The notes under the pieces were generated by a model. That model was not told where the DNA came from. It saw only the letters and a program-made list of their open reading frames with translations, and did no database searches. A DNA stretch of 64,000 nt, taken from Naegleria gruberi. Its lineage: Eukaryota. A program made the translations under genes and the position numbers. The stretch lies in the NCBI GenBank assembly GCA_000004985.1, contig GG738850.1; one strand, written 5' to 3'. Positions 1-64,000 of this stretch are shown piece after piece. How positions within the stretch are numbered: the stretch's first letter is position 1; the number at the start of each line of letters is the position of its first letter.

Positions 1-67
1 TTTAATAAAAGTCTGAATCACCTCTTTCAGTACTTACTTCGAAGCATTATATAATAGGTTGAGTGAA

Positions 68-1446
68 ATGGATGAATATGGAGAAGAAACTTTGTACATT
101 ATCAAATATTGTTATGAAATGATTGATACAATCCCACCAGGCTTAATTATTAGAGTAATGAATGAGGCACATAAACATGAAATTAAGGAATTGAATGATA
201 TTGCTTGTGATCAAGTGGAAATTACAGAAATTAATTTTGAAGAGTTCATTAATAGTCTTTACGACCATGTAGAAGATGGCTTTGAAATACTGTCTCATTT
301 GCAAACATTGAAGTGCTACTTAGAACTACGTTTAAATAAAAAAATGACAACAAATCCATTGCCAATTCTTGTGCTTGATAATGGTTCAGGATTGAGCAAA
401 GCAGGCTTTTCGGGAGAAGATGCTCCTCGTTCTGTGTTTCCAACAGTGATAGGAAGACAACTTCTCAACAAAAAGAACGTTAGATGTATTGATGCCTTTG
501 TTGGAGAGGAGGCAATAAAGAGAGATCTCTCCTCTGTAAAAAAGTATCCGATTGAGAGAGGAATTATAAAGAATTTTGATGATATGGAAGTGATTTGGAA
601 TCATACATTTTGTAATGAATTGAAGGTTAATTCGGAAAATTGTTGTGTAATGTTGAGTGAAGTTTGTTTGAATCCAAAGGAGAAGCGTGAAAAGATGACT
701 GAAATATTGTTCGAAACTTTTAATGTTTCCGCTCTTTATTGTTTAATGCAGTCAGTTTTGTCTCTGTATGCGTCTGGAAGAGTTACTGGACTAGTGATTG
801 ATTTAGGTGATGGTGTTTCACATACTGTCCCAGTTTATGAGGGATATGCTTTTTTATTATCAAGTTCAAGATTGGATTTAGCTGGAAGAAATTTGACAGA
901 TTACTTAACTACATTATTATTGGAATCAGGGCATAATTTTAGTTCTTCAATTGGAAATTCTAATATTTCAGGACATGAAATTGTAAGGAATATTAAGGAA
1001 AAGTTATGTTATATTGCTTTGGATTTCGATGAAGAATCAAAGAAATCAATTTCATATGAATTACCAGATGGCAGCAAAATAACAGTTGGAAATGAGCGGT
1101 TCAGATGTCCAGAAATATTATTCGAGCCAAATTATTTAGGAATTGAGCGAGATGGAATTCATAAGCTGGCTGCTAGACATTGATTTGAGAGGAGAATTAT
1201 ATTCGAATATTTTACTTTCGGGGGGATCATTCATGCTCGAAGGATTATCTGAAAGACTACACAAAGAACTGACAACCTTAGTACCCATCTCTACCAACAT
1301 TAATATTATTTCTCCTCCAGAGAGAAAGCATTCAGCATGGATTGGTGGAAGCTTACTCTTCCTTTCCAACATTTCAGAGTATGTGGATAAGAAAATACGA
1401 CTATGAAGAGAGTGGCCCTTCAATAATACATAGGAAATCATTGTAG
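68..1446 (+). pseudogene. Divergent actin-like gene with two +1 frame discontinuities near the 3' end, likely a pseudogene. It has an N-terminal extension of about 95 aa before the actin fold.
   Basis: Frame 2 (68-1183) encodes actin motifs ([42 protein letters not shown]). Actin homology continues in frame 0 ([22 protein letters not shown]...[15 protein letters not shown]) and then in frame 1 ([25 protein letters not shown], stop at 1444-1446). Each switch needs one nucleotide skipped, near 1163-1166 and at 1368. Frame 2 starts with TTG at 59 in the ORF track; the first ATG is at 68. Confidence 0.55.
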
Positions 1447-1492
1447 GCAGGCTATCCAATAATCAATTTGTAAATTTTGAAATTGAAAAAAA

Positions 1493-2779
1493 ATGTCTCA
1501 AGATGTTCTCTGCCACGCCTTCAGTTTTCTTGATTATTCCTACACAACGACACTCTCACTAGTTTGCAAGGAGTGGTATCAGATTGCCAACTCAAATGCA
1601 CTGTGGGAATTTTACTTTCATTTATTAACGAATAATAAGAAGGGTAAAACAAGGGTTTCGTCTTGTTCAGTTTCCGTAGATGATTTATTCTGGAAAAACA
1701 AGATTCGGGATAATTTTTCGCAATATGCCTGCAGAATTTCAAAGAAATTGTCATTGGAATCAAAGTGCTATTTGAATTTGAAGTATAAATTTCCTGATAA
1801 TTTCTCATCTCAAGTGGTAAAGATGATTTTATCGAGAATTTTATTGGAAAGTTTGGAATCAACTGACAACTTTGATTTTCCATTCAAAACTCATAAGTTA
1901 TCAGATGATTATGAGGACGGACCACTACATTTCAAAATGAAGTTTAAAATTAGTGGAATTGATGAGCCATTGATCGTGAGATGGTTTGGAATTGTTCAAA
2001 ATGGTTTTTTCTTATTTGGATATTATTACACAAATGGATATTATATATATTTTGCTACAGAGAGTGATGATAAACTTAATGCTAAATATTTTGCAGGATC
2101 TTCTGTTGATCTAAATGGAATAGCTCAACAAGGTCGAGCATTTATTTACCATTTCAACTCGAAAAATATGCCAGCCGATGTTTGGGGAAGACAATATTTG
2201 TGTAGTACTATTCTATCTCACATTGTTCCAACCGTTAAGCAATATGAATTATCCCCAATTGAGTTTGTTCCGTATTGGTGTTTTTTATTTCCATTAATCA
2301 TTCACTCCATGTCAGATAATGCAGTAACTTTTTCAAAAGAATTTGTTAAACACTATCCTAATATCATTTCCAATCGATTAATGTATCATTACATGGCTAA
2401 TTATTATAAGAATAGATACACATTTGATAAGAAAATTGCTTTGATTTTTGAAAATTACCGTCCAAACACTGAAATTCAGAAAAAACTCTGCAAGTGCATT
2501 ATCAAAAACAAAAAGTTGCCTCCTTTCAATCCAAGAAAGAAGCAAGAATCAACTCTAATGCAAGAAACAGTGACTTTGTTGAGAGAAATTATTCCCAGCC
2601 GTACTTTGAAATTTATTTGTGGACAAGCGCCTCTCAATCTAAAACCTGAAGAAGAATTTATTCGAAATGCACAAACATTAGCAACATTTTACAAATTGTT
2701 AAAAAATCCAGAAGAAATGAAGGAAGTATTTCTTAATTACAAGTTTAAAAGACCACACCAGCTCGAACAATTTCCTTAA
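1493..2779 (+). CDS. F-box-like protein, 428 aa, single exon
   Basis: Uninterrupted ORF with ATG at 1493 after an A-run. The N-terminus LCHAFSFLDYSYTTTLSLVCKEWYQIANSNALWEFYF matches the F-box consensus; the rest has no recognisable domain. Confidence 0.55.
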   Translation: MSQDVLCHAFSFLDYSYTTTLSLVCKEWYQIANSNALWEFYFHLLTNNKKGKTRVSSCSVSVDDLFWKNKIRDNFSQYACRISKKLSLESKCYLNLKYKFPDNFSSQVVKMILSRILLESLESTDNFDFPFKTHKLSDDYEDGPLHFKMKFKISGIDEPLIVRWFGIVQNGFFLFGYYYTNGYYIYFATESDDKLNAKYFAGSSVDLNGIAQQGRAFIYHFNSKNMPADVWGRQYLCSTILSHIVPTVKQYELSPIEFVPYWCFLFPLIIHSMSDNAVTFSKEFVKHYPNIISNRLMYHYMANYYKNRYTFDKKIALIFENYRPNTEIQKKLCKCIIKNKKLPPFNPRKKQESTLMQETVTLLREIIPSRTLKFICGQAPLNLKPEEEFIRNAQTLATFYKLLKNPEEMKEVFLNYKFKRPHQLEQFP

Positions 2780-2899
2780 GGTGGCGGTTCGCCTATTTTA
2801 ATTGGAAGTGCAAATGTTGGTTTACAAATATTCGAATATCTATTTTTGGCAAAATGGTAAATTTAGTAATTTTAATAAAAAATCATTTATGAACACAAT

Positions 2900-4849
2900 T
2901 CAAACTTTCTTGTTATTAGTACACTTATTGGGAGAACAAGAACATTTTGATGTACAAGGCTTTCCAGCTTTCTTACATGGACACGCTTTCTTACAGGTGG
3001 AACTCTTGGAACAAGTGCATTTTCCGATCATTCCTTTGCTTGGTGGTGGTGGCTTGGTTTCTTTGTTAGCCTTTCGCAACTCTACTCGCCTAACTTTGTA
3101 CGTTTTAGATTGTTTTCTGATTTTATCTTGTTCATATTTTGCATCCAATTTACGAGCATCAATTTTGGACATTATGAATGGAGCTTCGGTAAATTTTTGA
3201 ATTTTCCTTAATTGACAAAATTTTCCCATTAAGCGTTGCCCTATTGCTAAATCAGCTCTTCCACAATAATTATGACTAAAGTCCAATGTTTTTGGCGTGG
3301 TGTGACAAATGGTACTATGTAATGATTCATTGGTTTGGCTGTTATATTCAGAGTTACAAAATTTGTGACAATATTTGATCCTCTTGTCAAATATTTCTTG
3401 CACTATGATTGCTTCTTCTTTTGTAATTAATTTTTGACTTTTTGTTGTTCCAGGACAACCTTCATCGCATTTTGAGTGATCATTTTGTAAATGATATGGA
3501 TATGCTGTTAATAATTTTTTCAACTTCTTCTCAGCTTCTGAATCAGAGAGAGAACTTGTCATTTTGATACATTTTCTGAATGATTCAACCACAATGACTG
3601 CAACACGAGGAATTCTCTCTTTAGCTTCTTTTCTAACGTTTCTGACAACGTGATTGGGATCTAATTTTTCTTCGGCTGTTGGTTCAAGTTTCTTGATTAT
3701 GGTGGAAACAGTCGAGTCCTTATCATGCACATATGAATTGATCTTGAAATGCAAAAGTCCATGACCTGTTAGTGGAAAAGATTTATGTTGCAATGATGTG
3801 ATAGCCATTTTGCATGCCTCTGGTTCCATTAATTTGGAAGCGCCAACAAATATATCTAGACAACCTTTTAAGGCAATGCTACGCTTCTTTAAAGTTCTCT
3901 TCTTAATCACATGTGATCTTTCAATAATTTTTTTGAATTTAGTTTCGAACACAATTAATGTACATTCGTGAGCATTTCGTCTTGAAGAATATCTTGCATC
4001 AACAGAAATATCCAAAGGGATAGCAAAACCACAGACGTACAAATAAATTATTGCCACAACTTCATTCCCTAAATAATAAGACTTTCCACAAATCTTAATT
4101 TCACAAAGCATGAACAAGGAAACAGCTGCCTTCATTCTCTGATATGCCACAGAAAACAATTCCTCGTTCATTTCTTGATTTAACAATCTACTCATATTGT
4201 TCCATAACTTGTTAGCATATTGATAATAAACTCCTTTGCTAACTAACGGTAATTCCACAACCTTTGAAAATGTTGACAATGATTCATAAGTACCTGATGA
4301 CAGTTCGTACGACTGAATGATATGTTTGTTCAGTTTAAGATCTTTTGGACACGTTCTGAAAGTGTACGTCTTCTTACAATTGCTGCAAGAAAAAATCAAC
4401 GTCTGCTCAAAGCCATACTTGGTAATACTTTTAAAAGGTACATCACTATTATGGCAACAAGTGCAATGCTTTGGTTTAATACATTGAATGAGGTACTCTG
4501 TTGGTATGATGGATAGATTGGAATCTATTTTCTCAATGATTTCATTTCTGTCAAGTGGTGCTATAGTTCCAATAGTGGTTTCAGAATGTAAATGAAATTG
4601 ATAAGATTGATTTTGAGTAGAGGTATCGTGTTGCACTGTTTGAATTGTCCTCAAGTTTGAGTTTGTGAATTTTTTCTCCATTTCATGATATTTGTCAAGA
4701 AATTGCTTATAATGTCGACAACAAATAGTGCCATTCAGTTCCTTGTGGTGAATAGGAACTTTGCCAACAAATCCATTCTTTACATTATAGAATCTTGGTG
4801 ACAAAACACCTGATTTTACTACGCACACAAAACACAACTCTCTTTTCAT
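2900..4849 (-). CDS. Hypothetical 649-aa protein with Cys/His-rich N-terminal and central regions and a C-terminal tesmin/TSO1-like CXC cysteine cluster
   Basis: Single long ORF with ATG at 4849 (reverse complement). The C-terminus CTCSKSSTCKKACPCKKAGKPCTSKCSCSPNKC fits the CXC pattern C-X-C-X5-C-X3-C-X-C-X6-C-X3-C-X-C-X4-C. The N-terminus has CFVC...CCRHY zinc-finger-like spacing. The central region contains acidic residues in a pattern suggestive of a DDE-like fold, but nothing could be aligned by eye. Confidence 0.5.
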   Translation of the reverse strand: MKRELCFVCVVKSGVLSPRFYNVKNGFVGKVPIHHKELNGTICCRHYKQFLDKYHEMEKKFTNSNLRTIQTVQHDTSTQNQSYQFHLHSETTIGTIAPLDRNEIIEKIDSNLSIIPTEYLIQCIKPKHCTCCHNSDVPFKSITKYGFEQTLIFSCSNCKKTYTFRTCPKDLKLNKHIIQSYELSSGTYESLSTFSKVVELPLVSKGVYYQYANKLWNNMSRLLNQEMNEELFSVAYQRMKAAVSLFMLCEIKICGKSYYLGNEVVAIIYLYVCGFAIPLDISVDARYSSRRNAHECTLIVFETKFKKIIERSHVIKKRTLKKRSIALKGCLDIFVGASKLMEPEACKMAITSLQHKSFPLTGHGLLHFKINSYVHDKDSTVSTIIKKLEPTAEEKLDPNHVVRNVRKEAKERIPRVAVIVVESFRKCIKMTSSLSDSEAEKKLKKLLTAYPYHLQNDHSKCDEGCPGTTKSQKLITKEEAIIVQEIFDKRIKYCHKFCNSEYNSQTNESLHSTICHTTPKTLDFSHNYCGRADLAIGQRLMGKFCQLRKIQKFTEAPFIMSKIDARKLDAKYEQDKIRKQSKTYKVRRVELRKANKETKPPPPSKGMIGKCTCSKSSTCKKACPCKKAGKPCTSKCSCSPNKCTNNKKV

Positions 4850-5323
4850 TTTTTTGTGATTATTTTGTTGTTTGATTATTTTGTGTGTATTTCAAAACAG
4901 CCAAACTTTGCTTAAAATCACAATCAAAGCATTAGCAAACATCTCGGAAACAATTCATTAGATAGACAACTTGTAGTTGGATCGTGTGTATTCTCTGATG
5001 AGTGAAACTAGGTGAAACTGGCACAGTAACATTCAAATTATAAATAACAAAAATTAAATATTTGTGATGACGATAGAAAATTGATGATTAAAAACTTGAA
5101 GAGTATTAGACATCAAACAGGCAAGCAGAATAAAAGATGAATTGAAGATGGTTTATAATAGCTTGTCCAATGCGAGTGTAAAGGAGCAAAATTGTATTTC
5201 ATTGCAAACATTTTTTTTTTCATTGAAGGAATATTTTTGGAAGACCCACCTTAACAAACTTTACAAAACCTTGTAAGTGAATTTAACTGTTGATTAAAAA
5301 TAGCTGGAAAAAATTTAAAAAAA

Positions 5324-6064
5324 ATGAGAACAAGGATTGTGATTGGAAAGCATTCATTTCAATCCATTGAAGATGAACAACACAAATCGGACAAGAAACA
5401 ATTAAAAAGTAAACTAACAAAAGAGTTTGAATCTTCCGAAGATATTTTGAAAAGCTTTGATGACTTGAAGGGAGTTATTGAAAACTATTTGAAAGAATTT
5501 GATGATCAAATAGAAATAGCTACTTTTAGAATTACTGCTAGAATAAAAACCACAACTACGAGACAAAAACCAATTGGTTTGAGAGATGAAGGTGATTTCA
5601 GCAAATTAGTTGAGTTGGTGAAAATGTTGAATGATCAAGAAGAAGAGGCCATGTTGACCATCAAGTTGGATAGTAAGGAAAAGAAACATCATAAAAAACA
5701 TAAGAAGGAGAAGAGAAAACGAAATGAAGTGGCAGACGAAGATGATGGTAGTGATGAAGAAATTGATAACAAGAAGAAGCAAATTAAAACACTAACAGAA
5801 ATGATTGAAAATAGCAAGCAACAGTTGAAGGGTTTGCAATCTGAATTGAGTGAGCTTAAGGTGATGAAATCTAATGAAAATCAAATAACTGGTATGATGA
5901 ATAGTGTATCACTTGATTCTCAACCAAAGGAAGAGAATACTTCATCTTCTAAAACAATTGAAGAGCGTCAGCAAATCAAAAGAGAAAGAAAGAATAAGAA
6001 AGAAAGAAAACATGACAAACATGGTAAAGATAAATATGAGAAAAAGAAGAAACATCTCAAGTAA
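5324..6064 (+). CDS. Lys/Glu-rich coiled-coil protein, 246 aa
   Basis: ORF with ATG at 5324 after aaaaaaa. Charged low-complexity C-terminal half (KKHHKKHKKEKRKR...). No recognisable domain. Confidence 0.4.
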   Translation: MRTRIVIGKHSFQSIEDEQHKSDKKQLKSKLTKEFESSEDILKSFDDLKGVIENYLKEFDDQIEIATFRITARIKTTTTRQKPIGLRDEGDFSKLVELVKMLNDQEEEAMLTIKLDSKEKKHHKKHKKEKRKRNEVADEDDGSDEEIDNKKKQIKTLTEMIENSKQQLKGLQSELSELKVMKSNENQITGMMNSVSLDSQPKEENTSSSKTIEERQQIKRERKNKKERKHDKHGKDKYEKKKKHLK

Positions 6065-6186
6065 TAGTTGGTACTCACACATTTGTTGTGTTGAGAAAAT
6101 GCATTTATAGCTGGATTCTGGAATGTAACTATATGCCAACAATAAACATCTCAAATTACTCAAATTCTAATGTGCTAGTGTACCAT

Positions 6187-8029
6187 TTAAATATTTCGAA
6201 ATGATGAATAGTCATTATTGAGCTCAAGCTCTTCTCCTCCGAGCTTGGATGGAAGACGCACTTTTTCCAGCCTTCTCTTGGAGGTTGTCAAATCCATCCA
6301 TGAATTTGAATATCTTAATGTGTTGACCATATTCTTTCTCATCTTCCATTTCTTCCTTCTAACATAAATCTTTCTACATAGCCAAAAACTTGTCAACAAC
6401 AGTAAGAATGACACTAATAACAACACCCCAGTAGAGGTTCCAATTGTAATCCACATACTTGTGCTGGATTCTTCATCCATACAATATCCACAATAATTAC
6501 AACTCTTTCCTTCTTCAATTCTCAACATTTGAAGATATTCGTCTGGAATTTTCTTTGGACAAGTAAATCTTTGGGCTCTTTCTTTGAATTCTGTTGAATT
6601 TTCAATAAATCTGGCCGAAATGGCAGCTAATGCAACTCCCAAAAACCTTCCCTTAGAAGTTGAGCATGAAGTTGAAACAGTGACTACATTTCCCAACCCT
6701 GTTACATCACCAAAAGGACCTATCCAAGTTGCATCTCTTTCTTCATATCTTGCACTGAGATATTCATAGTACGATCCCATACTCGTGGTTAAATCTTGAA
6801 TTCTTTTATCTTCAATTACACTCCAAAGCCCACGATTCTCACAAGCAATTCTCTTTGGTATTTCTGTGTCTGCCACTGATCCCAAACTAAAGCCAAATAT
6901 TTTTGCTTGATATTCAATGTTTCTTTTACGTATAAGTGGAATGGGATTAGCTCCTTTTGTAATTGTGCCATCAGTAAGGAACAACACCACCCTGTCACAT
7001 GTAGAGCTGGCTATTTCCTCAGATCTATCAAACAAATTAAAAGTTTCATTGAATGCTGCTTCAAAATTAGTTGAACCAAAGGGCATCATATTCTCAATAC
7101 AGTCTATCAAAGTTTTCTTATTCTGTGCTGTTGCCTTCAGGAGGAACTCTGTTTGTTTTTTGCAAGTAAAAGCGCCAGCATTAAACAGTACTATTCCAAC
7201 ATAATCCTTCTCTGTCAGATAATTGATAACTGAACGAGTTGCATAAATTGCATTCTCCAGTCTATGGTAAGCACCCATTGATGATGAAACATCCAAGATA
7301 ATTATAATTGATTTGGATGTTGAGGCTGTGCCCATAAACCATCCTCTTAACCTTGGATCAAATCCTGGACAATCCTTTGGAGGATCTCCCAATTTGCATG
7401 CTGTTGGAGTTTCTGGTTCAGCAAATCTCCATTTATAACCAGGATATATTTGTGAAACACCTTTTGGTGATGTGAATATTTGTCTCTTAATAAATGGAAA
7501 CTTCTGCATGTTCGAGATGAATGTTGGACGGATTGAGCCTGCCATACATTCAACTGATTTGAGTTGTGGCTGCTTTCTATTAATGTGTGGTGAGTATAAG
7601 ACCTTTCATTTCACTATTTAACATTTCCCTCAATTGAATTTAACATACCACTGGATATTTGAGAGAAAGCTTCTCTCCTTGACATCGACATTCTCCACCT
7701 GTTCCAAATCCTTGAACACAATCAAAAAAAGGTATTCTCCTTTCAAGTTGTGGGTCACATGTATCAAAATAGACACATTCACGTTGATCAAAGGAAGAGA
7801 ATTTAGAGTAAAAATCTTCTGCAGTTCTGCACAAATCAAAAACAGCTTTTTCCAATTGATCCAATAACTGTTTATCCTCCTCACTTCCGACAATTAAATG
7901 TACTCCAATAGATATAATAACGAGTAATATTAATATTTTGTATTGTGTTCGGTGGCTGTTCCATAACCTTAATAATTGTTTGGATGGATAATTTTTCAGC
8001 TTGACTTTTCCTCTGTCCAATTTGCGCAT
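6187..8029 (-). CDS. Type I membrane protein with an extracellular von Willebrand factor A (VWA) domain. Two exons: 8029..7649 and 7569..6187.
   Basis: Exon 1 (ATG at 8029) encodes a signal-anchor/TM segment (ILILLVIISIGVHLIVG) and a Cys-containing stretch. A GTATGT donor lies at 7648 and a CAG acceptor at 7570 (79-nt intron, phase 0), giving exon lengths of 381 and 1383 nt. Exon 2 has a VWA/MIDAS-like core (IIILDVSSSM, VVLFLTDGTITKG), a C-terminal TM (WITIGTSTGVLLLVSFLLLLTSFWLC) and a basic tail. Confidence 0.6.
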
Positions 8030-8153
8030 TTTGTTTTATTAAATTAAATCACTAAGGATTACATTCGTAATAATTCTTCATCATTGACATTGCTTTCCAC
8101 ATCTCATTGAAACTAACTTTATAATTTGTATTGTACTTGTTATTGAAAAGTAA

Positions 8154-8166
8154 TTTCCCGCCAAAA
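8154..8166 (+). promoter_or_regulatory. E2F-like site TTTCCCGCCAAAA in the divergent promoter between the VWA gene and IFT88
   Basis: A GC-rich 13-mer in otherwise AT-rich intergenic DNA about 70 nt upstream of the IFT88 ATG. It matches the TTTSSCGC E2F consensus and its reverse complement TTTTGGCGGGAAA. Confidence 0.35.
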
Positions 8167-8236
8167 TATTTACAAGTTCAAAACCGCTTTAACACTTGAA
8201 ATAACATCAAACCGCCTCATCAAAACAACAAATAAA

Positions 8237-10699
8237 ATGAGTTACATGGACCATGGAGGTTATCACCAACAAGAAGAGGATTTGTATAGCTTTGGAGATG
8301 ATGGTATGGAAGATGATATGATGCAAGGAAATGCATTCTTTGGAGGAAATCCATTTTCAAATTACGGGTTTAATTCTACTGAAACATTGATGAACGATTT
8401 TGGAGAATCTAATATGGCACCAGGTACAAGAGGTGGACCAACAAGACCACTTGTTTCTGGAAATCCTTGGGGAGGCGTTCCTGGAACTGCTTCTAGAGGT
8501 GCTTTCGGAACAGCCTCGGCAGTAGGTGCTGGAGAAGAAGTACAACAAAGACCAATGACTTCTATTAATGCTGCTGGTTTTTCTTCCAAAAAGAAGGATC
8601 CACTTTCTGAAAATTTTGTTGGTGGGAGAGGAAGAGCTCCTGCCCTTCAAAAGAAGAGTGAAATCAGTGATGAGGATGCTGCAGCAGAAATGGAATTGGG
8701 GGTTCATAGATCAGTCGAAGAAAGTGCTCTTTTGTGCCAGAATAAGGATTTTGCTTTGGCTTTAGATAAAGCTAAGGAAGCAGAAAAGAGAGAAAAAGCA
8801 CTTTTAAGATTTAGAGAGGAGAAACAGATAAATCAAGAACAAAATGTGGAACTTTCATATGTAGTACAATTCAACTTAGCCCGAGTATACCAATTAAACG
8901 GAATGTATACAGAGTCTTTGGAAACTTATGAGGCTATTGTTAGGAATAAGGCCACATTTGAACATGCAGGAAGACTTAGAGTGAACATGGGTAATATTTA
9001 TTTTGAAAAAGGAGATTACCCTCTCGCGATCAAAATGTACAGAATGGCTCTGGATCAAATTACAAACGATTACAAGACCATCAGAAATAAGATTAGAAAA
9101 AATATTGGAGTTTCCTTAATTAAATTGGGACAATACTCTGATGCTATCAGCAACTTTGAGGAAGTTATCGAAAATAATAATAACGATATTGATGCTGCAT
9201 TCAATCTTGTGGTTTGCCATTTCAGTACTGGTAATAAGAAGGAAATGAGAAAGGCTTTCCTCAGATTGTTGAATGTTAATATTCCTGGTTTGCCAGCTGA
9301 TGAAGATTTGGATGATGAACATAATTCCCTGATTAATGATGCATTAAGAGATTATTTAAAGGATCACCAAAGAAAGCAATTCGATTTCATTCTTAAGAGT
9401 GCTAAACTTATTGCTGAACTAATTGAAGACGACTGGGAGAAGGGTTATGATTTCGTTATTGAACAACTCAAATCTTATGAATTGAAGAGAGAAAAGTGTA
9501 ATATTGTGAGTGAAGTTGAAATGACAAAGGCCTTAACATACATGAAACACAAGCAATTCTCCAAGGCTATTGAAGCCCTCAAGTCATTCGAAAAGAAGGA
9601 TAGAAAACTTCAAGCTAGATCAGCAACCAATCTCTCATTCTTATATCTTCTTGAAGGAGATATGAAGAATGCTGAAAAATATGCTTCAACAGCTGTAGAA
9701 TCTGACAAATACAATGCCAACGCCTTGGTTAACAGAGGTAACTGTCACTACTTAAACAAGGAATTGAGAGAAGCCAAAGAATACTATCAAAGAGCTCTTG
9801 AATGTGAATCTGACTGTGTCCAAGCAATCTACAATCTTGGTATTGTAACTAGAGATTTGAGGGAATATGAGGAATCATTGGCTTGTTTCAGAAAAGTACA
9901 TTCTATGATTCCTGAAAATATTGAAGTCATTTATCAACTTGCAAGTGTACATTCAAAGATGGGAGACAATATCACAGCAATTGAATGGTTTAATGTGCTG
10001 ATAACTCTTGTTCCAACAGATCCAGGAGTTTTATATGATTTGGGTACAATTTATGCCAAAGAAAATGATGAAAGTCAATCATTCAATTATTATTTGGAAT
10101 CTTACAAGAATTACCCAATTAACCTTGATGTTATCTCATGGCTGGGCTTCTACTTTGTCAAAAATGATATTTATGAGAAGGCTTTGGCATATTTCGAAAG
10201 AGCTTCTGAAATTCAACCAAATAAGTCTGATTGGCAGTTGATGGTAGCCAGTTGTCATAGAAGAATTGGTAATTTACAACAGGCCAAGAAATGCTATGAA
10301 AGAATTCATAATAAGGATCCTGAAAATTATGAATGTGTACAATATTTAGAACAAATCTGTAGAGATCTCAATTTAAGAAAGGAGGAAAGAATGTATGCTG
10401 AGAAGAAGGCAAAATTAAAGAATAGAATGAAGGAAAAGCAAGAAGAGCAAGAAAGGCTTAAAGAGGAATCAAAGGAAAATACTAAGGAAGAGCATGACAA
10501 ATTGCATCAAGAGCTTAAAAACCATGAAAAGACAATTGACATGGTGATTGCTGCCAACAAATCACCAACAGCTAAATCTAAACCTCAACCAACATTTGAT
10601 ATTGAAAATGATACAAATGTAAATGATCGTAAAATTGAGAATGAGGATGACATGCTTAATGTTGATGCTGATGATTACATAGATAGTCTCTATAATTAA
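8237..10699 (+). CDS. IFT88: Intraflagellar transport protein 88 (IFT88/polaris), a TPR protein, 820 aa
   Basis: Near-colinear similarity to metazoan IFT88 across the TPR region: RVNMGNIYFEKGDYPLAIKMYRMALDQ, GQYSDAISNFEEV, NALVNRGNCHY, CVQAIYNLGIVTRDL, IEVIYQLASVH, AIEWFNVLITLVPTDPGVLYDLGTIY, SQSFNYYLESYKNYP, WQLMVASCHRRIGNLQQAKKCYERIH. Confidence 0.9.
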   Translation: MSYMDHGGYHQQEEDLYSFGDDGMEDDMMQGNAFFGGNPFSNYGFNSTETLMNDFGESNMAPGTRGGPTRPLVSGNPWGGVPGTASRGAFGTASAVGAGEEVQQRPMTSINAAGFSSKKKDPLSENFVGGRGRAPALQKKSEISDEDAAAEMELGVHRSVEESALLCQNKDFALALDKAKEAEKREKALLRFREEKQINQEQNVELSYVVQFNLARVYQLNGMYTESLETYEAIVRNKATFEHAGRLRVNMGNIYFEKGDYPLAIKMYRMALDQITNDYKTIRNKIRKNIGVSLIKLGQYSDAISNFEEVIENNNNDIDAAFNLVVCHFSTGNKKEMRKAFLRLLNVNIPGLPADEDLDDEHNSLINDALRDYLKDHQRKQFDFILKSAKLIAELIEDDWEKGYDFVIEQLKSYELKREKCNIVSEVEMTKALTYMKHKQFSKAIEALKSFEKKDRKLQARSATNLSFLYLLEGDMKNAEKYASTAVESDKYNANALVNRGNCHYLNKELREAKEYYQRALECESDCVQAIYNLGIVTRDLREYEESLACFRKVHSMIPENIEVIYQLASVHSKMGDNITAIEWFNVLITLVPTDPGVLYDLGTIYAKENDESQSFNYYLESYKNYPINLDVISWLGFYFVKNDIYEKALAYFERASEIQPNKSDWQLMVASCHRRIGNLQQAKKCYERIHNKDPENYECVQYLEQICRDLNLRKEERMYAEKKAKLKNRMKEKQEEQERLKEESKENTKEEHDKLHQELKNHEKTIDMVIAANKSPTAKSKPQPTFDIENDTNVNDRKIENEDDMLNVDADDYIDSLYN

Positions 10700-10704
10700 A
10701 TAAA

Positions 10705-11088
10705 TTAATTATCAAAGTAAAAGTTAAATCTAGGAAATTGAATCTTTTCCAAAATAATAGGTTCAATCCACAAAATAAAGGAGCAAATAACAAAGAAGAT
10801 GAAGAAGAATGTAGCTAATCCCAAGCAAAGAACTGTTCCTCCTGTACCTCCTTGTTTGTTCTTTCTTTTTCCGTGATGAGTTTTAAATTGATTTTGAACT
10901 TGTTGTTGTACAAAAGGTGATGTTTTTAAACTTTTAGTTGGTGTAAATAAATCTATTATAGAAATATCATTGAATTCAGTAAATTGATCATCGGCATCAT
11001 CAACGTTCATGTATTGCCGTCTTCTTCGGGAGGTTCGAAGGTTTCGTGATGAAATGGAAATAGATGAAGGTGATGCTGGTAACGGCAT
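10705..11088 (-). CDS. Small hypothetical tail-anchored membrane protein, about 127 aa
   Basis: The ORF track start is TTG at 11100; the first ATG is at 11088. A C-terminal hydrophobic segment (VLCLGLATFFFIFFVICSFILWI) follows a basic, Ser-rich N-terminus. Its stop codon lies 5 nt from the IFT88 stop on the opposite strand. Weak support. Confidence 0.3.
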   Translation of the reverse strand: MPLPASPSSISISSRNLRTSRRRRQYMNVDDADDQFTEFNDISIIDLFTPTKSLKTSPFVQQQVQNQFKTHHGKRKNKQGGTGGTVLCLGLATFFFIFFVICSFILWIEPIILEKIQFPRFNFYFDN

Positions 11089-11216
11089 TTTTAATGTCAA
11101 TAATTATAATCAGTTCTATCACAATGTTTTGATTTTCATAAATAAACAATTTTATTGTACACATCATTCAGATGATGAAAGATTTTGAGAATAGTTCTTA
11201 TACTTCCCTAAAATCT

Positions 11217-11825
11217 CTAATCCTTGTATGAAACGAGAGTATCAACCTTGTGAACACTTGTAGAGAAGGATCTCAATCTAACTTCTGATGATTGAGTAAT
11301 GTATTTTGGGTCTGATTCTTCCCAAGCAAAAGGAGTACAAATATCCTTTGAAGTATAAACCAACAAATCGAATGTGCATGGCTCATTCAACAATGGAAGG
11401 AAGGTAACACTGGCAGTGATTTGACGAATTACAGCTTGAATTTCACTTGTAATTTGCTTCAAATCCTTCGTGTTGTGTCCTTCGTTTTCAGTGATGTTAT
11501 CATCAACCTCCAAATCAAATTGCCATCTTTCTAAAACCTCGGAACTATTAACACTTGTAATGACAAGAACAAGCTTTTGTACTTGCTTTTGAAGAAGCCA
11601 GTTTGAAAGTTGGTTGAGCACTTGACTCAAGTACTTTCTCAGCTGTTCATCAGTTGTTACCATCATTGGCAAGCCATATTTTGATACTTTGGTGAATGTT
11701 TCTGGTGGATAAATTCCTCTCTGATAAAGAATACTATTGATACTATATCCGAAAAATTCAGCAACAATTTCAGTGGAACCCTTCAGGGTGATGGTGTTTT
11801 TTGTGGCTTGAGCAGTTGAAGACAT
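11217..11825 (-). CDS. MAD2: Mitotic spindle assembly checkpoint protein MAD2 (HORMA domain), 202 aa
   Basis: Similar to MAD2 along the full length: ITLKGSTEIVAEFFGYSINSILYQRGIYPPETF, VQKLVLVITSVNSSEVLERWQFDLE, ITASVTFLPLL, VRLRSFSTSVHKVDTLVSYK. ATG at 11825. Confidence 0.9.
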   Translation of the reverse strand: MSSTAQATKNTITLKGSTEIVAEFFGYSINSILYQRGIYPPETFTKVSKYGLPMMVTTDEQLRKYLSQVLNQLSNWLLQKQVQKLVLVITSVNSSEVLERWQFDLEVDDNITENEGHNTKDLKQITSEIQAVIRQITASVTFLPLLNEPCTFDLLVYTSKDICTPFAWEESDPKYITQSSEVRLRSFSTSVHKVDTLVSYKD

Positions 11826-11873
11826 GCTGTGGTGATGATTTTTTTAAATTTTTGTTTATAACGGTTATATTGG

Positions 11874-11882
11874 TTTGGCGCC
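11874..11882 (+). promoter_or_regulatory. E2F-like site TTTGGCGCC in the 89-nt divergent promoter between MAD2 and the 11915 gene
   Basis: Canonical E2F 9-mer, GC-rich within AT-rich DNA. MAD2 is a classical E2F target in animals and plants. Confidence 0.4.
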
Positions 11883-11914
11883 TGATGGAATAACTTTTTG
11901 AATTTTTAAAAAAA

Positions 11915-13173
11915 ATGTGGGATGCATTCGACTTGGATCAACAGCAACAATTATCACAACAAGAAGCTGGTGATGAGCATTCAATGATGGATCACACTCT
12001 TTCGGAAAATCCAAATGATGATGATTATGTATTTTCAATGCAAACAGATGATGAATCAGAGGAGAGGTATTCCGAATCACATAAAATGGATATTAAAGAA
12101 AATCAAGCCATTTCCTTGTTTCATATTCCACAGGAAGTTCTAAATGAAAATCCTGATTTTTCCAGGTTATTACAAACAATTTCTAATCATATATCTCCGG
12201 ACAGTGGAATTGGAAAAGATGAGGAATACGAATTAGAACATTTGGAAAGACAATTCGAGAAGGAGAAGGAAAGATATTTCAAAAACACAATCATAATAGA
12301 TACAATCAAGGAAATGATAGACGATAGTCATCATTATTCTGAGCCGATTCAATCAACACTTTCTCATATAGACAAACTGCTGATAAAATCAGAAATTGAG
12401 ATTGGTATCAATATTTCAGATACTCTCGACTGTGTAAATTTATATGGACTTGATTCTCAAATTTTATCAGACACTATTAATGAGAAGGGGGTTGAAAATT
12501 TGCAAAATAATTTAAGAGAATATATTTACCCTGAATTAATACAGAAATGGGAAGGGTTATATGAAGATTTGCTCACCTTTTATCAACCTTTTCCTGAAGA
12601 GGCAACAAATCTGTTTGCTGACGATTCAAAGAATAGCAAACATTTTTCTCAAATCATTTCAAAACATCTTTCATCTATTAAGAAGGAGAAACACCTCATT
12701 TTGGAACAAAAGCAAAAACTTCAAGAGTATACCTTTACATACTTTAGCAAACTTTCTCAATGTGTACAAATACTCTGTACATTAATTAATCATTACAAGT
12801 GTGGGGAATTCAGACAATACGATGAATCTACCTTGTCTTGGTTAATAGAAAGAACTGAGGCCATGAAACTCAAGTTATGGTATGTATTGATTTTTATTCT
12901 ATTTGTTAACAATTTAATAGTTCAATCAAATATGAGTATCTTGTATCTATTTATGACAAGAATACAGTACCAATCTATTACAAAATGCACAAAATACTTG
13001 CTTCAAATTATAATAATCTAGAAAGTCAAAATAATCAACTGAATGCTGAAATTAAAAAGTATTCAACCTTAGGAGAGGATTTCGAAAAGCTTGTCGAGGA
13101 ATTTTCTATTATTCAGAAAAAGATTAATGAAAAGAAATGGGAAATTGAACAGCTCCACAATCCTAATGACTAG
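11915..13173 (+). CDS. Acidic coiled-coil protein. Two exons: 11915..12879 and 12921..13173.
   Basis: ATG at 11915 after aaaaaaa. A GTATGT donor at 12880 and a TTAATAG acceptor ending at 12920 (41-nt intron, phase 2) join the two track ORFs. This removes the hydrophobic read-through tail and links to the coiled-coil C-terminus (NNLESQNNQLNAEIKKY...). Exon lengths sum to 1218 nt. Confidence 0.5.
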
Positions 13174-13985
13174 TTACTAATATTTTTGGATATTTCTTCA
13201 ATGATACTGTCTGCTCTGGCTATTACTTTTCTGCACTCAGTTTCTGTTTTTTTGAACTCATTGCTATTCAATTTGAATGTATCATTTACAAATGTTTTTA
13301 CATCAGGAAAATCATCAAAACTGAATATTGACTTTTGATTACTATCTACTGTCCATGATTTGATAGGTGGAACTTCAAAATTATCCTCTTTTTCATCAAA
13401 CATTATTGAAGAAAACCTAAGGGCAATATGTTCTCCATTGATAAACTGAAGCTTTTTACATAATTGCTTTAATGTTTCATCAAAGCCTTCCTTTTCACAA
13501 ACTGGGTTTCCCTTTAGATTGATTGATTTCAAGTTTGGAACGTATTGTAATTCTTGTATATCTGTCAAGTTTTCAATATTATTCTTCTCCAGATTGAGGT
13601 GCTGTAAGTGTTTGAGAGAGGAAATACATTCAAGTTTCTTAATTTTGTTATTTGAAAGATTTAATCTTTTTAATTTTGTAATATTTTCCAATCCTTCCAT
13701 AGTTTCAATATCATTATGACTAAGATCAAGGTATTCCAATCTAATACATCTTCCTAAATTTTTAATTTTACTAATTCCTATTGAATTCAAGTCCAATTTA
13801 GCAACACTTCCCAAGTCAAATTGACCCGAGACAGTGCTAATTAAGTTATAATCAATTTCAATTTGTTCATGATAGCCATCCGATATTGAATCACTATCAT
13901 AAGAGATGGCAATACTAGGACTTCCCTCATCCTCACCTGTAGTCAACAAATAGGGTGAGATACTTATTGTAGGGAGAGCAGTCAT
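13170..13985 (-). CDS. SDS22-like leucine-rich-repeat protein with an LRRcap, 271 aa
   Basis: Tandem 22-aa LRRs (LEYLDLSHNDIETMEGLENITKLKRLNLSNNKIKKLECISSLKHLQHLNLEKNNIENL) are followed by a cap (KGNPVCEKEGFDETL). ATG at 13985. Its stop overlaps the stop of the convergent 11915 gene by 4 nt. Confidence 0.65.
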   Translation of the reverse strand: MTALPTISISPYLLTTGEDEGSPSIAISYDSDSISDGYHEQIEIDYNLISTVSGQFDLGSVAKLDLNSIGISKIKNLGRCIRLEYLDLSHNDIETMEGLENITKLKRLNLSNNKIKKLECISSLKHLQHLNLEKNNIENLTDIQELQYVPNLKSINLKGNPVCEKEGFDETLKQLCKKLQFINGEHIALRFSSIMFDEKEDNFEVPPIKSWTVDSNQKSIFSFDDFPDVKTFVNDTFKLNSNEFKKTETECRKVIARADSIIEEISKNISN

Positions 13986-13995
13986 TTTTTTCTAT

Positions 13996-14004
13996 TTTGG
14001 CGCC
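13996..14004 (+). promoter_or_regulatory. E2F-like TTTGGCGCC, plus a nearby GGCGCGAG, in the divergent promoter between the LRR gene and the 14162 gene
   Basis: Second exact copy of the 9-mer, 11 nt upstream of the LRR gene ATG, with another GC-rich CGCG element at 14021-14030. Confidence 0.35.
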
Positions 14005-14161
14005 CAATCACACTACATTAAAGGCGCGAGAACCTCATTGTGTGTAGTTATTGTTCACCACCAACAAACAAACGAAGATAAGTCCAGTTAGCTGAATATG
14101 ATTGTCTGCTGAAAATACCTGTTGTAGTGAGAGTGGATTTGCTGTTCGTAAATTTAAAAAA

Positions 14162-16278
14162 ATGAGCCAAAACAACCCAGAGAGACTCAACCAGCTCATT
14201 CTAGCCTGTTATGACACTAAGAATAATTCCATGAAGAAGCATCAGATGCTTCAAACAAGTGGGCGAGAATCTCCTCTCAGTTTTTCAATGCCATCAGTTC
14301 TTCCAAAAAGTACGAAACAAGCAATGGATAGATCTAAGGTGAAAAAAGATAGCGAAATCAGAGAACGAACAATAACACCCTTACCTGTAAATATAAACGG
14401 AAAGTATAATCCAAAGATTAATAATCCACTTCGAGATAATATTGGATTTAATTCTGTAAAAGTTCCTTCGGAAAAACAAGACTCTGGATTAAAACATTTA
14501 GGAATAACAAACTCTTTAATCAAGGTATGTAATGAAATAATGTGAGCACTAACAAAAATTAGAAATTATGGGAATCAGTTTTGCAATATGTAGAAGAGGA
14601 ATTAATAGAGGGAAATCCTGTAGAGATTCCTAATTTTTGTATTATTTCATTCAACACTGAAACTCAAGATTGTGGTAGCTACACAAAGAAACACCGTAAG
14701 CCTGTGTTTGTTCTTCTGGATAAGTTTGAACAAAAATATGGAGTATCCTCTCTTAAAGTGCCATTGAATGAGGGAAAAAGAAAAATGGATTTAGGAAGAA
14801 TAACATCAAACCTTAAAATATCAAAATCAGTTGCTAAATCAATTTTGGATTCAATAATTAAAAATATTGGAGAGAATGCAAGGGAATCAACAAGGAAAGA
14901 ATATACTGTGAATCTTAGAGTATGCAAATTGAAATTCAAAGGAAAGAGCTGCTTCTCTAAATGGGATGAAAAATTCCTTGAAAATGTGGAGGATAGGCTC
15001 ACAAAGACATCTCTGTCACTTTCATTTGATTCTGAAAAAGTTCCAAGAGGTCAATACGAGAATGCCAAAAGAAATAAGCAGATAATGAGGGACTTGGGAA
15101 TGTCCAAGAGATCACCATCCCCAATTATTTTGGAAAGCAATAGAAACAGGTCCTCTAATTTCAGTACTATGTCTACTCAATCAACAGTTACACTTGGACC
15201 ACCATATGATGTCGACAAGATTACATCCATTTCATCACTAGATATTAATCCAGAGGTTTCGACTCATAGCGCCAAAGAACTTCAAACAAGAAAGAAAAAT
15301 ATGAAAGATTCACTTACAACTAAGGTTGGTCAAGGAATTGCTGATAATTACAATCCAGGGCAGTTTTCCTTGTTTCACAATAGACCAACAACTCCGTTTG
15401 AGTATGATAAAGAGAAGGCAGAGGATTTAAGAGAGGGGTTACAAAACTTGGACATTGATAAGCATAACAGGAAAGAAGTTCAAAAATATGATAACGAGAA
15501 GGAAAGATTCTATAATGATTGGGTAGTAAAGCAAGAAGAGGAAAATGATACAGATTTCAAACGAGAGAGAGCAGCAAATTACCAACATGCTCACAAATTT
15601 AATATTGACCTTTCCAATAACAAGAAGCAACATAAGGATGAGCATGTTCCTAATATGAATGAAAGCTTCAAGAAAATGCACAACTCATTAGTTGAATCAT
15701 TTATTCAAGAAAAGGAAAAGAAAGAAGCATTTGTTAAGGGTTTAAAGGAGCAACAAAGACTCCAAAAGAAATATGAAGAGTCTACCTCTGATTTTGACAA
15801 CTCATTATTTATGAAAAATTCCTATAACCATGATTCAAAGCCCAATTATGCCCAACAAAGAAAAGAGAAACAAGTTGAGTTTTTTAAATCCCTTTCAGAA
15901 CAAGTTAATCAAAGACAAGAAGAAGAGAAAAGACAAGAAACGGAAAGAAAACGAGATATAAACATGTTAATAGTTAAAGGAAATGATGACGAATATAAGA
16001 AAAGGCAAGAAGATAAAAGAAAACAAACTAGGGAGGAGTTCAAGTCCTTTATATCAACTAAAGAAAAAGAAATTAGTGAATTAAGAGAGTTAGGATTCGA
16101 AAGAAACAAAGAAGGAGCAAAAAAACAAGCAGAACTCATTCAATCAATGATTCAAAGTGACTTTGATAAGAAACGTAGACAAAACGAACACCAAAAATCT
16201 TATCTCGACAAGCAAGTTTATCAAAAGGAGGTAGAAACCTCAATCAATAGAAAGATTGAAAACTCTTTCATGTTTTAA
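14162..16278 (+). CDS. Charged Lys/Glu/Arg-rich hypothetical protein of about 690 aa. Two exons: 14162..14524 and 14563..16278.
   Basis: ATG at 14162 after aaaaa. A GTATGT donor at 14525 and an AG acceptor at 14562 (38-nt intron, phase 0) join the track ORFs 14102-14545 and 14581-16278. The C-terminal third is a coiled-coil/charged low-complexity region. Confidence 0.5.
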
Positions 16279-16487
16279 TGAACATTGAATAACAAACTTA
16301 ATAAATACCGCCATTTTTACTTTTCCGCCAAAACTAACAGACAATTCAAGAGTTGTTGCCAGTATTGTTGAATTCTGAGGGACAAACCGTTGAATTCTCC
16401 ATGTTCACCAATCTCCTCTTGATTTGGTTTACCAACAGTTAACGCTAATTCAAACCTTAAAAAAAGTTACCAAAATCCCACACTACA

Positions 16488-18926
16488 ATGGTGACTCATG
16501 TACAGAAGAATAAGATATTAACTGAGGCGCAAGTCCTTAATACCTCCTTGACACAATCAAAGGAAAATGTAGTAATAAGCAAGATGCTCGAAGAACACAA
16601 ACAAAATAATGAAGCAAAACTGTTACAACTAGAGACGGGTAAAAAGAAGAGTATCATCAAGTCATTCATCTCACGTGTATTCTCTATCAAACTTTGTCTT
16701 TCTCTGATTATTATGTTATTGATTATTATTTCCACAATATCAATTTTTGTTGCTACGATTGTTTTGCAAGGTAAGATAACTTCATCATTTTTATCCTTAA
16801 TAATAATAATTATTATTATTAATACTATGCAGGCGCATCCATTGATGAATCAACACAAAAACTAGGAAATCAAATCAAGCTTAGAGCTGCTGAATATTTA
16901 AATAACTTTATTAGATATCCATTCCAAATTACGGAGGGTATTGTCAGAAGAATATCAAAATTAGATAATTTGAGCCCTGATATGGATGACTGGGGAAGGA
17001 GAATTGAAGAATTAATTTCTAGTGTTGCAAGCTTTGAAATCAGCTATGCTTCTTTCTTAGCAGATGATTATTTCTTTGGTGTTTCAAGAAACACTGATTC
17101 CCCAACACTTACCTATCAACTGGAATACTATTCGAATGGCATGTATTATAAGCCAATATATTTGGATAAGAACTTTGACTATACACTGACTAAAGAACAA
17201 AAAGGAACAATGTCGATGGACATATTTGAATGGTGGACAACTGCAAAACAAACCAAGAAGAAGAGTTTTAGCAAATTGTATGCCACAAACAAGAGCTCTG
17301 TTTGGCTTACTGCCTCTCATCCTGTCGTTAATGCAACCACAGGAGAGCTTGCATATTTAATTACAACAGATCTTACAATGCTCGACCTTAGTTCATATTT
17401 GGAAAGTATTGTAATCAGTCCTAATTCATATATTTATGTCATTTCAGCAGCAACATCTGAAATGATTGCATGTTCTAAATCATCAAACGAAACATTATAT
17501 GTTTACAATACTCTTGCTCCACAACATCTTGAAAGAAAGAGGTTGTATGAAAGTTCAAATCATATAGTTAAAGCTGTTGGTGAAACTTTACGTAAAAAGT
17601 ATAATAACAATCTTCAAAATTTTACAGGTACTGAAAGAGTAGTGGTGGATGGAAATACGTATCTTCTTAACATGGTAGCTGTTGAAGACAAGCTCAATTT
17701 AGGGTTGAATTGGAATGTTCTTGTTATCATGTCAGTAGATGACTTTATGAGTTCTGTCTATCTAATCAGAAATATTGTGCTGATAGCTGATGGTGTTATT
17801 TTGTGTTTGTCTTTAGTTATTGCAATTGTTGTCAGTATGTTGATCACAAATCCTCTTGTTTCTCTTGGAAATGATATGGATGCTCTTGGTAAAGGCGAGT
17901 TCAAGGTAATGAAAAAGAAAAAATTGATTCTTTTCCATGAAGTCAAAAAGCTCAGAAACCACTTCTCTAAAATGTCATCTGCAGTTGATGGTTTCATGAA
18001 GTATGTTCCAAGAGAAATTGTCTCCTCTTTCATTGGAAGTGATGCAAAAACTTTCAAATTGGGTGTTGAATCAAAGCACATTGCTATTCTCTTTTCAGAT
18101 ATCAAGAACTTTACAACTATTTGTGAAGCAACAGAACCAACTGTTTTGATTACTATTCTTGGAAAATATTTTGAATTGACTTCAGAAGTTGTATATAGAA
18201 ATAGGGGAGTTTTAGACAAGTATATTGGTGACTCTTTGGTAAGTTTGACTAATTTGATTTAAATCTAATAAGAGTTTGTAGATGGCACTCTTTGGTGCTC
18301 CAGATACCTATGAAAATTATGTCTTTCATGGTTGTAATGCAGCTTTTGAAATGCAAACAGCTCTTCAACCATACAATGATCAATTACATAAGGAGGGAAG
18401 AGATACATTGTACACTAGAGTTGGAGTTAGTTGTGGAGATGTTTTGGTTGGTAACATTGGTTCATCATTTCGTTTGTCCTATACTTGTTTGGGAGACTCT
18501 GTCAATCTTTCTTCGAGATTGGAAGGTTTGAACAAGGTATATGGAACAAATATCATGGTTTCTGAATTCTGCTATGAAATTGTTAAAGACCTCTTCCTGT
18601 TCAGAACTCTGGATGTGGTTGCTGTCAAGGGTAAAGTGAATGGTGTTAAGGTGTATGAAATTGTTGGTAGAAAGTGGTCTCCCTTCCAAGGTGATTCTGT
18701 CACTGTTTCTCAAGAAAGGGTTGAATATTGTAGAACATACAATACTATTATTGAAGATTTGTACTTTAAGAAAAAGTTTGGTGTGGCTGAAAAAGCATTC
18801 AGAGATTTTGCTGATAGGTATGAGCAAGATTCAGCAGCTCTTGAAATGGCTTACAGATGCAGAAGCTATGTAAATAATCCTCCTCCAGATTCTTGGAATG
18901 GTGTATATTTTGCAAAAGACAAGTAA
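16488..18926 (+). CDS. Membrane-anchored class III adenylate/guanylate cyclase. Three exons: 16488..16770, 16833..18238 and 18282..18926.
   Basis: Exon 1 encodes an N-terminal TM segment (LCLSLIIMLLIIISTISIFVATIVLQG). Introns: GTAAGA...TGCAG (16771-16832) and GTAAGT...TGTAG (18239-18281). The cyclase core spans the second intron (FSDIKNFTTICE...YIGDSL | MALFGAPD...VSCGDVLVGNIGS...YTCLGDSVNLSSRLEGLNK). A second TM lies before the catalytic domain. Confidence 0.8.
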
Positions 18927-19062
18927 ATAAATTAACTTGCCACAGTAAATTGAAATTTATATCATTCCTAAATAATACTTCAATAATATAAATAGTATAT
19001 AGATTGCAACGGTAACAGTTATTTGTTCGATACAAAATTCGAATTGTTAACTTGTTAAAAAA

Positions 19063-21682
19063 ATGCTAAATCAATTTCAACAGATTTTTCCGACCAATAC
19101 ACCTCGTTTTCATCCACATATTCATCCACAACATCGAAATGATCCACCAGAGGGTACAATAGAATTTTCCAAACTCATCCAATCCGTTGGCAATCACTTT
19201 ACATTCAACTCGGAGTATTGCAGTGTAGAGCAAATAATTTCACATCATCATGATGAGTCTACCGATTCGACTATTATCGTTTCACAATGTAGGAGACCGT
19301 TTTCATGTTCATGTGTATTTAAAGTGATTCGACGAAGGGTAACAAATGGTCAGGATGAAAATTCAGATATTTCAAAATATAATTCTGCAAAATTTAATGC
19401 CGTGGATAATAATCAAAATCCTAATTATGTAATAAGGGAATTTGAATATAGGAGTGAAGATGGAATGGAGCTATGGAAGGAATATGTCATTGTTTCTAAA
19501 TATTATGGAGAATCTCTGTTTAGAATGATGAGGAGTCGTCGTGCTGGAATTGCTGAGGATATTTCTGTAATTTTCATGTTGAAAGTAATTTGTTCATGTT
19601 TGGAAAAGTTGGAAAATTTTCATTTGAATGGAATAGTTCATTGTAATGTGGAACCTTCGAATATTTTTAAAGGTGATGATTTAAATATCGAGTTGGGCGG
19701 TTTGGGTTGTGTTCAATTATCAACTAGAAATCCAGGAGTATTGGTTGATTGTAAAGGATTTTTGAAATGGATGCCTAAAGCATTTGTTGCACCTGAAGTT
19801 CAAACTAAACAATTGATTGGGCTTAAAAGTGACATTTGGAGTTTGGGAATGGTCTTGTTAAGGTTCTTATTTCCAAATCTAGTAAATCTTGTAGTCAGTG
19901 ATTCCAATATTGATGAGATATTTAAAGGTCTATCCAATGTAGAAAGAGATGATGCTTGTTGGAATGAAATTAAGAATTTAATCAAATCAATGCTAACAAT
20001 TGATGTGAACAAAAGACCAACCAGTGGACAATTATTGAATACCATAACTAATGGTAGTCGTTTTAGAGATTCTGCTGAAACATTGACGAAATGCTTTAAA
20101 GAAAATCGAGGTGTTGCTCTTCACCTTTGTAAATTTAATTATGGCTCTTTCAAATACCTGGAATCATTTCATAGTGATAGAGAGATGGCCCTCAAGTATA
20201 ACGATTCTTTCCAGTATATGGATGAGGCTTTTCTAGATGATAGGGATTTCATATTGGAAGCGGTAAGAATAAATCCCTACCTGGTGGACGAATTGGAAGG
20301 AATGGATTTGCTAGATAGAGAGATACTTGAGGAGGCTATCAAGGCAGATGGAGAAGTAATGAGTGGACTAGATGAAAAATATCTATTAGATAGAGAGCTA
20401 GCTCTTTTGGCTGTCAGACAAAATGGCCTAGCTCTAGAACATATTGCTAATTATTTTGGTGATGATGAAGAGGTAAGAAGTGTAAACATTCATTATTTCT
20501 AATGTCAAACTTAAGGTTGTTTTGGAGGCTATTAAGAACGAAGGACGTGCCATTGAATTTGCCTCAGCGAGATTGAAGCGTAACAAGAAACTTGTTTCAA
20601 TGGCCCTTAAAGATAATCCAATGGCATTAAATAATATTGATCAAGAGGAATTCGGGTTGGAAAGTGATGATGAAAGTATTTTTCATTCTGGTGGTGAGGA
20701 AGATAAGGGCAATGAATTTCTAAATCCACAAATTATATGTATTAGTGGAGGTTTCATGAGCAACCAATACGGTAATATGGAGTTTTCCCCTCAATTACCA
20801 CGTTTCAATAATTCTCCTCAAAATATTGGCCTATTGCAAAATAAGCATGAGATTATTAATGCAGTAACAATGGATGGTTTACTATTGCAACACATTCCAG
20901 AAGTATTTAAAAACGATGAACACGTGGTAATTAATGCAGTTCTAGGGAATGCAATGGCTCTTCAGTATGCCTCCCCTATTTGGCGAGATAATGAAACTGT
21001 TGTTCTGACAGCTATTAGAAAAAATGAATCTGCCCTTCAATTTGCCTCTCCCAGGTTGAGAAATTGTAAAAAGTTTTTAACTTGTGCCCTTAGTATTAAT
21101 GGATTGACTTTGCAATATATTGATCCATTACTTATAGATGAGGAATTAATTGTGGTTGCTGTAACTCAGAATGCACGTGCACTTTTATACACTCCCAACC
21201 AATTGAAAACTAAACATGTTGTCATGCAAGCTGTATCTCAAAATGGACTGGCTCTTGAGATGGTTCCATCAATGAACAATGATAGAGAGATTGTTGGACA
21301 AGCAATCTGTCAAAATGGATTGGCCTATAGGATGGCTTCTGATACTTTGAAACAGGACCAGTCATTATTTGCTCTTGCATTGAAAGGAAGAGGTGATAAT
21401 TTGGCAGCAATTTACTCCAAGACAACCCATAACCACCAACAGGACAGTTTATCAGTCTTTATTCAATTTCTAGATATTATCAGAGAGGCACCAATTGAAC
21501 TATTGAGTGATACTCGATTTGTTAAGGAAAGTGTGAAAAATGCAGCATTTCCATTCTACCCAAATTTCAACCTTGATGACCAGATAGTTATGAATATCTG
21601 TAGAAATAATCAAGTTAATATTAAGAGGAAACATTATGGTGAGGAAGGTGTAGTAGAAAATCCAACCAAACGAAAAAAGTAA
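19063..21682 (+). CDS. Protein-kinase-like (probable pseudokinase) domain fused to C-terminal DUF4116 repeats. Two exons: 19063..20472 and 20516..21682.
   Basis: The kinase-fold region has a degenerate catalytic loop (IVHCNVEPSNIF instead of HRDLKPENI), GGLG in place of DFG, and APE retained (FVAPEV). These are followed by about 12 tandem repeats of roughly 35 aa of the DUF4116 type (LALQYASP..R.N...VL.AI..NG.AL...). The GTAAGA...TTAAG intron (20473-20515, phase 0) falls inside a repeat. Confidence 0.7.
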
Positions 21683-21996
21683 ATGTTGCATGTGTATTTT
21701 CAACTATTAAAAAATTGGTTCTCTATTTAAATCCAGATAATTGGTATTAGAAAACATGACTCATTCCTCACCAAACGAAATTTTGACTATTTGTAAGAGT
21801 TTATTTTGTTATTTACAAGTGTTTGTTTAGATAGTTGATATCATGATCCTTAAATCCAGCTATATCATGATTGACTGGTACATTTTCAACTATGAAGATT
21901 GATTCTCTTTCTCTGTCTTGACGCTACACAACAAATGTGTAGGGAGAATGTGAGATGTTCTTCTTAATAGTTGTTATAAATTATTCTAAACGAGTA

Positions 21997-23025
21997 TTAA
22001 TTTTGAGCAGGAGTGGAAACTTGTTGCTTTTCTAACAATTTTCTTTCCTTTCTCTCTTGCTTTTGACTTTGTCTTTCCAATTTTCTTTGAGCTTTGACCA
22101 TTTGCTTTTCAAGCTTCTTTTCCATTTTCAAGGCAATCTTTTGTTCTTTCTTTTGGAGTTTCAACAAAAGGTTTTCATCAGAAATTGGAGCACTCTCCTG
22201 GGTAATTGTAACTTCAGCAACTTGAACTTGTTCAGTAATAACTGGCTCAACAGTTACGCTAACTGGAGCTGATGGTTCAGTAACTTGAGTTGTGACAGTT
22301 GCAGTATCAACAGGTGGTTGAATGGTGATTTCTTGCTCTTTTTGCTTTTTGAAGACAATCTTTTCGAGCTTTCTTTGACCCTTGAGCATTTTCTTTTCTA
22401 ATTTGAATGCCTTCTTTTCTTCCTTCTTTTGAAGTCTGAGTTGGAGCTTTTCCTCTTTGGTTGGTGTTGGCTCAATTGTAGTTTGAACAGTGTTAGCATT
22501 TTCAGTTGGAGAATTGAGATCTTTGGATGACTTTCTAATAGATTTCATTTCAAATTTGATAGATTTCAATTGTTCCTTCTTCAGCTTGATTTCATCGTTC
22601 AAAGTTTCAACTTGTTGCTTCTTTTCTGAAAGAATTTGAGTTTGTTCTTCACTCAATTTAGGTCTTTCCTTGATGTATTTTTGTCTCTTTTCCTTCTTTT
22701 CAAGATTCAACTTGTTCTTATTTACTAATCTAAGGAGAATTGGCTTATCCAATAATTGTTGATTGCTAACTAATTTCATCAATTCGGAAAAATCATTTTC
22801 ATCATTAATAATAATTGTTTTTCTCTTCTTTTCACCAGATGATGGAACCATTGCCTTGACTTTAAAGCTGGTTGCTTCTTCACCTTGAACAAATTCTCTA
22901 ATAGAATTGGACAAGTCTCCGAAACTCATCAAATTAATAAGTTTTTCCATCCTATTTTCTTCCTTGTTTCTCATCATTAATTTACCAGAAATTTGAGCGT
23001 TGGTAGCAGTAGTAATAGCAGACAT
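21997..23025 (-). CDS. Protein with an N-terminal PB1-like domain and two tandem ~40-aa Lys/Glu-rich coiled-coil repeats
   Basis: The likely ATG at 23025 (MSAITTATN...) follows an A-rich leader. The ORF-track N-terminus from 23139 is hydrophobic read-through. FKVKAMVPSSGEKKRKTIIINDENDFSELMKL resembles a PB1 fold. Repeats: LQLRLQKKEEKKAFKLEKKMLKGQRKLEK and LLLKLQKKEQKIALKMEKKLEKQMVKAQRKLER. Confidence 0.45.
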   Translation of the reverse strand: MSAITTATNAQISGKLMMRNKEENRMEKLINLMSFGDLSNSIREFVQGEEATSFKVKAMVPSSGEKKRKTIIINDENDFSELMKLVSNQQLLDKPILLRLVNKNKLNLEKKEKRQKYIKERPKLSEEQTQILSEKKQQVETLNDEIKLKKEQLKSIKFEMKSIRKSSKDLNSPTENANTVQTTIEPTPTKEEKLQLRLQKKEEKKAFKLEKKMLKGQRKLEKIVFKKQKEQEITIQPPVDTATVTTQVTEPSAPVSVTVEPVITEQVQVAEVTITQESAPISDENLLLKLQKKEQKIALKMEKKLEKQMVKAQRKLERQSQKQERKERKLLEKQQVSTPAQN

Positions 23026-23288
23026 TTTGTTAATTGTTGAATTATCAAAACAAATCAATTGGGTTGTTTTTAATCTCAAAAAGAACCAAGCAATGTTCAC
23101 CACCAGAATCCAATAATAGTTTTGTAAGGTTCCAAACAATTTTGCAATTTACAAAGAGACGATAACGATTTATTTACGTATTTACAAGTCAAAGAAGAAG
23201 CATTTCTCAACATTACATTTCTTTCTATCTTAATGTTTAGCAGCCAAACCCAATTGTAAAATTCTGAATTGGCAATGAACAGTGGATT

Positions 23289-23297
23289 TTTGGCGCC
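23289..23297 (+). promoter_or_regulatory. E2F-like TTTGGCGCC in the divergent promoter between the 21997-23025 gene and the 23328 gene
   Basis: Third exact copy of the 9-mer, in a 302-nt divergent intergenic region. Confidence 0.35.
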
Positions 23298-23327
23298 AGA
23301 ATTCAAATTCAACAAACTTTGAAAAAA

Positions 23328-23690
23328 ATGGATTCAAATTATCATAACGTTTGCCACAGAGGATGTATGATTGATATTATTGATCGGGAGTGGATGATGG
23401 ATGTACTTCCAAATGATGATATTACTATTATTTTACCAAATGATAATTCATCTAAAAATCCAATTCAAAATACATTGTCTCAACTCACGAATAACCATCC
23501 GAGCCTGGCAACTCATCCTCTCTTTGTTGAAGATGGAGTGGCTATTGCTGATATGAAGGATAATTCAATACTCGGAGATAATCACTTGCAAGGAATTGAT
23601 AGACCACCAAGTGAATTTGTTCATCATGTAAATGAATGGAATGATTTAAATCTTTTCAGTTTACTGGAGAGACAAGACGAAACGGATTAA
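23328..23690 (+). CDS. Small acidic hypothetical protein of about 120 aa with an N-terminal CHRGC motif
   Basis: ATG at 23328 after ttgaaaaaaa (the track start at 23319 is TTG). No recognisable domain. Confidence 0.35.
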   Translation: MDSNYHNVCHRGCMIDIIDREWMMDVLPNDDITIILPNDNSSKNPIQNTLSQLTNNHPSLATHPLFVEDGVAIADMKDNSILGDNHLQGIDRPPSEFVHHVNEWNDLNLFSLLERQDETD

Positions 23691-23778
23691 TTTACAAATA
23701 TTTACATAATATATTAGATTATACATTATACAGAGGAACCTCTGACATCATTCCTAAATACTTTCAATATTATTAATA

Positions 23779-24264
23779 TTATTGATTGTAGCGACAAAAC
23801 AAATTCTTCTCGGTGGCATAAAGTTTTGTGTACATTTTAGCCATTGAATTGAATCCTCTATCATCATTATTTCTAATTAAATTTCCAGCATCACAATTTA
23901 ATGGTGAATCGGAACCTTCCTTTGGATTAGACATCATTGATACAATAGCCCTACAAACATTTAATAAAGTCCAAACAGGGCTCCACTTATCCTTCAAAAT
24001 ATCCATACATATTTCTCCACTTTCAAAATGTACATTTGGGTGAAAGATTTTAGTAATAAATTCAACTTTTGGTGCAGAAATTGGATATTCTTTCGGAACT
24101 TGAATTTTTAATTCGAAAACACCATCCTCATAACAAGTTCCCTTTGGTCCAATGCATTTTGCATACCACAAATAAATATTATTTTCATCGGGTTGAAGAA
24201 CAAGATCAGCCTGATTGGCTTTTTGGATCTCGTTATATTCCTTCATGATTCGTTTGCTTGCCAT
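23779..24264 (-). CDS. Ubiquitin-conjugating enzyme E2 (UBC fold), resembling the peroxisomal E2 PEX4
   Basis: HPNVHFESGEICMDILKDKWSPVWTLLNVCRAI carries the UBC active-site motif (HPN...GxICxDIL...WSP). The C-terminal SPLNCDAGNLIRNNDDRGFNSMAKMYT resembles the PEX4/UBC21 type. ATG at 24264. Confidence 0.8.
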   Translation of the reverse strand: MASKRIMKEYNEIQKANQADLVLQPDENNIYLWYAKCIGPKGTCYEDGVFELKIQVPKEYPISAPKVEFITKIFHPNVHFESGEICMDILKDKWSPVWTLLNVCRAIVSMMSNPKEGSDSPLNCDAGNLIRNNDDRGFNSMAKMYTKLYATEKNLFCRYNQ

Positions 24265-24455
24265 TTTTTTTTGATTTTGCTTTCCGATGATGATGTTTCC
24301 ATATCATTCCTCAAATATAAAAATAGCAAGTAGTCTTATTAGCAGAAAACAAGTTGAAAAAAGCATTCTTTGCTTCTTTACTGTTATTAATCAAACTCCT
24401 CATTGAAATACAGTAACTCCCTCAAACACTCATAAGGAAGGAGCCTCAAACAACA

Positions 24456-26179
24456 ATGCTGTGTCCACCACTCGATTTTCCAAGGTTGCAAAAAAATATG
24501 ACGACCACGAATCGACCTTCTCGTGGGCGGAAGAAGATTCCAAGGTATGTGCTCGGGCATTTATTAATTTTTTCATCTTCATTATCTATTGTGTGATGAT
24601 ATCATTCTGTATTATTAAAATAGTGCATCCTATTATTTGGGCTATGTTGAAGATGATGAATCAATAGAGTCAATTATGCAAAAGTTCGACGAATTGGAAA
24701 AATTAAAATCATCAAATCTTTCGGAATGTGCTGCTTCTTCATCGTCATCTAAAAGTATGGTGAATGGAAAAGGGAAAGAACCAGCAGAAACAACATTGGA
24801 TGGAGGAGCAATTACACCACTTGAAGAAGATTCCTATCTCAATGAAGAATTGCAAGAGGAATTGTTTAAAAGAACTTCACATCATTCCATTCAATCAAAT
24901 ATTTACTCAGAAATTATGTCAAACTATAATACTGAACAAGGTGAATTGGATGAGATGGATGATGGTGATGGACAGGAGGCTTCTGATTATTCTTCTGATG
25001 AGGATTATGTTGATAATTTTCAAGATGGAGAATCTGATGGATCAACTGAGGAGAATTTGAATATTTGTGTGAGTGACAGTGAAATTGTCAATGAGGAATC
25101 CTTTGACGAAGAAGAAGAGGAGGAAATCATTGATGATGAAGAATCTAGTAGAGCTAAAAAGAAGAGAAAATCCAATCAGACCAATGGAAGGAAACGAAAC
25201 ACTCAGAAAAAGGGTGATAATACTATCAAGGATTTAGTCACACTCGATCCAAATATGAACTTTTTGAATTCATTTGAAGGAAATTCGACGACCAACTCAA
25301 AGAAATCCAGAGCTACCAGCAATATAGAAATTGTAAATATTCCAACAGCAGAGAAAATACTCAATTCCTGGGCTAAACATATACAAAGAGTAACACCAAA
25401 GGAATGTAAAAAATATAAGGCATACAGTGAATGTCAAACAATTGATTTGACCAATTTTGAAGAAGATTTATCAGGAAAATTAATGTTTAATAGAACTAAC
25501 TCAAAGAAATCATCAACCTTTGTATCAAGTGTATACACATTCGATACTGAAGAGGATGTAATCATAACGAACCGAGTTTTAGATTATAATTTTAAATCGA
25601 TATGTAAAAATCAGCCGTTTGAGGGGATTTTAATTGATCCACCCTATCACTCAATACAAGTGAAAGATCTGGTATGTAATCTCAGTAATCTCAACATTGT
25701 AATCTTAACAATTGTAATTTCGGATAATTAAGAAAAAATTACCACTCGATAAGAAATGGTTCATAGAGAGAGGTTACTGTTTTGTATGGATTGAAAAGGA
25801 ATTTACAGTTGAAGTTGTTAAAATAATGAAAGGATTTGATTTTGAATATGTAGATAGTTTAACTTGGGTTAAAGAAACCATTCATCAACATTCCTCAACA
25901 CTCCCATCTCAATTATTTCCCAGAGGCAAGTTGAATCTATTCATCTTTAGAAAGATGAATGATCTCACTAAAACCATGCACATTAAACACCAGAGAAATG
26001 CAGATGTGGTTCTTGATTTTGAAAAGGACAACCCACGACACAGACCACCAGTCATATTTCACATGATTGAAACTCTATTATCATCTTCTGATAGATTTTT
26101 GGAATTGTGGGGAGAAGGTTGTTATCAACATTGTAAATTCAAAACATCCTCTAAATGGACTATCATAAAGGAAGAATAG
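24456..26179 (+). CDS. MT-A70-family N6-adenine methyltransferase with a long acidic N-terminal region. Three exons: 24456..24544, 24624..25671 and 25733..26179.
   Basis: The ATG at 24456 in frame 0 gives phase-consistent splicing: GTATGT donor at 24545 and AG acceptor at 24623; second GTATGT donor at 25672 and TTAAG acceptor at 25732. The track GTG-start ORF in another frame cannot be spliced in phase. The catalytic region spans intron 2 (EGILIDPPYHSIQVKDL | KKLPLDKKWFIERGYCFVWIEKEF...ELWGEGCYQHCKF), i.e. the DPP[WY] motif followed by the MT-A70 GY/CFxW block. The middle 250 aa are Asp/Glu/Ser-rich low complexity. Confidence 0.6.
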
Positions 26180-26597
26180 AATATAGATATAGATTCATAT
26201 TGTAACAAAGGGAGTTGTTTTTGAACATTCCAGTGTTGCATCTTTAATTGATAAACATGTAAAGTTTGTCTAGGTTTGACTCCGGAAGAATAGGATATCA
26301 TACATTTTTAACTCACGCACTTTTTCGTTTTGTCATTTATCAGCATTACTCCTCAAACCACACTGCCATTTTCAATTCTCACCTCCAATACCGTAGTAAA
26401 CGAATCATTACGAAAATCGAGTCATCATTTTCAGAAAAAAAAACAAGAAGAACATCAACTGGTGGCACACACTAAAGCTGCTGCACTTGCAAAAAACATC
26501 TACAAAGGCTTTCAACAAGTCGCACTCGAATCTTCCGCTTCTTTAGAAAACAACACAAAACCTTCACATTCAAATATTATTTGAAAACAATATCGAT

Positions 26598-27350
26598 ATG
26601 AAAAAGTATACAGTTTCAGCATCACTGAGTAGAGAAGATGAAAAGGATTTCTTTACTACTAAGAAAGTCAATTCAACCACTGATGATTTTCCAGAGTCAA
26701 CTACAACATCATCAATTTATAATAACAAACAGAGGAGAGGAATTGTTCATCGATCACAAACTCAATTACAGGCCAACAAGCAAGTACAAATAATAGAGGA
26801 ATTAAAAGAAGAAGAAGAAGAACCAGCAGAAGAAGAAACTGTACAGAACAAACAAACTACAAGACCAATAGGTATTAAAACAACAACTATAATAGAACCT
26901 TCATCTGTCAATGATAGTGCAGAGAATAGTATTTCAGATGCGAGCGTTGTTTCCTCAGTTGCTGCTAGCAGTTTATCATCTAACACATCTTCATCTGTTG
27001 CCTCATCTGTGGAATCAAATCCAAGTTCTTCACCAATTATTAAAAAGAAAAAATTCACATTTGGAGGATTAATCAAGAGAAAACAAAATGCTGATAGTGA
27101 TGCATCTAGTCCAAATGCCAATGGTTCAGCCTCTCCTAACCTCAATGATTCCCCTAATTCTACATCTACCACTAATTTTGAATCCAATTCCCTTCCAAAA
27201 CGACCTCAAGTCATCAGTGTAAATGATGGCAGTGATTTTAGGAAAAAGTTACAAGATAGAAAGAGAAATGCAGGTGGAACTGGTATGAAAATTGTCAAAC
27301 AAAATGATCAACTTATCGTATCTCAAAACAATTCAACTCTAGAAGAATAA
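26598..27350 (+). CDS. Ser/Thr/Asn-rich low-complexity hypothetical protein, 250 aa
   Basis: ORF with ATG at 26598. Ser-rich tracts (SVVSSVAASSLSSNTSSSVASSVESNPSSS), a KKKKFTFGGLIKRKQ basic patch and an acidic EEEEEPAEEE stretch. Weak coding evidence. Confidence 0.35.
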   Translation: MKKYTVSASLSREDEKDFFTTKKVNSTTDDFPESTTTSSIYNNKQRRGIVHRSQTQLQANKQVQIIEELKEEEEEPAEEETVQNKQTTRPIGIKTTTIIEPSSVNDSAENSISDASVVSSVAASSLSSNTSSSVASSVESNPSSSPIIKKKKFTFGGLIKRKQNADSDASSPNANGSASPNLNDSPNSTSTTNFESNSLPKRPQVISVNDGSDFRKKLQDRKRNAGGTGMKIVKQNDQLIVSQNNSTLEE

Positions 27351-27608
27351 GAATTACTTTTTCCTTTTTAGTTTTTTTTCGAGAAATGGTTGGTTGTTAA
27401 AACAAACTAACTAAATAAATTTTGCAATTAATTTTAAAAACCTCATTACAATTAAAATATGGAAAGCAATTTAACATTTTGCACTTTCTTATCTATTTTT
27501 ATTAATAAAACCTCAGAGCGAACAATAATTAAGGTTGCAACCTGATCTTTTCGAGAAATAGAGGAAAAAAAATAATTTAAGGAGTGCACAACCTTAACGT
27601 GACCAAGT

Positions 27609-27617
27609 TTTGGCGCC
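27609..27617 (+). promoter_or_regulatory. E2F-like TTTGGCGCC upstream of the SDR gene
   Basis: Fourth exact copy of the 9-mer, inside a comparatively GC-rich 600-nt intergenic region about 340 nt upstream of the ATG at 27957. Confidence 0.3.
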
Positions 27618-27956
27618 ATTAGTCTAAGAAGGAACTACGGAATATTTTCGAAAACCGACTAATTAGGGAGAACCTGTTGACATTAAATATTCCGTGCTGG
27701 TACTTAAAAGGTGTGGTGTGAAATAATATTAGCATTAGCTTTGGGAAGTGTGGATTACGTAGCCATTGTAAAGCGAAAGTGGAAAAGAAACCTATTGTCC
27801 TATTACAAATAGCATAGCCATGAATTTTCCTCTTCTAACAACTTGCTAGGCAAAGTTTCGTCAAGCTACCCGCCTCACCGATCACATCCTCCATTCTTCC
27901 GAGCACAGTTTAAATACAAACGATTCTTCCAGGCCAGTCAAAACACAACCAAAAAA

Positions 27957-29009
27957 ATGTTCACCATCTCTACTATTATTTTCTTAACGATTGTGTATAA
28001 TATCTATTGGCATTACTACAGAAAGGAACTCTCCTTGAAGGGTAAAACTGCATTGATTACAGGTTAGTATTTTTTGTATTTTTAAATGATAATAATGCAT
28101 TCATTTTACAATTTTAATGATGATCATCATTTATCGGATCATGTAATAATCTAATTATTTTGATCAAAGGTGGAAGTAGAGGTATTGGTAGATTATGTGC
28201 TGAAAAGTTATTGGAAAATGAACAAGTTAAATGTGTAATTATTTGGGATGTTGATGAAAAATCACTTGCCGAATGTCAACAAACATTGAGTGATAAGTAT
28301 GGCAAAGATCGTATTGTTACTCGTCAAGTTGATATCACGAACAGGGAAAAGGTTTATGAAGAAAGAGATTTAATCTTCCAAAATCATGCTTCTGTTGACA
28401 TTTTGCTCAACAATGCTGGTATTGTCAATGGTAAGAAATTGTTGGACACTCCAGATGATGCCATTGAAAGAGTTTTCAAAGTCAATACTGTTTCTCACTG
28501 TTATACAGTTAAGGCCTTCTTACCTAAAATGATTGAGACCAAGAGAGAATCTCATATTGTAACTATTGCCTCTGCAGCTGGTATTTGTGCCACTTCTGGA
28601 CTTTCTGTAAGTTTTTAATAATTATTGAACTGTTTTAACTTTTTCTATACAGGATTATAGTGCTTCCAAGTTTGGAGCTTTCGGATTTAATGAAGCTTTG
28701 AGAATGGAATTAAAGTATCAAAAGTTGGATCATATTCACACTACTTGTGTTTGTCCATTCTACATCAAGACTGATTTATTTGCTGGTATTAAAGATGTAA
28801 TCCCTTATGTCTTCCCAGTTTTGGATCCTAATTGGGTTGCTCAGAGAATTATCAAGGCATTGAAGAAGAATGAAGAAGTTGTTATTTTGCCAGAGACTTT
28901 GAGATTAGTGTTTTTATTCAGATTCTTGTTACCTGTTTCAATTTGTGATAAACTCATTCAATTGATGGGCATTAGTAGCAGTATGGAAACTTTCACTGGT
29001 AGAAAATAA
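27957..29009 (+). CDS. Short-chain dehydrogenase/reductase (17beta-HSD/retinol dehydrogenase-like) with an N-terminal membrane anchor. Three exons: 27957..28062, 28170..28606 and 28653..29009.
   Basis: The Rossmann motif spans intron 1 (KTALITG | GSRGIGRLCAEK) and the catalytic YSASK spans intron 2 (ATSGLS | DYSASKFGAF). Also the NNAG motif (LLNNAGIV). Introns: GTTAGT...CAAAG (28063-28169) and GTAAGT...TACAG (28607-28652). N-terminal TM: FTISTIIFLTIVYNIYW. Confidence 0.8.
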
Positions 29010-29052
29010 TTTTTAATATAATTTATTAAAATTTAAAATTTATTAGAAAAAA

Positions 29053-30490
29053 ATGATTGAAGCGATACTGTACTGTGAATTTGATAATGCTAAGGGTTCA
29101 ATGATCATGTTCCAATACCCACGTATGAAAATATCGAACGATTTATTTGAAACCTATTCGGAATTTGTTATTACCAAGACAAAATTATGTGGGAAGTGTG
29201 TTTCTTTCCGACATGAAAATTTAATATTTATCGGAGTGCCACAATGTATAGAAGGATCGAAATATGAGAGAAATGCTCTCTTGTTTAATTTAGTTTTTGT
29301 TGTTGATATTACAAAATTAAAACCTCACTATCCACCAGAAGCCTTTAAACCAATTGCTTCAAAATTATCATACTACTTGAGAAATTTGGAATTGGAATCG
29401 GAATACTTATTTAAACAGGAGTCTAAGCAAAATCTGCAATATATATTGGAGAAGATTTATGTGGATTTATCAACGAAACAAGAATGTTCAATTTACATTG
29501 ATTCAGCACATTCACTTCATTTGAAATTAATTCCCTATTTACAGAAACCACCAATTGTTCATGCTCATGATGTACCAATACCTATTCGAAATTTACATGC
29601 TCTAATATTTCAACAAAAGGATGTGTGGGATATTACATTCTCCCAAATTATTCCACACATTGATGGTGTTTCATTTGTGAAGCAAATTGCCATTCAAAGT
29701 AATGTACACGTAGAATTTGTGAAAAAAAGTTTACAGCACTTATTGTAAGTGAAATATTTAAAAATTTGGTTATTAATAACTGAGAATTTAGGTATTTTCA
29801 GTGTATTAAATTGATTGACATATTTCAATATAGCAACATGTATGCTTTGAAAAATAAGAAAGTTGTGATGCAACTCTTTTCTAGAAGAGACCTCGAGGAA
29901 GAAATGATACATTACATATGCCCTGGTATTGACAAGGGAAATATGCCTGATTCCTCTCAAATTCTTCATCATATTTTGCAAATTTATTGTAAATTCAAAC
30001 CTGGTCTAAGATTACAAGAAATTGTGGAAAAACATCACCACCTCTGTCAATATATTAATCCAAAGTAAGTTACTACTCAAAATTATTGCTTACTTAATCA
30101 ACAAAATCAAAAAGATGCTTAATTACATATGGTCTATTGAAGGGATTTATCAAACGAGTTCACGAATATCCATTCCTTCTCAAAGATGAACCTCCAACAT
30201 TTGTACCATCAAATGATGAGCTGACTAGTTCTCAGAGTTCTGAAAATCTCGATCAAAGTGGTTCTCCAATGTCTGGATCTTTTGAATCCTCTCCATCCAA
30301 AACATTTACCGTCATTACAAAACAAAAGAAACTCAATCCAAATTTCCACATTGTCAATAGAGAAACACTGAGGCCCTACATTACTGGAAAATATTGTATC
30401 GATGAAATATGTTGTGAATTGGAAATAACGAGAACAGAACTCATGAAGTCCTTAGAACAATTCGAAAATGTACAAATTCTTTTCAGATAA
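29053..30490 (+). CDS. NPRL2: Nitrogen permease regulator 2-like (NPRL2, a GATOR1 subunit). Three exons: 29053..29744, 29792..30064 and about 30115..30490.
   Basis: The N-terminus MIEAILYCEFDNAKGSMIMFQYP resembles the NPR2/NPRL2 longin-like start, and the colinear track ORFs 29811-30068 and 30137-30490 continue it. Intron 1 is GTAAGT (29745) to TTTAG (29791), phase 2. Intron 2 has a GTAAGT donor at 30065; the acceptor is ambiguous (AG at 30114 keeps frame; AG at 30142 would not). Confidence 0.55.
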
Positions 30491-30559
30491 AAACTAATAT
30501 TTAATAGATAATAATATGTAATATTATATTTAATAAATTTTTAAATTAAATTAAAAAAA

Positions 30560-31897
30560 ATGACAAAACTTGAAACCACACTACGATCACTATTCAAATC
30601 CCTGATTTGTCATATTTTACTTTCATCAATATTATTTATTCTAGTATTGGATATAAACCGATCAACGTTCGGAATCAATGCGGAAACAACAACAATACAT
30701 CAGACGGATTTTTCAAATCCAAAACTACAACAAGTCTTGGAAAAATTCTTCTCTAAATCATCGGATGGAAATGTAAAACATTCTAACAATTGGGTTGTAT
30801 TATTAAATACTAGTAGATTTTGGTTTAATTACAGACACATTGCTAATACATTATCATTCTATCATATTGTGAAGAATCTTGGTATTCCTGATTCACAGAT
30901 TTTACTCATGTTAGCTGATGATGTTGCTTGTAATCCTAGAAATAGATATCCTGGTGAGGTTTTTAATAATAGAAATAGACAAAAGAATATCTATGGAGAA
31001 AATGTTGAAGTTGACTATAGAGGATATGAAGTGACTGTGGAACAATTTTTGAGAGTTTTAACTGGAAGACATCATGACTCTGTACCAAGAAGCAAGAGAT
31101 TAATGAGTGATGAGCATAGTAATGTATTAATATTTATGACAGGCCATGGTGGTGACGAATTTTTCAAATTCCAAGATCAAGAAGAAATTAACAGTGCAGA
31201 TATTGCTGATGCTGTTCAACAAATGGCTGAAAGAAAGAGATTTAAAGAATTATTAATGATTGTAGATACCTGTCAAGCAGGCTCTTTATTTGACAAACTT
31301 TATACTCCAAACGTTTTGGCAGTAGGAAGTAGTTTGAGAGGACAAAATTCTTATTCAGTAAGTATTTTAGCATTATTTGATTGGAATTGAAATTAACATG
31401 TTTAGCATCATTCTGATCCTGATATTGGAGTTGCTGTTATTGATAGATTTACTTATTACACTCTTGAATTTTTCGAAAATCGTAATTTCAGACAAAATCC
31501 ACCATCCATTGAAAAATGGGTAAGTTCTAACTTGAAAATAATGAATTCACACAAATAGTTCCGAACATACACTTCTGAAAACTTGATTTCAACTCCTAAC
31601 ATGAGAAGAGATTTATTTGAAAGAAATACAAATAGTGTTCCACTCACAGACTTCTTTGGTTCGGATATTAAGATTGAATTCCAAGAGGATTTATTTAAAC
31701 GTGAAAATATGACCCGCTTTAACAAGTACACCCCAAAACATTCTAATAACGACTACAATCAACAATTCTCCAATGAGAAACTTACTGAAAATGAAAATGC
31801 TGTTGAAATAACCTTCCAAAAATCAGTTTCATTCCTAGATATTAAGGTTATTTCTATTGTTGCAATTGGATTATTGATTTTCTTAATATTTAAATAA
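30560..31897 (+). CDS. GPI8: GPI-anchor transamidase catalytic subunit GPI8/PIG-K (peptidase C13). Three exons: 30560..31357, 31406..31519 and 31559..31897.
   Basis: Signal peptide followed by the C13 core ([74 protein letters not shown]; catalytic His and Cys present). Two GTAAGT introns (31358-31405 and 31520-31558) are both phase 0. C-terminal TM: [15 protein letters not shown]. Confidence 0.85.
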
Positions 31898-32073
31898 TTA
31901 ATTTATAAATTTATTAATTTCTTCCCAACAACTTTTAGAAAACTTTCAGAAACGAGGTATTGCAAGCAATTTGCAAGTTATTAGATTTTATGTCTATGAA
32001 AGGACCAGATATTTACATTTTTCTTTACAATTTACATTAATATTAATATTTATTACACCCTTAAATAAATAGG

Positions 32074-34920
32074 TTATTGTTTTTGTTCTTCTGTTTTCTT
32101 TTCTTCTTCAGCCTTCTTCTTTGCTGCTTCTTCTTCCTCTAATTCCTTTTGTTGGAAATCTTTGGTCTTCAAATAAGCATCGAATTGAGCATCATTACCA
32201 AATGGTCTATGACCGAGCACATCAACCATGTCTTGCGCATCAATCTTTTCCTTTTCCAGTAATAATTTGGCAACTGAAACCATACCATCTTTGTGTTTCA
32301 TCAAGAGTTCTTCAGTTCTTTGATAAGCTTCAACAACCATTCTCTTAATTTCATGATCAATTAATCTAGCTGTTTGGGCACTGTATGGTTTTTCAGCTTG
32401 GAATCCATCATTTGTATCTGGGAATGAAACGTTACCAATCTTATCACTCATACCATACTTAGTAATCATTTGACTGGCAATTTCAGTGACCTTTTGTAAA
32501 TCGTTTTGAGCACCAGTTGACAAGTGACCGAATATTATCTTTTCAGCAGCTCTACCACCAAGAGCAAGACACATAAAGTCAAATAATTGTTCCTTTGTAG
32601 TAATATATCTTTCTGATGGAAGGTATTGAGCATAACCCAAAGCACCTGAACCTCTTGGTACAATGGAAACCTTCAAAAGTGGGTCAGTATGTTCCAAATA
32701 CCAACCAGCAACAGCGTGACCAGCTTCGTGGTGAGCAACAATGTTTCTTTCTTCTGGAGATAAAACCTTATTCTTCTTTTCCAAACCACCGATAATCTTA
32801 TCAATAGCTTGTTCGAAATGACGCATTGTAACATGATCAGATCCTTCTCTAGATGCAATAAGAGCTGCTTCGTTACAAACGTTAGCAATATCAGCACCAG
32901 AGAAACCTGGAGTAAGAGTAGCAAGACGAGTAGCGTATTCCTCTGCTGGTTTAGCCAAAACAATACCCTTCATGTGAACCTTGAAGATTTCTTCTCTACC
33001 CTTAATGTCAGCAATTGAAACATCAATGGATCTATCAAAACGACCAGGTCTTGTAAGAGCCTTATCCAAAATTTCAGATCTGTTTGTAGCGGCCAAGACA
33101 ACTACACCAGTAGCTGGAGTAAAACCGTCCATTTCAACAAGCAATTGATTGAGAGTATTTTCTCTTTCATCGTTTCTACCCATGAATTTACCTGTGCCTC
33201 TTTGTCTACCTACAGCATCAATTTCATCAATGAAAATAATAGATGGAGCATTATCCTTAGCTTCTTTGAATAATTTACGAACTCTTGCTGGACCAACACC
33301 AACAACCATTTCAACAAATTCAGAACCGGAAATACTATAGAATGGAACACCAGCCTCACCAGCAACTGCCTTTGCCAACAATGTCTTACCAGTACCTGGA
33401 GGACCAACAAGCAATGCACCCTTTGGAATTCTAGCACCAATATCTCTGAACTTCTTTGGATTCTTCAAAAAGTCGACAAATTCTGTAATTTCTCTCTTGG
33501 CTTCATCGAGACCAGCAACATCTTTGAATTTTACAGAGTGTTGAGATGTAGCCTTAAATGATTTGGTGAACATATTAGTTGGATCCATAGCTCCTAAACC
33601 ACCACCTCTTCCTGGCATTCTCTTGTAAGCATAGTACAATAAACTACCAATAATGAGCAAATGAATAGCTGCTTGAATGGTTTGAGCAAAGTTCTTTTGT
33701 TCCTTTCCTGAATAGAAAATTTCAATACCAGAAACTTGAACACCATTTTGGTGCATTTCTTCCAATAAATCATAATATCTTCTTTCAAAGCTATCACCAC
33801 CAAATCCAATGCTGTATTCTCTTCCTTCCTTTGTTGTGACTGTTGTAGAGCGTTCAAGAATAGTGATCTTACGAACGTTTTGAGTTCTCAAATCTTGACT
33901 GAAATCATCAAAAGATGCTGTATAACCAGTTCCTTGATGTAATTGTTGGTATGAAGTGGCAATCATGATCAAAGTGACGAAAAGCATACCATAGAACATG
34001 TAGTCCAATACGCTCATTTTTGGTTTGTCTTTTTCTTCTCCTGATTCTTGCTTTACTGTTTCAGTTTTAACTTCTTCCTTTGGCTTAATCGTACCCAATT
34101 TCAAGTTTGAATGGACAGATTCTCCTTTTTTGACCTCGTGTGAAATAATTTTACCCTTTTCGGCAGCTCTGACATTAATTCTTTGAGGAGTATCTTCATC
34201 TGTATATTTGACTTCAATTTCAGCAATAACTTCACCTTCAAAAACTTCATCTTCAACAAATTTGAACCATTTGTTAATGTATGCGCTTTCAACATTATCT
34301 CCCAAGTGTGGAACAGTAATATCAATTTTAGCTGGCTTCTTTTCCTTCTTTTCATCATTTTCTTTTTCTTCCTTGTCCTTCTGTTCCTTCTTTTCTTTCT
34401 TTTCTTTCTTTTCTTTCTTCTCTTCAGATTTCTTTTCGGAAGTCTTTTCCTCCTGTTCAACTTTTTCTTCAGTTTCGGAAGTCTTTTCCTCCTTCTTTTC
34501 TTCCTTCTTTACTTCCTCTTTTTGATCCGATTCAGATGATTCCTTTCGTTTAAAGTTACCAAATCCTTTTGGTGTTGAATAGAATCTTTTAGATACAAAA
34601 TTGGTCAATACAAAGTTGATGTTTTTCTTAGAGAAAATATTTCTTTCTGTTTTTCTAGACAAAGGATATGAACTCTTTTCACTAGTATTAATATATTCAA
34701 TATTTCCGTATGATGAAAGATATTCTTGTTGGAATGATGGAAGACGATTAATTACAGCCATAATATTCTTAAAAGATGAATATCTTAAATTAAATAAACC
34801 ATTATTACTATTCACTAATCCACTTCTTTCCCATAATTTTTCAGCCCAAGCAGGTAAGTTGATTCGATTCATCAACGAACCAGCCTGCAAACCCACGGCC
34901 TTCATTTGTTGTTGGAACAT
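32074..34920 (-). CDS. Mitochondrial m-AAA protease (FtsH/AFG3L2/Yta12 family) with a Lys/Glu-rich N-terminal extension, 948 aa
   Basis: AAA+ Walker A (GPPGTGKTLLAKAVAGEAGVPF), Walker B (IIFIDEIDAV), second region of homology (ATNRSEILDKALTRPGRFDR), zinc-metalloprotease HEAGHA, and two TM segments flanking an intermembrane-space domain. N-terminal presequence-like start. The 34100-34540 region encodes an EKKEEKK low-complexity tract. Confidence 0.9.
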   Translation of the reverse strand: MFQQQMKAVGLQAGSLMNRINLPAWAEKLWERSGLVNSNNGLFNLRYSSFKNIMAVINRLPSFQQEYLSSYGNIEYINTSEKSSYPLSRKTERNIFSKKNINFVLTNFVSKRFYSTPKGFGNFKRKESSESDQKEEVKKEEKKEEKTSETEEKVEQEEKTSEKKSEEKKEKKEKKEKKEQKDKEEKENDEKKEKKPAKIDITVPHLGDNVESAYINKWFKFVEDEVFEGEVIAEIEVKYTDEDTPQRINVRAAEKGKIISHEVKKGESVHSNLKLGTIKPKEEVKTETVKQESGEEKDKPKMSVLDYMFYGMLFVTLIMIATSYQQLHQGTGYTASFDDFSQDLRTQNVRKITILERSTTVTTKEGREYSIGFGGDSFERRYYDLLEEMHQNGVQVSGIEIFYSGKEQKNFAQTIQAAIHLLIIGSLLYYAYKRMPGRGGGLGAMDPTNMFTKSFKATSQHSVKFKDVAGLDEAKREITEFVDFLKNPKKFRDIGARIPKGALLVGPPGTGKTLLAKAVAGEAGVPFYSISGSEFVEMVVGVGPARVRKLFKEAKDNAPSIIFIDEIDAVGRQRGTGKFMGRNDERENTLNQLLVEMDGFTPATGVVVLAATNRSEILDKALTRPGRFDRSIDVSIADIKGREEIFKVHMKGIVLAKPAEEYATRLATLTPGFSGADIANVCNEAALIASREGSDHVTMRHFEQAIDKIIGGLEKKNKVLSPEERNIVAHHEAGHAVAGWYLEHTDPLLKVSIVPRGSGALGYAQYLPSERYITTKEQLFDFMCLALGGRAAEKIIFGHLSTGAQNDLQKVTEIASQMITKYGMSDKIGNVSFPDTNDGFQAEKPYSAQTARLIDHEIKRMVVEAYQRTEELLMKHKDGMVSVAKLLLEKEKIDAQDMVDVLGHRPFGNDAQFDAYLKTKDFQQKELEEEEAAKKKAEEEKKTEEQKQ

Positions 34921-36225
34921 TTTTTATTTAAAGATTCTCCAAAAATACATTGGCTGCCACCGCTTATTCAATCAAAACACAATCGGGCGGTGTAATTTTT
35001 TTGAGTGAAAATGTGCTTTTTGAAAAACAATGCACTTCCATCTCTTCAAAATAATCCTTCAAGGATGAATTCATACAGGTGTAAGGATCATTCTTATTGA
35101 TTGAGAGGATTTTTTGTTAATGGCCGATGCACTGTTGAATTGGTTGAAGGGTTTATTGAGGATAAACCCTTTAAATTGAATATTAAATTTATGGATTTCC
35201 TCAGGAGTTTCTGTAAAATAATCAACAGCCATTGCCTCAATTAGAATAATGACAATCTCAAGAATTATCATTGTAATTGGTTTATTATTTGGGCATTCTA
35301 TTGATTTGATGGACGGGAAGCCTGCCAGGAATATGGCGACAATCCCGCTACAGTCTTTGACTGTATGAACAGTGAAGGCAACTAGACGAATCTTGTTGGT
35401 TCAGTAAGGTTTGTTGAAGAAATTGAAAGGGTTGATCACCTTCGTATTTATTGAACATTCTATGTTGCATTGGTTGGTGCAAATTTTGGTATAACATTTT
35501 CTTTATCAAATCGAAATTGAAACTTCATCTTTCTCAACATTTTGTGTTAATCATTGTAAATAAAACCAAAAAGTTACTCGATTCTTCCATCCATTATTCT
35601 TTCCTTCGAATTCCTCTTAATCTCCTTATCATAAACTATGATATTTTAAGATACAACTTCCAAAGTAATAGTTATGCCAGTGTATTCAAATGTTTTACTA
35701 ATGAGCATGTTGTTATTAATCCTCATATTGAATCATCAATTTGTTAAAATGTGATGAATTCCTATTTGAAGAGATATCTTTGATCACAACTTCCAATCAT
35801 GCAAAGAGCATGCTTACATGTACATGTAGTACAGCTAATTTTTTCGTTATACTAATAGGTAATTTTATTTGTTACACTGAGTTCCAAACTAATTATTTTA
35901 AGCAGCACTATCATGACGGTTAAATGAGAATATTGTAAACTTGTATCCTCCCTTTTTCCATATCCAATTTTTGGTGTTCGATAGTTAGATGATACTGAGG
36001 TGTTACCATTCCTCTTACTGACTTCTCAATAAGGTTGTTCCACAAATGTTCAACCAATTCAATTCTCAGAAAACCATTGAACTCTAATAAACTCCATTGT
36101 AACTATTGTAATCTTACTCATTAAAAACTGCTATAAATTCAATTTACCATTCATTGGATGATTAAACAAATCAAAAAACAAATTCAATATTTGAAAAAAC
36201 TCAAAAGCTATTGAAATCTAAAGAA

Positions 36226-36762
36226 ATGACTGAACAAACTCACGAAGAATTATTCAACCAAAACGTATGTGGAAGTGGTTTGGCATTCAAGAAGGTAGTT
36301 CGTGAATTATTCAACAATCGTATTGTTCCTGCAACCAAGAATCTTCAACAAGTCAATCCAAAGATGCTCATCTTGTTGGATTGGGCTTCTCTTGCTGCAT
36401 TGCCAACTGAAACCAAGTACAAGTATGGTGATAGATTTGCTGAAGATACCTTGTTGAATAATTGCATCAAATTCTTAACCGAATGTCCAAGATTGAGTAA
36501 TATGAGTGAAATTGCCAAGGTTTTCATCAAGGATCCTGATTGTAAGGATGCTTTCATGGGATTGGAAAAATTGATTTTCAGAGTTGTTCACAATGCTGAT
36601 AGTAAGGATTCTTCTGGTTTCCTTGGCTATTCTTACAAGGTTAATGGAGCTGATTTGGTAGTCACTTTGGAATGTAATTTGACTCTTGTTATGAAGGTTG
36701 CCAATGAAAGACAAAGTCCTTCTGCTGATTCTGAAGCTAAAAAGTTGATTAATGCTTTCTAA
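36226..36762 (+). CDS. Conserved-looking hypothetical protein, 178 aa
   Basis: ATG at 36226 (the track start at 36211 is TTG). A single ORF with balanced composition and no recognisable motif. Confidence 0.45.
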   Translation: MTEQTHEELFNQNVCGSGLAFKKVVRELFNNRIVPATKNLQQVNPKMLILLDWASLAALPTETKYKYGDRFAEDTLLNNCIKFLTECPRLSNMSEIAKVFIKDPDCKDAFMGLEKLIFRVVHNADSKDSSGFLGYSYKVNGADLVVTLECNLTLVMKVANERQSPSADSEAKKLINAF

Positions 36763-37137
36763 TTATGAAAATGGTGGTCCTCAATGCATCAATAAAAACA
36801 TGCTTCCAACTTTGAAGCATATGTTGATAATAAGTAAAATCTTTATTTGCAAAAAGACTACAGCACCACAGGTTCCCAAGTTGTCTCCAACCTCAGTACT
36901 GATGTGGCTCGACGATGCTTAACTTCTCAAATCGGACGGGATGAGGTGCATGAATCGTGATATGGCTGTAGCATTCACTTTCGCAATTTCTGAAATTTTA
37001 ATCTAGCACAATCAGTTTTTGTTTCATTTATTGAGCCTTTTTCAAATTAATTATGGAAACAAACCTCTGTCATTCACCACCGAATGTTTTCTTTTTGGAT
37101 GGAATTACTTAGAATAATTTATTCTATTGACCAGATA

Positions 37138-37968
37138 TTAGAGTTTCATTGAAGAAATGATGGATTTTCTCGTGTTATTTCCATCTAACAAACTCTTGAA
37201 TTCTTGTGTGAAAGAAGAAATGAGAGGAAGTGCTTCTTCCAACCATAAACATTGCTCTGTAATCTTGAAAGAGGTATCACAGTTGACAGTACCAATTTCT
37301 AGAGGAGGATCATGCTTGGCAATAAATTCTCTATTAACATCAAGCTCCTGAACAATATCATATTTTGAAGGATGTGAAAGAGCATTTGGCCCAAACACAA
37401 GAAAACCTCTTTGTAAAGATTCTAAATGGAAAATATCATTAACTTCAGGCATGAGATCAATATAAATAATTTCGCCACTTTTCATTTGAATTGAGAAAAT
37501 ATGGTGATCATCTCCCCATCTACTCAAAGCACCTCCTCTATAAGATGGTGCAGTATTCCAATTTACAGTACTACACCTAACCATTGTTTTTTGAATTCCA
37601 ATCTTCTCAATTTCTTCTCCATTCCATTTGAAAATTATTCCACCTTGTTGCACCTTGTTAAACAATGAACAAAATGCTAAAACATTTAAAATTCCCTTAC
37701 TTCTTTCACATCCCATCACATATTTGTTATATAAAGGAATGGACATGTCAGGATTTGCCAAGTAGAAAATTTCAGGTTTAGTAATTGTAAACTTGGATGA
37801 TTCTGCAGTAGGATCAAAATTATCTTCTAAAATCCATGTTGTATGGTGTGATTTTTGTTGGATTCTCCTCAGTGATTGATCAGTCGAGAAGGTGGATCGG
37901 AGCACTTTTCCGAGAGTAATCAACTCTTGATGTAAATCAACTTCTCCTGCTACTTGTGATGGAATCAT
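37138..37968 (-). CDS. Hypothetical protein, possibly a UFM1-specific protease-like cysteine peptidase (C78 family), 276 aa
   Basis: ATG at 37968. YNKYVMGCERSKGILNVLAFC resembles the UfSP catalytic Cys box (D.GWGCAYR.LQT), followed by a GG-containing strand (QQGGIIFKWNGEE) and GDDHHIF. The assignment is tentative. Confidence 0.35.
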   Translation of the reverse strand: MIPSQVAGEVDLHQELITLGKVLRSTFSTDQSLRRIQQKSHHTTWILEDNFDPTAESSKFTITKPEIFYLANPDMSIPLYNKYVMGCERSKGILNVLAFCSLFNKVQQGGIIFKWNGEEIEKIGIQKTMVRCSTVNWNTAPSYRGGALSRWGDDHHIFSIQMKSGEIIYIDLMPEVNDIFHLESLQRGFLVFGPNALSHPSKYDIVQELDVNREFIAKHDPPLEIGTVNCDTSFKITEQCLWLEEALPLISSFTQEFKSLLDGNNTRKSIISSMKL

Positions 37969-38025
37969 TTTTTATTAAATTATTATTTTAATATTTGATA
38001 TTGAATTAAATTACAAAAAATTGTG

Positions 38026-38916
38026 ATGATATCTGCCAACAGCCGTGACACACAAACTTCAAAACAAAATTCCATTGTTGTGGAGAACAATCAATCCAAT
38101 GAAGATCAAGATGAAAAGGAAAAATTAAATAATATTCAACAAGATTCATCCAACAACAAATCAATTCCTCCTATCAATCATGAATCCCGAACAACACATT
38201 CATCATCATCATGGAATTTCATTCTCCTCTCCCTCCTCTTCATCACTATAGAATTGATCATTTATTTATATAACAACAAGATTGCTTCCTACTTATTAAT
38301 TGCTACCAATTGTTCATCATCATCAGAACAATCTCCTGAATTTTCTACTATTAGTTGTTTGTCTCCGAGGAGAGTTATCTATGGCTGGTCATCAAATGCT
38401 CAACCTCAAATTCTACTTTCAATTCTTCTCTATCCAATTATCTTTCCCAATTGGATTACATTAATAGTTGGTTTGATTATTCTCTATTCAATTCGTGAGA
38501 GTGATTCATTCTCAAAGCCTTCGATTTTTAAGCATTTAATTAGACTCTATCAGATACAATATAGTACTTTTATTATTAGGATGGTGTTATCTTTCATTAG
38601 ATTTAGAGCATTTGGATGGACAGAGGATTTATTGTGGGCCTTTGATGCTCATCATTTTGTTTCGTGTAATATGGGAGGAACAAGTTTTATATTGTATCAT
38701 CTTGTGAAATACTTTTCTGATGTGAGTAGTCAGCAACATGGTGGAATATTGAAAATGATTGTACCAGCCTTTATTGCTTTTATTCTTCACTTTACAAGTC
38801 ATTTACCACTTGCATATATTCCTATGGTTTCGTCCACTTTCGCGAACCAGATTCCTTCCAACTATTTGATTGATCACATATCTGCCATCATACTAACCAT
38901 TGTATTCTCAGAATAA
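38026..38916 (+). CDS. Polytopic membrane protein of about 295 aa, unknown function
   Basis: ATG at 38026 (the track start at 38023 is GTG). A polar N-terminus is followed by at least six hydrophobic segments. It is a divergent neighbour of the 37138-37968 gene; the start codons are only 57 nt apart. Confidence 0.5.
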   Translation: MISANSRDTQTSKQNSIVVENNQSNEDQDEKEKLNNIQQDSSNNKSIPPINHESRTTHSSSSWNFILLSLLFITIELIIYLYNNKIASYLLIATNCSSSSEQSPEFSTISCLSPRRVIYGWSSNAQPQILLSILLYPIIFPNWITLIVGLIILYSIRESDSFSKPSIFKHLIRLYQIQYSTFIIRMVLSFIRFRAFGWTEDLLWAFDAHHFVSCNMGGTSFILYHLVKYFSDVSSQQHGGILKMIVPAFIAFILHFTSHLPLAYIPMVSSTFANQIPSNYLIDHISAIILTIVFSE

Positions 38917-39045
38917 TTCATTGTAAAATCCAAAAATTGAGAAAATACAACTCTTTGATTTTAAGGCTAAACACAATTTAAGGCTTTTTTCACTCTGATT
39001 CAACTCTCTCTCAATTCTAAAAAAAAATAACTCAATTAATTAACA

Positions 39046-40838
39046 ATGTTTTTTGGAAACGAACTGGTCTCAAAGAAGGGTATGTATTCTGAAAATTTTC
39101 AAAGCCTTACATGTTATTTTCTGTAGAACCTATCCGAGTATTGTGGTTGGCAGCAACACTTGGAAAGAGAAGTAAAAAGCTGAGTAAGAAGAAGATACTC
39201 GAGGCTAATATTCCATCGTTGACAAGTGAAATTATTGAGAAGGGTAGTAAAATGATCATCTCTTCATCTATTAATGGTCAATCATCAGGTAACATGGATG
39301 GATATGTTGATTATTCTAGTTATTCACTCCGTCTATCAAGTACTCTTCTATTGGGAGTTGTTGTCATCTTTAATAAGAAGGCTCAATATTTACTATCGGA
39401 AGGAAATCAAATGGTTCGTAAGGCTAGACAAATTTCTGTTCGTTTAGATCAAACAACTGACTCGACATTATTGGACAAGAAAGAGGCTAGATTTGAAGCA
39501 ATTACTTTAAAGCCTTTCAAAGATTTCGAATTGATTGCTGACACTTCAGTTTTAACTATGGATGAGGAATTGATGGCAAGATGGTATAGATTAGTAGGAG
39601 CAAATAGTAACGGAGAGTGTAATAATGAGGAGTTGAGTAACTTGCAATCATCATCAGCAATAATAGAAGCTGAATTGAATGGATCCAAGACTTTGGAAAA
39701 TGAACAACAGGGTGCTGACATTAGTATGATTAAACCAGTACGTGAGTCTGACATTTTCATGGCTGGATTAGATATCTTCGAAGCTGGTATTGATCCTATG
39801 CATGAGCAACATGAGGAAGACTTGAACAACAATGGTGGCGATCATGAGTTGGGTGGATTGGAAACCTCAATAATTGAGCAAGCTCCTATGATGATAGGGA
39901 ATGATAATGAGCTCGATACTGCATTCACCAATCCAAAGAAGAGAAAGAGAACCTCTGTTGGTAAATTAATTATTGATGACCAAACTCAGATATCAAGCGA
40001 TACTATGCGTTCCATGATACAGGACTGCTCCTCTCTACTAACTACAAGAGGTTCCGTAAAGAACAATCCATTCTCAAAGACTGATGACTGGTTCAGTACA
40101 AACATCTTTTCCAGAGACAAGCTTGATAAGATAACAATGGATAGATTATTCTATACAATTCCATGTGGTTATGACTCAACCAACCGACAGTTCAATAACG
40201 ACTTTTCTAATATTTGCACAAAGAGTTTAAAGAGACGAAAATCCAACGAACCATCTAATGATAACAATAATGCAGCAGTAGAAACATCCAAACAGCTACC
40301 TGATGAAGATATTCAACATCTTAACAATTTCCTTGATGGAGAGCTTGGAGGTATTGATGTAGACATTGAACAACCTAGAGAGGAGCATTTCGATATTCCA
40401 GAAAGACAACTAGATGAAGATGAGTTGACTTCAATATTGCTTAATCCTGGAGACCTTTCTGTATTACTATCACCAAACGGGCCAACATTCCAAAAACAAA
40501 CCTCACCTCAAAAGAGACCATCTCTAATTGCTGACGAAACTGACGAATTGTTAAAGGTATTTGAAGATAACTCTGCAATTCCTGCATATTCTGGATCAAC
40601 AATGGTACCTAAGAGTTGGGGAATGTTGGAATACATGAAAAAGAAGGTTGAAGAGGAATCATTGAACGTGAATAATGGTGGAAAGGTTTATCTGTCATTT
40701 GACAAGCTTATTAGGGAAGGTAACAACACCAAACGGTTGAGGGAAAAAGCAAGCCAAGGTTTTTATCAGTTATTGGTATTGGCCTCAAATAATCATATTG
40801 AGATTAAGAGTTTGGACAAAATTTATGTAAAGCAATAG
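39046..40838 (+). CDS. RAD21: Cohesin kleisin subunit RAD21/REC8 family. Two exons: 39046..39079 and 39127..40838.
   Basis: A 34-nt first exon (MFFGNELVSKK) is joined by a GTATGT...CTGTAG intron (39080-39126, phase 1) to the conserved N-terminal kleisin domain (PIRVLWLAATLGKRSKKLSKKKILEANIPSLTSEII...LLLGVVVIFNKKAQYLLSEGNQ...EARFEAITL). The C-terminus ends in a winged-helix-like QGFYQLLVLASNNHIEIKSLDKIYVKQ. Confidence 0.8.
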
Positions 40839-41010
40839 AAAATACAAATTGCTCATATCTCGAAAGCTTAATGTAACTTGGTAAACACTAATAAAACTAA
40901 TTGAATAAGAATCAAAATCATTGGATTGAAAACAACAAAATATCTAGTCAAATCCAAAACACTCAAATAAAATTCAGAATCAGAGTTCCATGGATTTTTC
41001 TATAAAATTA

Positions 41011-41964
41011 TTAATTTCCAATAATTATTTCACTTAAACTTACCTGAAGCAAATCCTCTTGTTTAGTATTGACAACTTCCTTACAAATTGGGCATGAATC
41101 CTTCTTACCAAGGATCAACCAACCATACAAGCAAAACTCATGGAATTTGTGTTGACAAGATAAAACCTTAGTTTCTTGAATTGTCTTTCTCTTTGATTCT
41201 TGAGCAGCATCACCAGTAATTCTTCTTGTGAATGGTTGATCTGAAGAGCTTTCAAAATCAGCTGCAGATCCACCTCCTTCAAAATCTAAATTGGTATCAT
41301 TCTTTAATTCCTGATTACAAATTCCACAAACATGATGTAATTGAGAAGGTGAAACATAAAACTTATTTCTATCAGCTTCCAAAGATGCACTAATAGCAGT
41401 AGAACAAATTTCACCACAATCTCTAACAAGAACACCAAAATAAAGTCCATAGAAAATCCAAATTTCAGCTGAAGGGAAAATAAATCTTCCAAAATCAGAA
41501 TCCATAAGTAAATATTTGATAATTAAAGTGTGAAATCCAAATAATATTTGTAAAACAAGCATTACTGTTCCGAACAAGACAGAAAAGTGAGAGATTTTGT
41601 AAACTGAGAAAAACCAAACATAAACCTTCTTTGGTGTGTTAGGAGCCAAAGCCCTTCTGAGAGAAATATAACCAAGATAAACTGTAAATAGAGAATAAAC
41701 AAGCCACACAATCATCATTCGTGAAAAGTGTGTCAATCCTCCGATAAATATACAATATATTGCAGGGAATAACCACATTAAAAAGAAGGAAGTCATCACA
41801 TATGAATGTCTATGATATTTCTTCCACAATTGTACAACAAGTTGTAAAACAATAACCATCACAACAACAAAAAGGAAAAATCCAGCAGGAGCTGCCGGAT
41901 GTTGTTCATGTTGATTATGTAATTGTTGGTGTTGTTGCATCACCAAGTCTTGTTGTGATGCCAT
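41011..41964 (-). CDS. Multi-pass membrane RING-H2 E3 ubiquitin ligase (RNF121/RNF175-like), 317 aa
   Basis: Five to six TM helices are followed by a C-terminal RING-H2 (CGICNQEL...CQHKFHEFCLYGWLILGKKDSCPICKE). ATG at 41964. Confidence 0.7.
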   Translation of the reverse strand: MASQQDLVMQQHQQLHNQHEQHPAAPAGFFLFVVVMVIVLQLVVQLWKKYHRHSYVMTSFFLMWLFPAIYCIFIGGLTHFSRMMIVWLVYSLFTVYLGYISLRRALAPNTPKKVYVWFFSVYKISHFSVLFGTVMLVLQILFGFHTLIIKYLLMDSDFGRFIFPSAEIWIFYGLYFGVLVRDCGEICSTAISASLEADRNKFYVSPSQLHHVCGICNQELKNDTNLDFEGGGSAADFESSSDQPFTRRITGDAAQESKRKTIQETKVLSCQHKFHEFCLYGWLILGKKDSCPICKEVVNTKQEDLLQVSLSEIIIGN

Positions 41965-42064
41965 TTTTTAGTATTTTTATATTAAATTCTTAAATATTTC
42001 AGATATTTTGTGATTTTAAAAAAGAAATATCAAAATTATTAACAAAATTGGTTTTTTAAATAAT

Positions 42065-43655
42065 TTAATCATCTTCATCTTCAATTTCAACATCAGATCC
42101 TCCTTCAACTTCTTCTTCATCACCATCTCCCATTTCAGCATCACCATCTTCATCATCGGAATCAACTGTGATAAAAACATCATCCTCAATTGGTTTAGAA
42201 GCAACCATTGGAATAAATTCATTATTTGGATCATTGACACTTGTCAATTTGTTAAGAACATTAGAATCATCAATTTGCATCATTGCATTATCCATGTTGA
42301 ATTGTTCCACAACACTTTCTCCTCTCTTTGGTGGAAGTGTATAGAAAGGTATTTTACCTGTATTCCAATCTCTCAAAACAATTTTACCTGCTTCTTTAAT
42401 ATTTGGTTTAGATCCCTTCAACAATTTACCACTTTGTTTAGCAACTTGTGTCAAGAATTCTTCTGCTGTTGTGAATGCTTGAACATTATATCTCCTCATA
42501 AGTCTTTCTGGTTTACATCTCTTCAAAATAATTCTAACAGGTTCCACAGTATCTTCCAATTGTTCAATTCTGACAGCATTACGAAGAATAACATCTGAAT
42601 CCAAAGAAGCTGATGAGAAAATAATACCTGGACTATCAATAAGTTTGATATTACTATCTAATTGAATTTCCTTAGCACAAGTTGTGACACCAGGTCTTGA
42701 ACCAACAACAGCAACACGTTGTCTCTTTAAAGAATTGATAACAGAACTCTTACCAACGTTTGGATAACCAATAATACCAACTGAAATAGACTTTTTGATA
42801 TCTTCGCTTCTGGCATAATTCTTCAATAATTGCATTAATGTATCAGCACCCAAACATCCTTTCATATCTTCTGTTGATCCTTGTGAAAGATTCTTTGATT
42901 GTTTTTGTGTATTAGATTTGAAAGCAATTGTTGGGAATTCCTTTCTCAAATATTCAAGCCATTGTGTAACAACTTCACGTGGAACCATATCAATCTTGTT
43001 CAAAAGAAGAATAATCTTCTTATTCATATGTTTAGAAAGAATAGCCTTTTCAATATTCAAACATCTACAACCCATTGGATCTCTGGCATCCAAAACTTCA
43101 ATAATAACATCACTTGCTTCAACAGTCTTATTGAATTCCTTATAATAAGCTCTCTTAGAAGCTGTTGAAAGTGAAGCTTGTTTAATATCTCTAGCATCAA
43201 ATGCATCACCTTGACCATCTTTCATAAGTTCTTCCTTGGCATTGAATTCCATTTGTTTACGTTGGGCCATATATTGAAGATGGGCCATTTCAGAAAGACG
43301 ATTATTTTCCTTTTGTGTTTCTACTCTATTGGTCTTCTTTGAAAGTTGGTCCTTTTCCTTTTGTTGTTTTTCTTCTTGTTTCTTTTGATAGATCTTTTCT
43401 AAAATTTGCTTTTTATCAGGAAGAAGATTTGGAATTCCGAGATCCTTCTTAAGTTCTAATCATCATCATAGTATTGGATGAAAACAATCACATCGGAATC
43501 AATAATTTGAATCTACTTGAGAACAACTTACTATTTCTTGGGAGAGCAATACCCTTCTTGGCGGCCTTTCTAACCTTTCTATCACGTTCCATTTTCTTCT
43601 TGATGAGATTAACCTTCTTCTTCTTGGTTACTCTACTACTCGATTGTTTGCCCAT
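42065..43655 (-). CDS. Nucleolar GTPase of the GNL3/nucleostemin/Nug1 family (circularly permuted GTPase). Two exons: 43655..43532 and 43455..42065.
   Basis: A basic N-terminal exon (MGKQSSSRVTKKKKVNLIKKKMERDRKVRKAAKKGIALPRN) was missed by the ORF track. A GTAAGT donor at 43531 and a TAG acceptor at 43456 (76-nt intron, phase 1) are followed by KDLGIPNLLPDKKQILEKI, the permuted G-domain G4-G1 (LLLNKID...IGIIGYPNVGKSSVINSL...DSPGII) and an acidic tail. Confidence 0.8.
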
Positions 43656-44007
43656 CTTTTATGTTTAACGTTATTTTTTTTGCGAATCACACAATTATTT
43701 GAACAAGAGAGTTTCAACATCATAATGTTGACCATAATAAATATAATAAATAATTTATTTTCGTTTATTGGAAGCAATTAATGACACTGTTTACTTTTGA
43801 ATGGCAATGTTGAATGAATGGAACTGTGTTTTGCTTCAATTCTATGGTTGATGATCTTGATTCGTAAGGGAAGTGAGCATTCTTTCCGTGAGAGGAAAGG
43901 TACTATGAGAGCTACTCTATTTTAACTTCTTTAATTTGATGAGTGTTTGAATTTTGGAAATGGCCTCTGTGAATCGATCTCTATAGACACTGTTTCCAAT
44001 AATTATT

Positions 44008-44934
44008 CTAATGAATATTATGAATCCAATTATTGTTGTAATCAGAAAGAGATACTTTTGAAGTTTTGAGAAATAGGAGAAGTGAATCAAAGACTACATG
44101 CTGTGTAAATAATTCATTTGAAATAGAATTAATACTTACATTTGTTGAATTGATAGATTTTTCCAATATTTGATATGATTCTTTCAGATTCTTGAGCAAT
44201 CCTTCAACATTATCATCTGTTCCTTTCGAATTTCTGATCAACTCTTCAACTTCCTCAATTGATAAGTCAGGATTATTCATTTCTGACAATATATGTTCCA
44301 TATCATTAATTTCTGCCACTTTTTCTTGAATTTTCTGTGTGTAAATGCGTGTTTCTCTGATCAAATGCTCTTCCATCTCAACACATTTGTTTTTCAAATC
44401 ACCAATTGTGATCACTTCAACTTCTCTGGGTGGTAGCGTATTTTCATCTGGTGTCAATTTGTTAATGAGTGAAAATGAAACAATATCATTATTACTAAGT
44501 TCAGATGTTGAAGATGATTCGAGAGTGATCGTCTCATTCAACCAACGAGTCCAATTATCATCCAGTAATCCACTATCTTCTTCTACTTGAATGCATTGTA
44601 ATAATTTAATCAAATATTGTCTTTTTGCATCAACACTTTTTACACCATTTAGGCTTTTCCACATTTTGTATTTCACACTTTCCGAAAATTTAAACCAATA
44701 TGGCTTCATGCTATCTAAACAATCCCCGATCATTGCTTGCTTAAAAAGAGCAGACATTTCCACTTGATCTTCCTCATCAGGAAAAAGATCTACTGGCAAT
44801 TTTGGTAAACCTGTTGTTGTGTTGATCAAATCCAAATTTATCAATTTATTGAAATTACTTTCAATAAGTCCATCCATCACGGTTGATTCTTCATCCTCCG
44901 ATTGAGTACTTTCCTTCTCATATTCTTCAGCCAT
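44008..44934 (-). CDS. Acidic hypothetical protein of about 300 aa; possible in-frame 39-nt intron at 44139..44101
   Basis: ATG at 44934. Glu/Asp-rich N-terminus, then a helical region. GTAAGT...ACAG of exactly 39 nt lies near the 3' end; it is in-frame whether removed or retained. Confidence 0.45.
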   Translation of the reverse strand: MAEEYEKESTQSEDEESTVMDGLIESNFNKLINLDLINTTTGLPKLPVDLFPDEEDQVEMSALFKQAMIGDCLDSMKPYWFKFSESVKYKMWKSLNGVKSVDAKRQYLIKLLQCIQVEEDSGLLDDNWTRWLNETITLESSSTSELSNNDIVSFSLINKLTPDENTLPPREVEVITIGDLKNKCVEMEEHLIRETRIYTQKIQEKVAEINDMEHILSEMNNPDLSIEEVEELIRNSKGTDDNVEGLLKNLKESYQILEKSINSTNVSINSISNELFTQHVVFDSLLLFLKTSKVSLSDYNNNWIHNIH

Positions 44935-45111
44935 TTTTTTTAAATTTAATAAAAATCAAATTTAATTAAATTTTTAATATCATGGAAAGGGAAGAACACT
45001 ACTTTATGCAAACAGTGGACCTTCCAAGCAATAAACTTAAAGAGACATAATTTACAACATTTAAATTATTCTAATGTTTAATGGAAAATATTTTTAAAAA
45101 AATATGGAAAG

Positions 45112-48100
45112 ATGAATGAAATATTGAGTAGACTTGATGAAGCGAGTGAATCCTCGTCATTATCACCAAAGGATCTATTGAAATATTTAAAGGAACAGGA
45201 GCAAACTATTGAATTGTTGATCACCAACCATCGGAACGATTTTAACTTTAATCAATTTGTTTTGAAAATTATACATCATGCTCACAAGTGTGGATTTGAA
45301 GAGTTGGTGAGGTTGATATTTGAAAGGATTCAAAGTGATGATTTATTACGAATTTTAAAAGAATCATTGGAAAATTATATTCTTTCTAATGATGATTCTA
45401 CTTTATGTAGTGTAAATAATTTATTCATGGGGTTGAGATCTTTTCAATCACCATTTGGAATGCTTTCGGAAATGGTTAGAAATAATGTACATAATAATTA
45501 CCTATCAAAGCAATACGGAGATAAGAATCATGTATATACATTCCTCAAATATTGCTTCAATGAATTTGTAAATATAGTTTTTTGCAATGATCCATACTCC
45601 TTTTTCAAAAGTTTGCTGTATAGCTTGATTGTGATTAGGAAAGAGGAAGTTGGAAAGCGAAGGAAAACAGTACAAGGAGCAGATGTAACCAGCAAGGGGT
45701 TATACCAATTCAATTTTAAGAACATATTACAATTGTGTGATACAAGCGCTCTGAGGAAACAATTCTTTGGACTTCTTATTCTAGTAGTATTGGAAATACC
45801 ACAAGAAAAATTGGAAACTCTACTTCCCTCATTCATAGAACAGGAAATTTTAGAAAATGAAGAGATTCTTGGATTATTATTGGAAACTCTGAAAGAAAAG
45901 AATGTTGAAAATAGTACTATTGCAATGATTTATAACGCCTTGGTAGTTTTGGAAGATGAGTTAGGACGTGAAGAGGAAAGTAGAGGAATTAACTCGTTTT
46001 GTAAAGTCTCTACAATGAAAGACAAGATCTTGAACGATTATCCAAATATGTTCTACTCTGAAGATGAAGTATTCTTGAGAGAAATCAATGCTACAAACAA
46101 CTTTGATGTCATCATTTATCAGCTTGAGGCAAAATCAATTGAGGATCTGTTGAAACTGTTAAGTTTATCTGACAATACTCATAATTTGACGAACTCAACA
46201 TTGGCTTGCATTTTTATAATAATTGAACGAATAATGAGTGGAGCAATTGAAAGCTCTCTTACCGAAAAATTATTGTTAGCACAACAGATCAAAGAATATT
46301 TACTTAAATTTATCAATTTTGCAACCACTGAGTTCTGTAATTATTACAAAGATATTGTACTGGAGGGAAAGGACGTGTTGGATATGAATCCAAATACAAA
46401 GAGATGGAAAGAAACAATGGTTAAGATATTTCAACTGATTGGAAATCTTCAAACAGTTTTCTTTGATGACAATATCACCCAGGAACAAACGGGCTTAGCA
46501 TTGCTATCTGTAGACAATCAAATCATTCAAAACATTACCTACCTTTACCTGTTTTCCAAAGTATTGGAAGCCACTGGATGTGCTGAGCTCAGTATGGGAC
46601 TTTCTCAAACACTTCTGAAATTATTGAATATTTCCAATACAGATCACCGAGTAACAATCAATAACAACGATATCAAAGAGGTTTGTATCACATTTTCATT
46701 ACCAAAAAATCTAAAACTCTTAAAGTTATTCAATGGATCACTGTATATAACACTCTGTATTATGAAGGATGAAAGCATGAGAATTTCAATGGGAGCGGAG
46801 GAAATTGAGGCAGTCCAATATATGCATGATCTTTTCAAAAAGACTGAAAGCATTTCAATTCCTAAAATTACTGTGGAAACTCTTGGTTTCATGATGTATA
46901 GTATTGTAAATAGCGAAGAAGAGGCGAATAATATTATTTCCAATCCCATGATGTATGTTATTACACGGCTTGGCCCTTTTAGAGATACTATTGAAATCAA
47001 GTTATCTTCCAGTGGAACTGTTAAGACTAATGTTCCTCAACCTCTTTATATGTTGACCAGTAAGTATTTAGATATAATGTTGATTTATTAGAAATGATTA
47101 GAGTTTATTGAGATTTTTGGAAATGACAAAACAATTTCACCAAGAAATGTTTACACTGCAATGTGTTTCATGATTGGTATAATTGAATCCTACTCAAAGC
47201 ATTTTTATGAAAGATTAGATTCCACACCATCAGAAAAAAGACCTGCCATGTTTTTATACATTGAAGAGTGTTCAAAACTTTTAGTTTTCAAATTCTCAAC
47301 CTTGATACCATTATTGAATACTGGAATGAATGCATTTAAAGGGCTAGATAGTATATATTTGAAGGCTTGCACCTCATACATGTCATTTATTAGTGCATTT
47401 CTATTGAAATTATCAAAGTCAAGAAAAATTGAGCTGGTTTCAGTGTTAATCAAACAGTGGTATGATAGGTTGCTCCAAGAACCAAAAAATCCCAACTACC
47501 ATTCAGATCTACAAGCTATGGAACAGGTTCCTGTGTTCTTCATGTTTCATCACCTTCTCAAAACTAATTATTTCTTCAAAATGATGTCCCACGAAGATTC
47601 AATTGTTGGAGTTAAACTCTTGAATTCAGCAGAAAAAACAGGAAAGGTATTTGAATTTTTCTCGATATATGTGGATGCATGGCTAGACATAGCAATGAAT
47701 ACTGATTCCCTTAATTTTGACAAGATAACATCCAAATCATTGACCAAAGCAATATTGGAAATATTTAATCAATATATTTCCGCTAAAGACTCTTTCGAGT
47801 CACTTTCAAATATTGATATGTTTGTCAATTCCACACTCAAAATATTCAAAAGCGAATTTATTAATGATGCAAGAGGTAACCTTTTGAAAATATATGATAA
47901 GATAACAGAGATAGATAAGGTAGCTCTTGCTTTCTTGGACTCTTTGGAAAGCTTGGATAACAAGCATCCATTACATAATTTTTTGGAAATTTTGGAAAAG
48001 AAGCCAAAAGAAGATGGTGTAACATTCTCAGTCAAATATAATACTCTAATGATTTTTGAGAAAATGGCCAAGCACATGAAACGAGTTATTCCCAAAAATC

Positions 48101-49020
48101 CTGAAAAGATTGATTCTCTTATTGATTTTTTGAAAAAGCATTCCATAGTTCAGAGAATGGTTGCAATAATCAATATCAAAGATGTAGATCCTAATATTAG
48201 CGAGGAAAGTCTCACTTCATATTTCAATTACTACGAGTCATTGTTGGATGCAATCCTTCCACTCTTGACAGTACTTCCTAAAAACGAGGAATACTCTATC
48301 AATTTAATTTCTGAACCACCTCTCACTACATTGTTGTGTAAATTATTCCAAAATAACCGAAAGCACATACTGAAAAAGTTTCCAAAACTATTGAGCACAC
48401 TTTTTACTCTCTATGAGAAGTGTCTACAAATATTTGTAGTCTATTCCAAAACATCAAAAGAACATGCAAAATTAGAAGAATTGCGTGAGAAACTCTTTTC
48501 CAAATCTTTCATTTTCATTATCAAGACATGCTTTGTAAATATTCCACTGAGTAATCAAGATGCTTATTTGTGGAAAAGAAGTGATGATCCTGGTAGAGAT
48601 CTTGCTAACTCATTAATTAATATCATTTCAGAAATAACTCAAGCGATAACTTCTGCTCCAAACTTGTTCAGGAATTATTCCCAAGTTTTAGAGGAAAATG
48701 GTGTGTTGCCAATTTTACAGAAAGTTGATCTTCCACATCCAAAATTGAAAATTATTATTGAAAGATTATCCAATAATAACTCATCATCTCCCTCCTTGAA
48801 ACAATATCCTTCATTTGCTAAGCCAAGCTCATCAAGTTCTGTACCACCAGCCACAAATACACCACCAGCAAATGACAGCAGTAATAACTCAAACAATGCA
48901 AGGTTTCAAACTACAAATGCATCATCGTCCACACCAAAACCTCCTGTTTTTAGACCTCCAGATTCGGCTTCAAATCAGACAGCTACCAAACAAGTATTTA
49001 AACCACCTCCTAGAAAATAA
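45112..49020 (+). CDS. Large alpha-helical repeat protein of about 1288 aa with a Pro/Ser/Asn-rich C-terminus. Two exons: 45112..47059 and 47102..49020.
   Basis: The two track ORFs are joined by a GTAAGT...ATTAG intron (47060-47101, 42 nt, phase 1), which removes the stop at 47089-47091. Leu-rich helical composition throughout (HEAT/ARM-like). Function unknown. Confidence 0.55.
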
Positions 49021-49021
49021 A

Positions 49022-49309
49022 TTATTTCCTTCTTTTTTGATTATAATTCTTACTGTTATTATTACTGCTAGAAGCATTAGAATTAGGATTTTTAAGCTTT
49101 TCAATTTCTTGTTTTGCAGTATAATATAGTTTGGAAATATTAACACGAAGTTGATTGTTTTCAGTTTCCTTCTCCTTCAATTTATGTCTTGTTTCATCCA
49201 ATTGTTGTCTGAGTTTTTCCACTTCAGTTTTCAACTCTTCTATTACTTTCCGATCATAGTCCCTTCCTAACAAATCACTGACAAAATCGTGTACTTCTTC
49301 GTTAGACAT
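49022..49309 (-). CDS. Small coiled-coil protein, 95 aa
   Basis: ATG at 49309. Its stop abuts the stop of the convergent large gene, 1 nt apart. Heptad-like charged sequence. Weak. Confidence 0.3.
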   Translation of the reverse strand: MSNEEVHDFVSDLLGRDYDRKVIEELKTEVEKLRQQLDETRHKLKEKETENNQLRVNISKLYYTAKQEIEKLKNPNSNASSSNNNSKNYNQKRRK

Positions 49310-49347
49310 TTTTTATTATTAATTTACAACCTTTAGACAATATTCAA

Positions 49348-50808
49348 TTACAATCTTTCAGCAAAGATTTGAGTCATATCAAACTTGATAAAGGTTCTTT
49401 GATAGGCAAACAATGGTCCAGAAGCATTGTCTTGTCTTTCGTAAGCAACGTAGACGTTATTCTTAGCAAAATCAAAAACAGCAGCTTGAACATTACCAGT
49501 GGCAGCCATACCCATAATTTGAATTGCTGTTTCAACATCATATTGACCATAATACTTTTGCATCAAAGCACCAAGACAGTATGAGTGAGTTGGTTGTGGA
49601 TGCTTATCCCAGTAAACAACTTGCTTCAATCTTGGATGTTGTGGATAGACAGGTTGAGTCATCCAATTGTAGACATTGAGTTGTTTGGCACTATATTCAA
49701 CACCTCTGAATTCACCATTAGTACTAGAACCAATACCAACATGAATACTGCAAGTTCTTTGAGTATTAATCAATTGAGTGAGACCAGAATCCAAATCAGT
49801 AGCAAATTGGAGAACATCACGAAGAGCAAAAGTCCATGGCTATATTTTAAATCCATATTAAAATTATATTGTTATAATTGAAATAGCATTGATAAATTAT
49901 AAAAAGGAAAATAAAAATCTTAATATTAAAAATCATCACTCAACACTTACCTTACCAATTCTAGCATTATTTTCTGGATGGCCCAACCAAACCTTTTCAG
50001 AAATGGCAATGCTTGAATTACTGTAACCAGTAATAGAACCAATCAAACCACAGAAACCAATGTTAGCAAAAGCTTGAGAACCAGGTTCAGTTGGGTGATA
50101 AACAACCATAGCTTTGCATGATCTGACAGGACTGTGAATATCCCAATCCAATGCACGAATTTGCAACAAGGTTCCATTAATTGATTTAGTAGCATCACCC
50201 CAAGCTCCGAACATTGAGCATGCAGCTTGAATAATTTCAGGAATATAATTCATACGGATCAATGATTTAAAACTCATTCCAGAACCATCAGCAATACCTT
50301 GTAATTCATCAATGAAACGTTTAGGAACATATGATTTAGTAAATTCATAATTTAAATCAAGAGCAGACTCCAAACCAAATTCAACAATATATTCAGCCCA
50401 TTCCTTTGGCAACTTATCAAGAATATGTGTCATATTCAAGATTAAGTCATCCAAATACTTATCAAAGGTTGGAATTAAAACACTCAATTCAGGTTTAAAC
50501 AATTCACCATAGGCTTTACCCATTTCATAGGCTGATCCATAAACATGAACCAAAAACATGGTATCATCACCAGCACCAGCAAGGAAACGTTTACCATTTT
50601 GTGTTGATCTGACAAAGGATGGTGGTCTTGTATAGATGGTATTAGTATTTGGTGCTCCATCACAATCAGAGAATTTATCTTGTTGTTGTGCTTGTTTGAT
50701 AATGTGTGAGAGTTTTCCCTGTCTCGATTCAACAAGTGTTGTAGAACAAATCGACAAGATAACCAACAACAAGGTGATGGTCAATAAATTAGATATTTTG
50801 ATCTTCAT
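49348..50808 (-). CDS. Secreted hydrolase-like protein, possibly Ntn-hydrolase superfamily (acid ceramidase/NAAA/peptidase C45-like). Two exons: 50808..49951 and 49839..49348.
   Basis: Signal peptide (MKIKISNLLTITLLLVILSICSTTLVES). GTAAGT donor at 49950 and ATATAG acceptor at 49840 (111-nt intron, phase 0). The family assignment is by composition and motif impression only (AFANIGFCGLIGSITGYS, GxG-rich). Confidence 0.5.
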
Positions 50809-51229
50809 GATGATAGATAGCTCACTCCTCCGAAGATTTGGTTTTGTTTTTTAAAAGCATCCAGTTAATTAGCCAATGTGCTTCCTTCCTCACATCTCTC
50901 TTCAAGACAACATATGGAAAACAATGTTCTTTGAAGAATCATCAACAAAAAAAATGGACGGTTGACGATGGAGTAAGCCTCAAACCAAGTTAAAATGGAA
51001 TATTAAATCAGTAAGGAGTTATTAAAGGAGTTAAGAATGGTTTTTTGTAATCTTGAGTTTAAATAAGAGGTTACAGAGGGAGGTGTTATTAGTTTCGAAA
51101 TTGTATGCTCTGTTCAACAAAGTGATGAGTCAAATCATGTTTGCTGCTTGTTACTTATTGCATTTACTTGAACAGTAGATAACTTAGTAAAGAATAATTT
51201 TGTTTTAAGTGTTATACAGAATTTACAGA

Positions 51230-52705
51230 TTAAATAATTATTTCAGTTTTGAGCCAAAATACTCCAGGTCCTCTAACGATATAATGTTCACCATGTGGAC
51301 AAATAGAAAGAGATTCTTCAAATGCAGTAAGTCTTCCAATATCCTCAATAATAAATTCATCACTGGCTGTTAATGGAATTTCAATATGTGTGTCAGTGGC
51401 AAAGACAATAACTTGAGATTCTTGTGGATCTTTAGCTCTCACTTTATGGAAGTTATGAGCGGATTGTGTTGTGCTATTGCTAATGGTTACTTCTTCCACT
51501 TGGAAATTTGATAATGGCAAAACTGTTGTGACAAAGAGAATATCTTCCAATGATTTCAAACAGAGTACAGGATTTTTCTATTCCATAATTAATAACAAGA
51601 TTTAAAACACTCAAAAACTTACACAATCCAATTCTAGGGCTGTAATTCTTTGATTTCCAGACTGTGTTGATAAATAAATGTCATCACTTCCACTATTACT
51701 TCCATTTTGGAAAACTTTAACTGGTACCTTATCTTCAAAAATGTTGGTCAAAGAAGAAGAAAGAGATGCTGCTCTTGCCAGAGTTATCACATTGGAATTA
51801 AGCATAGGTACAATAATCTTTTGATTCTTATTGTTTAAAGTGAGATGTACAACAGAGTGATGTAAAATATTGTACTGTTGGAGAATCAATTTGAGAGAAG
51901 ATGGTGGACTTGGTGTTGCAATTGATATGATATTTCTGGATTGGTGGGTTTGCAATGGTGGTGGTTTTTTCTTAAATGCTGGAACAGGGGGAAGATGAAA
52001 TTTGGACATTTCCATTTTTTCTGCTTCGAATTGGCTCTTTTTTGAGTTAAATGGTGGTGGAACTTTTGGTGGTTGACTTGATCTCAATAATTCGTCATCA
52101 GTAAGATCAGTTGAATCAGCAGTAAGGGAAGCGATTGGCTCGGAAGTATGTTGAACAGAGCCATTTCCAACTAATAAATCGAGGGCTTCATCATCTTCTG
52201 GGCTTTTAATCTCCTCATCCAATCCACAGGTATTTAAACCTGTTTCAGTATTTTGATAACACAAATCAACAACAAAATCATTTGCACTCATGTCCTCACT
52301 CTTCTTTGGGGTAAGAGTAGATTCTGAAGATACAGTTTCTGTATGGAAATAAGTAGTGTTCATAGATCCAAAAGTTGAGAATGAAGAAATCCCCAACTCT
52401 GAAGATGGAGTTTGACTATATTTTTCATGAAGTCTTTCCAAATATTCATCCTCACTAATAGATTCGGAACTACTAACAGTACCAGCTGATGGATTGATAA
52501 TTGTCAAATGATGTGGAGAGGTTGGTGTTGTTCTATTTGAACGTGGTTGTTCTGTTTCTAACTTGGAACCAATAGTGAGAGTCGGTTGTTCCTCTTGATG
52601 ATGATCATTATTACCTGTTACTGTTGGATCAAGTAGAGGTTTATCCGATACTACATCATCGGATGCTGTGAGTTGTGGTGTTGGTTCTTGATGTTCTTCA
52701 GCCAT
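51230..52705 (-). CDS. Hypothetical protein with a Ser/Thr/Pro-rich N-terminal half and a structured C-terminal domain. Two exons: 52705..51623 and 51577..51230.
   Basis: ATG at 52705. GTAAGT donor at 51622 and AATAG acceptor at 51578 (45-nt intron, phase 0) join ...ITALELDC to KNPVLCLKSLEDILFVTTVLPL...HYIVRGPGVFWLKTEIII. Confidence 0.45.
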
Positions 52706-52950
52706 TTTTTATGTTGATTTTTCTTCCTTGTCCTTTTTTTACATTCAAAGGTAAATTTAGAGGTCGGTAGTAAGAGCGGCAGATGACGAAGTACTTGTGA
52801 AACATTTTTGGAACTCAAATATTTATCTCCTACCAAAAATTACATTATTAATCTTTTATAAATTCTTCCTAAACAAGAGTTTTAATGATTGGGGGAATTT
52901 ATAATTTTAATTAATATCCAAATTTTATTCTAAAAATTGAAATAAAAAAA

Positions 52951-54258
52951 ATGGCTAGTCATGATGAGGAAGTTTACATTGCTGAATTTTATAGTGGTAT
53001 CGGAGGAACAAGAATGTCTCTTGAAATGATTCAAGCCTTTTTTGAGGCACAAGTAAATGGAAAGAAAATTAAATTTAATTGGATTGAAGCTTTTGATATT
53101 AATGAAAATGCAAATACTCTTTATAATAATTTATTTAATCACAAACCATGTGCAAAGGATATTGTGCATATTCCTATTGGTGATTTTCAAAATCATTATT
53201 TTAAATTATTTAAAAATTCATCATTGGAGCAAGCAAAGAAGAAATTAAAAACTGAACAAACAAGAAAATTAATGTGGACCATGTCTCCTCCTTGTCAACC
53301 ATTTACTTTGAACGGAAATAGAAAAGATAGTGAAGATGATAGGTCTAAGAGTTTTCTCTTCTTGATGGCAGATTTATTTCCTCAAGTTCTACCAGATTAC
53401 ATTTTTGTGGAAAATGTAAAGAATTTTGAAATATCTAAAACAAGACAACATTTAGTGAATCAATTGGAAAATTTTGGATACAAGTATGAAGAATACTTGA
53501 TTTGTCCAACACAATTAGGACTTCCAAATCAGAGAGTTAGATACTATTTAATTGGAAAGAGAGTAGCTAATATTACACCTCCATTAGAAAAAACAGAAGA
53601 GCTTAGAGAAATACCATTACATCTGATAACAGATCCACCAAAAACTATTTTAAGAGATCAGGAGCCTTTACGACCAAAAATTGATTTTGAGAGCTCATAT
53701 GGAAAAGAGAAAATTCTACAATTAGGAGCAAAGTTAATCGACTTGTATGATTTAAATTCTATTTTACTCACACCTGGGGAAGAGAAAAAATACCAAACTG
53801 ATATGATTTATTTGAACGAGAAAAATATAACAAAAATCAAAGGTTACAGATACGACCTAATTTTCAAAGATCCATATGGAAAGAAGAATTTAACACCAAT
53901 CAAATCTGAGTGTAGTTGTATCACAAAATCATATGGTCAAGTTCAATTCCTTAGAGGAACAGGACCTATAGTATTGATTCTTGATGAAAATCAAATGTTA
54001 GATATTGATTCTAATGAAACCATTTATAAGAAAATTGATTTTGAAAATCCAGTAGAAACCATGATGCCACTTGGAAAGCTTCGATTTTTACATCCAATTG
54101 AGGTATCACGACTAATGACATTTGTTCCTTGGATAATGAACAACACAGGCAAACTTACCGTTAAGCAACTTTACAAGTTGATGGGAAATTCTGTTAATCC
54201 AATTACTCTTGCAAACATAATTTATTTACTATTTTCAAGTGATTCATTTTTGGCTTAA
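52951..54258 (+). CDS. DNMT2: tRNA (cytosine-5)-methyltransferase DNMT2/TRDMT1
   Basis: C5-MTase motifs in canonical order: motif I (FYSGIGG), motif IV (SPPCQPFT), motif VI (ENVKNF) and target-recognition CFT-like elements. It matches Dnmt2 in having no N-terminal regulatory region. ATG at 52951 after aaaaaaaa. Confidence 0.85.
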   Translation: MASHDEEVYIAEFYSGIGGTRMSLEMIQAFFEAQVNGKKIKFNWIEAFDINENANTLYNNLFNHKPCAKDIVHIPIGDFQNHYFKLFKNSSLEQAKKKLKTEQTRKLMWTMSPPCQPFTLNGNRKDSEDDRSKSFLFLMADLFPQVLPDYIFVENVKNFEISKTRQHLVNQLENFGYKYEEYLICPTQLGLPNQRVRYYLIGKRVANITPPLEKTEELREIPLHLITDPPKTILRDQEPLRPKIDFESSYGKEKILQLGAKLIDLYDLNSILLTPGEEKKYQTDMIYLNEKNITKIKGYRYDLIFKDPYGKKNLTPIKSECSCITKSYGQVQFLRGTGPIVLILDENQMLDIDSNETIYKKIDFENPVETMMPLGKLRFLHPIEVSRLMTFVPWIMNNTGKLTVKQLYKLMGNSVNPITLANIIYLLFSSDSFLA

Positions 54259-56232
54259 TTTGTCTACAATCCTCTTAAGGTTATTTTTTGCGCTTGTGTA
54301 GCAATTGTCAATCTTGATTGCAGTTTCGAAATCAAATCTAGCTGCCTCCAGGTCTTCCATACATGTTTCGTATATACGACCCCTCATATTGAAAAGCACA
54401 GCGTTGGAAGGATCATTTGCTATTGCTTGATTAATGATGCTTAATCCTGTTTTGTGGTCTTTTAATTTGTAGCAATACAAGTTAGCACGATTTAAAAATA
54501 CATGGACTGATTTCGAATCATACTTATCAGTGATTAAACTATAATCCTTAAGTGCTTGTTGATAGTTTTGCATATCCTCGTAACATAATGCTCTTATGAA
54601 ATGAGTAAGTGCTTTAAACGGTCTACAACTGTCATCCATATCATGTATTATTGAATCTAGGTCACTGAGGCAATTTTCATAATCCTTTTTGATTATTCTA
54701 TTGTACAGAACTCTTATCAACATAGATTCATCTTCAGTAGTAGTGTTAATATTTGCTTCTACCATATTTTCAATGAGTTTTTCGGTTATAGAGTGTGATT
54801 GCAGTTCCAAAACATCTATAATGGTCAAATATATTTTGAAGGAATCGTTAAGACTTCTAGAATTCCTTATTTCCTTTGATTTAGAGACAAGAATGTCCAA
54901 TATGTGAGTGTGAGATTTCTGAGCTGGTTTTTCTTTCTTGACATCTTTGAAAATTTTCTCTATTCTTTGTAAATTATCCTTCGCTTCCAGATTCTTTGGA
55001 TCAAGCTTTAATGCAAGAATGTAATCAAGCCTAGCTGATTCAAAATTTTTAAACCCAACTTCGAAAACCTTTCCTCTTCCAACCAAACAAGGTACTGAGC
55101 TGGCTTGTATTTTCAATGCTCGATTGTAATCTGCTAAAGCCATATCAAATTCACTAATCTTGAAGAATAATTGAGCTCTACTTAAAAATGCTGCAAAGTA
55201 ATCTGGAGATAGAATGATTGCATGATTGTAATCTCTCAATGCGCTTTCCCAGTCATCTAATGAATTCTTGTACAAATCTGCTCTGCATTTATAAAGCATT
55301 GCAATGTTAGGATGATTTTCAATACCAATATTTAAATCGTTGAGAGCTGCCTCTACTTGGTCTGATCTTTGTAATATTAATGATCTGGAAACATATGCTT
55401 TGTAATAGTCGTAATCCTCAATTATTTTTCCGAAATCCATTTTGGCTTCAGAATATCTTTTAAGATCAACGTAGCAACATCCCCTTATATAGTGTGTTAA
55501 ACATACAAGTAAATTGTGTTCACTTGTTTGGATTTCCAACAAATTAGTGCAGAAAGAAATGGTCTTGTGATTGTCCATTAAAATAGATCTGGAAAATATA
55601 GCACAACAAAATAAGGCAAGGGTGTAGTTTGGACTTTCTTTAACAGAATCCAAAAAGGAATACATATTATGTTCTTTGGAGTCCAGAATTGATATTTTCC
55701 TCTTCATTTCATTGTATATTTGTTCAGCTTTTGAGCATTCTGTTTGTACAATTATTTCATTTGATAAAAAGAGCAAATAATCCACAGTCATTATTTCATC
55801 AGATGATGAGCTTGGTTTGGAATCATCATTTCTATCAACTCTTTTGGGAGTGTACTGTCTTGACCTTGCTGTTTCCTTAACTTCATCAGCAGCATCCTTC
55901 TTGATTTTTTCAATCAGTGCATCCTTCTTCTTTTCAACCATCTTCTTAGCTTCATTGATGATATTCTCGATTAGATTTTTAACAAGCCTTTCCTGTTCCT
56001 CAAAAATCTGTTTTACATTTGTATCCTTACTAAGTTCTGCTTGCTTTTCCAATTCCTCGATCATTTCATCAATATTATATTTAGGTTGCTCCTCTTCCAT
56101 CAAAACTTCTGGTTGATCACTTGCTCTCAACTCCTCTAGCTTTTTCGTATATTCCTGTTCGGTAAGAAATCCCTCCCTTAGTAGTGTGTTGAGAAGTATT
56201 TCCGAACTGGGACCTTCAGTATTGTTGTTCAT
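54244..56232 (-). CDS. Tetratricopeptide-repeat protein with a Lys/Glu-rich coiled-coil N-terminus, about 660 aa
   Basis: ATG at 56232 (the track start at 56253 is TTG). Multiple 34-aa TPR-like units (W..A..DY..AL...P....A...RA.....). Its 3' end overlaps the DNMT2 3' end by 15 nt on the opposite strand. Confidence 0.65.
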   Translation of the reverse strand: MNNNTEGPSSEILLNTLLREGFLTEQEYTKKLEELRASDQPEVLMEEEQPKYNIDEMIEELEKQAELSKDTNVKQIFEEQERLVKNLIENIINEAKKMVEKKKDALIEKIKKDAADEVKETARSRQYTPKRVDRNDDSKPSSSSDEIMTVDYLLFLSNEIIVQTECSKAEQIYNEMKRKISILDSKEHNMYSFLDSVKESPNYTLALFCCAIFSRSILMDNHKTISFCTNLLEIQTSEHNLLVCLTHYIRGCCYVDLKRYSEAKMDFGKIIEDYDYYKAYVSRSLILQRSDQVEAALNDLNIGIENHPNIAMLYKCRADLYKNSLDDWESALRDYNHAIILSPDYFAAFLSRAQLFFKISEFDMALADYNRALKIQASSVPCLVGRGKVFEVGFKNFESARLDYILALKLDPKNLEAKDNLQRIEKIFKDVKKEKPAQKSHTHILDILVSKSKEIRNSRSLNDSFKIYLTIIDVLELQSHSITEKLIENMVEANINTTTEDESMLIRVLYNRIIKKDYENCLSDLDSIIHDMDDSCRPFKALTHFIRALCYEDMQNYQQALKDYSLITDKYDSKSVHVFLNRANLYCYKLKDHKTGLSIINQAIANDPSNAVLFNMRGRIYETCMEDLEAARFDFETAIKIDNCYTSAKNNLKRIVDKLSQK

Positions 56233-56375
56233 TTTTTTAAAATCTTTTTTCAAATTAAACGGCTAGTTATCAATAAGGGTTATGGAAAGTTTATTCATTG
56301 ATAAGGAACAAATATCGAATTGTGTTTACACCTTTAATTCTTGCTAAATATCACTCTCAGATGAACAAAATGATG

Positions 56376-56407
56376 TTTGCCGCCAAAACCCATACAATTT
56401 TTGCGCC
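56376..56407 (+). promoter_or_regulatory. Pair of E2F-like GC elements (TTTGCCGCCAAAA and TTTTTGCGCC) about 15-45 nt upstream of the CEP44 ATG
   Basis: Two GC-rich CGCC-core motifs in the AT-rich 188-nt divergent promoter between the TPR gene and CEP44. Confidence 0.3.
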
Positions 56408-56420
56408 AACTTTAAAAAAA

Positions 56421-57380
56421 ATGTCAACAGGGGATATTAAAAACAACGTTGAAAAATTAAGAACGCAATTAAGAAGTATTCATTATAATGGGAGTTTTGA
56501 TGTTGAGGGAATAATAAACGGAAAACCAGAAGTGTTTCTGCCGTTATTGAATTATACACTGCTGCAGTTTAGCAAATCTTTAGCCAAATTCTTTATACAA
56601 AAGGGATATTTATTCCATAATCTTTCCGATTCAAAGTTTATTGAAACTGTTTACCGATTATTAATTAACGAGTTTGCATACAATCCAAGTTTGAGCATTA
56701 TTTACTTCTTATCTAGCGGATTTTCAGAGAGAAAGGTCTTGTTCCTTTGTGATGTAATTCATTACTGTAAAAAAAAGCATAATGAATTGGTAAAGACTAA
56801 AAAGAAGAGCCTCTTTGAAAGAGGAAAGGAAAAGGAAAAAGATCATCCAAAGAAGACTGAGGAATCAAAATCTCAACAGCCAGAAGTACAAAAGAATATT
56901 CCTGATATTGTTAGAGAACCAAAGCATGTTGTTTTGGTCAGAAAAGAACCTGAATATCAACTAGATGTCGATGACTCGAACGTCGATACTACAGTATCTT
57001 CTGCTCTCAATGAGAGTGACATATTTATACGTGCTTTGAATGATCTTTCGCATAGAATGATGGATAGTATTCAAAAGCTTGACGATAAGGTTGACAAGAA
57101 TTTATCCAGTCTTAGAGACAGAGTATTTTTAGTGGAGAGAAGAGTTCAAGCTCTGGAAGAAAGTGCAAAACAGAAAGCTCAAAAGGAAGAAGCACTACAA
57201 CTAAATCCAACATCTCGAATTTCTCGATCGCCTGAAAGGATACCAAACACAAACCACATACCTCAACAATTTTTTACACCTGCAGTGAATCATGGCAGTC
57301 CGCCAATGCCAAAAAGGCAAATCAGCGACACTGAAGATTTTATCAACCAACTAGCTCAAAAACATAAAATAAAATTGTAA
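56421..57380 (+). CDS. CEP44: Centrosomal protein CEP44 homologue
   Basis: The N-terminal conserved CEP44 domain reads MSTGDIKNNVEKLRTQLRSIHYNGSFDVEGIINGKPEVFLPLLNYTLLQFSKSLAKFFIQKGYLFHNLSDSKFIETVYRLLINEFAYNPSLSIIYFLSSGFSERKVLFLCDVIHYCKKKHNEL, followed by a coiled-coil C-terminus. ATG at 56421; the track start at 56298 is upstream read-through. Confidence 0.7.
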   Translation: MSTGDIKNNVEKLRTQLRSIHYNGSFDVEGIINGKPEVFLPLLNYTLLQFSKSLAKFFIQKGYLFHNLSDSKFIETVYRLLINEFAYNPSLSIIYFLSSGFSERKVLFLCDVIHYCKKKHNELVKTKKKSLFERGKEKEKDHPKKTEESKSQQPEVQKNIPDIVREPKHVVLVRKEPEYQLDVDDSNVDTTVSSALNESDIFIRALNDLSHRMMDSIQKLDDKVDKNLSSLRDRVFLVERRVQALEESAKQKAQKEEALQLNPTSRISRSPERIPNTNHIPQQFFTPAVNHGSPPMPKRQISDTEDFINQLAQKHKIKL

Positions 57381-57381
57381 T

Positions 57382-59956
57382 TTATTGTAAAAACTTTTCA
57401 AGTTGAGATTCTTGTGATTTTTCAGCATCTTCTGCTCTTAACACCTCAATTGAACCCTTACTATCACCAACCAACACAATTGGAACATCTTCAGCGAATA
57501 TTGTGCAATTCAGCTTTCCAGGTTTTGTCTTGGAATATTTTGGTCTAACTGTTGAATAGCTCAAATCCCAAAGCTCCAAATCTCCAACAATGGATGAAGT
57601 AGCAAACATTGTCGAGCAATACTTACTCCAAGCAACATCTGTCACAGAGTAAGAACGTTGATCACTCTTCTCAGAGTATGACTCGATAGTAAATATTGGT
57701 GTTAATGATTCTTGATTCCATATCTTCACTGTCCAGTCAGCACTACAAGAAATAAACATGTCAGGAACGACAGGATTCCATCTCACAGAGTAAACAGGAC
57801 CTGTGTGATCAATGTATGTTTCAAGAGGGTGTTCATTATATGAGCTAGAGCACTTGAAGATAGCACCATCTTCTGTACCAACAAGATAAATCAAATTGTC
57901 AGAAGGTGAGAAATCAATACTCATACCACCCGATTCTCTTGAAATCATGGCATCTCCTCCCATATCTGTTGCTCTTCCTATTCTCTTCAATCTCATTATT
58001 TCTGATGATTCCAAACCTTTCTTAATTGTCCATGAATTTACTCTACCATCTACACCAACCGAGTGCAATTTCTCGCCAACATCCTTTCCTCGATTTACCC
58101 ATTTTAGATCCCAAACTGTACCTGTATGACTCTTAATAGTTTCCATTACTGGCGTATTTTCCTTTCTTCTGATATCGTAAATTGATACAGTACCATCACT
58201 TAAACCAGCTGCCAAAATACTAGGATTAGTGGCAGAGAAATTTACACTGTTAACACCAGCTCCATCTACCTTAAGAATACGTTCTGGGTAGGCTGGATTC
58301 TTAACATTCCAACAGAGAATGACACCATTAGATTGATGTAAATCAGTAACATCTCCAGATCCATAAGCTGCTGCCAGTATGTCATTATTCTGCTTATTCC
58401 ATGTGAGGTTGTTGACATTGTAGTTTTTAACCACATCACAATTATATTCCCAAAGAGTTGTGAGAACTCCTGATGGTTTAGTGTTGACAACATCTTCTTC
58501 AGTATCACTTTCAGCCTTATCTTTTTCTTCATCCTCCCTTTCCTTTTCTTTTTCGTCCTCTCCTTTAGCAACTTCTTCCTCTTCGAAAGTGTCACTTCTT
58601 GGAGTTTCTTGAGAGTCGTTTGGCGATTTTGAGGCAACCTCCTCTTGAACTTCTTTAGTTTCAGATTGTTCTTCAGGAAGTGGTAATAAAGGCACATCTC
58701 TATCATCTGCATTAATGTATCGTTTTTGTCTGTTATGGAATATATTTTGTACAACTGCTCTTGTTATTACAAGTTCTTGGTAGGATGAAACAGATGTCTT
58801 TTCGCTGCCAACTCTTCCACTCTTAACACTGATATCATCAGCTCCATCATCCTCCAAATCTCCTTCTTCCTCGTCTTCCTCATCTTGCTTGTTTGATAGT
58901 GAGGTCATTATTTCCCTTTCTTCCCTTTCTCGTTCTTCTCTTTCTCGAATATCTTTATAATCATCAAATATTTGATAAGCTGAAACTTGAACTTCAACTT
59001 CTTCGTATTCTGTCTTCGAAGTGTTTGTTCTCTTGTTTTTGTAAAACTTTTCCATTGTTTGTACATGTTTATCCATATAATTATCTCTATTATTTTCCTT
59101 ATTTTTCAGCAATTCCTTATAGACCTTGTTTTTTTCTCTAATTTCTTCAATCTTAGGATCGTCAACCTTTACACTCTCATCAAATTTATCAAACAGGAAA
59201 AATGTTTCAGTTTCTGTTAAGGATATAGTAAAATCCACTTCTTGTAACATTTCCAATTGTTTTTCAGTTAATTTTTCCTCGTTGGAACGATCCAAACTTA
59301 TTGAAGGAACGTCACTCTTTTTAATAAAACTATCCACTGCTCCAATATTATCCAAATCTTGAGCTAAACTCAAATCTACAGATCCAGCAGTGCTGAAAGT
59401 GTCATCATTACCCACAGGACCACTGAACACAAATGACTCCTCATCGTCACTCACAACAGATGGACTTGATGAGCCAGCTTGACTAGCCTCTCCTTGAGGA
59501 ATATCTCTTCCGAAACTGTATGAAGAAGCTCTATCAAAATCAGAAATTGATTCACTCTAAAACAATATTAAATACAATTCCATCTTATTAAAAACCTACT
59601 GCTGATGAAGGAGAAATATTTCCCGATTGATATGATCCTGCCATATCTGCTGATGTATTTTGAGAGAATAATGGTGCAGGATTTTTGATTTGTTTTGTTA
59701 CTGGGTCAACAGCATCAAATGAATCCTTAGTTTTTCCTAGCATTGTTTGAAATCTCTTCTTCATTCCTTGAAGAGTAATTGATGATCCAACATTCTTTTT
59801 TCCAAATCCTTTTTTCGAATCGGATTTTCTTGATTTTGATGTTCTCGATGTTGACGACCCTGTATTGAGTTGAGTGGACATTCTACGAGATTCCCTGTTT
59901 GTAGAACTGCCTGCTCTAGAGGACGTTGGTGGATCTTGGAATGGGTTTCTATTCAT
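57382..59956 (-). CDS. WD40-repeat dynein intermediate-chain-like protein of about 843 aa, likely axonemal (inner-arm IC138/WDR78-like). Two exons: 59956..59600 and 59556..57382.
   Basis: Exon 1 (ATG at 59956) is Ser/Arg/Lys-rich. A GTAGGT donor at 59599 and a TTTTAG acceptor at 59557 (43-nt intron, phase 0) follow. The C-terminal half has WD40 blades with the dynein-IC signature (SIDFSPSDNLIYLVGTEDGAIFKCSSSYNE...YIDHTGPVYSVRWNP...FISCSADWTVKIWN). Its stop is 1 nt from the CEP44 stop. Confidence 0.65.
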
Positions 59957-60023
59957 TTTTTTTTGTAGATAAAATTGGCGGTAAATTTTGAACCAACAAT
60001 AATGACAAAATTGTGTTTTTAAT

Positions 60024-61319
60024 TTAGAAAGCAGCAAGACCAGTAATGCTTCTACCTAAAATCAAAGCATGGATATCATGAGTTCCTTCGTAAGTATTTA
60101 CAGATTCAAGATTGGCAGAATGTCTAATAATATGATATTCATCAGCAATACCATTACCACCCAACATATCTCTACAAACTCTGGCAATTTCAAGAGCTTT
60201 ACCAGCATTATTTCTCTTCAACATTGAAATCATTTCAGGAGCCCATTCACCCTTATCCTTAAGTCTACCCAATTGAACACATGAAACAAGTCCTAAAGAA
60301 ATTTCAGTAAGCATGTCAGCCATCTTCTTTTGTGGCAATTGATTTTGAGCAAGTGGTCTACCAAATTGCTTTCTATCAATTTGATATTGACGAGCAGTGT
60401 GGAAACAGTATTCAGCTGCACCCAAAGCTCCCCAAGCAATACCATATCTAGCACTATTTAAACAAGAGAATGGACCACCAAGACCAGAAGCATGAGGCAA
60501 CAAATTTTCAACTGGAACATGGACATCATCCATACCAATTGAACCTGTAATTGAAGCTCTGAGAGACATCTTTCCTTCAATCTTTGGTGCAGTGAGACCC
60601 TTCATTCCCTTTTCAAGAATGAAACCTTTAATTTTACCTTCGTGTGCTTCACTTCTAGCCCAAACAACGAAAATATCAGCAATTGGTGAGTTAGTAATCC
60701 ACATCTTTGAACCATTCAAAATATAATATTTTCCACATTGTGATAACTTGGCTTTTGTTTCCATACTACTTGGATCCGATCCGTGATTTGGTTCAGTTAA
60801 TCCAAAACAACCAATTAATTCACCAGTAGCAAGTTTTGGCAAATACTTTTGCTTTTGTGCTTCATTACCCCATTGGTTAATAGGATGCATAACAAGGGAG
60901 CTTTGAACAGACATTGCAGAACGATAACCACTATCAACTCTTTCAACTTCACGAGCAACAAGTCCATAAGCAACATTTGAAGCACCAGCACAACCATGTC
61001 CATGAATATTGATACCTAACATACCCATTTCACCCATTTCTCTCATAATTTCAGGGTCAAAATGTTCCTTTCTATTGGCTTCCAAAACTCTTGGCATGAG
61101 TTTTGCTTGACAGTAACCATGGACTTGATCACGAATTTCCTTTTCTTCTTCGGTGAGCAAACTTTCAACATTAAGTGGGTCTTTCCAGTTGAAGCTAACC
61201 ATAACTTCCTTGTGTTGGGTTGCGTTTGTTGAAAAACATCTGGAGTTATTGCTGATGAGTGATGCAAGACCGGACTTGTTGGAATTTTTGGTGATGACTT
61301 TTCTAGCTGATGAAAGCAT
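60024..61319 (-). CDS. GCDH: Glutaryl-CoA dehydrogenase, mitochondrial (acyl-CoA dehydrogenase family)
   Basis: [94 protein letters not shown] and the C-terminal ACAD domain with [21 protein letters not shown] at 61319 gives a mitochondrial presequence ([21 protein letters not shown]...). The upstream ATG at 61403 adds an acidic, hydrophobic stretch and is less likely. Confidence 0.9.
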
Positions 61320-61904
61320 CTTGGTGGTGATTTGAAATTTTTTAATTGTTGTAATTTTAATTTCAATTCGATAGACCACCTCAAGCACAACATTATCCTG
61401 CATGAAGCTTCAACGGATATTGAGTGAAGCTCATTTTTGATTGAGGTGATTCTATTCAACCCCAAAGAGGTAGTTAGTTTTGGAACAACCCCAGCCGCTC
61501 ATTCAGGTTTACATTAAGAATAAACTTTTAAATTGCTGCACTAGTTCCTTACTTGATGACATATCATTTGCCTTGTCCATTAGTATGAATAATTTGACAC
61601 GATTAATATCTCAAGGAACATTTCTGAATTTCTAACAAGTGCAAATGGATATTTGAAATTGAGAGAAGTTTCAAATCTAAATTGTAATACTGAGTGCAGA
61701 GGAACAACGCTTCATCTTTTAATATATTTCCTTATTATCTTTTTTGTAATAAAAAATTAAATTTAAATTGAGAATATTAAATATTTTAGTTTTTTTACAT
61801 GCTATTTGGAGTTAGCTAGCTTACAATGTACAGTTTGAATTGAAATGATGATGACGTTGTTGTTGTTGTATTCAAACCTCCAATCCAAAAAAAGTTTGAT
61901 TAAT

Positions 61905-62339
61905 TTAAACTCGGTGGAAATTAACATTAATACCAAAAGCCTTTTCAGCTGATGCGTGAGCATCGTCTGATGGCAAGCTTTCTGACATTGTTGGATCGCA
62001 CAAGAAATCCTCAAATTCAATATTTTCATCGTCTCCCATTAATACACTCAAGCCAACTTTGTTTGATTGAAGTGATGGCAATCTTAAAGAAGCACCGAAT
62101 ATCTTTTTTTGCATCTCCATATGCATAGGCATATGACTTCCGAAGTTTCTAGCCATAATAAAGTATTGTCTCTTCAATTCATCTTTTTCATACTAAAATA
62201 TACAATCATCACAAGATCAAATAATTATTCTACCTACCTTCCTGAGCACTGATTCAACAGGATGAGAAATTGGTGTGGCAACTCTTTGGGTACCAGTGGA
62301 AACATTAACGGATGGAGGATCTAATGGGATTTGGTTCAT
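61905..62339 (-). CDS. UMP1: Proteasome maturation factor UMP1/POMP. Two exons: 62339..62238 and 62192..61905.
   Basis: Exon 1 (MNQIPLDPPSVNVSTGTQRVATPISHPVESVLRK) was missed by the ORF track. GTAGGT donor at 62237 and TTTTAG acceptor at 62193 (45-nt intron, phase 0). Exon 2 carries UMP1-like motifs (ARNFGSHMPMHMEMQKKIFG...LRLPSLQSNKVGLSVLMGDDENIEFEDFL). Confidence 0.75.
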
Positions 62340-63007
62340 TTTTTATGATTTGATTAAATGACGCAAGTTATTTTTAGCATCCATTTTACGTAAATACAAT
62401 TTTTCAGAGGTGTAGAATCGAACACTTGACCTTTGCAAACAAGAATTTAAATTAAAATATTTATTATTAAATCATTGTTAGTAGTGACCTGATGGTAAAA
62501 CATTGAACTCTTGGGTGTTCACAGTTAAAAAAAAAAGTTAAATGAAGGAGTATAACTGTGATGAATCAGAGTCTAGAATTCCAAAACTCATCAGATACTT
62601 TATTAATCCTTATAATATTATTATAAGGGTGGGCTCATTTGTTGAGCGAATTGTTTATTAACTCTAAATAAGGTTGTTTACAGTTCAGTAAAGTATCTCC
62701 ATTTTCTAGGTCAGTGACTTTTTAAGCCTCTAGACGGTTCAAATACATTGGCTGTATCTTCAATAATGACTCTAGACATTGTATCCAACACACAATTTTC
62801 ACACAAAGCCAATCCAATCATTGGTAATACTTTGCATGAGGGAAGTGTAAGGGTTTCATTTTCTGTAGAATACATGTTGTAATCTTTGTTTCACACAGAG
62901 GTTGTTGTGTTGAAAAATGGACTTGAACGCACTGCATTCATTATTTGCGCTCTCCTTTGAAAACAATTTGGCTAATTTGAATTTTTGAAAAATTTATTGC
63001 ATAAAAA

Positions 63008-64000
63008 AATGAAAAACGTCGCTAGAATTATTTCCAGCAAAAAGTTAGCAAAGTCATCATCTAGAGCCCTTGCTTTAGCTAGTACCCAGGAATGCAAGAA
63101 TAGTTTGATCAGATCAACAACAGGGTTTGCTACTCCACAACAACAACAATTTTCTACATTTATTAATCCTTCTGTTTTCAAGACTACTAATTATGTTAGA
63201 GCTCCAGAAACCAACGATCAACCAAAAGAACATTACTTTAACAAAATCTTGATTGCCAACAGAGGTGAAATTGCCGTCCGTATCATTAAAACTTGTAGAA
63301 AGCTTGGAATTAAGACCGTAGCCGTTTACAGTGATGCTGATGCTAACAACAAACATGTTAGAATGGCTGATGAAGCTGTATATATTGGTGGTTCTTCTCC
63401 TGCTGATTCATATTTGAGAGCCAACAGAATTATTGCTGCAATGAAGCAAACCGGAGCTGAAGCTGTGCATCCAGGTTTTGGTTTCTTATCTGAAAATGCC
63501 TCTTTTGCTAAAGCTATTGAAGATGCTGGACTCGTTTTTATTGGTCCACCATCATCTGCAATTTCTGCTATGGGAGACAAGATTGAAAGTAAGATTATTG
63601 CTGAAAGAGCTAAAGTTAACATTATTCCTGGCCATCAAGGTGAAGTTTTCAGTGCTGATGAATGTATCAAAATTGCTGCTGAAAAGATTGGTTATCCAGT
63701 CATGATTAAAGCTTCCGCTGGTGGTGGTGGTAAGGGTATGAGAATTGCCTATAATGAACAAGAATTGAGAGAAGGTTTCAGATTGAGTCAAGATGAAGCT
63801 ATTAGAAACTTTGGTAGTGATAAGATGTTGATCGAAAGATTCGTTGAAAATCCAAGACACATTGAAATTCAAATTATTTGTGACCAACATGGAAATTATC
63901 TTTATTTGCCAGAAAGAGAATGTTCCATTCAAAGAAGAAATCAAAAGGTCATTGAAGAAGCTCCATCTTCAGTAATTGATGAAGCAACTAGAAAGGCTAT
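63008..64000 (+). CDS. PCCA: Propionyl-CoA carboxylase alpha chain (biotin carboxylase domain), mitochondrial; 5' part only, continues past the window end
   Basis: After a presequence-like N-terminus, it is near-identical in pattern to PCCA/biotin carboxylase: [134 protein letters not shown]. There is no stop before position 64000, and the track lists only antisense artefact ORFs here. Confidence 0.9.

Follow-up and report, generated by a model that had tools for sequence, protein, structure and literature searches.

A probable non-processed pseudogene of a divergent actin, annotated as a protein-coding gene, in the Naegleria gruberi reference genome

The actins and Arps of Naegleria gruberi number 78 (PMC7594500), and a decayed paralog is ordinary for so large a gene family. 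Among the closest described systems are the non-processed pseudogenes of expanded cytoskeletal families, such as the actins of Dictyostelium and Naegleria, which are found in their original context beside a conserved neighbour, carry few and recent disabling indels, and stay highly similar to a functional copy within a large family. A formal resemblance also exists to the genes with programmed +1 frameshifts (antizyme, ABP140 and EST3 of yeast, Euplotes), wherein successive frames are read, each of them at +1. Two protein families complete the picture: the conventional actins (Pfam PF00022) and the BTB/POZ family of Naegleria, with members such as C9374_005517 of N. lovaniensis and NAEGRDRAFT_53089 of N. 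gruberi.

The locus presented here touches on all four. It lies at the start of a 64-kb stretch of N. gruberi DNA (64,000 nt; the window), where positions 344-1446 (+) very probably correspond to a non-processed pseudogene, decaying in place in the N. gruberi reference, of a lineage-specific and divergent actin paralog. With the pseudogenes mentioned above it shares the kept context and neighbour, the few recent lesions, the similarity to an intact copy and the large family, and with the programmed genes the succession of frames at +1. This reading derives from comparative sequence analysis, and in particular from an intact copy of the same gene found in a metagenome.

An actin spread over three frames and its intact ortholog

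Translation of window positions 1-1500 in all three forward frames shows actin-like segments in frames 2, 3 and 1. The Pfam Actin profile (PF00022) matched frame 2 (68-1180) with E=2.8e-73 and 247.3 bits, and frame 3 (1164-1367) with E=5.1e-19 and 68.6 bits. Both scores are above the gathering cut-off of 27 and far beyond chance, which places the two segments in the actin family. With the intact ortholog described below as the tblastn query, frame 2 aligned from 344 to 1177 at 98.6% identity (ortholog residues 1-277), frame 3 from 1173 to 1358 at 96.8%, and frame 1 from 1357 to 1443 at 96.6% (residues 344-372). Profile and tblastn searches agree in this way with the original prediction, which had read actin homology through three frames in order.

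Segment A of the pseudogene (344-1175, +) occupies frame 2, from the ancestral ATG at 344-346 to ...GIHKLAA; past the segment this frame reads ...GIHKLAARH and stops at the TGA of 1181-1183. Segment B (1176-1358, +), recognised by both Pfam Actin and tblastn, begins with DIDLRGELY... in frame 3, a frame that runs on beyond the segment to a TGA at 1404-1406. Segment C (1357-1446, +) consists of 29 residues and a stop codon in frame 1. The ancestral stop position, 1444-1446, is TAG in the window and TAA in the ortholog; translation and actin alignment bear out the earlier claim that the homology finishes at this stop, where actin itself ends. The whole fold is therefore contained in a single ORF in the ortholog and divided among three frames in the window copy, whose longest translatable product ends at 1181-1183, so that roughly one quarter of the actin fold is missing.

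When the stitched three-frame protein was used as a query, two close relatives stood out among thousands of actins. One of them (P0042) is NAEGRDRAFT_60310 of N. gruberi, a "hypothetical protein" of 337 aa. The translation of window positions 344-1098 joined to 1148-1406 equals this protein exactly; the window is thus in accord with the N. gruberi reference sequence. The other (P0032) is a protein of 372 aa encoded by one continuous, intact ORF in an ENA metagenome contig of 3,027 nt (L001; ERZ929261 / ERR1078381, PRJEB11402). The ATG at 344 is the start of both. In a blastn comparison of the contig with window 302-2041, 1718 of 1760 bases were identical (98%), and the two sequences have in common the downstream spacer and the gene behind it, an intact F-box gene (1493-2779, +; Pfam F-box) that constitutes the syntenic downstream neighbour. 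It should be kept in mind that L001 is a metagenome assembly, the upstream part of which could be chimeric or itself rearranged. Look-ups of the exact products (reference model, F-box protein and frame-2 ORF) returned no contigs, scanning metagenomes for a leader and a coding pattern gave no match, and a search for other ORFs with the frameshift signature brought up one unrelated actin fragment only.

The locus had been proposed to be a divergent actin paralog, with the choice between actin, ARP1 and ARP2 left for a protein search. Among PDB sequences, the best 60 matches were all conventional actins, at ~466 bits. The identity of the intact ortholog to the actins used for comparison ranges from 59 to 62%, and its length is similar, 372 aa vs 375. 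Actins are thus the closest proteins and Arp-specific insertions are absent, as judged from the PDB matches, the identity and the length; on these grounds the proposal holds, and the locus is taken as a divergent actin, not as an Arp1 or Arp2. Like a conventional actin (examples are the Naegleria actin-like P0117 and P0119, and the solved Plasmodium Actin-1 and beta-actin), the ortholog matches the PF00022 model over its full length, and the DNGSG and DxGDG phosphate-binding motifs, the SGG motif and a C-terminus at the same position are all present. Among the other matches listed from a database of 5.8 billion sequences, no protein is more than 59% identical to the stitched query by BLASTP, and the paralog appears to be specific to the N. 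gruberi lineage.

Besides the TAG/TAA difference at the stop, 10 substitutions separate the actin coding sequences of the window and the contig. They are equally divided (5 synonymous, 5 non-synonymous), and the resulting dN/dS of ~0.28, in which both lineages are summed and the numbers are small, is indistinguishable from the ~0.16 of the F-box neighbour, whose 549 aligned nt of coding sequence show 5 substitutions and no indel. Relaxed constraint is not apparent in these substitutions, which would mean either that the inactivation was recent or that the substitutions are too few to tell. With 96-98% identity to the intact protein kept in the broken segments, the inactivation seems recent.

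Such a small distance can also be looked at in another way. An intact version at only ~1-2% divergence, and substitutions so few as to suggest a very recent inactivation, would suit a null allele or haplotype whose second, intact allele resides in the same polyploid or heterozygous cell, in which case the gene would be polymorphic and not lost. Allelic heterozygosity has reportedly been observed in NEG-M. However, L001 comes from a metagenome and not from NEG-M, it is wholly different upstream of position 302, beyond any allelic SNP variation, and the database matches listed include no further N. gruberi protein of the kind. We regard a null allele as unlikely, and a paralog inactivated in its place remains the preferred reading.

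Lesions of the gene and the model that spans them

According to the original prediction, the reading frame switched at about 1163-1166 and again at 1368, each time by one skipped nucleotide and at neither site within a homopolymer. Alignment to the ortholog's contig relocates both switches and changes their nature. The first is a 17-nt deletion at 1175/1176 (+), where the ortholog has GATCTATTCGAAACTGT; homology in frame 2 runs through GIHKLAAR up to this point, and the string ISWLL of frame 3, previously counted as actin, is not homologous. The deletion is flanked by a 2-nt GA microhomology, takes out the residues RSIRNC and shifts the frame by a net +1. The second is a 2-nt deletion (1355-1360, +), also net +1, in which one CT has gone from CTCTCT, with its exact position ambiguous within the repeat; frame 1 reads SSFPTFQ from 1357 on. 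A repeat is involved at this site, which lost one unit of (CT)3. A third difference, an AAA insertion in an A run (538-540, +), keeps the frame and adds one extra Lys.

At the first site the ortholog's GIHKMAARSIRNCDIDLR aligns without gaps against GIHETTFNSIGKCDIDIR of actin, and at the second its GGSLLSSLPTFQ does so against GGSILASLSTFQ. At the AAA site, V-KYPIE of the ortholog pairs with L-KYPIE of the actins, and the additional residue exists only in the window. Conventional actins (n=4 aligned) are gapless to the ortholog at all three indel sites, and the window moreover carries S301F, a Phe at the conserved Ser/Thr of SGG(S/T)(S/T)M. The gapless alignment at the indels and this replacement indicate together that the intact state is ancestral and that of the window is derived. 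We infer that both deletions are of the slippage type, GA microhomology at the first site and (CT)3 at the second being typical of replication slippage.

The two deletions and the premature stops that follow them (1181-1183 and 1404-1406) are disabling mutations of a gene that has otherwise kept its genomic context, with spacer and F-box neighbour as in the contig and free of a poly(A) tract or any other mark of retroposition. The suggestion of a decaying paralog, made originally from the letters of the window, gains support from the 98%-identical syntenic ortholog, from the ancestral state and from the 17-nt deletion.

A gene that is intact in so close a relative, and whose dN/dS of ~0.28 fits a gene under constraint, could conceivably be intact in N. 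gruberi too, if consensus errors had left the scaffold without 17 nt and 2 nt; an error of assembly or sequencing would be more plausible for the 2-nt site. Nevertheless, a clean loss of 17 nt with microhomology would be unusual for an error of base calling or consensus, and the reference genome is reportedly a Sanger one, at about 8x. Moreover, the indels found in the 1760 aligned bases are unevenly placed, three in the 1.1 kb of actin coding sequence, one in the intergenic spacer and none in the adjoining 549 nt of the F-box coding sequence, which provides an internal check on the quality of the assembly. The rearrangement upstream, beside the relic of another gene, likewise fits a degenerating region, and an error as the source of both lesions is clearly improbable.

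The fact that both shifts are net +1 recalls the possibility of a frame restored in expression, whereby +1 ribosomal frameshifting, very short introns or RNA editing would still yield a functional actin. Frame 2 ends as CAU-UGA-U, superficially like the UCC-UGA-U of the antizyme type, and the reference annotation crosses the first site with a GT..AG intron. However, the ortholog is read in a single frame, so the shift is not conserved, and relative to the ancestral sequence the window has simply lost 17 and 2 nt. The frame changes at deletion junctions, with stops 6 and 46 nt onward, and in the absence of a shift motif; the second switch (1355-1360) has neither a stop nor a slippery motif. The six missing residues could not be recovered by any recoding, the region 1150-1190 offers no GT for a local intron, and the annotated intron of 49 nt cuts out 16 conserved residues. 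The idea of an antizyme-like +1 shift at CAU-UGA-U was rejected, as the ortholog shows a plain deletion. We judge restoration of the frame to be extremely improbable, and return to the pseudogene.

The annotated intron of NAEGRDRAFT_60310 (1099-1147, +), with 49 nt and GT..AG borders, takes the model from frame 2 to frame 3. The part removed by a spliceosomal intron should be non-coding and unconserved as protein; the 16 residues removed in this case recur unchanged in the intact ortholog, and every actin compared conserves them. In the light of that conservation, the intron is best described as an invented annotation device that bridges the first frameshift. From there the model continues in frame 3 to a false C-terminus at the stop of 1404-1406. 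The reference annotation masks in this manner the frameshifts of the locus, and lists as a protein what we read as a pseudogene. No mention of NAEGRDRAFT_60310 or of the metagenome project PRJEB11402 was found in the literature, and the ID 60310 is absent from PMC7594500. NAEGRDRAFT_60310 should carry a pseudogene flag, given the fictitious intron and the false C-terminus of its 337-aa product, and counts of Naegleria actins that take it in would be one too many. The case also illustrates how automatic gene models can conceal frameshifts with short introns.

A BTB/POZ relic upstream of the actin start

An N-terminal extension of roughly 95 residues had been described as part of the actin-like protein. 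The ORF itself is real, since frame 2 is open from position 17 and contains ATGs at 68 and 344. Its attribution to actin, on the other hand, does not stand, because the extension is a BTB/POZ fragment. A relic of a gene of this family occupies window positions 2-301 (+) in frame 2, comprising the distal half of the BTB domain together with the region that follows, with homology from 17 to 295 at 30-50% identity to the Naegleria BTB/POZ family. A word-indexed search of the extension in 5.8 billion sequences had given no match, and it was a full HMMER scan that revealed the family: in 1.84 billion representatives, phmmer recovered 12 relatives, whose sources are N. lovaniensis, N. gruberi and ENA contigs, among them P0121 (E=6.4e-12) and P0122 (E=1.2e-10). 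The best two BTB-family matches are 46-50% identical, query residues 3-93 corresponding to match residues ~206-303. These relatives carry Pfam BTB/POZ domains, some of them together with ankyrin repeats. Pfam gave no BTB match on the window ORF, in which the PF00651 domain is not complete, and the 5′ part of the relic, including the rest of that domain, would lie to the left of the window edge.

An in-frame TGA (14-16) near the left end of the relic falls inside the BTB homology, or else is intronic, within an intron ending at the cag of 28-30; a 20-nt intron at 11-30 that would remove this TGA was rejected as too short and frame-breaking. At the opposite end, the homology stops 3 codons short of the breakpoint at 301/302. 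Eight out of 9 relatives extend 25-45 residues further, and the remaining one (P0124) terminates close to the position that corresponds to the breakpoint; it is likely that the relic is truncated at its 3′ end.

The breakpoint at 301/302 separates 98% identity to the contig, on its right, from unrelated sequence on its left. The blastn alignment begins at window 302, equivalent to L001 position 1271 and 42 nt before the ATG; window 1-301 has no match in the contig, and positions 1-1270 of the contig have none anywhere in the window. The 42 nt between the breakpoint and the ATG (302-343, +) form a leader common to both copies, identical to L001 1271-1312 at 41 of 42 positions, which probably represents an actin 5′ UTR or proximal promoter. 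In the window, the frame of the BTB relic runs through this leader by chance. In the contig, an in-frame TAG is located just ahead of the leader, 16 codons upstream of the actin ATG. These observations (BTB homology, the break at 301/302, a start at 344 in both ortholog and reference model, and the upstream TAG) lead us to consider the extension as a relic of another gene, whose frame coincides by chance with that of the actin ATG (344) and which is not part of actin.

The left part of the contig has features of its own. Nothing in the 64-kb window corresponds to the gene that precedes the intact actin (L001 1-945, +; probable start MPAKTKNEST...), which means that left of window position 302 the structure of the two genomes is different. 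The spacer between that gene and the actin contains a tRNA-like string (L001 1118-1165, GCCCGTCTAGCTCAGTCGGTA...), absent from the window, in which ARAGORN called no tRNA; it may be a tRNA-derived fragment or a SINE-like relic.

An ORF shared by relic and actin could, in principle, have become a gene. Its 371 codons (68-1183) would join a BTB C-terminal fragment to actin residues 1-279 in a new fusion protein; the ORF is uninterrupted, has an ATG at 68 and a coding-like codon usage throughout, with 0.34 bits/codon for 68-343 vs 0.31 for the actin part and ~0 in other frames. A recent relic, however, would show the same codon usage. Moreover, the BTB part begins in mid-domain, the actin part is without the C-terminal quarter of the fold, the extension scored against no protein in the word-indexed search of 5.8 billion sequences, and the downstream segments, 96-97% identical to the ortholog in other frames, point to recent breakage. 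A functional chimera is very improbable on this evidence. There is similarly scant probability that the locus is alive in some form, be it as that fusion, as a truncated actin whose role would be regulatory or dominant-negative, or as a shortened actin produced by bypassing the shifts. If true, a live fusion or truncated actin, or bypassed shifts, would be the first for heterolobosean nuclear genes.

For a pseudogene, a simple succession of events may be proposed. A rearrangement at 301/302, in the direction that we infer, would have set the fragment of the BTB gene beside the actin leader, and would probably have taken away the actin promoter. Two slippage-type deletions would have broken the actin frame, either before or after the silencing. 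Since N. gruberi possesses 78 genes for actins and Arps, the loss of one paralog could be tolerated, and no recoding mechanism would be required.

The surroundings of the locus are those of a eukaryotic genome. The window has a G+C content of ~33% and dense ORFs on both strands, and its Pfam content is eukaryotic (augmin HAUS4, CCDC81-like, FtsH, F-box, TPR, VWA and Mutator-like transposase). A phage or giant-virus origin was rejected on the basis of this gene content and of a megablast search of window 1-6000 against phages, which gave no match. A 649-aa ORF (2900-4849, -) corresponds to a Mutator-like transposase (PF20700, E=1.3e-18) and lies ~1.4 kb downstream of the pseudogene, past the F-box gene; this nearby element could be related to the local rearrangement. 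Farther along, a full-length 5S rRNA gene (36855-36973, -; Rfam RF00001, 96.4 bits) stands among protein-coding genes, and is therefore a dispersed copy and not part of an rDNA unit. An ORF of 948 aa (32074-34920, -) encodes an FtsH-type AAA protease with an additional weak biotin/lipoyl-domain match, and its N-terminal coding region overlaps short tandem repeats of the TTCTTTTCT type (34224-34522). Stop-free stretches of at least 110 codons number 72 in the six frames of the window, vs ~2 expected in shuffled sequence, and several ORFs of at least 100 aa run antisense to longer ones; as a consequence, ORF length alone is weak evidence for a gene in N. gruberi.

The locus beside known systems

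The locus can be seen as a small example of a very recent gene loss in a redundant cytoskeletal family, with little importance outside annotation. Its comparison with the BTB/POZ family of Naegleria is that of a part with the whole. The relic aligns with the BTB domain in its second half and with the stretch behind it; unlike members of the family, it is visible in the window only as a fragment, with the TGA at 14-16 or an intron there, and runs on to the actin ATG without a stop codon of its own, and unlike most of them it is without 25-45 C-terminal residues.

With respect to the conventional actins, the paralog differs in that its DNase-I-loop region is shortened, six residues (GNSNIS) are inserted and seven are deleted after DFDEE, and the window copy differs further in being split by two frameshifting deletions. 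Unlike those of the programmed +1 frameshift genes, the shifts of this locus are not conserved, were born from deletions and lack a shift-prone motif where the frame switches. As for the non-processed pseudogenes of expanded cytoskeletal families, the locus departs from their usual members in two respects: a BTB-family gene relic is joined to it in frame, and it is listed as protein-coding, under the name of NAEGRDRAFT_60310, by means of an invented intron.

Follow-up and report, generated by a model that had tools for sequence, protein, structure and literature searches.

Naegleria has a genome of about 41 Mb with about 15,700 genes. The stretch analysed here (64,000 nt, hereafter the window) is compact, A+T-rich nuclear DNA of Naegleria gruberi NEG-M. 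Ten of its genes form five convergent pairs, J1 to J5, whose stop codons on opposite strands abut or overlap, with stop-to-stop distances of 5, -4, 1, -15 and 1 nt, respectively (Table 1). The 3' ends face each other, i.e., the pairs have the tail-to-tail geometry of convergent cis-natural antisense genes. Coding sequence is shared over 15 nt at J4 and over 4 nt at J2 (stop codons only); J1, J3 and J5 abut and share none. The pairs had been proposed in an earlier reading of the DNA without database searches (the sequence-only reading). Each of its coordinates was found again, and its gene names agreed with the PDB matches (IFT88 and, for the dynein intermediate chain, DNAI4) and the Pfam matches (CEP44, DNMT2).

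Table 1. Genes and features at the five convergent junctions (window positions; minus-strand stop codons are followed in brackets by their plus-strand letters)
Feature	Junction	Position	Strand	Stop codon	Support
IFT88 gene	J1, A	8237..10699	+	TAA 10697-10699	exact match EFC48600
Small gene, 127 aa (10705 gene)	J1, B	10705..11088	-	TAA (TTA) 10705-10707	orthologues
HAUS4 (augmin subunit 4) gene	J2, A	11915..13173	+	TAG 13171-13173	Pfam HAUS4
HAUS4 exons/intron	J2, A	exon 1 11915-12879; intron 12880-12920; exon 2 12921-13173	+		orthologue alignment
Leucine-rich-repeat (LRR) gene	J2, B	13170..13985	-	TAG (CTA) 13170-13172, read 13172 to 13170	exact match EFC48736; Pfam LRR
Large gene, 1288 aa (45112 gene)	J3, A	45112..49020	+	TAA 49018-49020	N. 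lovaniensis orthologue
Small gene, 95 aa, coiled-coil (49022 gene)	J3, B	49022..49309	-	49022-49024	orthologues
DNMT2 (tRNA cytosine-38 methyltransferase) gene	J4, A	52951..54258	+	TAA 54256-54258	exact match EFC48610
TPR protein gene, 662 aa	J4, B	54244..56232	-	TGA (TCA) 54244-54246, read 54246 to 54244	exact match EFC48743
CDS/CDS overlap, 15 nt	J4	54244..54258	.		read from sequence
CEP44 gene	J5, A	56361..57380	+	TAA 57378-57380	Pfam CEP44 E = 1e-38
Axonemal inner-arm dynein intermediate chain gene (DNAI4/IC138 type; dynein IC)	J5, B	57382..59956	-	57382-57384	PDB DNAI4 E = 7e-95
Dynein IC exons/intron	J5, B	exon 1 59600-59956; intron 59557-59599; exon 2 57382-59556	-		

On the sequence evidence, all ten partners are real protein-coding genes; their coding status rests on exact annotated matches, orthologues, dN/dS and domains. 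Four of the ten (IFT88, LRR, DNMT2 and TPR) match annotated N. gruberi proteins exactly. The IFT88 product also matches IFT88 in the PDB (E = 2e-168), and its C-terminus, DSLYN followed by the stop, is shared by a close relative (L003) and by N. lovaniensis (L004). The DNMT2 product carries a Pfam DNA_methylase domain over residues 10-424 of 435, and the matching protein record is named tRNA (cytosine38-C5)-methyltransferase. The TPR C-terminus aligns with that of its N. lovaniensis orthologue, which ends at about the same position, and the LRR orthologue in that species is 66% identical. HAUS4 reaches J2 only with a 41-nt intron, which orthologue alignment confirms; its C-terminus, WEIEQLxxPND followed by the stop, is conserved, with no difference in the orthologues from N. 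lovaniensis and N. fowleri. In the 45112 gene an intron is likewise required (42 nt, in frame, 47060-47101) and gives a single open reading frame (ORF); its orthologue in N. lovaniensis has 1271 aa, and no Pfam domain was found in its product. The start of CEP44 is uncertain, 56361 being the first ATG.

The two small genes, for which the sequence-only reading had recommended a search for orthologues, proved to be conserved. The product of the 10705 gene, with a hydrophobic segment at its C-terminal end, has orthologues P0013 (81% identity) and P0014; compared with L003, dN/dS is about 0.10 and synonymous changes occur among the last codons. The product of the 49022 gene has orthologues P0015, P0016 (N. 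lovaniensis C9374_002022) and P0017; the 16-residue motif NISKLYYTAKQEIEKL is invariant. Codon usage is host-like in both (0.18 and 0.30 bit/codon, respectively). Neither product has an exact match in the protein collection or a Pfam family above threshold. Both genes appear to be absent from the N. gruberi annotation; the N. lovaniensis annotation has a 127-aa gene at the place syntenic to the 10705 gene, and the syntenic counterpart of the 49022 gene as well.

At J4, the last four codons and the stop of DNMT2 overlap the TPR gene, and the overlap spans five codons in the same register, read as S F L A stop in DNMT2 and as L S Q K stop in TPR. Either stop has sense in the opposite gene, as TCA or TTA, that of TPR lying inside a TCA codon of DNMT2. 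At J2, the palindrome CTAG is common to both stops.

The window has 12 convergent junctions, five of them with abutting or overlapping genes; the 12 gaps are 120, 122, 5, -4, 314, 88, 176, 375, 172, 1, -15 and 1 nt. Under a chance model of 5% per junction for the range -15 to +5 nt, taken from a uniform spacer of 0-400 nt, the probability of at least five such junctions among 12 is 1.8e-4. Tandem and divergent spacers, which carry promoters, do not fall below about 19-38 nt in the window. One of them, the tandem spacer from the stop of g49348 to the ATG of the 49022 gene, is 38 nt long, and an AATAAA in it precedes the ATG by 2 nt. The convergent gaps look bimodal, with none between 6 and 87 nt among only 12 junctions, a distribution not expected from a simple model of decay. 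Convergent junctions of N. lovaniensis populate the intermediate range (37, 43 and 64 nt).

The requirements for 3'-end formation in N. gruberi have been described by direct RNA sequencing. The median 3' UTR is 39 nt, the top poly(A) hexamer is AAUAAA, and the auxiliary elements are UGUA upstream and a U-rich element downstream (PMC11529991). The same study gives 11-13% of stop codons as overlapping AAUAAA, with a median UTR of 22 nt in such cases, and defines this dual use by a window that reaches 2 nt upstream and 5 nt downstream (PMC11529991). By this definition, three of the ten junction genes have a dual-use stop and the other seven do not. The IFT88 stop is overlapped by ATTAAA (10695-10700) and AATAAA (10699-10704), that of the 45112 gene lies within AATAAA (49016-49021), and that of dynein IC within AATAAA on the minus strand (57386-57381). 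In a scan for AATAAA and ATTAAA around the ten stops, five genes had a canonical AATAAA that overlaps the stop or lies shortly before or behind it. The hexamer lies at -12 in CEP44 (57368-57373, 4 nt upstream of the stop) and at +18 in TPR (minus strand, 54226-54221), antisense to DNMT2 codons. Neither hexamer was found within 100 nt of the stops of the 10705 gene, HAUS4, LRR, the 49022 gene and DNMT2, so the poly(A) sites of these genes are not predictable.

The claim that the junctions leave no room for polyadenylation signals therefore does not hold, since half of the genes have AATAAA at or near the stop and that of TPR sits inside its partner's coding sequence. Indeed, 19.2 kb of confident coding sequence contains AATAAA twice in sense and 19 times in antisense orientation, so coding sequence readily carries the partner's signal. 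The last 40 coding nucleotides of abutting genes are 45% A vs 36% in others (Mann-Whitney p = 0.016, post hoc), and the 40 nt 3' of abutting genes are 47% T vs 39%. Coding strands are A-rich, most of all in these ten tails; consequently, their antisense is U-rich, like an ordinary 3' flank. The U-rich stretch 3' of the dynein IC stop is antisense to the Lys-rich tail of CEP44.

The related claim that private 3' UTRs cannot fit is borne out by the junction geometry together with the published UTR lengths. Provided that both genes of a pair are expressed, their transcripts would therefore run antisense to each other at the 3' ends. We infer that both mRNAs of each pair are made and that, given geometry and UTR lengths, they are complementary over roughly 20-80 nt.

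The junctions differ in their persistence among relatives. The J1 gap is 1 nt in L003 and 102 nt in N. lovaniensis. At J3, the gap of 1 nt in N. gruberi corresponds to 4 nt in N. lovaniensis and 47 nt in L005; in L006 and L007 it is 0 nt, but the partner is another gene. The TPR orthologue of J4 faces a different gene, 43 nt away. J2 and J3 still abut between N. gruberi and N. lovaniensis, J2 also with a gap of 4 nt there. Because orthologous gaps are labile and partners are sometimes replaced, neutral compaction is favoured over designed antisense regulation.

Our preferred reading, to which we give a probability of about 0.75, is that the arrangement is where deletion-driven compaction ends, a mostly neutral process limited by selection on the C-termini of the proteins, and not a dedicated regulatory device. 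A convergent junction holds no promoter and requires solely the information for 3'-end processing. In N. gruberi these needs are small, given ultrashort UTRs and an AAUAAA often fused with the stop. With so few requirements, a convergent spacer can shrink to zero, and in each of the five pairs the inter-stop spacer would have been lost in this way. Each short 3' UTR, its cleavage site and its downstream U-rich element would then lie within the partner's last codons, in antisense. General compaction explains both the lability of the gaps and the squeezed tandem spacers.

An artefact, i.e., a spurious ORF in some pairs or a true last exon ending elsewhere, could be suspected since the two small ORFs are short and lack a Pfam family or an exact protein match, and since two other partners require introns. 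It is, nonetheless, highly improbable. Purifying selection up to the stop is evident from the orthologues of both small ORFs, the introns are confirmed through orthologue alignment, and the exact annotated matches include both members of J4. The artefact explanation was thus refuted for all five pairs, as far as comparative evidence allows. The sequence-only reading had left a choice between mutually antisense mRNAs and a mis-called partner; the second branch falls with this result and the first stands by geometry, if both genes are expressed. It had also suggested a genome-wide organisational feature with possible regulatory consequences, and for a regulatory feature no support was found. On a regulatory reading, the pairs would be functional cis-natural antisense genes, whose 3' complementarity or polymerase collision regulates the partners through transcriptional interference, through mRNA-mRNA duplexes altering decay or translation, or through double-stranded RNA entering an RNAi pathway. 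With both genes expressed, complementarity necessarily follows from the geometry, and J2 and J3 abut in N. lovaniensis too. Moreover, where convergent genes of yeast are separated by short spacers, their mRNAs form duplexes with post-transcriptional effects and the gene orientation is retained (PMC6993858), and 3' UTR overlap mediates interference in yeast (PMC3900390). Nevertheless, J1, J3 and J4 change gap or partner freely among relatives, and tandem spacers are compacted as well. Opposite control would also have no evident logic for CEP44 and dynein IC, both cilium/centriole genes, and the partner of IFT88 is an unknown small protein. We consider antisense regulation unlikely, and labile gaps and partners argue weakly against a regulatory consequence.

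Alternatively, the junctions could be selected as shared bidirectional 3'-end modules, in which near-identical palindromic tails (the stop and the preceding codons) are kept because each doubles as the partner's post-stop context and poly(A) region. The J1 tails TATAATTAA and GATAATTAA match at 8 of 9 positions, as do the J3 tails AGAAAATAA and AGGAAATAA, and the J2 tails match at 7 of 9. Among random pairs of gene tails in the window, no more than 1.4% reach 8 of 9. The A-rich tails of abutting genes fit this idea too, and the post-stop TAAATTA recurs at non-abutting genes. However, the palindromy was a post hoc observation. J4 and J5 lack it, and it has not been kept where the orthologous genes meet in L003 and N. 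lovaniensis. A 1-nt gap permits a perfect AATAAA for one partner only; that is what was seen, and unconstrained packing would give the same. Such a module is decidedly improbable, even though, given the persistence of J2 and J3 and the three near-identical tail pairs, the arrangement may be under some selection. The broader proposition that zero-spacer junctions are a selected genome-wide feature of Naegleria, a shared 3'-end module whose complementarity serves co-regulation or RNAi-type control, appears very doubtful. If it were true, the stop-embedded AAUAAA and the partner's A-rich C-terminal codons would form one bidirectional module, cilium and centriole genes, for example, would be controlled through it in the amoeba-to-flagellate switch, and gene order would be locked too.

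The arrangement has practical consequences. The whole 3' UTR of ten of the about 45 genes in the window (about a fifth) would be antisense to a neighbour's coding sequence, which matters for annotation of Naegleria genomes; two real small junction genes are apparently not included in the N. gruberi gene set. At such sites, unstranded RNA-seq is hard to interpret, and C-terminal tags or knock-outs would damage the neighbouring gene. The junctions also bear on the minimum sequence needed for a eukaryotic 3'-end processing site. No new mechanism is revealed; at junctions without promoters, compaction is expected to go this far.

Giardia, microsporidia and yeast convergent pairs already offer examples of such arrangements, and an explicit description of abutting convergent pairs in Naegleria was not found in the literature. 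Dual-use stops and ultrashort 3' UTRs are described for Giardia, Spironucleus and N. gruberi in two studies (PMC11529991, PMC7641422). The likeness lies in the AAUAAA and in the three dual-use stops among ten genes here, and the junctions can close because 3' UTRs are short. These studies treat single genes, and their available portions report neither abutting convergent stops nor a signal within the partner's coding sequence. In Giardia muris, 9.5% of genes overlap neighbours, by 21 bp on average (PMC7641422). Giardia muris, microsporidia and nucleomorphs are likewise gene-dense, their spacers are gone and neighbouring genes or transcripts overlap. In contrast, Naegleria is free-living and no reduced parasite; its spacers with a promoter still measure about 40-250 nt, and the collapse affects convergent junctions only. 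Yeast convergent pairs likewise have 3'-complementary mRNAs, with a short intergenic distance as the determinant (PMC3900390, PMC6993858). There, coding sequences usually lie about 100 nt or more apart and UTR overlaps UTR, whereas in Naegleria the UTR would overlap the partner's coding sequence.

The five convergent junctions, J1 to J5, at which the sequence-only reading had placed abutting or overlapping stop codons were all borne out when the sites were read and then recomputed, and the presence of such gene pairs is confirmed (see table). In J4, the overlap comprises five codons in the same register, read as S-F-L-A-stop in DNMT2 and as L-S-Q-K-stop in the TPR gene. The window has 30-37% G+C, and its A/T skew tracks the coding strand.

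Junctions, genes and other features of the window and of relatives' contigs (signals are from the gene-end scan)
Feature	Position (nt)	Strand	Detail
J1, IFT88 / 10705-11088 gene	stops 10697-10699; 10707 to 10705	+ / -	TAA; TAA; gap 5 nt
J2, HAUS4 (11915 gene) / LRR gene	stops 13171-13173; 13172 to 13170	+ / -	TAG; TAG; CTAG common to both, 4-nt span
J3, 45112 gene / 49022-49309 gene	stops 49018-49020; 49024-49022	+ / -	TAA on +; gap 1 nt
J4, DNMT2 / TPR gene	stops 54256-54258; 54246 to 54244	+ / -	TAA; TGA; 15-nt overlap
J5, CEP44 / dynein intermediate chain	stops 57378-57380; 57384-57382	+ / -	TAA on +; gap 1 nt
IFT88-like protein		+	EFC48600, exact match; AATAAA overlaps stop (TAAATAAA)
MAD2			EFC48735, exact match
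LRR protein		-	EFC48736, exact match
DNMT2		+	EFC48610, exact match
41011 gene			EFC48740, exact match
ORF 42065-43288	42065-43288		exact match to a metagenome sequence, clustered with annotated nucleostemin-family protein EFC48741
TPR protein		-	identical to EFC48743; AATAAA 17 nt past stop, antisense to DNMT2 codons
45112 gene		+	AATAAA overlaps stop, TAA in the middle
Dynein intermediate chain		-	AATAAA overlaps stop, arranged as in 45112 gene
CEP44		+	AATAAA 4 nt upstream of stop
Spliceosomal intron, HAUS4	12880-12920		41 nt; 5' GTATGT, 3' TAG
Spliceosomal intron, 45112 gene	47060-47101		42 nt; 5' GTAAGT, 3' TAG
Spliceosomal intron	59557-59599		43 nt; 5' GTAGGT, 3' TAG
J1 palindromic tails	10692-10712		ATAATTAA / TTAATTAT
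J2 palindrome	13159-13184		75%, around CTAG
J3 palindromic tails	49012-49030		AGAAAATAA / TTATTTCCT; both proteins end R-K-stop
49022 orthologue, third relative	L006 1641-1660; L007 1649-1654		ends TGA, then TTA = stop of convergent ORF ...ELYEIAKAKNAEQ
J3 spacer, L005 relative	L005 2564-2610		47 nt; inverted repeat TTTGTAATT ... AATTACAAA
Transposase ORF	2900-4849	-	649 aa
5S rRNA gene	36855-36973	-	between convergent genes ending 36762 (+) and 37138 (-)
Tandem spacer	49309-49348		upstream gene stop (49348) to 49022-gene ATG (49309)

A count that drew on ORFs, codon scores and domains gave twelve convergent junctions in the window, with 120, 122, 5, -4, 314, 88, 176, 375, 172, 1, -15 and 1 nt between the stop codons; 5 of the 12 fall within -15 to +5 nt (P of at least 5 of 12 = 1.8e-4, assuming a 5% chance per junction). 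Divergent spacers in the window measure about 90-245 nt, and the shortest tandem spacer 38 nt, or 19 nt if 18262 and 18282 count as separate genes. No spacer in the window that must hold a promoter is as short as the abutting convergent gaps. The surplus of abutting junctions is real and is confined to junctions without a promoter. Strict bimodality of the convergent gaps was rejected in view of gaps of 37, 43 and 64 nt in N. lovaniensis and of 47 nt in another relative (contig L005). Non-coding explanations were likewise discarded: the window holds no tRNA genes, and Rfam gives a 5S rRNA gene alone, distant from the junctions. This gene is complete (96 bits) and lies inside the 375-nt convergent spacer. 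In the 38-nt tandem spacer, 2 nt separate the end of an AATAAA from the 49022-gene ATG. The mRNA of the upstream gene probably ends inside the 49022 coding sequence, and the promoter of the 49022 gene must be sited in the upstream gene.

Exact protein look-up of ten ORF translations gave six matches, five of them annotated N. gruberi NEG-M proteins of one scaffold (707,703 bp). When N. gruberi proteins were searched as exact sequences against the contig index, MAD2 and the LRR protein had no match, and the nucleostemin-like gene matched only a metagenome DNA contig. IFT88 was identified by PDB IFT88 (E = 2e-168), and HAUS4, CEP44, LRR, TPR and DNA methylase domains were found with Pfam. The J5 dynein intermediate chain is of the DNAI4/IC138 type and reaches 843 aa once an upstream exon is added. 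The mechanical ORF list breaks three genes at their 41-, 42- and 43-nt introns. HAUS4 needs a GT...AG intron; the spliced product can be aligned over its length to its orthologues from N. lovaniensis and N. fowleri, all three sharing the C-terminus ...WEIEQLxxPND. The intron needed in the 45112 gene is in frame, and the spliced product has 1288 aa vs 1271 aa in the N. lovaniensis orthologue. Genes of the cilium, centriole and spindle are abundant in the window (8237-16278, 56361-59956), with IFT88, HAUS4, CCDC81, CEP44 and the DNAI4-type dynein intermediate chain, plus MAD2 and Rad21. The transposase ORF, with a Mutator-like domain (Pfam E = 1e-18) and codon usage below the host-like threshold, probably represents a transposon of the MULE type, or else a domesticated copy.

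The small partners in J1 and J3 had been doubted, and they proved to be genuine genes on the strength of orthologues, dN/dS, an invariant block and host-like codon usage in both. The 10705-11088 ORF (127 aa) has orthologues with 81% identity in a close relative's metagenome contig and 57% in an NCBI assembly. Compared to the close relative, dN is 0.11 and dS 1.16, and the last codons differ by synonymous changes which retain the peptide ...KIQFPRFNFYFD. A 127-aa gene is also annotated at the syntenic place in N. lovaniensis. The 49022-49309 ORF (95 aa) has three orthologue clusters, including N. lovaniensis C9374_002022, and the NISKLYYTAKQEIEKL block is invariant among this coiled-coil protein and its orthologues. 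The exact sequence of neither product was found in the protein collection, and the UniProt neighbours leave no slot for them, as D2V3A0 comes straight after D2V399, and D2V3B4 and D2V3B7 have just two accessions between them. Therefore, the N. gruberi NEG-M annotation apparently lacks both genes. A four-orthologue profile of the 49022 protein matches the CASP8AP2/FLASH N-terminal domain (PDB 6ano_B, 6aoz_B; E about 0.007-0.01) over almost its full length, among coiled-coil noise, a weak hint that the product may be FLASH-like. N. gruberi is reported to be without SLBP.

As for 3' ends, a direct RNA sequencing study of N. gruberi gives a median 3' UTR of 39 nt and AAUAAA as the dominant signal, overlapped by 11-13% of stop codons (dual-use stops, median UTR 22 nt), with an upstream UGUA element and a downstream U-rich element (PMC11529991). 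For five of the ten junction genes, no canonical hexamer was found within 100 nt in the gene-end scan, and their poly(A) sites are thus unpredictable. A 1-nt gap allows a perfect stop-embedded AATAAA for one partner only, to which J3 and J5 conform. Confident coding sequence (19.2 kb) contains two sense and 19 antisense copies of AATAAA, so coding sequence keeps clear of the signal on its own strand but not on that of a convergent neighbour. The 40 nt past the stop hold 47% T in abutting genes vs 39% in other genes, because the last 40 coding nt of the partners are A-rich (45% vs 36%, p = 0.016, post hoc). For instance, the Lys-rich tail of CEP44 (QKHKIKL) is antisense to the UUUUAUUUUAUGUUUUU found after the dynein intermediate chain signal. 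The short UTRs, with their cleavage sites and downstream elements, would lie within the last codons of the partners, and partner mRNAs are predicted to be complementary across some tens of nucleotides if both are expressed. The text of a differentiation transcriptome paper gives no data on these genes.

Comparison with relatives showed that the junctions are labile. At J1, the close relative has 1 nt between the stops (TAA-A-TTA) and N. lovaniensis 102 nt; at J3, N. lovaniensis has 4 nt and the L005 relative 47 nt. In a third relative, known solely from a JGI metagenome contig (L006) and a Logan contig (L007), the small J3 gene has a different convergent partner with 0 nt between the stops; the terminal exon of this partner was missed by the gene caller in L006, and called genes just upstream of the convergent ORF carry an acyltransferase domain. 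At J4, the TPR orthologue of N. lovaniensis converges with an unrelated gene across a 43-nt gap, and DNMT2 is not nearby. For J5, a chimeric HAUS4+CEP44 query gave HAUS4 orthologues only and a metagenome scan with the dynein intermediate chain gave no relatives, so the cross-species comparison covers J1-J4. The N. fowleri HAUS4 protein was absent from the contig index. Unselected convergent gaps at two N. lovaniensis loci are 37, 64, 96 and 210 nt. The repeat in the L005 spacer is a perfect 9-nt inverted repeat and puts UGUA on both strands. The varying gaps and partners indicate that abutment arises and dissolves repeatedly, with different partners, a pattern that fits spacer loss via small deletions and stop-codon shifts.

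A selected bidirectional 3'-end module would account for the near-identical gene tails at three junctions (8/9 positions in J1 and J3, 7/9 in J2), a similarity of 8/9 being reached by 1.4% of random gene-tail pairs in the window. The tail palindromy of J1-J3 is not conserved in relatives, and such a module appears improbable. J2, with a 4-nt gap and an unchanged HAUS4 C-terminus, and J3 still abut in N. lovaniensis, which is compatible with the module and also with a regulatory use of the mRNA overlap. Nevertheless, abutment is labile, partners change, and the junctions, when aligned across species, show no conserved intergenic element; conserved regulatory pairing would fit poorly with this lability, and regulatory use is judged quite unlikely. 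Regarding the earlier proposal of obligatory antisense 3' ends with regulatory consequences, its structural part is supported by inference from the geometry and published UTR lengths, and its regulatory part is unsupported, the gaps and partners being labile.

In the literature searched, no paper was found that explicitly describes convergent genes abutting in Naegleria. Dual-use stops and ultrashort UTRs have already been described for N. gruberi itself, Giardia and Spironucleus, and the mechanism proposed for the window agrees with them (PMC11529991, PMC7641422). In Giardia muris, 9.5% of genes overlap by 21 bp on average, and the overlaps in the window are similar (PMC7641422). Convergent pairs in yeast can form duplexes and cause mutual interference, and the complementarity predicted for the Naegleria mRNAs would be of a similar kind (PMC3900390, PMC6993858).

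Follow-up and report, generated by a model that had tools for sequence, protein, structure and literature searches.

An MT-A70 gene hidden by a fused gene model in Naegleria gruberi is a probable AMT6/7 (MTA9) orthologue

Does the MT-A70 gene at positions 24456-26179 of a 64,000-nucleotide stretch of Naegleria gruberi DNA (assembly GCA_000004985.1, contig GG738850.1; the whole stretch is called the window below) encode a methyltransferase in its own right, or the partner of one? A preliminary description of this DNA had read the product as a candidate writer of N6-methyladenine (6mA). We propose instead, with good confidence, that the locus is the N. gruberi orthologue of AMT6/AMT7 (MTA9), a pseudo-enzyme that pairs with AMT1 and p1 for 6mA at ApT sites. 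Within its known family the gene is unremarkable, and what is new is its membership and the correction of its public annotation.

Three exons on the + strand, as are all features given below, make up the gene, and their joined product is 527 aa long. Exon 1 (24456..24544; aa 1-29 plus 2 nt) encodes a basic N-terminus, MLCPPLDFPRLQKNMTTTNRPSRGRKKIP, and is identical in the NCBI model XP_002681350.1; its 'RPSR' and 'KK(I/V)PS' line up with the N-termini of the N. lovaniensis and N. fowleri proteins. Intron 1 (24545..24623; 79 nt, GTATGT...TAG, phase 2, with the GT donor at 24545 and the AG acceptor at 24623) is found only in N. gruberi, the orthologues of the other two species being continuous at that place. 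Left unspliced, it introduces a stop at 24594-24596. The reading from the ATG at 24456 is in phase with exon 2 across this intron, and the ORF in the GTG frame (24461) cannot be joined to exon 2, just as the preliminary description had it. The true start may be the ATG at 24498 (M15), which aligns with the Met of the orthologues. Exon 2 (24624..25671; aa 30-379) encodes the conserved helices of the N-terminal part, the acidic tract, the basic patch and the IP..WAK motif; the MT-A70 domain, with its DPPY, also starts here. Intron 2 (25672..25732; 61 nt, GTATGT...AAG, phase 0) had been thought to split the DPPY motif, but it falls eight codons downstream, in the stretch that links motif IV to the following strand. 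Its removal joins '...ILIDPPYHSIQVKDL' to 'KKLPLDKKWFIERGYCFVWIEKEF...WGEGCYQHC...KEE*', and an intron occupies the identical position (after 'DPPY..VKDL') in N. lovaniensis (94 nt) and in an N. fowleri-like contig. Exon 3 (25733..26179; aa 380-527 plus the TAG stop) is the true last exon and on its own scores 116 bits against an AMT6/7 HMM. The three-exon model, already drawn in the preliminary description, agrees both with this shared intron position and with the orthologues of N. lovaniensis (P0002, 517 aa) and N. fowleri (P0196, 528 aa), which are collinear with the N. gruberi protein from 'RPSR..SSYYLGYVEDDE' to 'KWTIIKE'. The gene has intact ORFs and conserved synteny in three Naegleria genomes.

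The public annotation of this locus is different. XP_002681350.1 (NAEGRDRAFT_46356) contains a false 'intron' of 875 nt (25672..26546) that swallows exon 3 and fuses the MT-A70 gene to the next one, and the resulting chimera, two genes in one model, has no recognised domain, the MT-A70 domain being hidden by it. The wrongly fused neighbor is a separate Ser-rich gene (26598..27350), for which a Pfam search gave no match; by tblastn, its counterpart follows as a gene of its own in both N. lovaniensis (43% identity) and N. fowleri. The present model corrects this annotation. A published survey scored AMT6/7 as 0 for N. gruberi in its Supplementary Table 1 (PMC12695648), and we infer that this score arose because of the chimeric NCBI model.

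The MT-A70 fold domain (PF05063) spans 25552..26176 (aa 340-527) and is interrupted by intron 2. Its Pfam score of 35.5 bits (E=1.2e-8, cut-off 23.9) bears out the family call of the preliminary description, and the Pfam scan of the 527-aa protein found no domain besides it. AF2 predicts the domain with block pLDDT values of 65-97, mostly above 85, and Foldseek matched it to MTA1, METTL3 and MTA9 structures in the PDB at E 1e-15 to 1e-12. It is 70-71% identical to the domains of N. lovaniensis and N. fowleri and 62% identical to that of a metagenomic relative (P0003), against about 20% in the linkers. That the Cys/His insert GCYQHC forms a metal site was considered but dropped, the metagenomic relative having GSYLNC.

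Placement within the MT-A70 family was assessed by single-sequence searches, profiles and a tree. Single-sequence phmmer against the PDB returned MTA9 at 1.6e-10, MTA1 at 4e-5 and METTL3 at 0.15, and a family profile matched AMT7/MTA9 at about 1e-45 (160 bits), AMT6 at 1e-43, MTA1 at 1e-25, METTL3 and METTL14 at about 1e-14 and plant METTL4 at 4e-3. An AMT6/7 HMM built without Naegleria sequences gave the protein 137 bits, compared to 50.6 bits with an AMT1 HMM. A phylogeny had been called for in the preliminary description. In our neighbor-joining tree (BLOSUM-score distances, 500 bootstraps; METTL4, AMT2/5 and bacterial sequences left out) AMT6/7 (Naegleria included) formed a group at 100%, as did AMT1, the grouping of Naegleria with AMT1 received 0%, and the protein fell apart from AMT1/MTA1, METTL3 and METTL14; METTL4 was addressed by profile scores only. 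Foldseek ranked MTA1 chains slightly ahead of MTA9 chains, but it is unable to separate AMT1, METTL3 and MTA9 and was left out of the clade assignment. Judged by these scores and this tree, the N. gruberi protein belongs in the AMT6/7 (MTA9) clade and is not METTL3-, METTL14- or AMT1-like, METTL4 being excluded by its weak profile scores alone.

The DPPY of motif IV, reported in the preliminary description, is indeed present at 25636..25647 (aa 368-371), and all five of the Naegleria-lineage proteins or contigs that were inspected have it. The degenerate motif IV of the ciliate pseudo-enzymes is absent from the N. gruberi protein. Across the first 74 family members, D-P-P is at least 90% conserved and the fourth residue is L in 58, F in 4, Y in 3 and W in 2; among 141 diverse representatives it is W in 77, L in 39, F in 15 and Y in 5, and thus aromatic in 97. 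DPP[WFY] occurs in 39 of the 141 representatives of the clade and [DNS]PP[WFY] in about 55. Since an aromatic motif IV is frequent in the AMT6/7 clade, DPPY is nothing special; it is a minor DPP[W/L/F/Y] variant and not the prokaryote-like signal for which it had been taken. In these alignments, a degenerate motif IV is not a defining trait of the whole clade. The strong conservation of D-P-P in the AMT6/7 clade is unexplained by any current pseudo-enzyme model.

The fixed DPPY in the Naegleria lineage, the D-P-P conservation in the first family sample and the count of [DNS]PP[WFY], which looks like motif constraint, are the points in favor of an active N6-adenine DNA methyltransferase that would work through DPPY with SAM bound at a non-canonical site, whether alongside AMT1 as another catalytic subunit or on its own. 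The remainder of the catalytic apparatus argues against this. In TthMTA1, D182, D209 and N360 are essential SAM contacts, and R357, N359, N370 and E371 contribute as well (PMC9174199). At the contact positions the alignment places R347, D368, E507 and E526 of the N. gruberi protein, which has no RxNN and keeps the DPP Asp alone, while D182, N360, R357, N359 and N370 are missing or variable; the D182 position is R, N, N and D in the Naegleria-lineage sequences. By alignment only, the SAM loops FGR-R-N-N and G-N-E/Q are replaced by ELWGEGCYQHCKF... and ...WTIIKEE. Gate loop 1, which in MTA1 walls the adenine pocket, is nearly gone, being shorter by 15 aa. Neither RxNN nor GN[EQ] turned up in any of 156 representatives of the family, 24 of which carry DPPW. 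Ciliate MTA9 itself does not bind SAM, and mutation of its pseudo-site has little effect (PMC9174199). We therefore regard an active enzyme as improbable.

The N. gruberi protein appears to be devoid of AMT1's SAM-binding loops and has presumably lost SAM binding. Its designation as a writer is not supported, as it falls in the AMT6/7 clade of non-catalytic partners (100% bootstrap) and MTA1's essential SAM-contacting residues are absent. Across the family as tabulated here, an intact-looking DPP[W/Y/F] alongside the full loss of the SAM loops calls for caution in naming MT-A70 'writers' from motif IV alone. There is a slim chance that Naegleria, together with the non-ciliate, non-fungal AMT6/7 proteins that keep DPP[W/Y/F], retains a live motif IV pocket, either for a flipped base of the partner strand (parental 6mA or displaced T, for example) or for methyl transfer with non-canonical SAM binding. 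In the first case AMT6/7 would be the hemimethylation 'reader' half of a maintenance enzyme.

The HQR 'wedge' of the beta5/beta6 loop (25988..25996; H465-Q466-R467) occurs in 140 of 142 representatives of the family and is invariant in set A1, and the N. gruberi protein keeps each of the signature elements HQR, F451-R452 and IETL. HQR is homologous to H379/Q380/R381 of Tetrahymena MTA9, which stack on the flipped T, wedge the duplex beside the parental 6mA and bind the backbone (PMC12485025). In the Tetrahymena protein, R366, H379, Q380 and R381 bind DNA, E376, R378 and H379 bind p1, and mutation of the corresponding residues in MTA9-B abolished or sharply reduced activity (PMC12485025).

The N-terminal region had been described as a 250-aa acidic spacer. 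It is strongly acidic only at aa 136-195 (43% D+E, without K/R), the sole such part of the N-terminal 339 aa, and it also carries conserved helices and motifs. The first of these, YYLGYVEDDESIESIMQKFDELEKL (24631..24738; aa 33-68), is 66% identical to its counterparts in N. lovaniensis and N. fowleri; across 74 family members M48 is invariant and conservation reaches at least 90% at G36, Y37, V38, E39, D40, K49, K50, F51, E53 and L54, and AF2 predicts a helix at 44-68 (block pLDDT 75-87). A second conserved helix, EELFKRTSHHSIQSNIY... (24844..24939; aa 104-135), is likewise predicted by AF2, has T114 invariant and F111, K112 and S115 at least 90% conserved in the family, and is 69-80% identical to the same two orthologues. 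The acidic tract that follows (24940..25143; aa 136-203) is predicted to be disordered (AF2 pLDDT below 50) and is 20-32% identical to the two orthologues and 47% to metagenomic P0003. Beyond it lies the KKKRK basic patch (25156..25170; aa 208-212), which the preliminary description had noted as NLS-like and which is identical in 4/4 Naegleria-lineage sequences. Fungal proteins have a basic cluster at the equivalent place and a basic run is aligned with it in Tetrahymena AMT7; the patch is a putative nuclear localization signal or DNA-contact patch. The conserved IEIVNIPTAEKILNSWAKHIQ motif (IP..WAK; 25324..25386, aa 264-284) has P270 and W279 at least 90% conserved in the 74 members. Together, the modules at aa 33-68, 104-135 and 264-284 are 43-80% identical to those of N. 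lovaniensis and N. fowleri.

We propose that the protein acts in a complex of AMT1 (MTA1), AMT6/7 and the Myb/homeobox-like p1, which would place N6-methyladenine on both strands of double-stranded DNA at ApT sites. The C-terminal MT-A70 domain would pair with AMT1 and contribute to the DNA-binding platform. The HQR loop might enter the opened ApT site, grip the displaced bases and the backbone, and touch p1, while the N-terminal helices probably place the substrate-binding loop of AMT1 and nuclear import is probably the task of the KKKRK patch. AMT1 would carry out the methyl transfer, and DPPY would be a structural remnant of motif IV with no working active site. Both the heterodimer with AMT1 and the absence of catalysis in Naegleria are extrapolated here from the family.

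The published context is consistent with this proposal. AMT1 and p1 have been reported for N. gruberi, as has ApT 6mA on about 644 genes (PMC12695648); Supplementary Table 1 of that paper gives N. gruberi a 1 for AMT1, and the presence of the partner rests on the paper. The N. gruberi AMT1 would be XP_002672452 or XP_002681700. Among the 120 best matches listed for a Tetrahymena MTA1 fragment against an index of 5.8 billion proteins, none came from Naegleria; these matches, nearly all short partial sequences and mostly metagenomic, were used as AMT1 references. A scan of the whole window with the AMT1 and AMT6/7 HMMs found no second MT-A70 gene and no AMT1. In fungi, Mta9 is essential, and yeast two-hybrid assays show that it binds Mta1 (PMC12019607). 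In Naegleria, 6mA is found on only about 3% of genes (PMC12695648), and the complex may therefore differ or be weak there. The link to DNA 6mA raised in the preliminary description holds. The substrate, which had been left open, is now less so, as the complex of this clade acts on double-stranded DNA at ApT and both 6mA and AMT1 are published for this species (PMC12695648). If our assignment is correct, it completes the expected AMT1-AMT6/7-p1 set in N. gruberi, a deep-branching organism (Discoba) that had been surveyed as lacking AMT6/7.

The window also contains a DNMT2/TRDMT1-type C5-methyltransferase gene (52951..54258; 435 aa), as noted before. It scores 93 bits for PF00145, matches DNMT2/TRDMT1 at E=3e-40 and M.HhaI at 2e-10 in the PDB, and carries GIGG, SPPCQ and VENV, representing C5-MTase motifs I, IV and VI. 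A functional link between the MT-A70 gene and DNMT2 or the other neighbors was considered and rejected: the neighbors are ordinary housekeeping genes and DNMT2 lies 27 kb away. Co-occurrence of the two genes in the window is without evident meaning.

An m6A writer for RNA, or the partner of one, of METTL3/METTL14 or METTL4 type and acting on mRNA or snRNA, was raised in the preliminary description. The common MT-A70 fold and a Foldseek match to METTL3 at E of about 1e-13 are compatible with such a role, but METTL3 and METTL14 score 30 orders of magnitude below AMT6/7, METTL4 is barely detected, and the AMT6/7 clade has full bootstrap support. The N. gruberi protein has neither CCCH zinc fingers nor a METTL14-type RGG tail, METTL3, METTL14 and METTL4 were scored absent from N. 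gruberi (PMC12695648, Supplementary Table 1), and MTA1c is inactive on RNA and DNA-RNA hybrids (PMC12485025). We consider an RNA-directed role very improbable. That the locus is a decaying, non-functional relic or a gene-prediction artefact, as the faulty, domain-less public model and the sparse 6mA of Naegleria might suggest, is scarcely credible, given that three Naegleria genomes hold intact, syntenic and collinear ORFs that share an intron position, that the domain is 62-71% identical among Naegleria-lineage sequences vs about 20% for the linkers, and that every family-invariant residue is retained.

Among known systems, METTL14 presents a functional analogue of the AMT6/7 orthologue proposed here. 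It is an MT-A70 pseudo-enzyme that scaffolds METTL3, takes part in nucleic-acid binding and has an altered motif IV (EPPL). However, it belongs to another clade (E of about 1e-14 to the family profile) and to an RNA-directed complex, and it does not share the residues with which MTA9 contacts DNA (PMC12485025). With AMT1/MTA1, its top Foldseek match, the N. gruberi protein shares the MT-A70 fold, DPP[W/Y] and the 'G(F/Y)xFxW' and 'ELF/ELW' strands. Unlike AMT1/MTA1, it lacks QHAKE(T)CL, RRGQSQKP, FGRRNNLR and GNEL, and profile searches found no counterpart of the p1/p2-binding helical domain of AMT1.

The ciliate AMT6/AMT7 proteins (MTA9 and MTA9-B; PDB 7f4s_D, 7yi8_A, 8xyl_B, 9u92_B and 9o6k_A) are the best sequence match in both single-sequence and profile searches. 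Shared features are the HQR beta5/beta6 loop, the FR(K) strand, 'RHQRxxDxxFD', 'IETLLP', the C-terminal 'W(T/I)(T/S)(V/I)', the absence of AMT1-type SAM loops, and a charged, disordered N-terminal region bearing short helices. Motif IV differs, being DPPY in Naegleria and NALW, NIKW or DNLF in the ciliate proteins, and the MTase domain of AMT7 has about 130 extra residues, whereas the N. gruberi protein has no large insertion. Gate loop 1 is nearly lost in Naegleria and in Paramecium MTA9 but not in Tetrahymena AMT6/7, a 6-aa insert after ELWG is found in Naegleria only, and the two N-terminal helices and IP..WAK of Naegleria lie outside the profile alignments to AMT7/MTA9 in the PDB.

Fungal Mta9, such as that of Rhizopus microsporus (Mta9_A/B; PMC12019607), and related proteins of early-diverging fungi, Planoprotostelium and Chlamydomonas display a collinear full-length architecture: helices at the N-terminus come first, then the acidic tract, the basic patch, IP..WAK and the MT-A70 domain. 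The fungal proteins have DPPL (compare EPPL of METTL14) and a full-length gate loop of about 15 aa, whereas Naegleria has DPPY and a loop of 6 aa. With 25-30% identity over more than 90% of their length, fungal Mta9 and its relatives are nearer to the N. gruberi protein than the ciliate proteins are, as measured by tree distances.

The MT-A70 gene at 24456-26179 (+) very probably encodes the N. gruberi orthologue of AMT6/7 (MTA9), the non-catalytic MT-A70 subunits: a pseudo-enzyme that would partner the catalytic subunit AMT1 (MTA1) and grip and open ApT DNA through its HQR loop (H465-Q466-R467, between beta5 and beta6). The window, with a G+C content of 33%, is N. gruberi nuclear DNA: the protein that matches it best comes from Naegleria gruberi and is 100% identical. 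Three exons, 24456-24544, 24624-25671 and 25733-26179 (all +), can be joined in phase into a 527-aa product across two short introns (79 and 61 nt) that both begin with GTATGT. As the preliminary description stated, the GTG-frame ORF for exon 1 cannot be spliced in phase; a second in-frame ATG at 24498 could equally serve as the start in place of that at 24456. The proposed MT-A70 membership is borne out by a PF05063 match at aa 370-506 (35.5 bits against a curated cut-off of 23.9) and by fold comparison, which confirms the MT-A70 fold and does not separate the clades.

SAM binding by TthMTA1 requires D182, D209 and N360 and additionally involves R357, N359, N370 and E371 (PMC9174199). Most of these residues are missing from the aligned N. 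gruberi protein, with D368 retained among the contact positions; at the position of D182 it has R347, and the other three Naegleria-lineage proteins have N, N and D. The FGRRNN loop of AMT1/MTA1 is WGEGCYQHCK in the N. gruberi protein, GNEL of MTA1 is IKEE, and gate loop 1, which in MTA1 forms a wall of the adenine pocket, is shorter by 15 residues. Neither RxNN nor GN[EQ] was found in any of 156 diverse family representatives, which were taken from 1.84 billion scanned proteins and include 24 with a perfect DPPW. D-P-P itself is well conserved in the AMT6/7 clade despite the absent SAM loops; that the protein is an active methyltransferase is nevertheless unlikely, given the loss of most SAM-contact residues and the shortened gate loop. 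After the ELWG strand, at the position of the AMT1 SAM loop RRNN, lies a six-residue insert found only in Naegleria, GCY(Q/K)HC (aa 508-513, 26112-26129). A metal site there is unlikely, because the metagenomic relative has GSYLNC.

Motif IV of the N. gruberi protein, DPPY (aa 368-371; codons 25636-25647, +), had been read as a prokaryote-type signal, which is not upheld. Among 141 family representatives its fourth residue is W in 77, L in 39, F in 15 and Y in five, four of the last being Naegleria-lineage sequences; DPP[WFY] occurs in 39 of the 141. An aromatic fourth residue is therefore the majority state in the AMT6/7 clade, so that the ciliate NALW, NIKW and DNLF and the fungal DPPL are lineage states that do not define it, and DPPY points neither to bacteria nor to catalysis. 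One library representative beyond the four Naegleria-lineage sequences (P0262) likewise combines DPPY with a short gate loop.

A single-sequence search of the PDB placed Paramecium MTA9 first (1.6e-10), followed by Tetrahymena MTA1 (4e-5) and METTL3 (0.15). With a family profile of the N. gruberi protein and 18 homologues, AMT7/MTA9 scored ~1e-45 (160 bits), AMT6 1e-43 and MTA1 1e-25; METTL3 and METTL14 reached ~1e-14 and plant METTL4 4e-3, values so far below AMT7/MTA9 that an RNA writer is highly improbable. The tree alignment comprised the N. gruberi domain, 19 other AMT6/7-type sequences (three of them ciliate PDB chains transcribed from HMMER output), 12 AMT1 domains, and human METTL3 and METTL14, both verified against the PDB. 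Neighbour joining with 500 bootstraps supported AMT6/7 including the Naegleria sequences at 100% and AMT1 at 100%, and grouped Naegleria with AMT1 in 0% of replicates. With all Naegleria sequences left out of the AMT6/7 HMM, the protein scored 137 bits against it, compared with 50.6 bits against an AMT1 HMM. The suggested link to DNA 6mA stands, while the role of candidate writer is not supported, since the clade is supported at 100% and the SAM loops are gone; most likely this gene is not the writer.

H465, Q466 and R467 are invariant in a 19-sequence family alignment, which also shows little or no variation at F451 and in the IETL motif; R452 falls within the set conserved at 90% or more in a 74-sequence alignment, and 140 of 142 sequences from the 156 representatives have HQR. 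In the DNA-bound Tetrahymena complex a thymine is flipped out, and MTA9 H379, homologous to the HQR His, stacks on it; Q380 forms a wedge in the duplex next to the parental 6mA, and the backbone is bound by R366 together with R381. Contacts to the further subunit p1 come from E376, R378 and H379, and mutation of DNA- or p1-contact residues abolishes or sharply reduces activity (PMC12485025).

The public entry for the locus (XP_002681350.1 = EFC48606.1 = NAEGRDRAFT_46356 = UniProt D2V3A9) is wrong. Exons 1 and 2 are common to it and the three-exon model; an 'intron' of 875 nt (25672-26546) then bypasses the real last exon and joins exon 2 to the following ORF. The resulting chimera (24456-27350) is 646 aa long and has no recorded Pfam domain. 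The Ser-rich ORF thereby fused in (26598-27350) stands as a gene of its own in N. lovaniensis and N. fowleri, whose MT-A70 orthologues (517 and 528 aa) are collinear with the three-exon product from 'RPSR...SSYYLGYVEDDE' through 'KWTIIKE'. The identical codon boundary after '...DPPYxxIxVxDL' carries an intron in both genomes, and the order Apc13 - E2 - MT-A70 (AMT6/7) - Ser-rich gene - Ras/Roc is shared by all three species. Together these observations bear out the three-exon model and leave very little room for a relic or artefact. Intron 1 is found in N. gruberi only, and its retention leads to a stop. Upstream lie an Apc13p-like ORF (23319-23690, +) and the UBC E2 gene (23779-24264, -), which starts ~190 bp from the AMT6/7 start and is divergent from it.

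DNMT2, also noted previously, is confirmed at 52951-54258 (+); it is a tRNA-type C5-methyltransferase gene, 27 kb away from and unrelated to the MT-A70 gene. Its single 435-aa ORF of DNMT2/TRDMT1 type exceeds solved DNMT2 chains (327-348 aa) by ~90 aa, which implies insertions between the conserved motifs. DUF4116 repeats occur in two adjoining ORFs (+), one with a protein kinase domain (19063-20502) and one with five repeats (20522-21682). A 948-aa FtsH-like AAA/M41 protease (32074-34920, -) has an N-terminal biotin/lipoyl-type match that barely exceeds the Pfam threshold (23.5 bits, with a cut-off of 22.1 bits), an uncommon pairing. At 16970-18262 (+) an ORF contains the first part of an adenylate/guanylate cyclase domain; it also matches, below threshold, an MCP-like PDC sensor domain of bacterial type.

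According to Romero Charria et al. (Nat Genet 2025), AMT1 is encoded by both N. gruberi and N. fowleri, ~3% of whose genes have 6mA at ApT (644 genes in N. gruberi), and a p1 subunit exists in Naegleria (PMC12695648). Their Supplementary Table 1 lists for N. gruberi (NCBI proteome) AMT1=1, AMT6/7=0, AMT2/5=1 and METTL3, METTL14 and METTL4 all 0; the taxon list of the published tree includes the N. fowleri orthologue XP_044569262.1 and omits XP_002681350.1 (PMC12695648). The simplest explanation of the AMT6/7 zero is the chimeric NCBI model, and correcting the annotation fills this gap in the phyletic table.

The gene is a further member of the known AMT6/7 family, and what is new is its corrected annotation. 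Rhizopus Mta9, for comparison, binds Mta1 and is essential (PMC12019607). The proposed '250-aa acidic spacer' does contain a strongly acidic tract, limited to aa 136-195 (43% D+E, no K/R), which is predicted to be disordered and has low identity (20-32%) to its counterparts in N. lovaniensis and N. fowleri. On either side of it are modules conserved across Heterolobosea, fungi, Amoebozoa and green algae: YxGYVEDxESxExIMKKFEELE (aa 33-68, 24631-24738, +), a confidently predicted helix; EELFKRTSxF (aa 104-135, 24844-24939, +), also a predicted helix; the KKKRK patch (aa 208-212); and IPxxxxxxxxWAKxI (aa 264-284, 25324-25386, +). Profile-PDB alignments to ciliate AMT7/MTA9 leave uncovered the three N-terminal modules common to non-ciliate AMT6/7. 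[quoted passage not shown]
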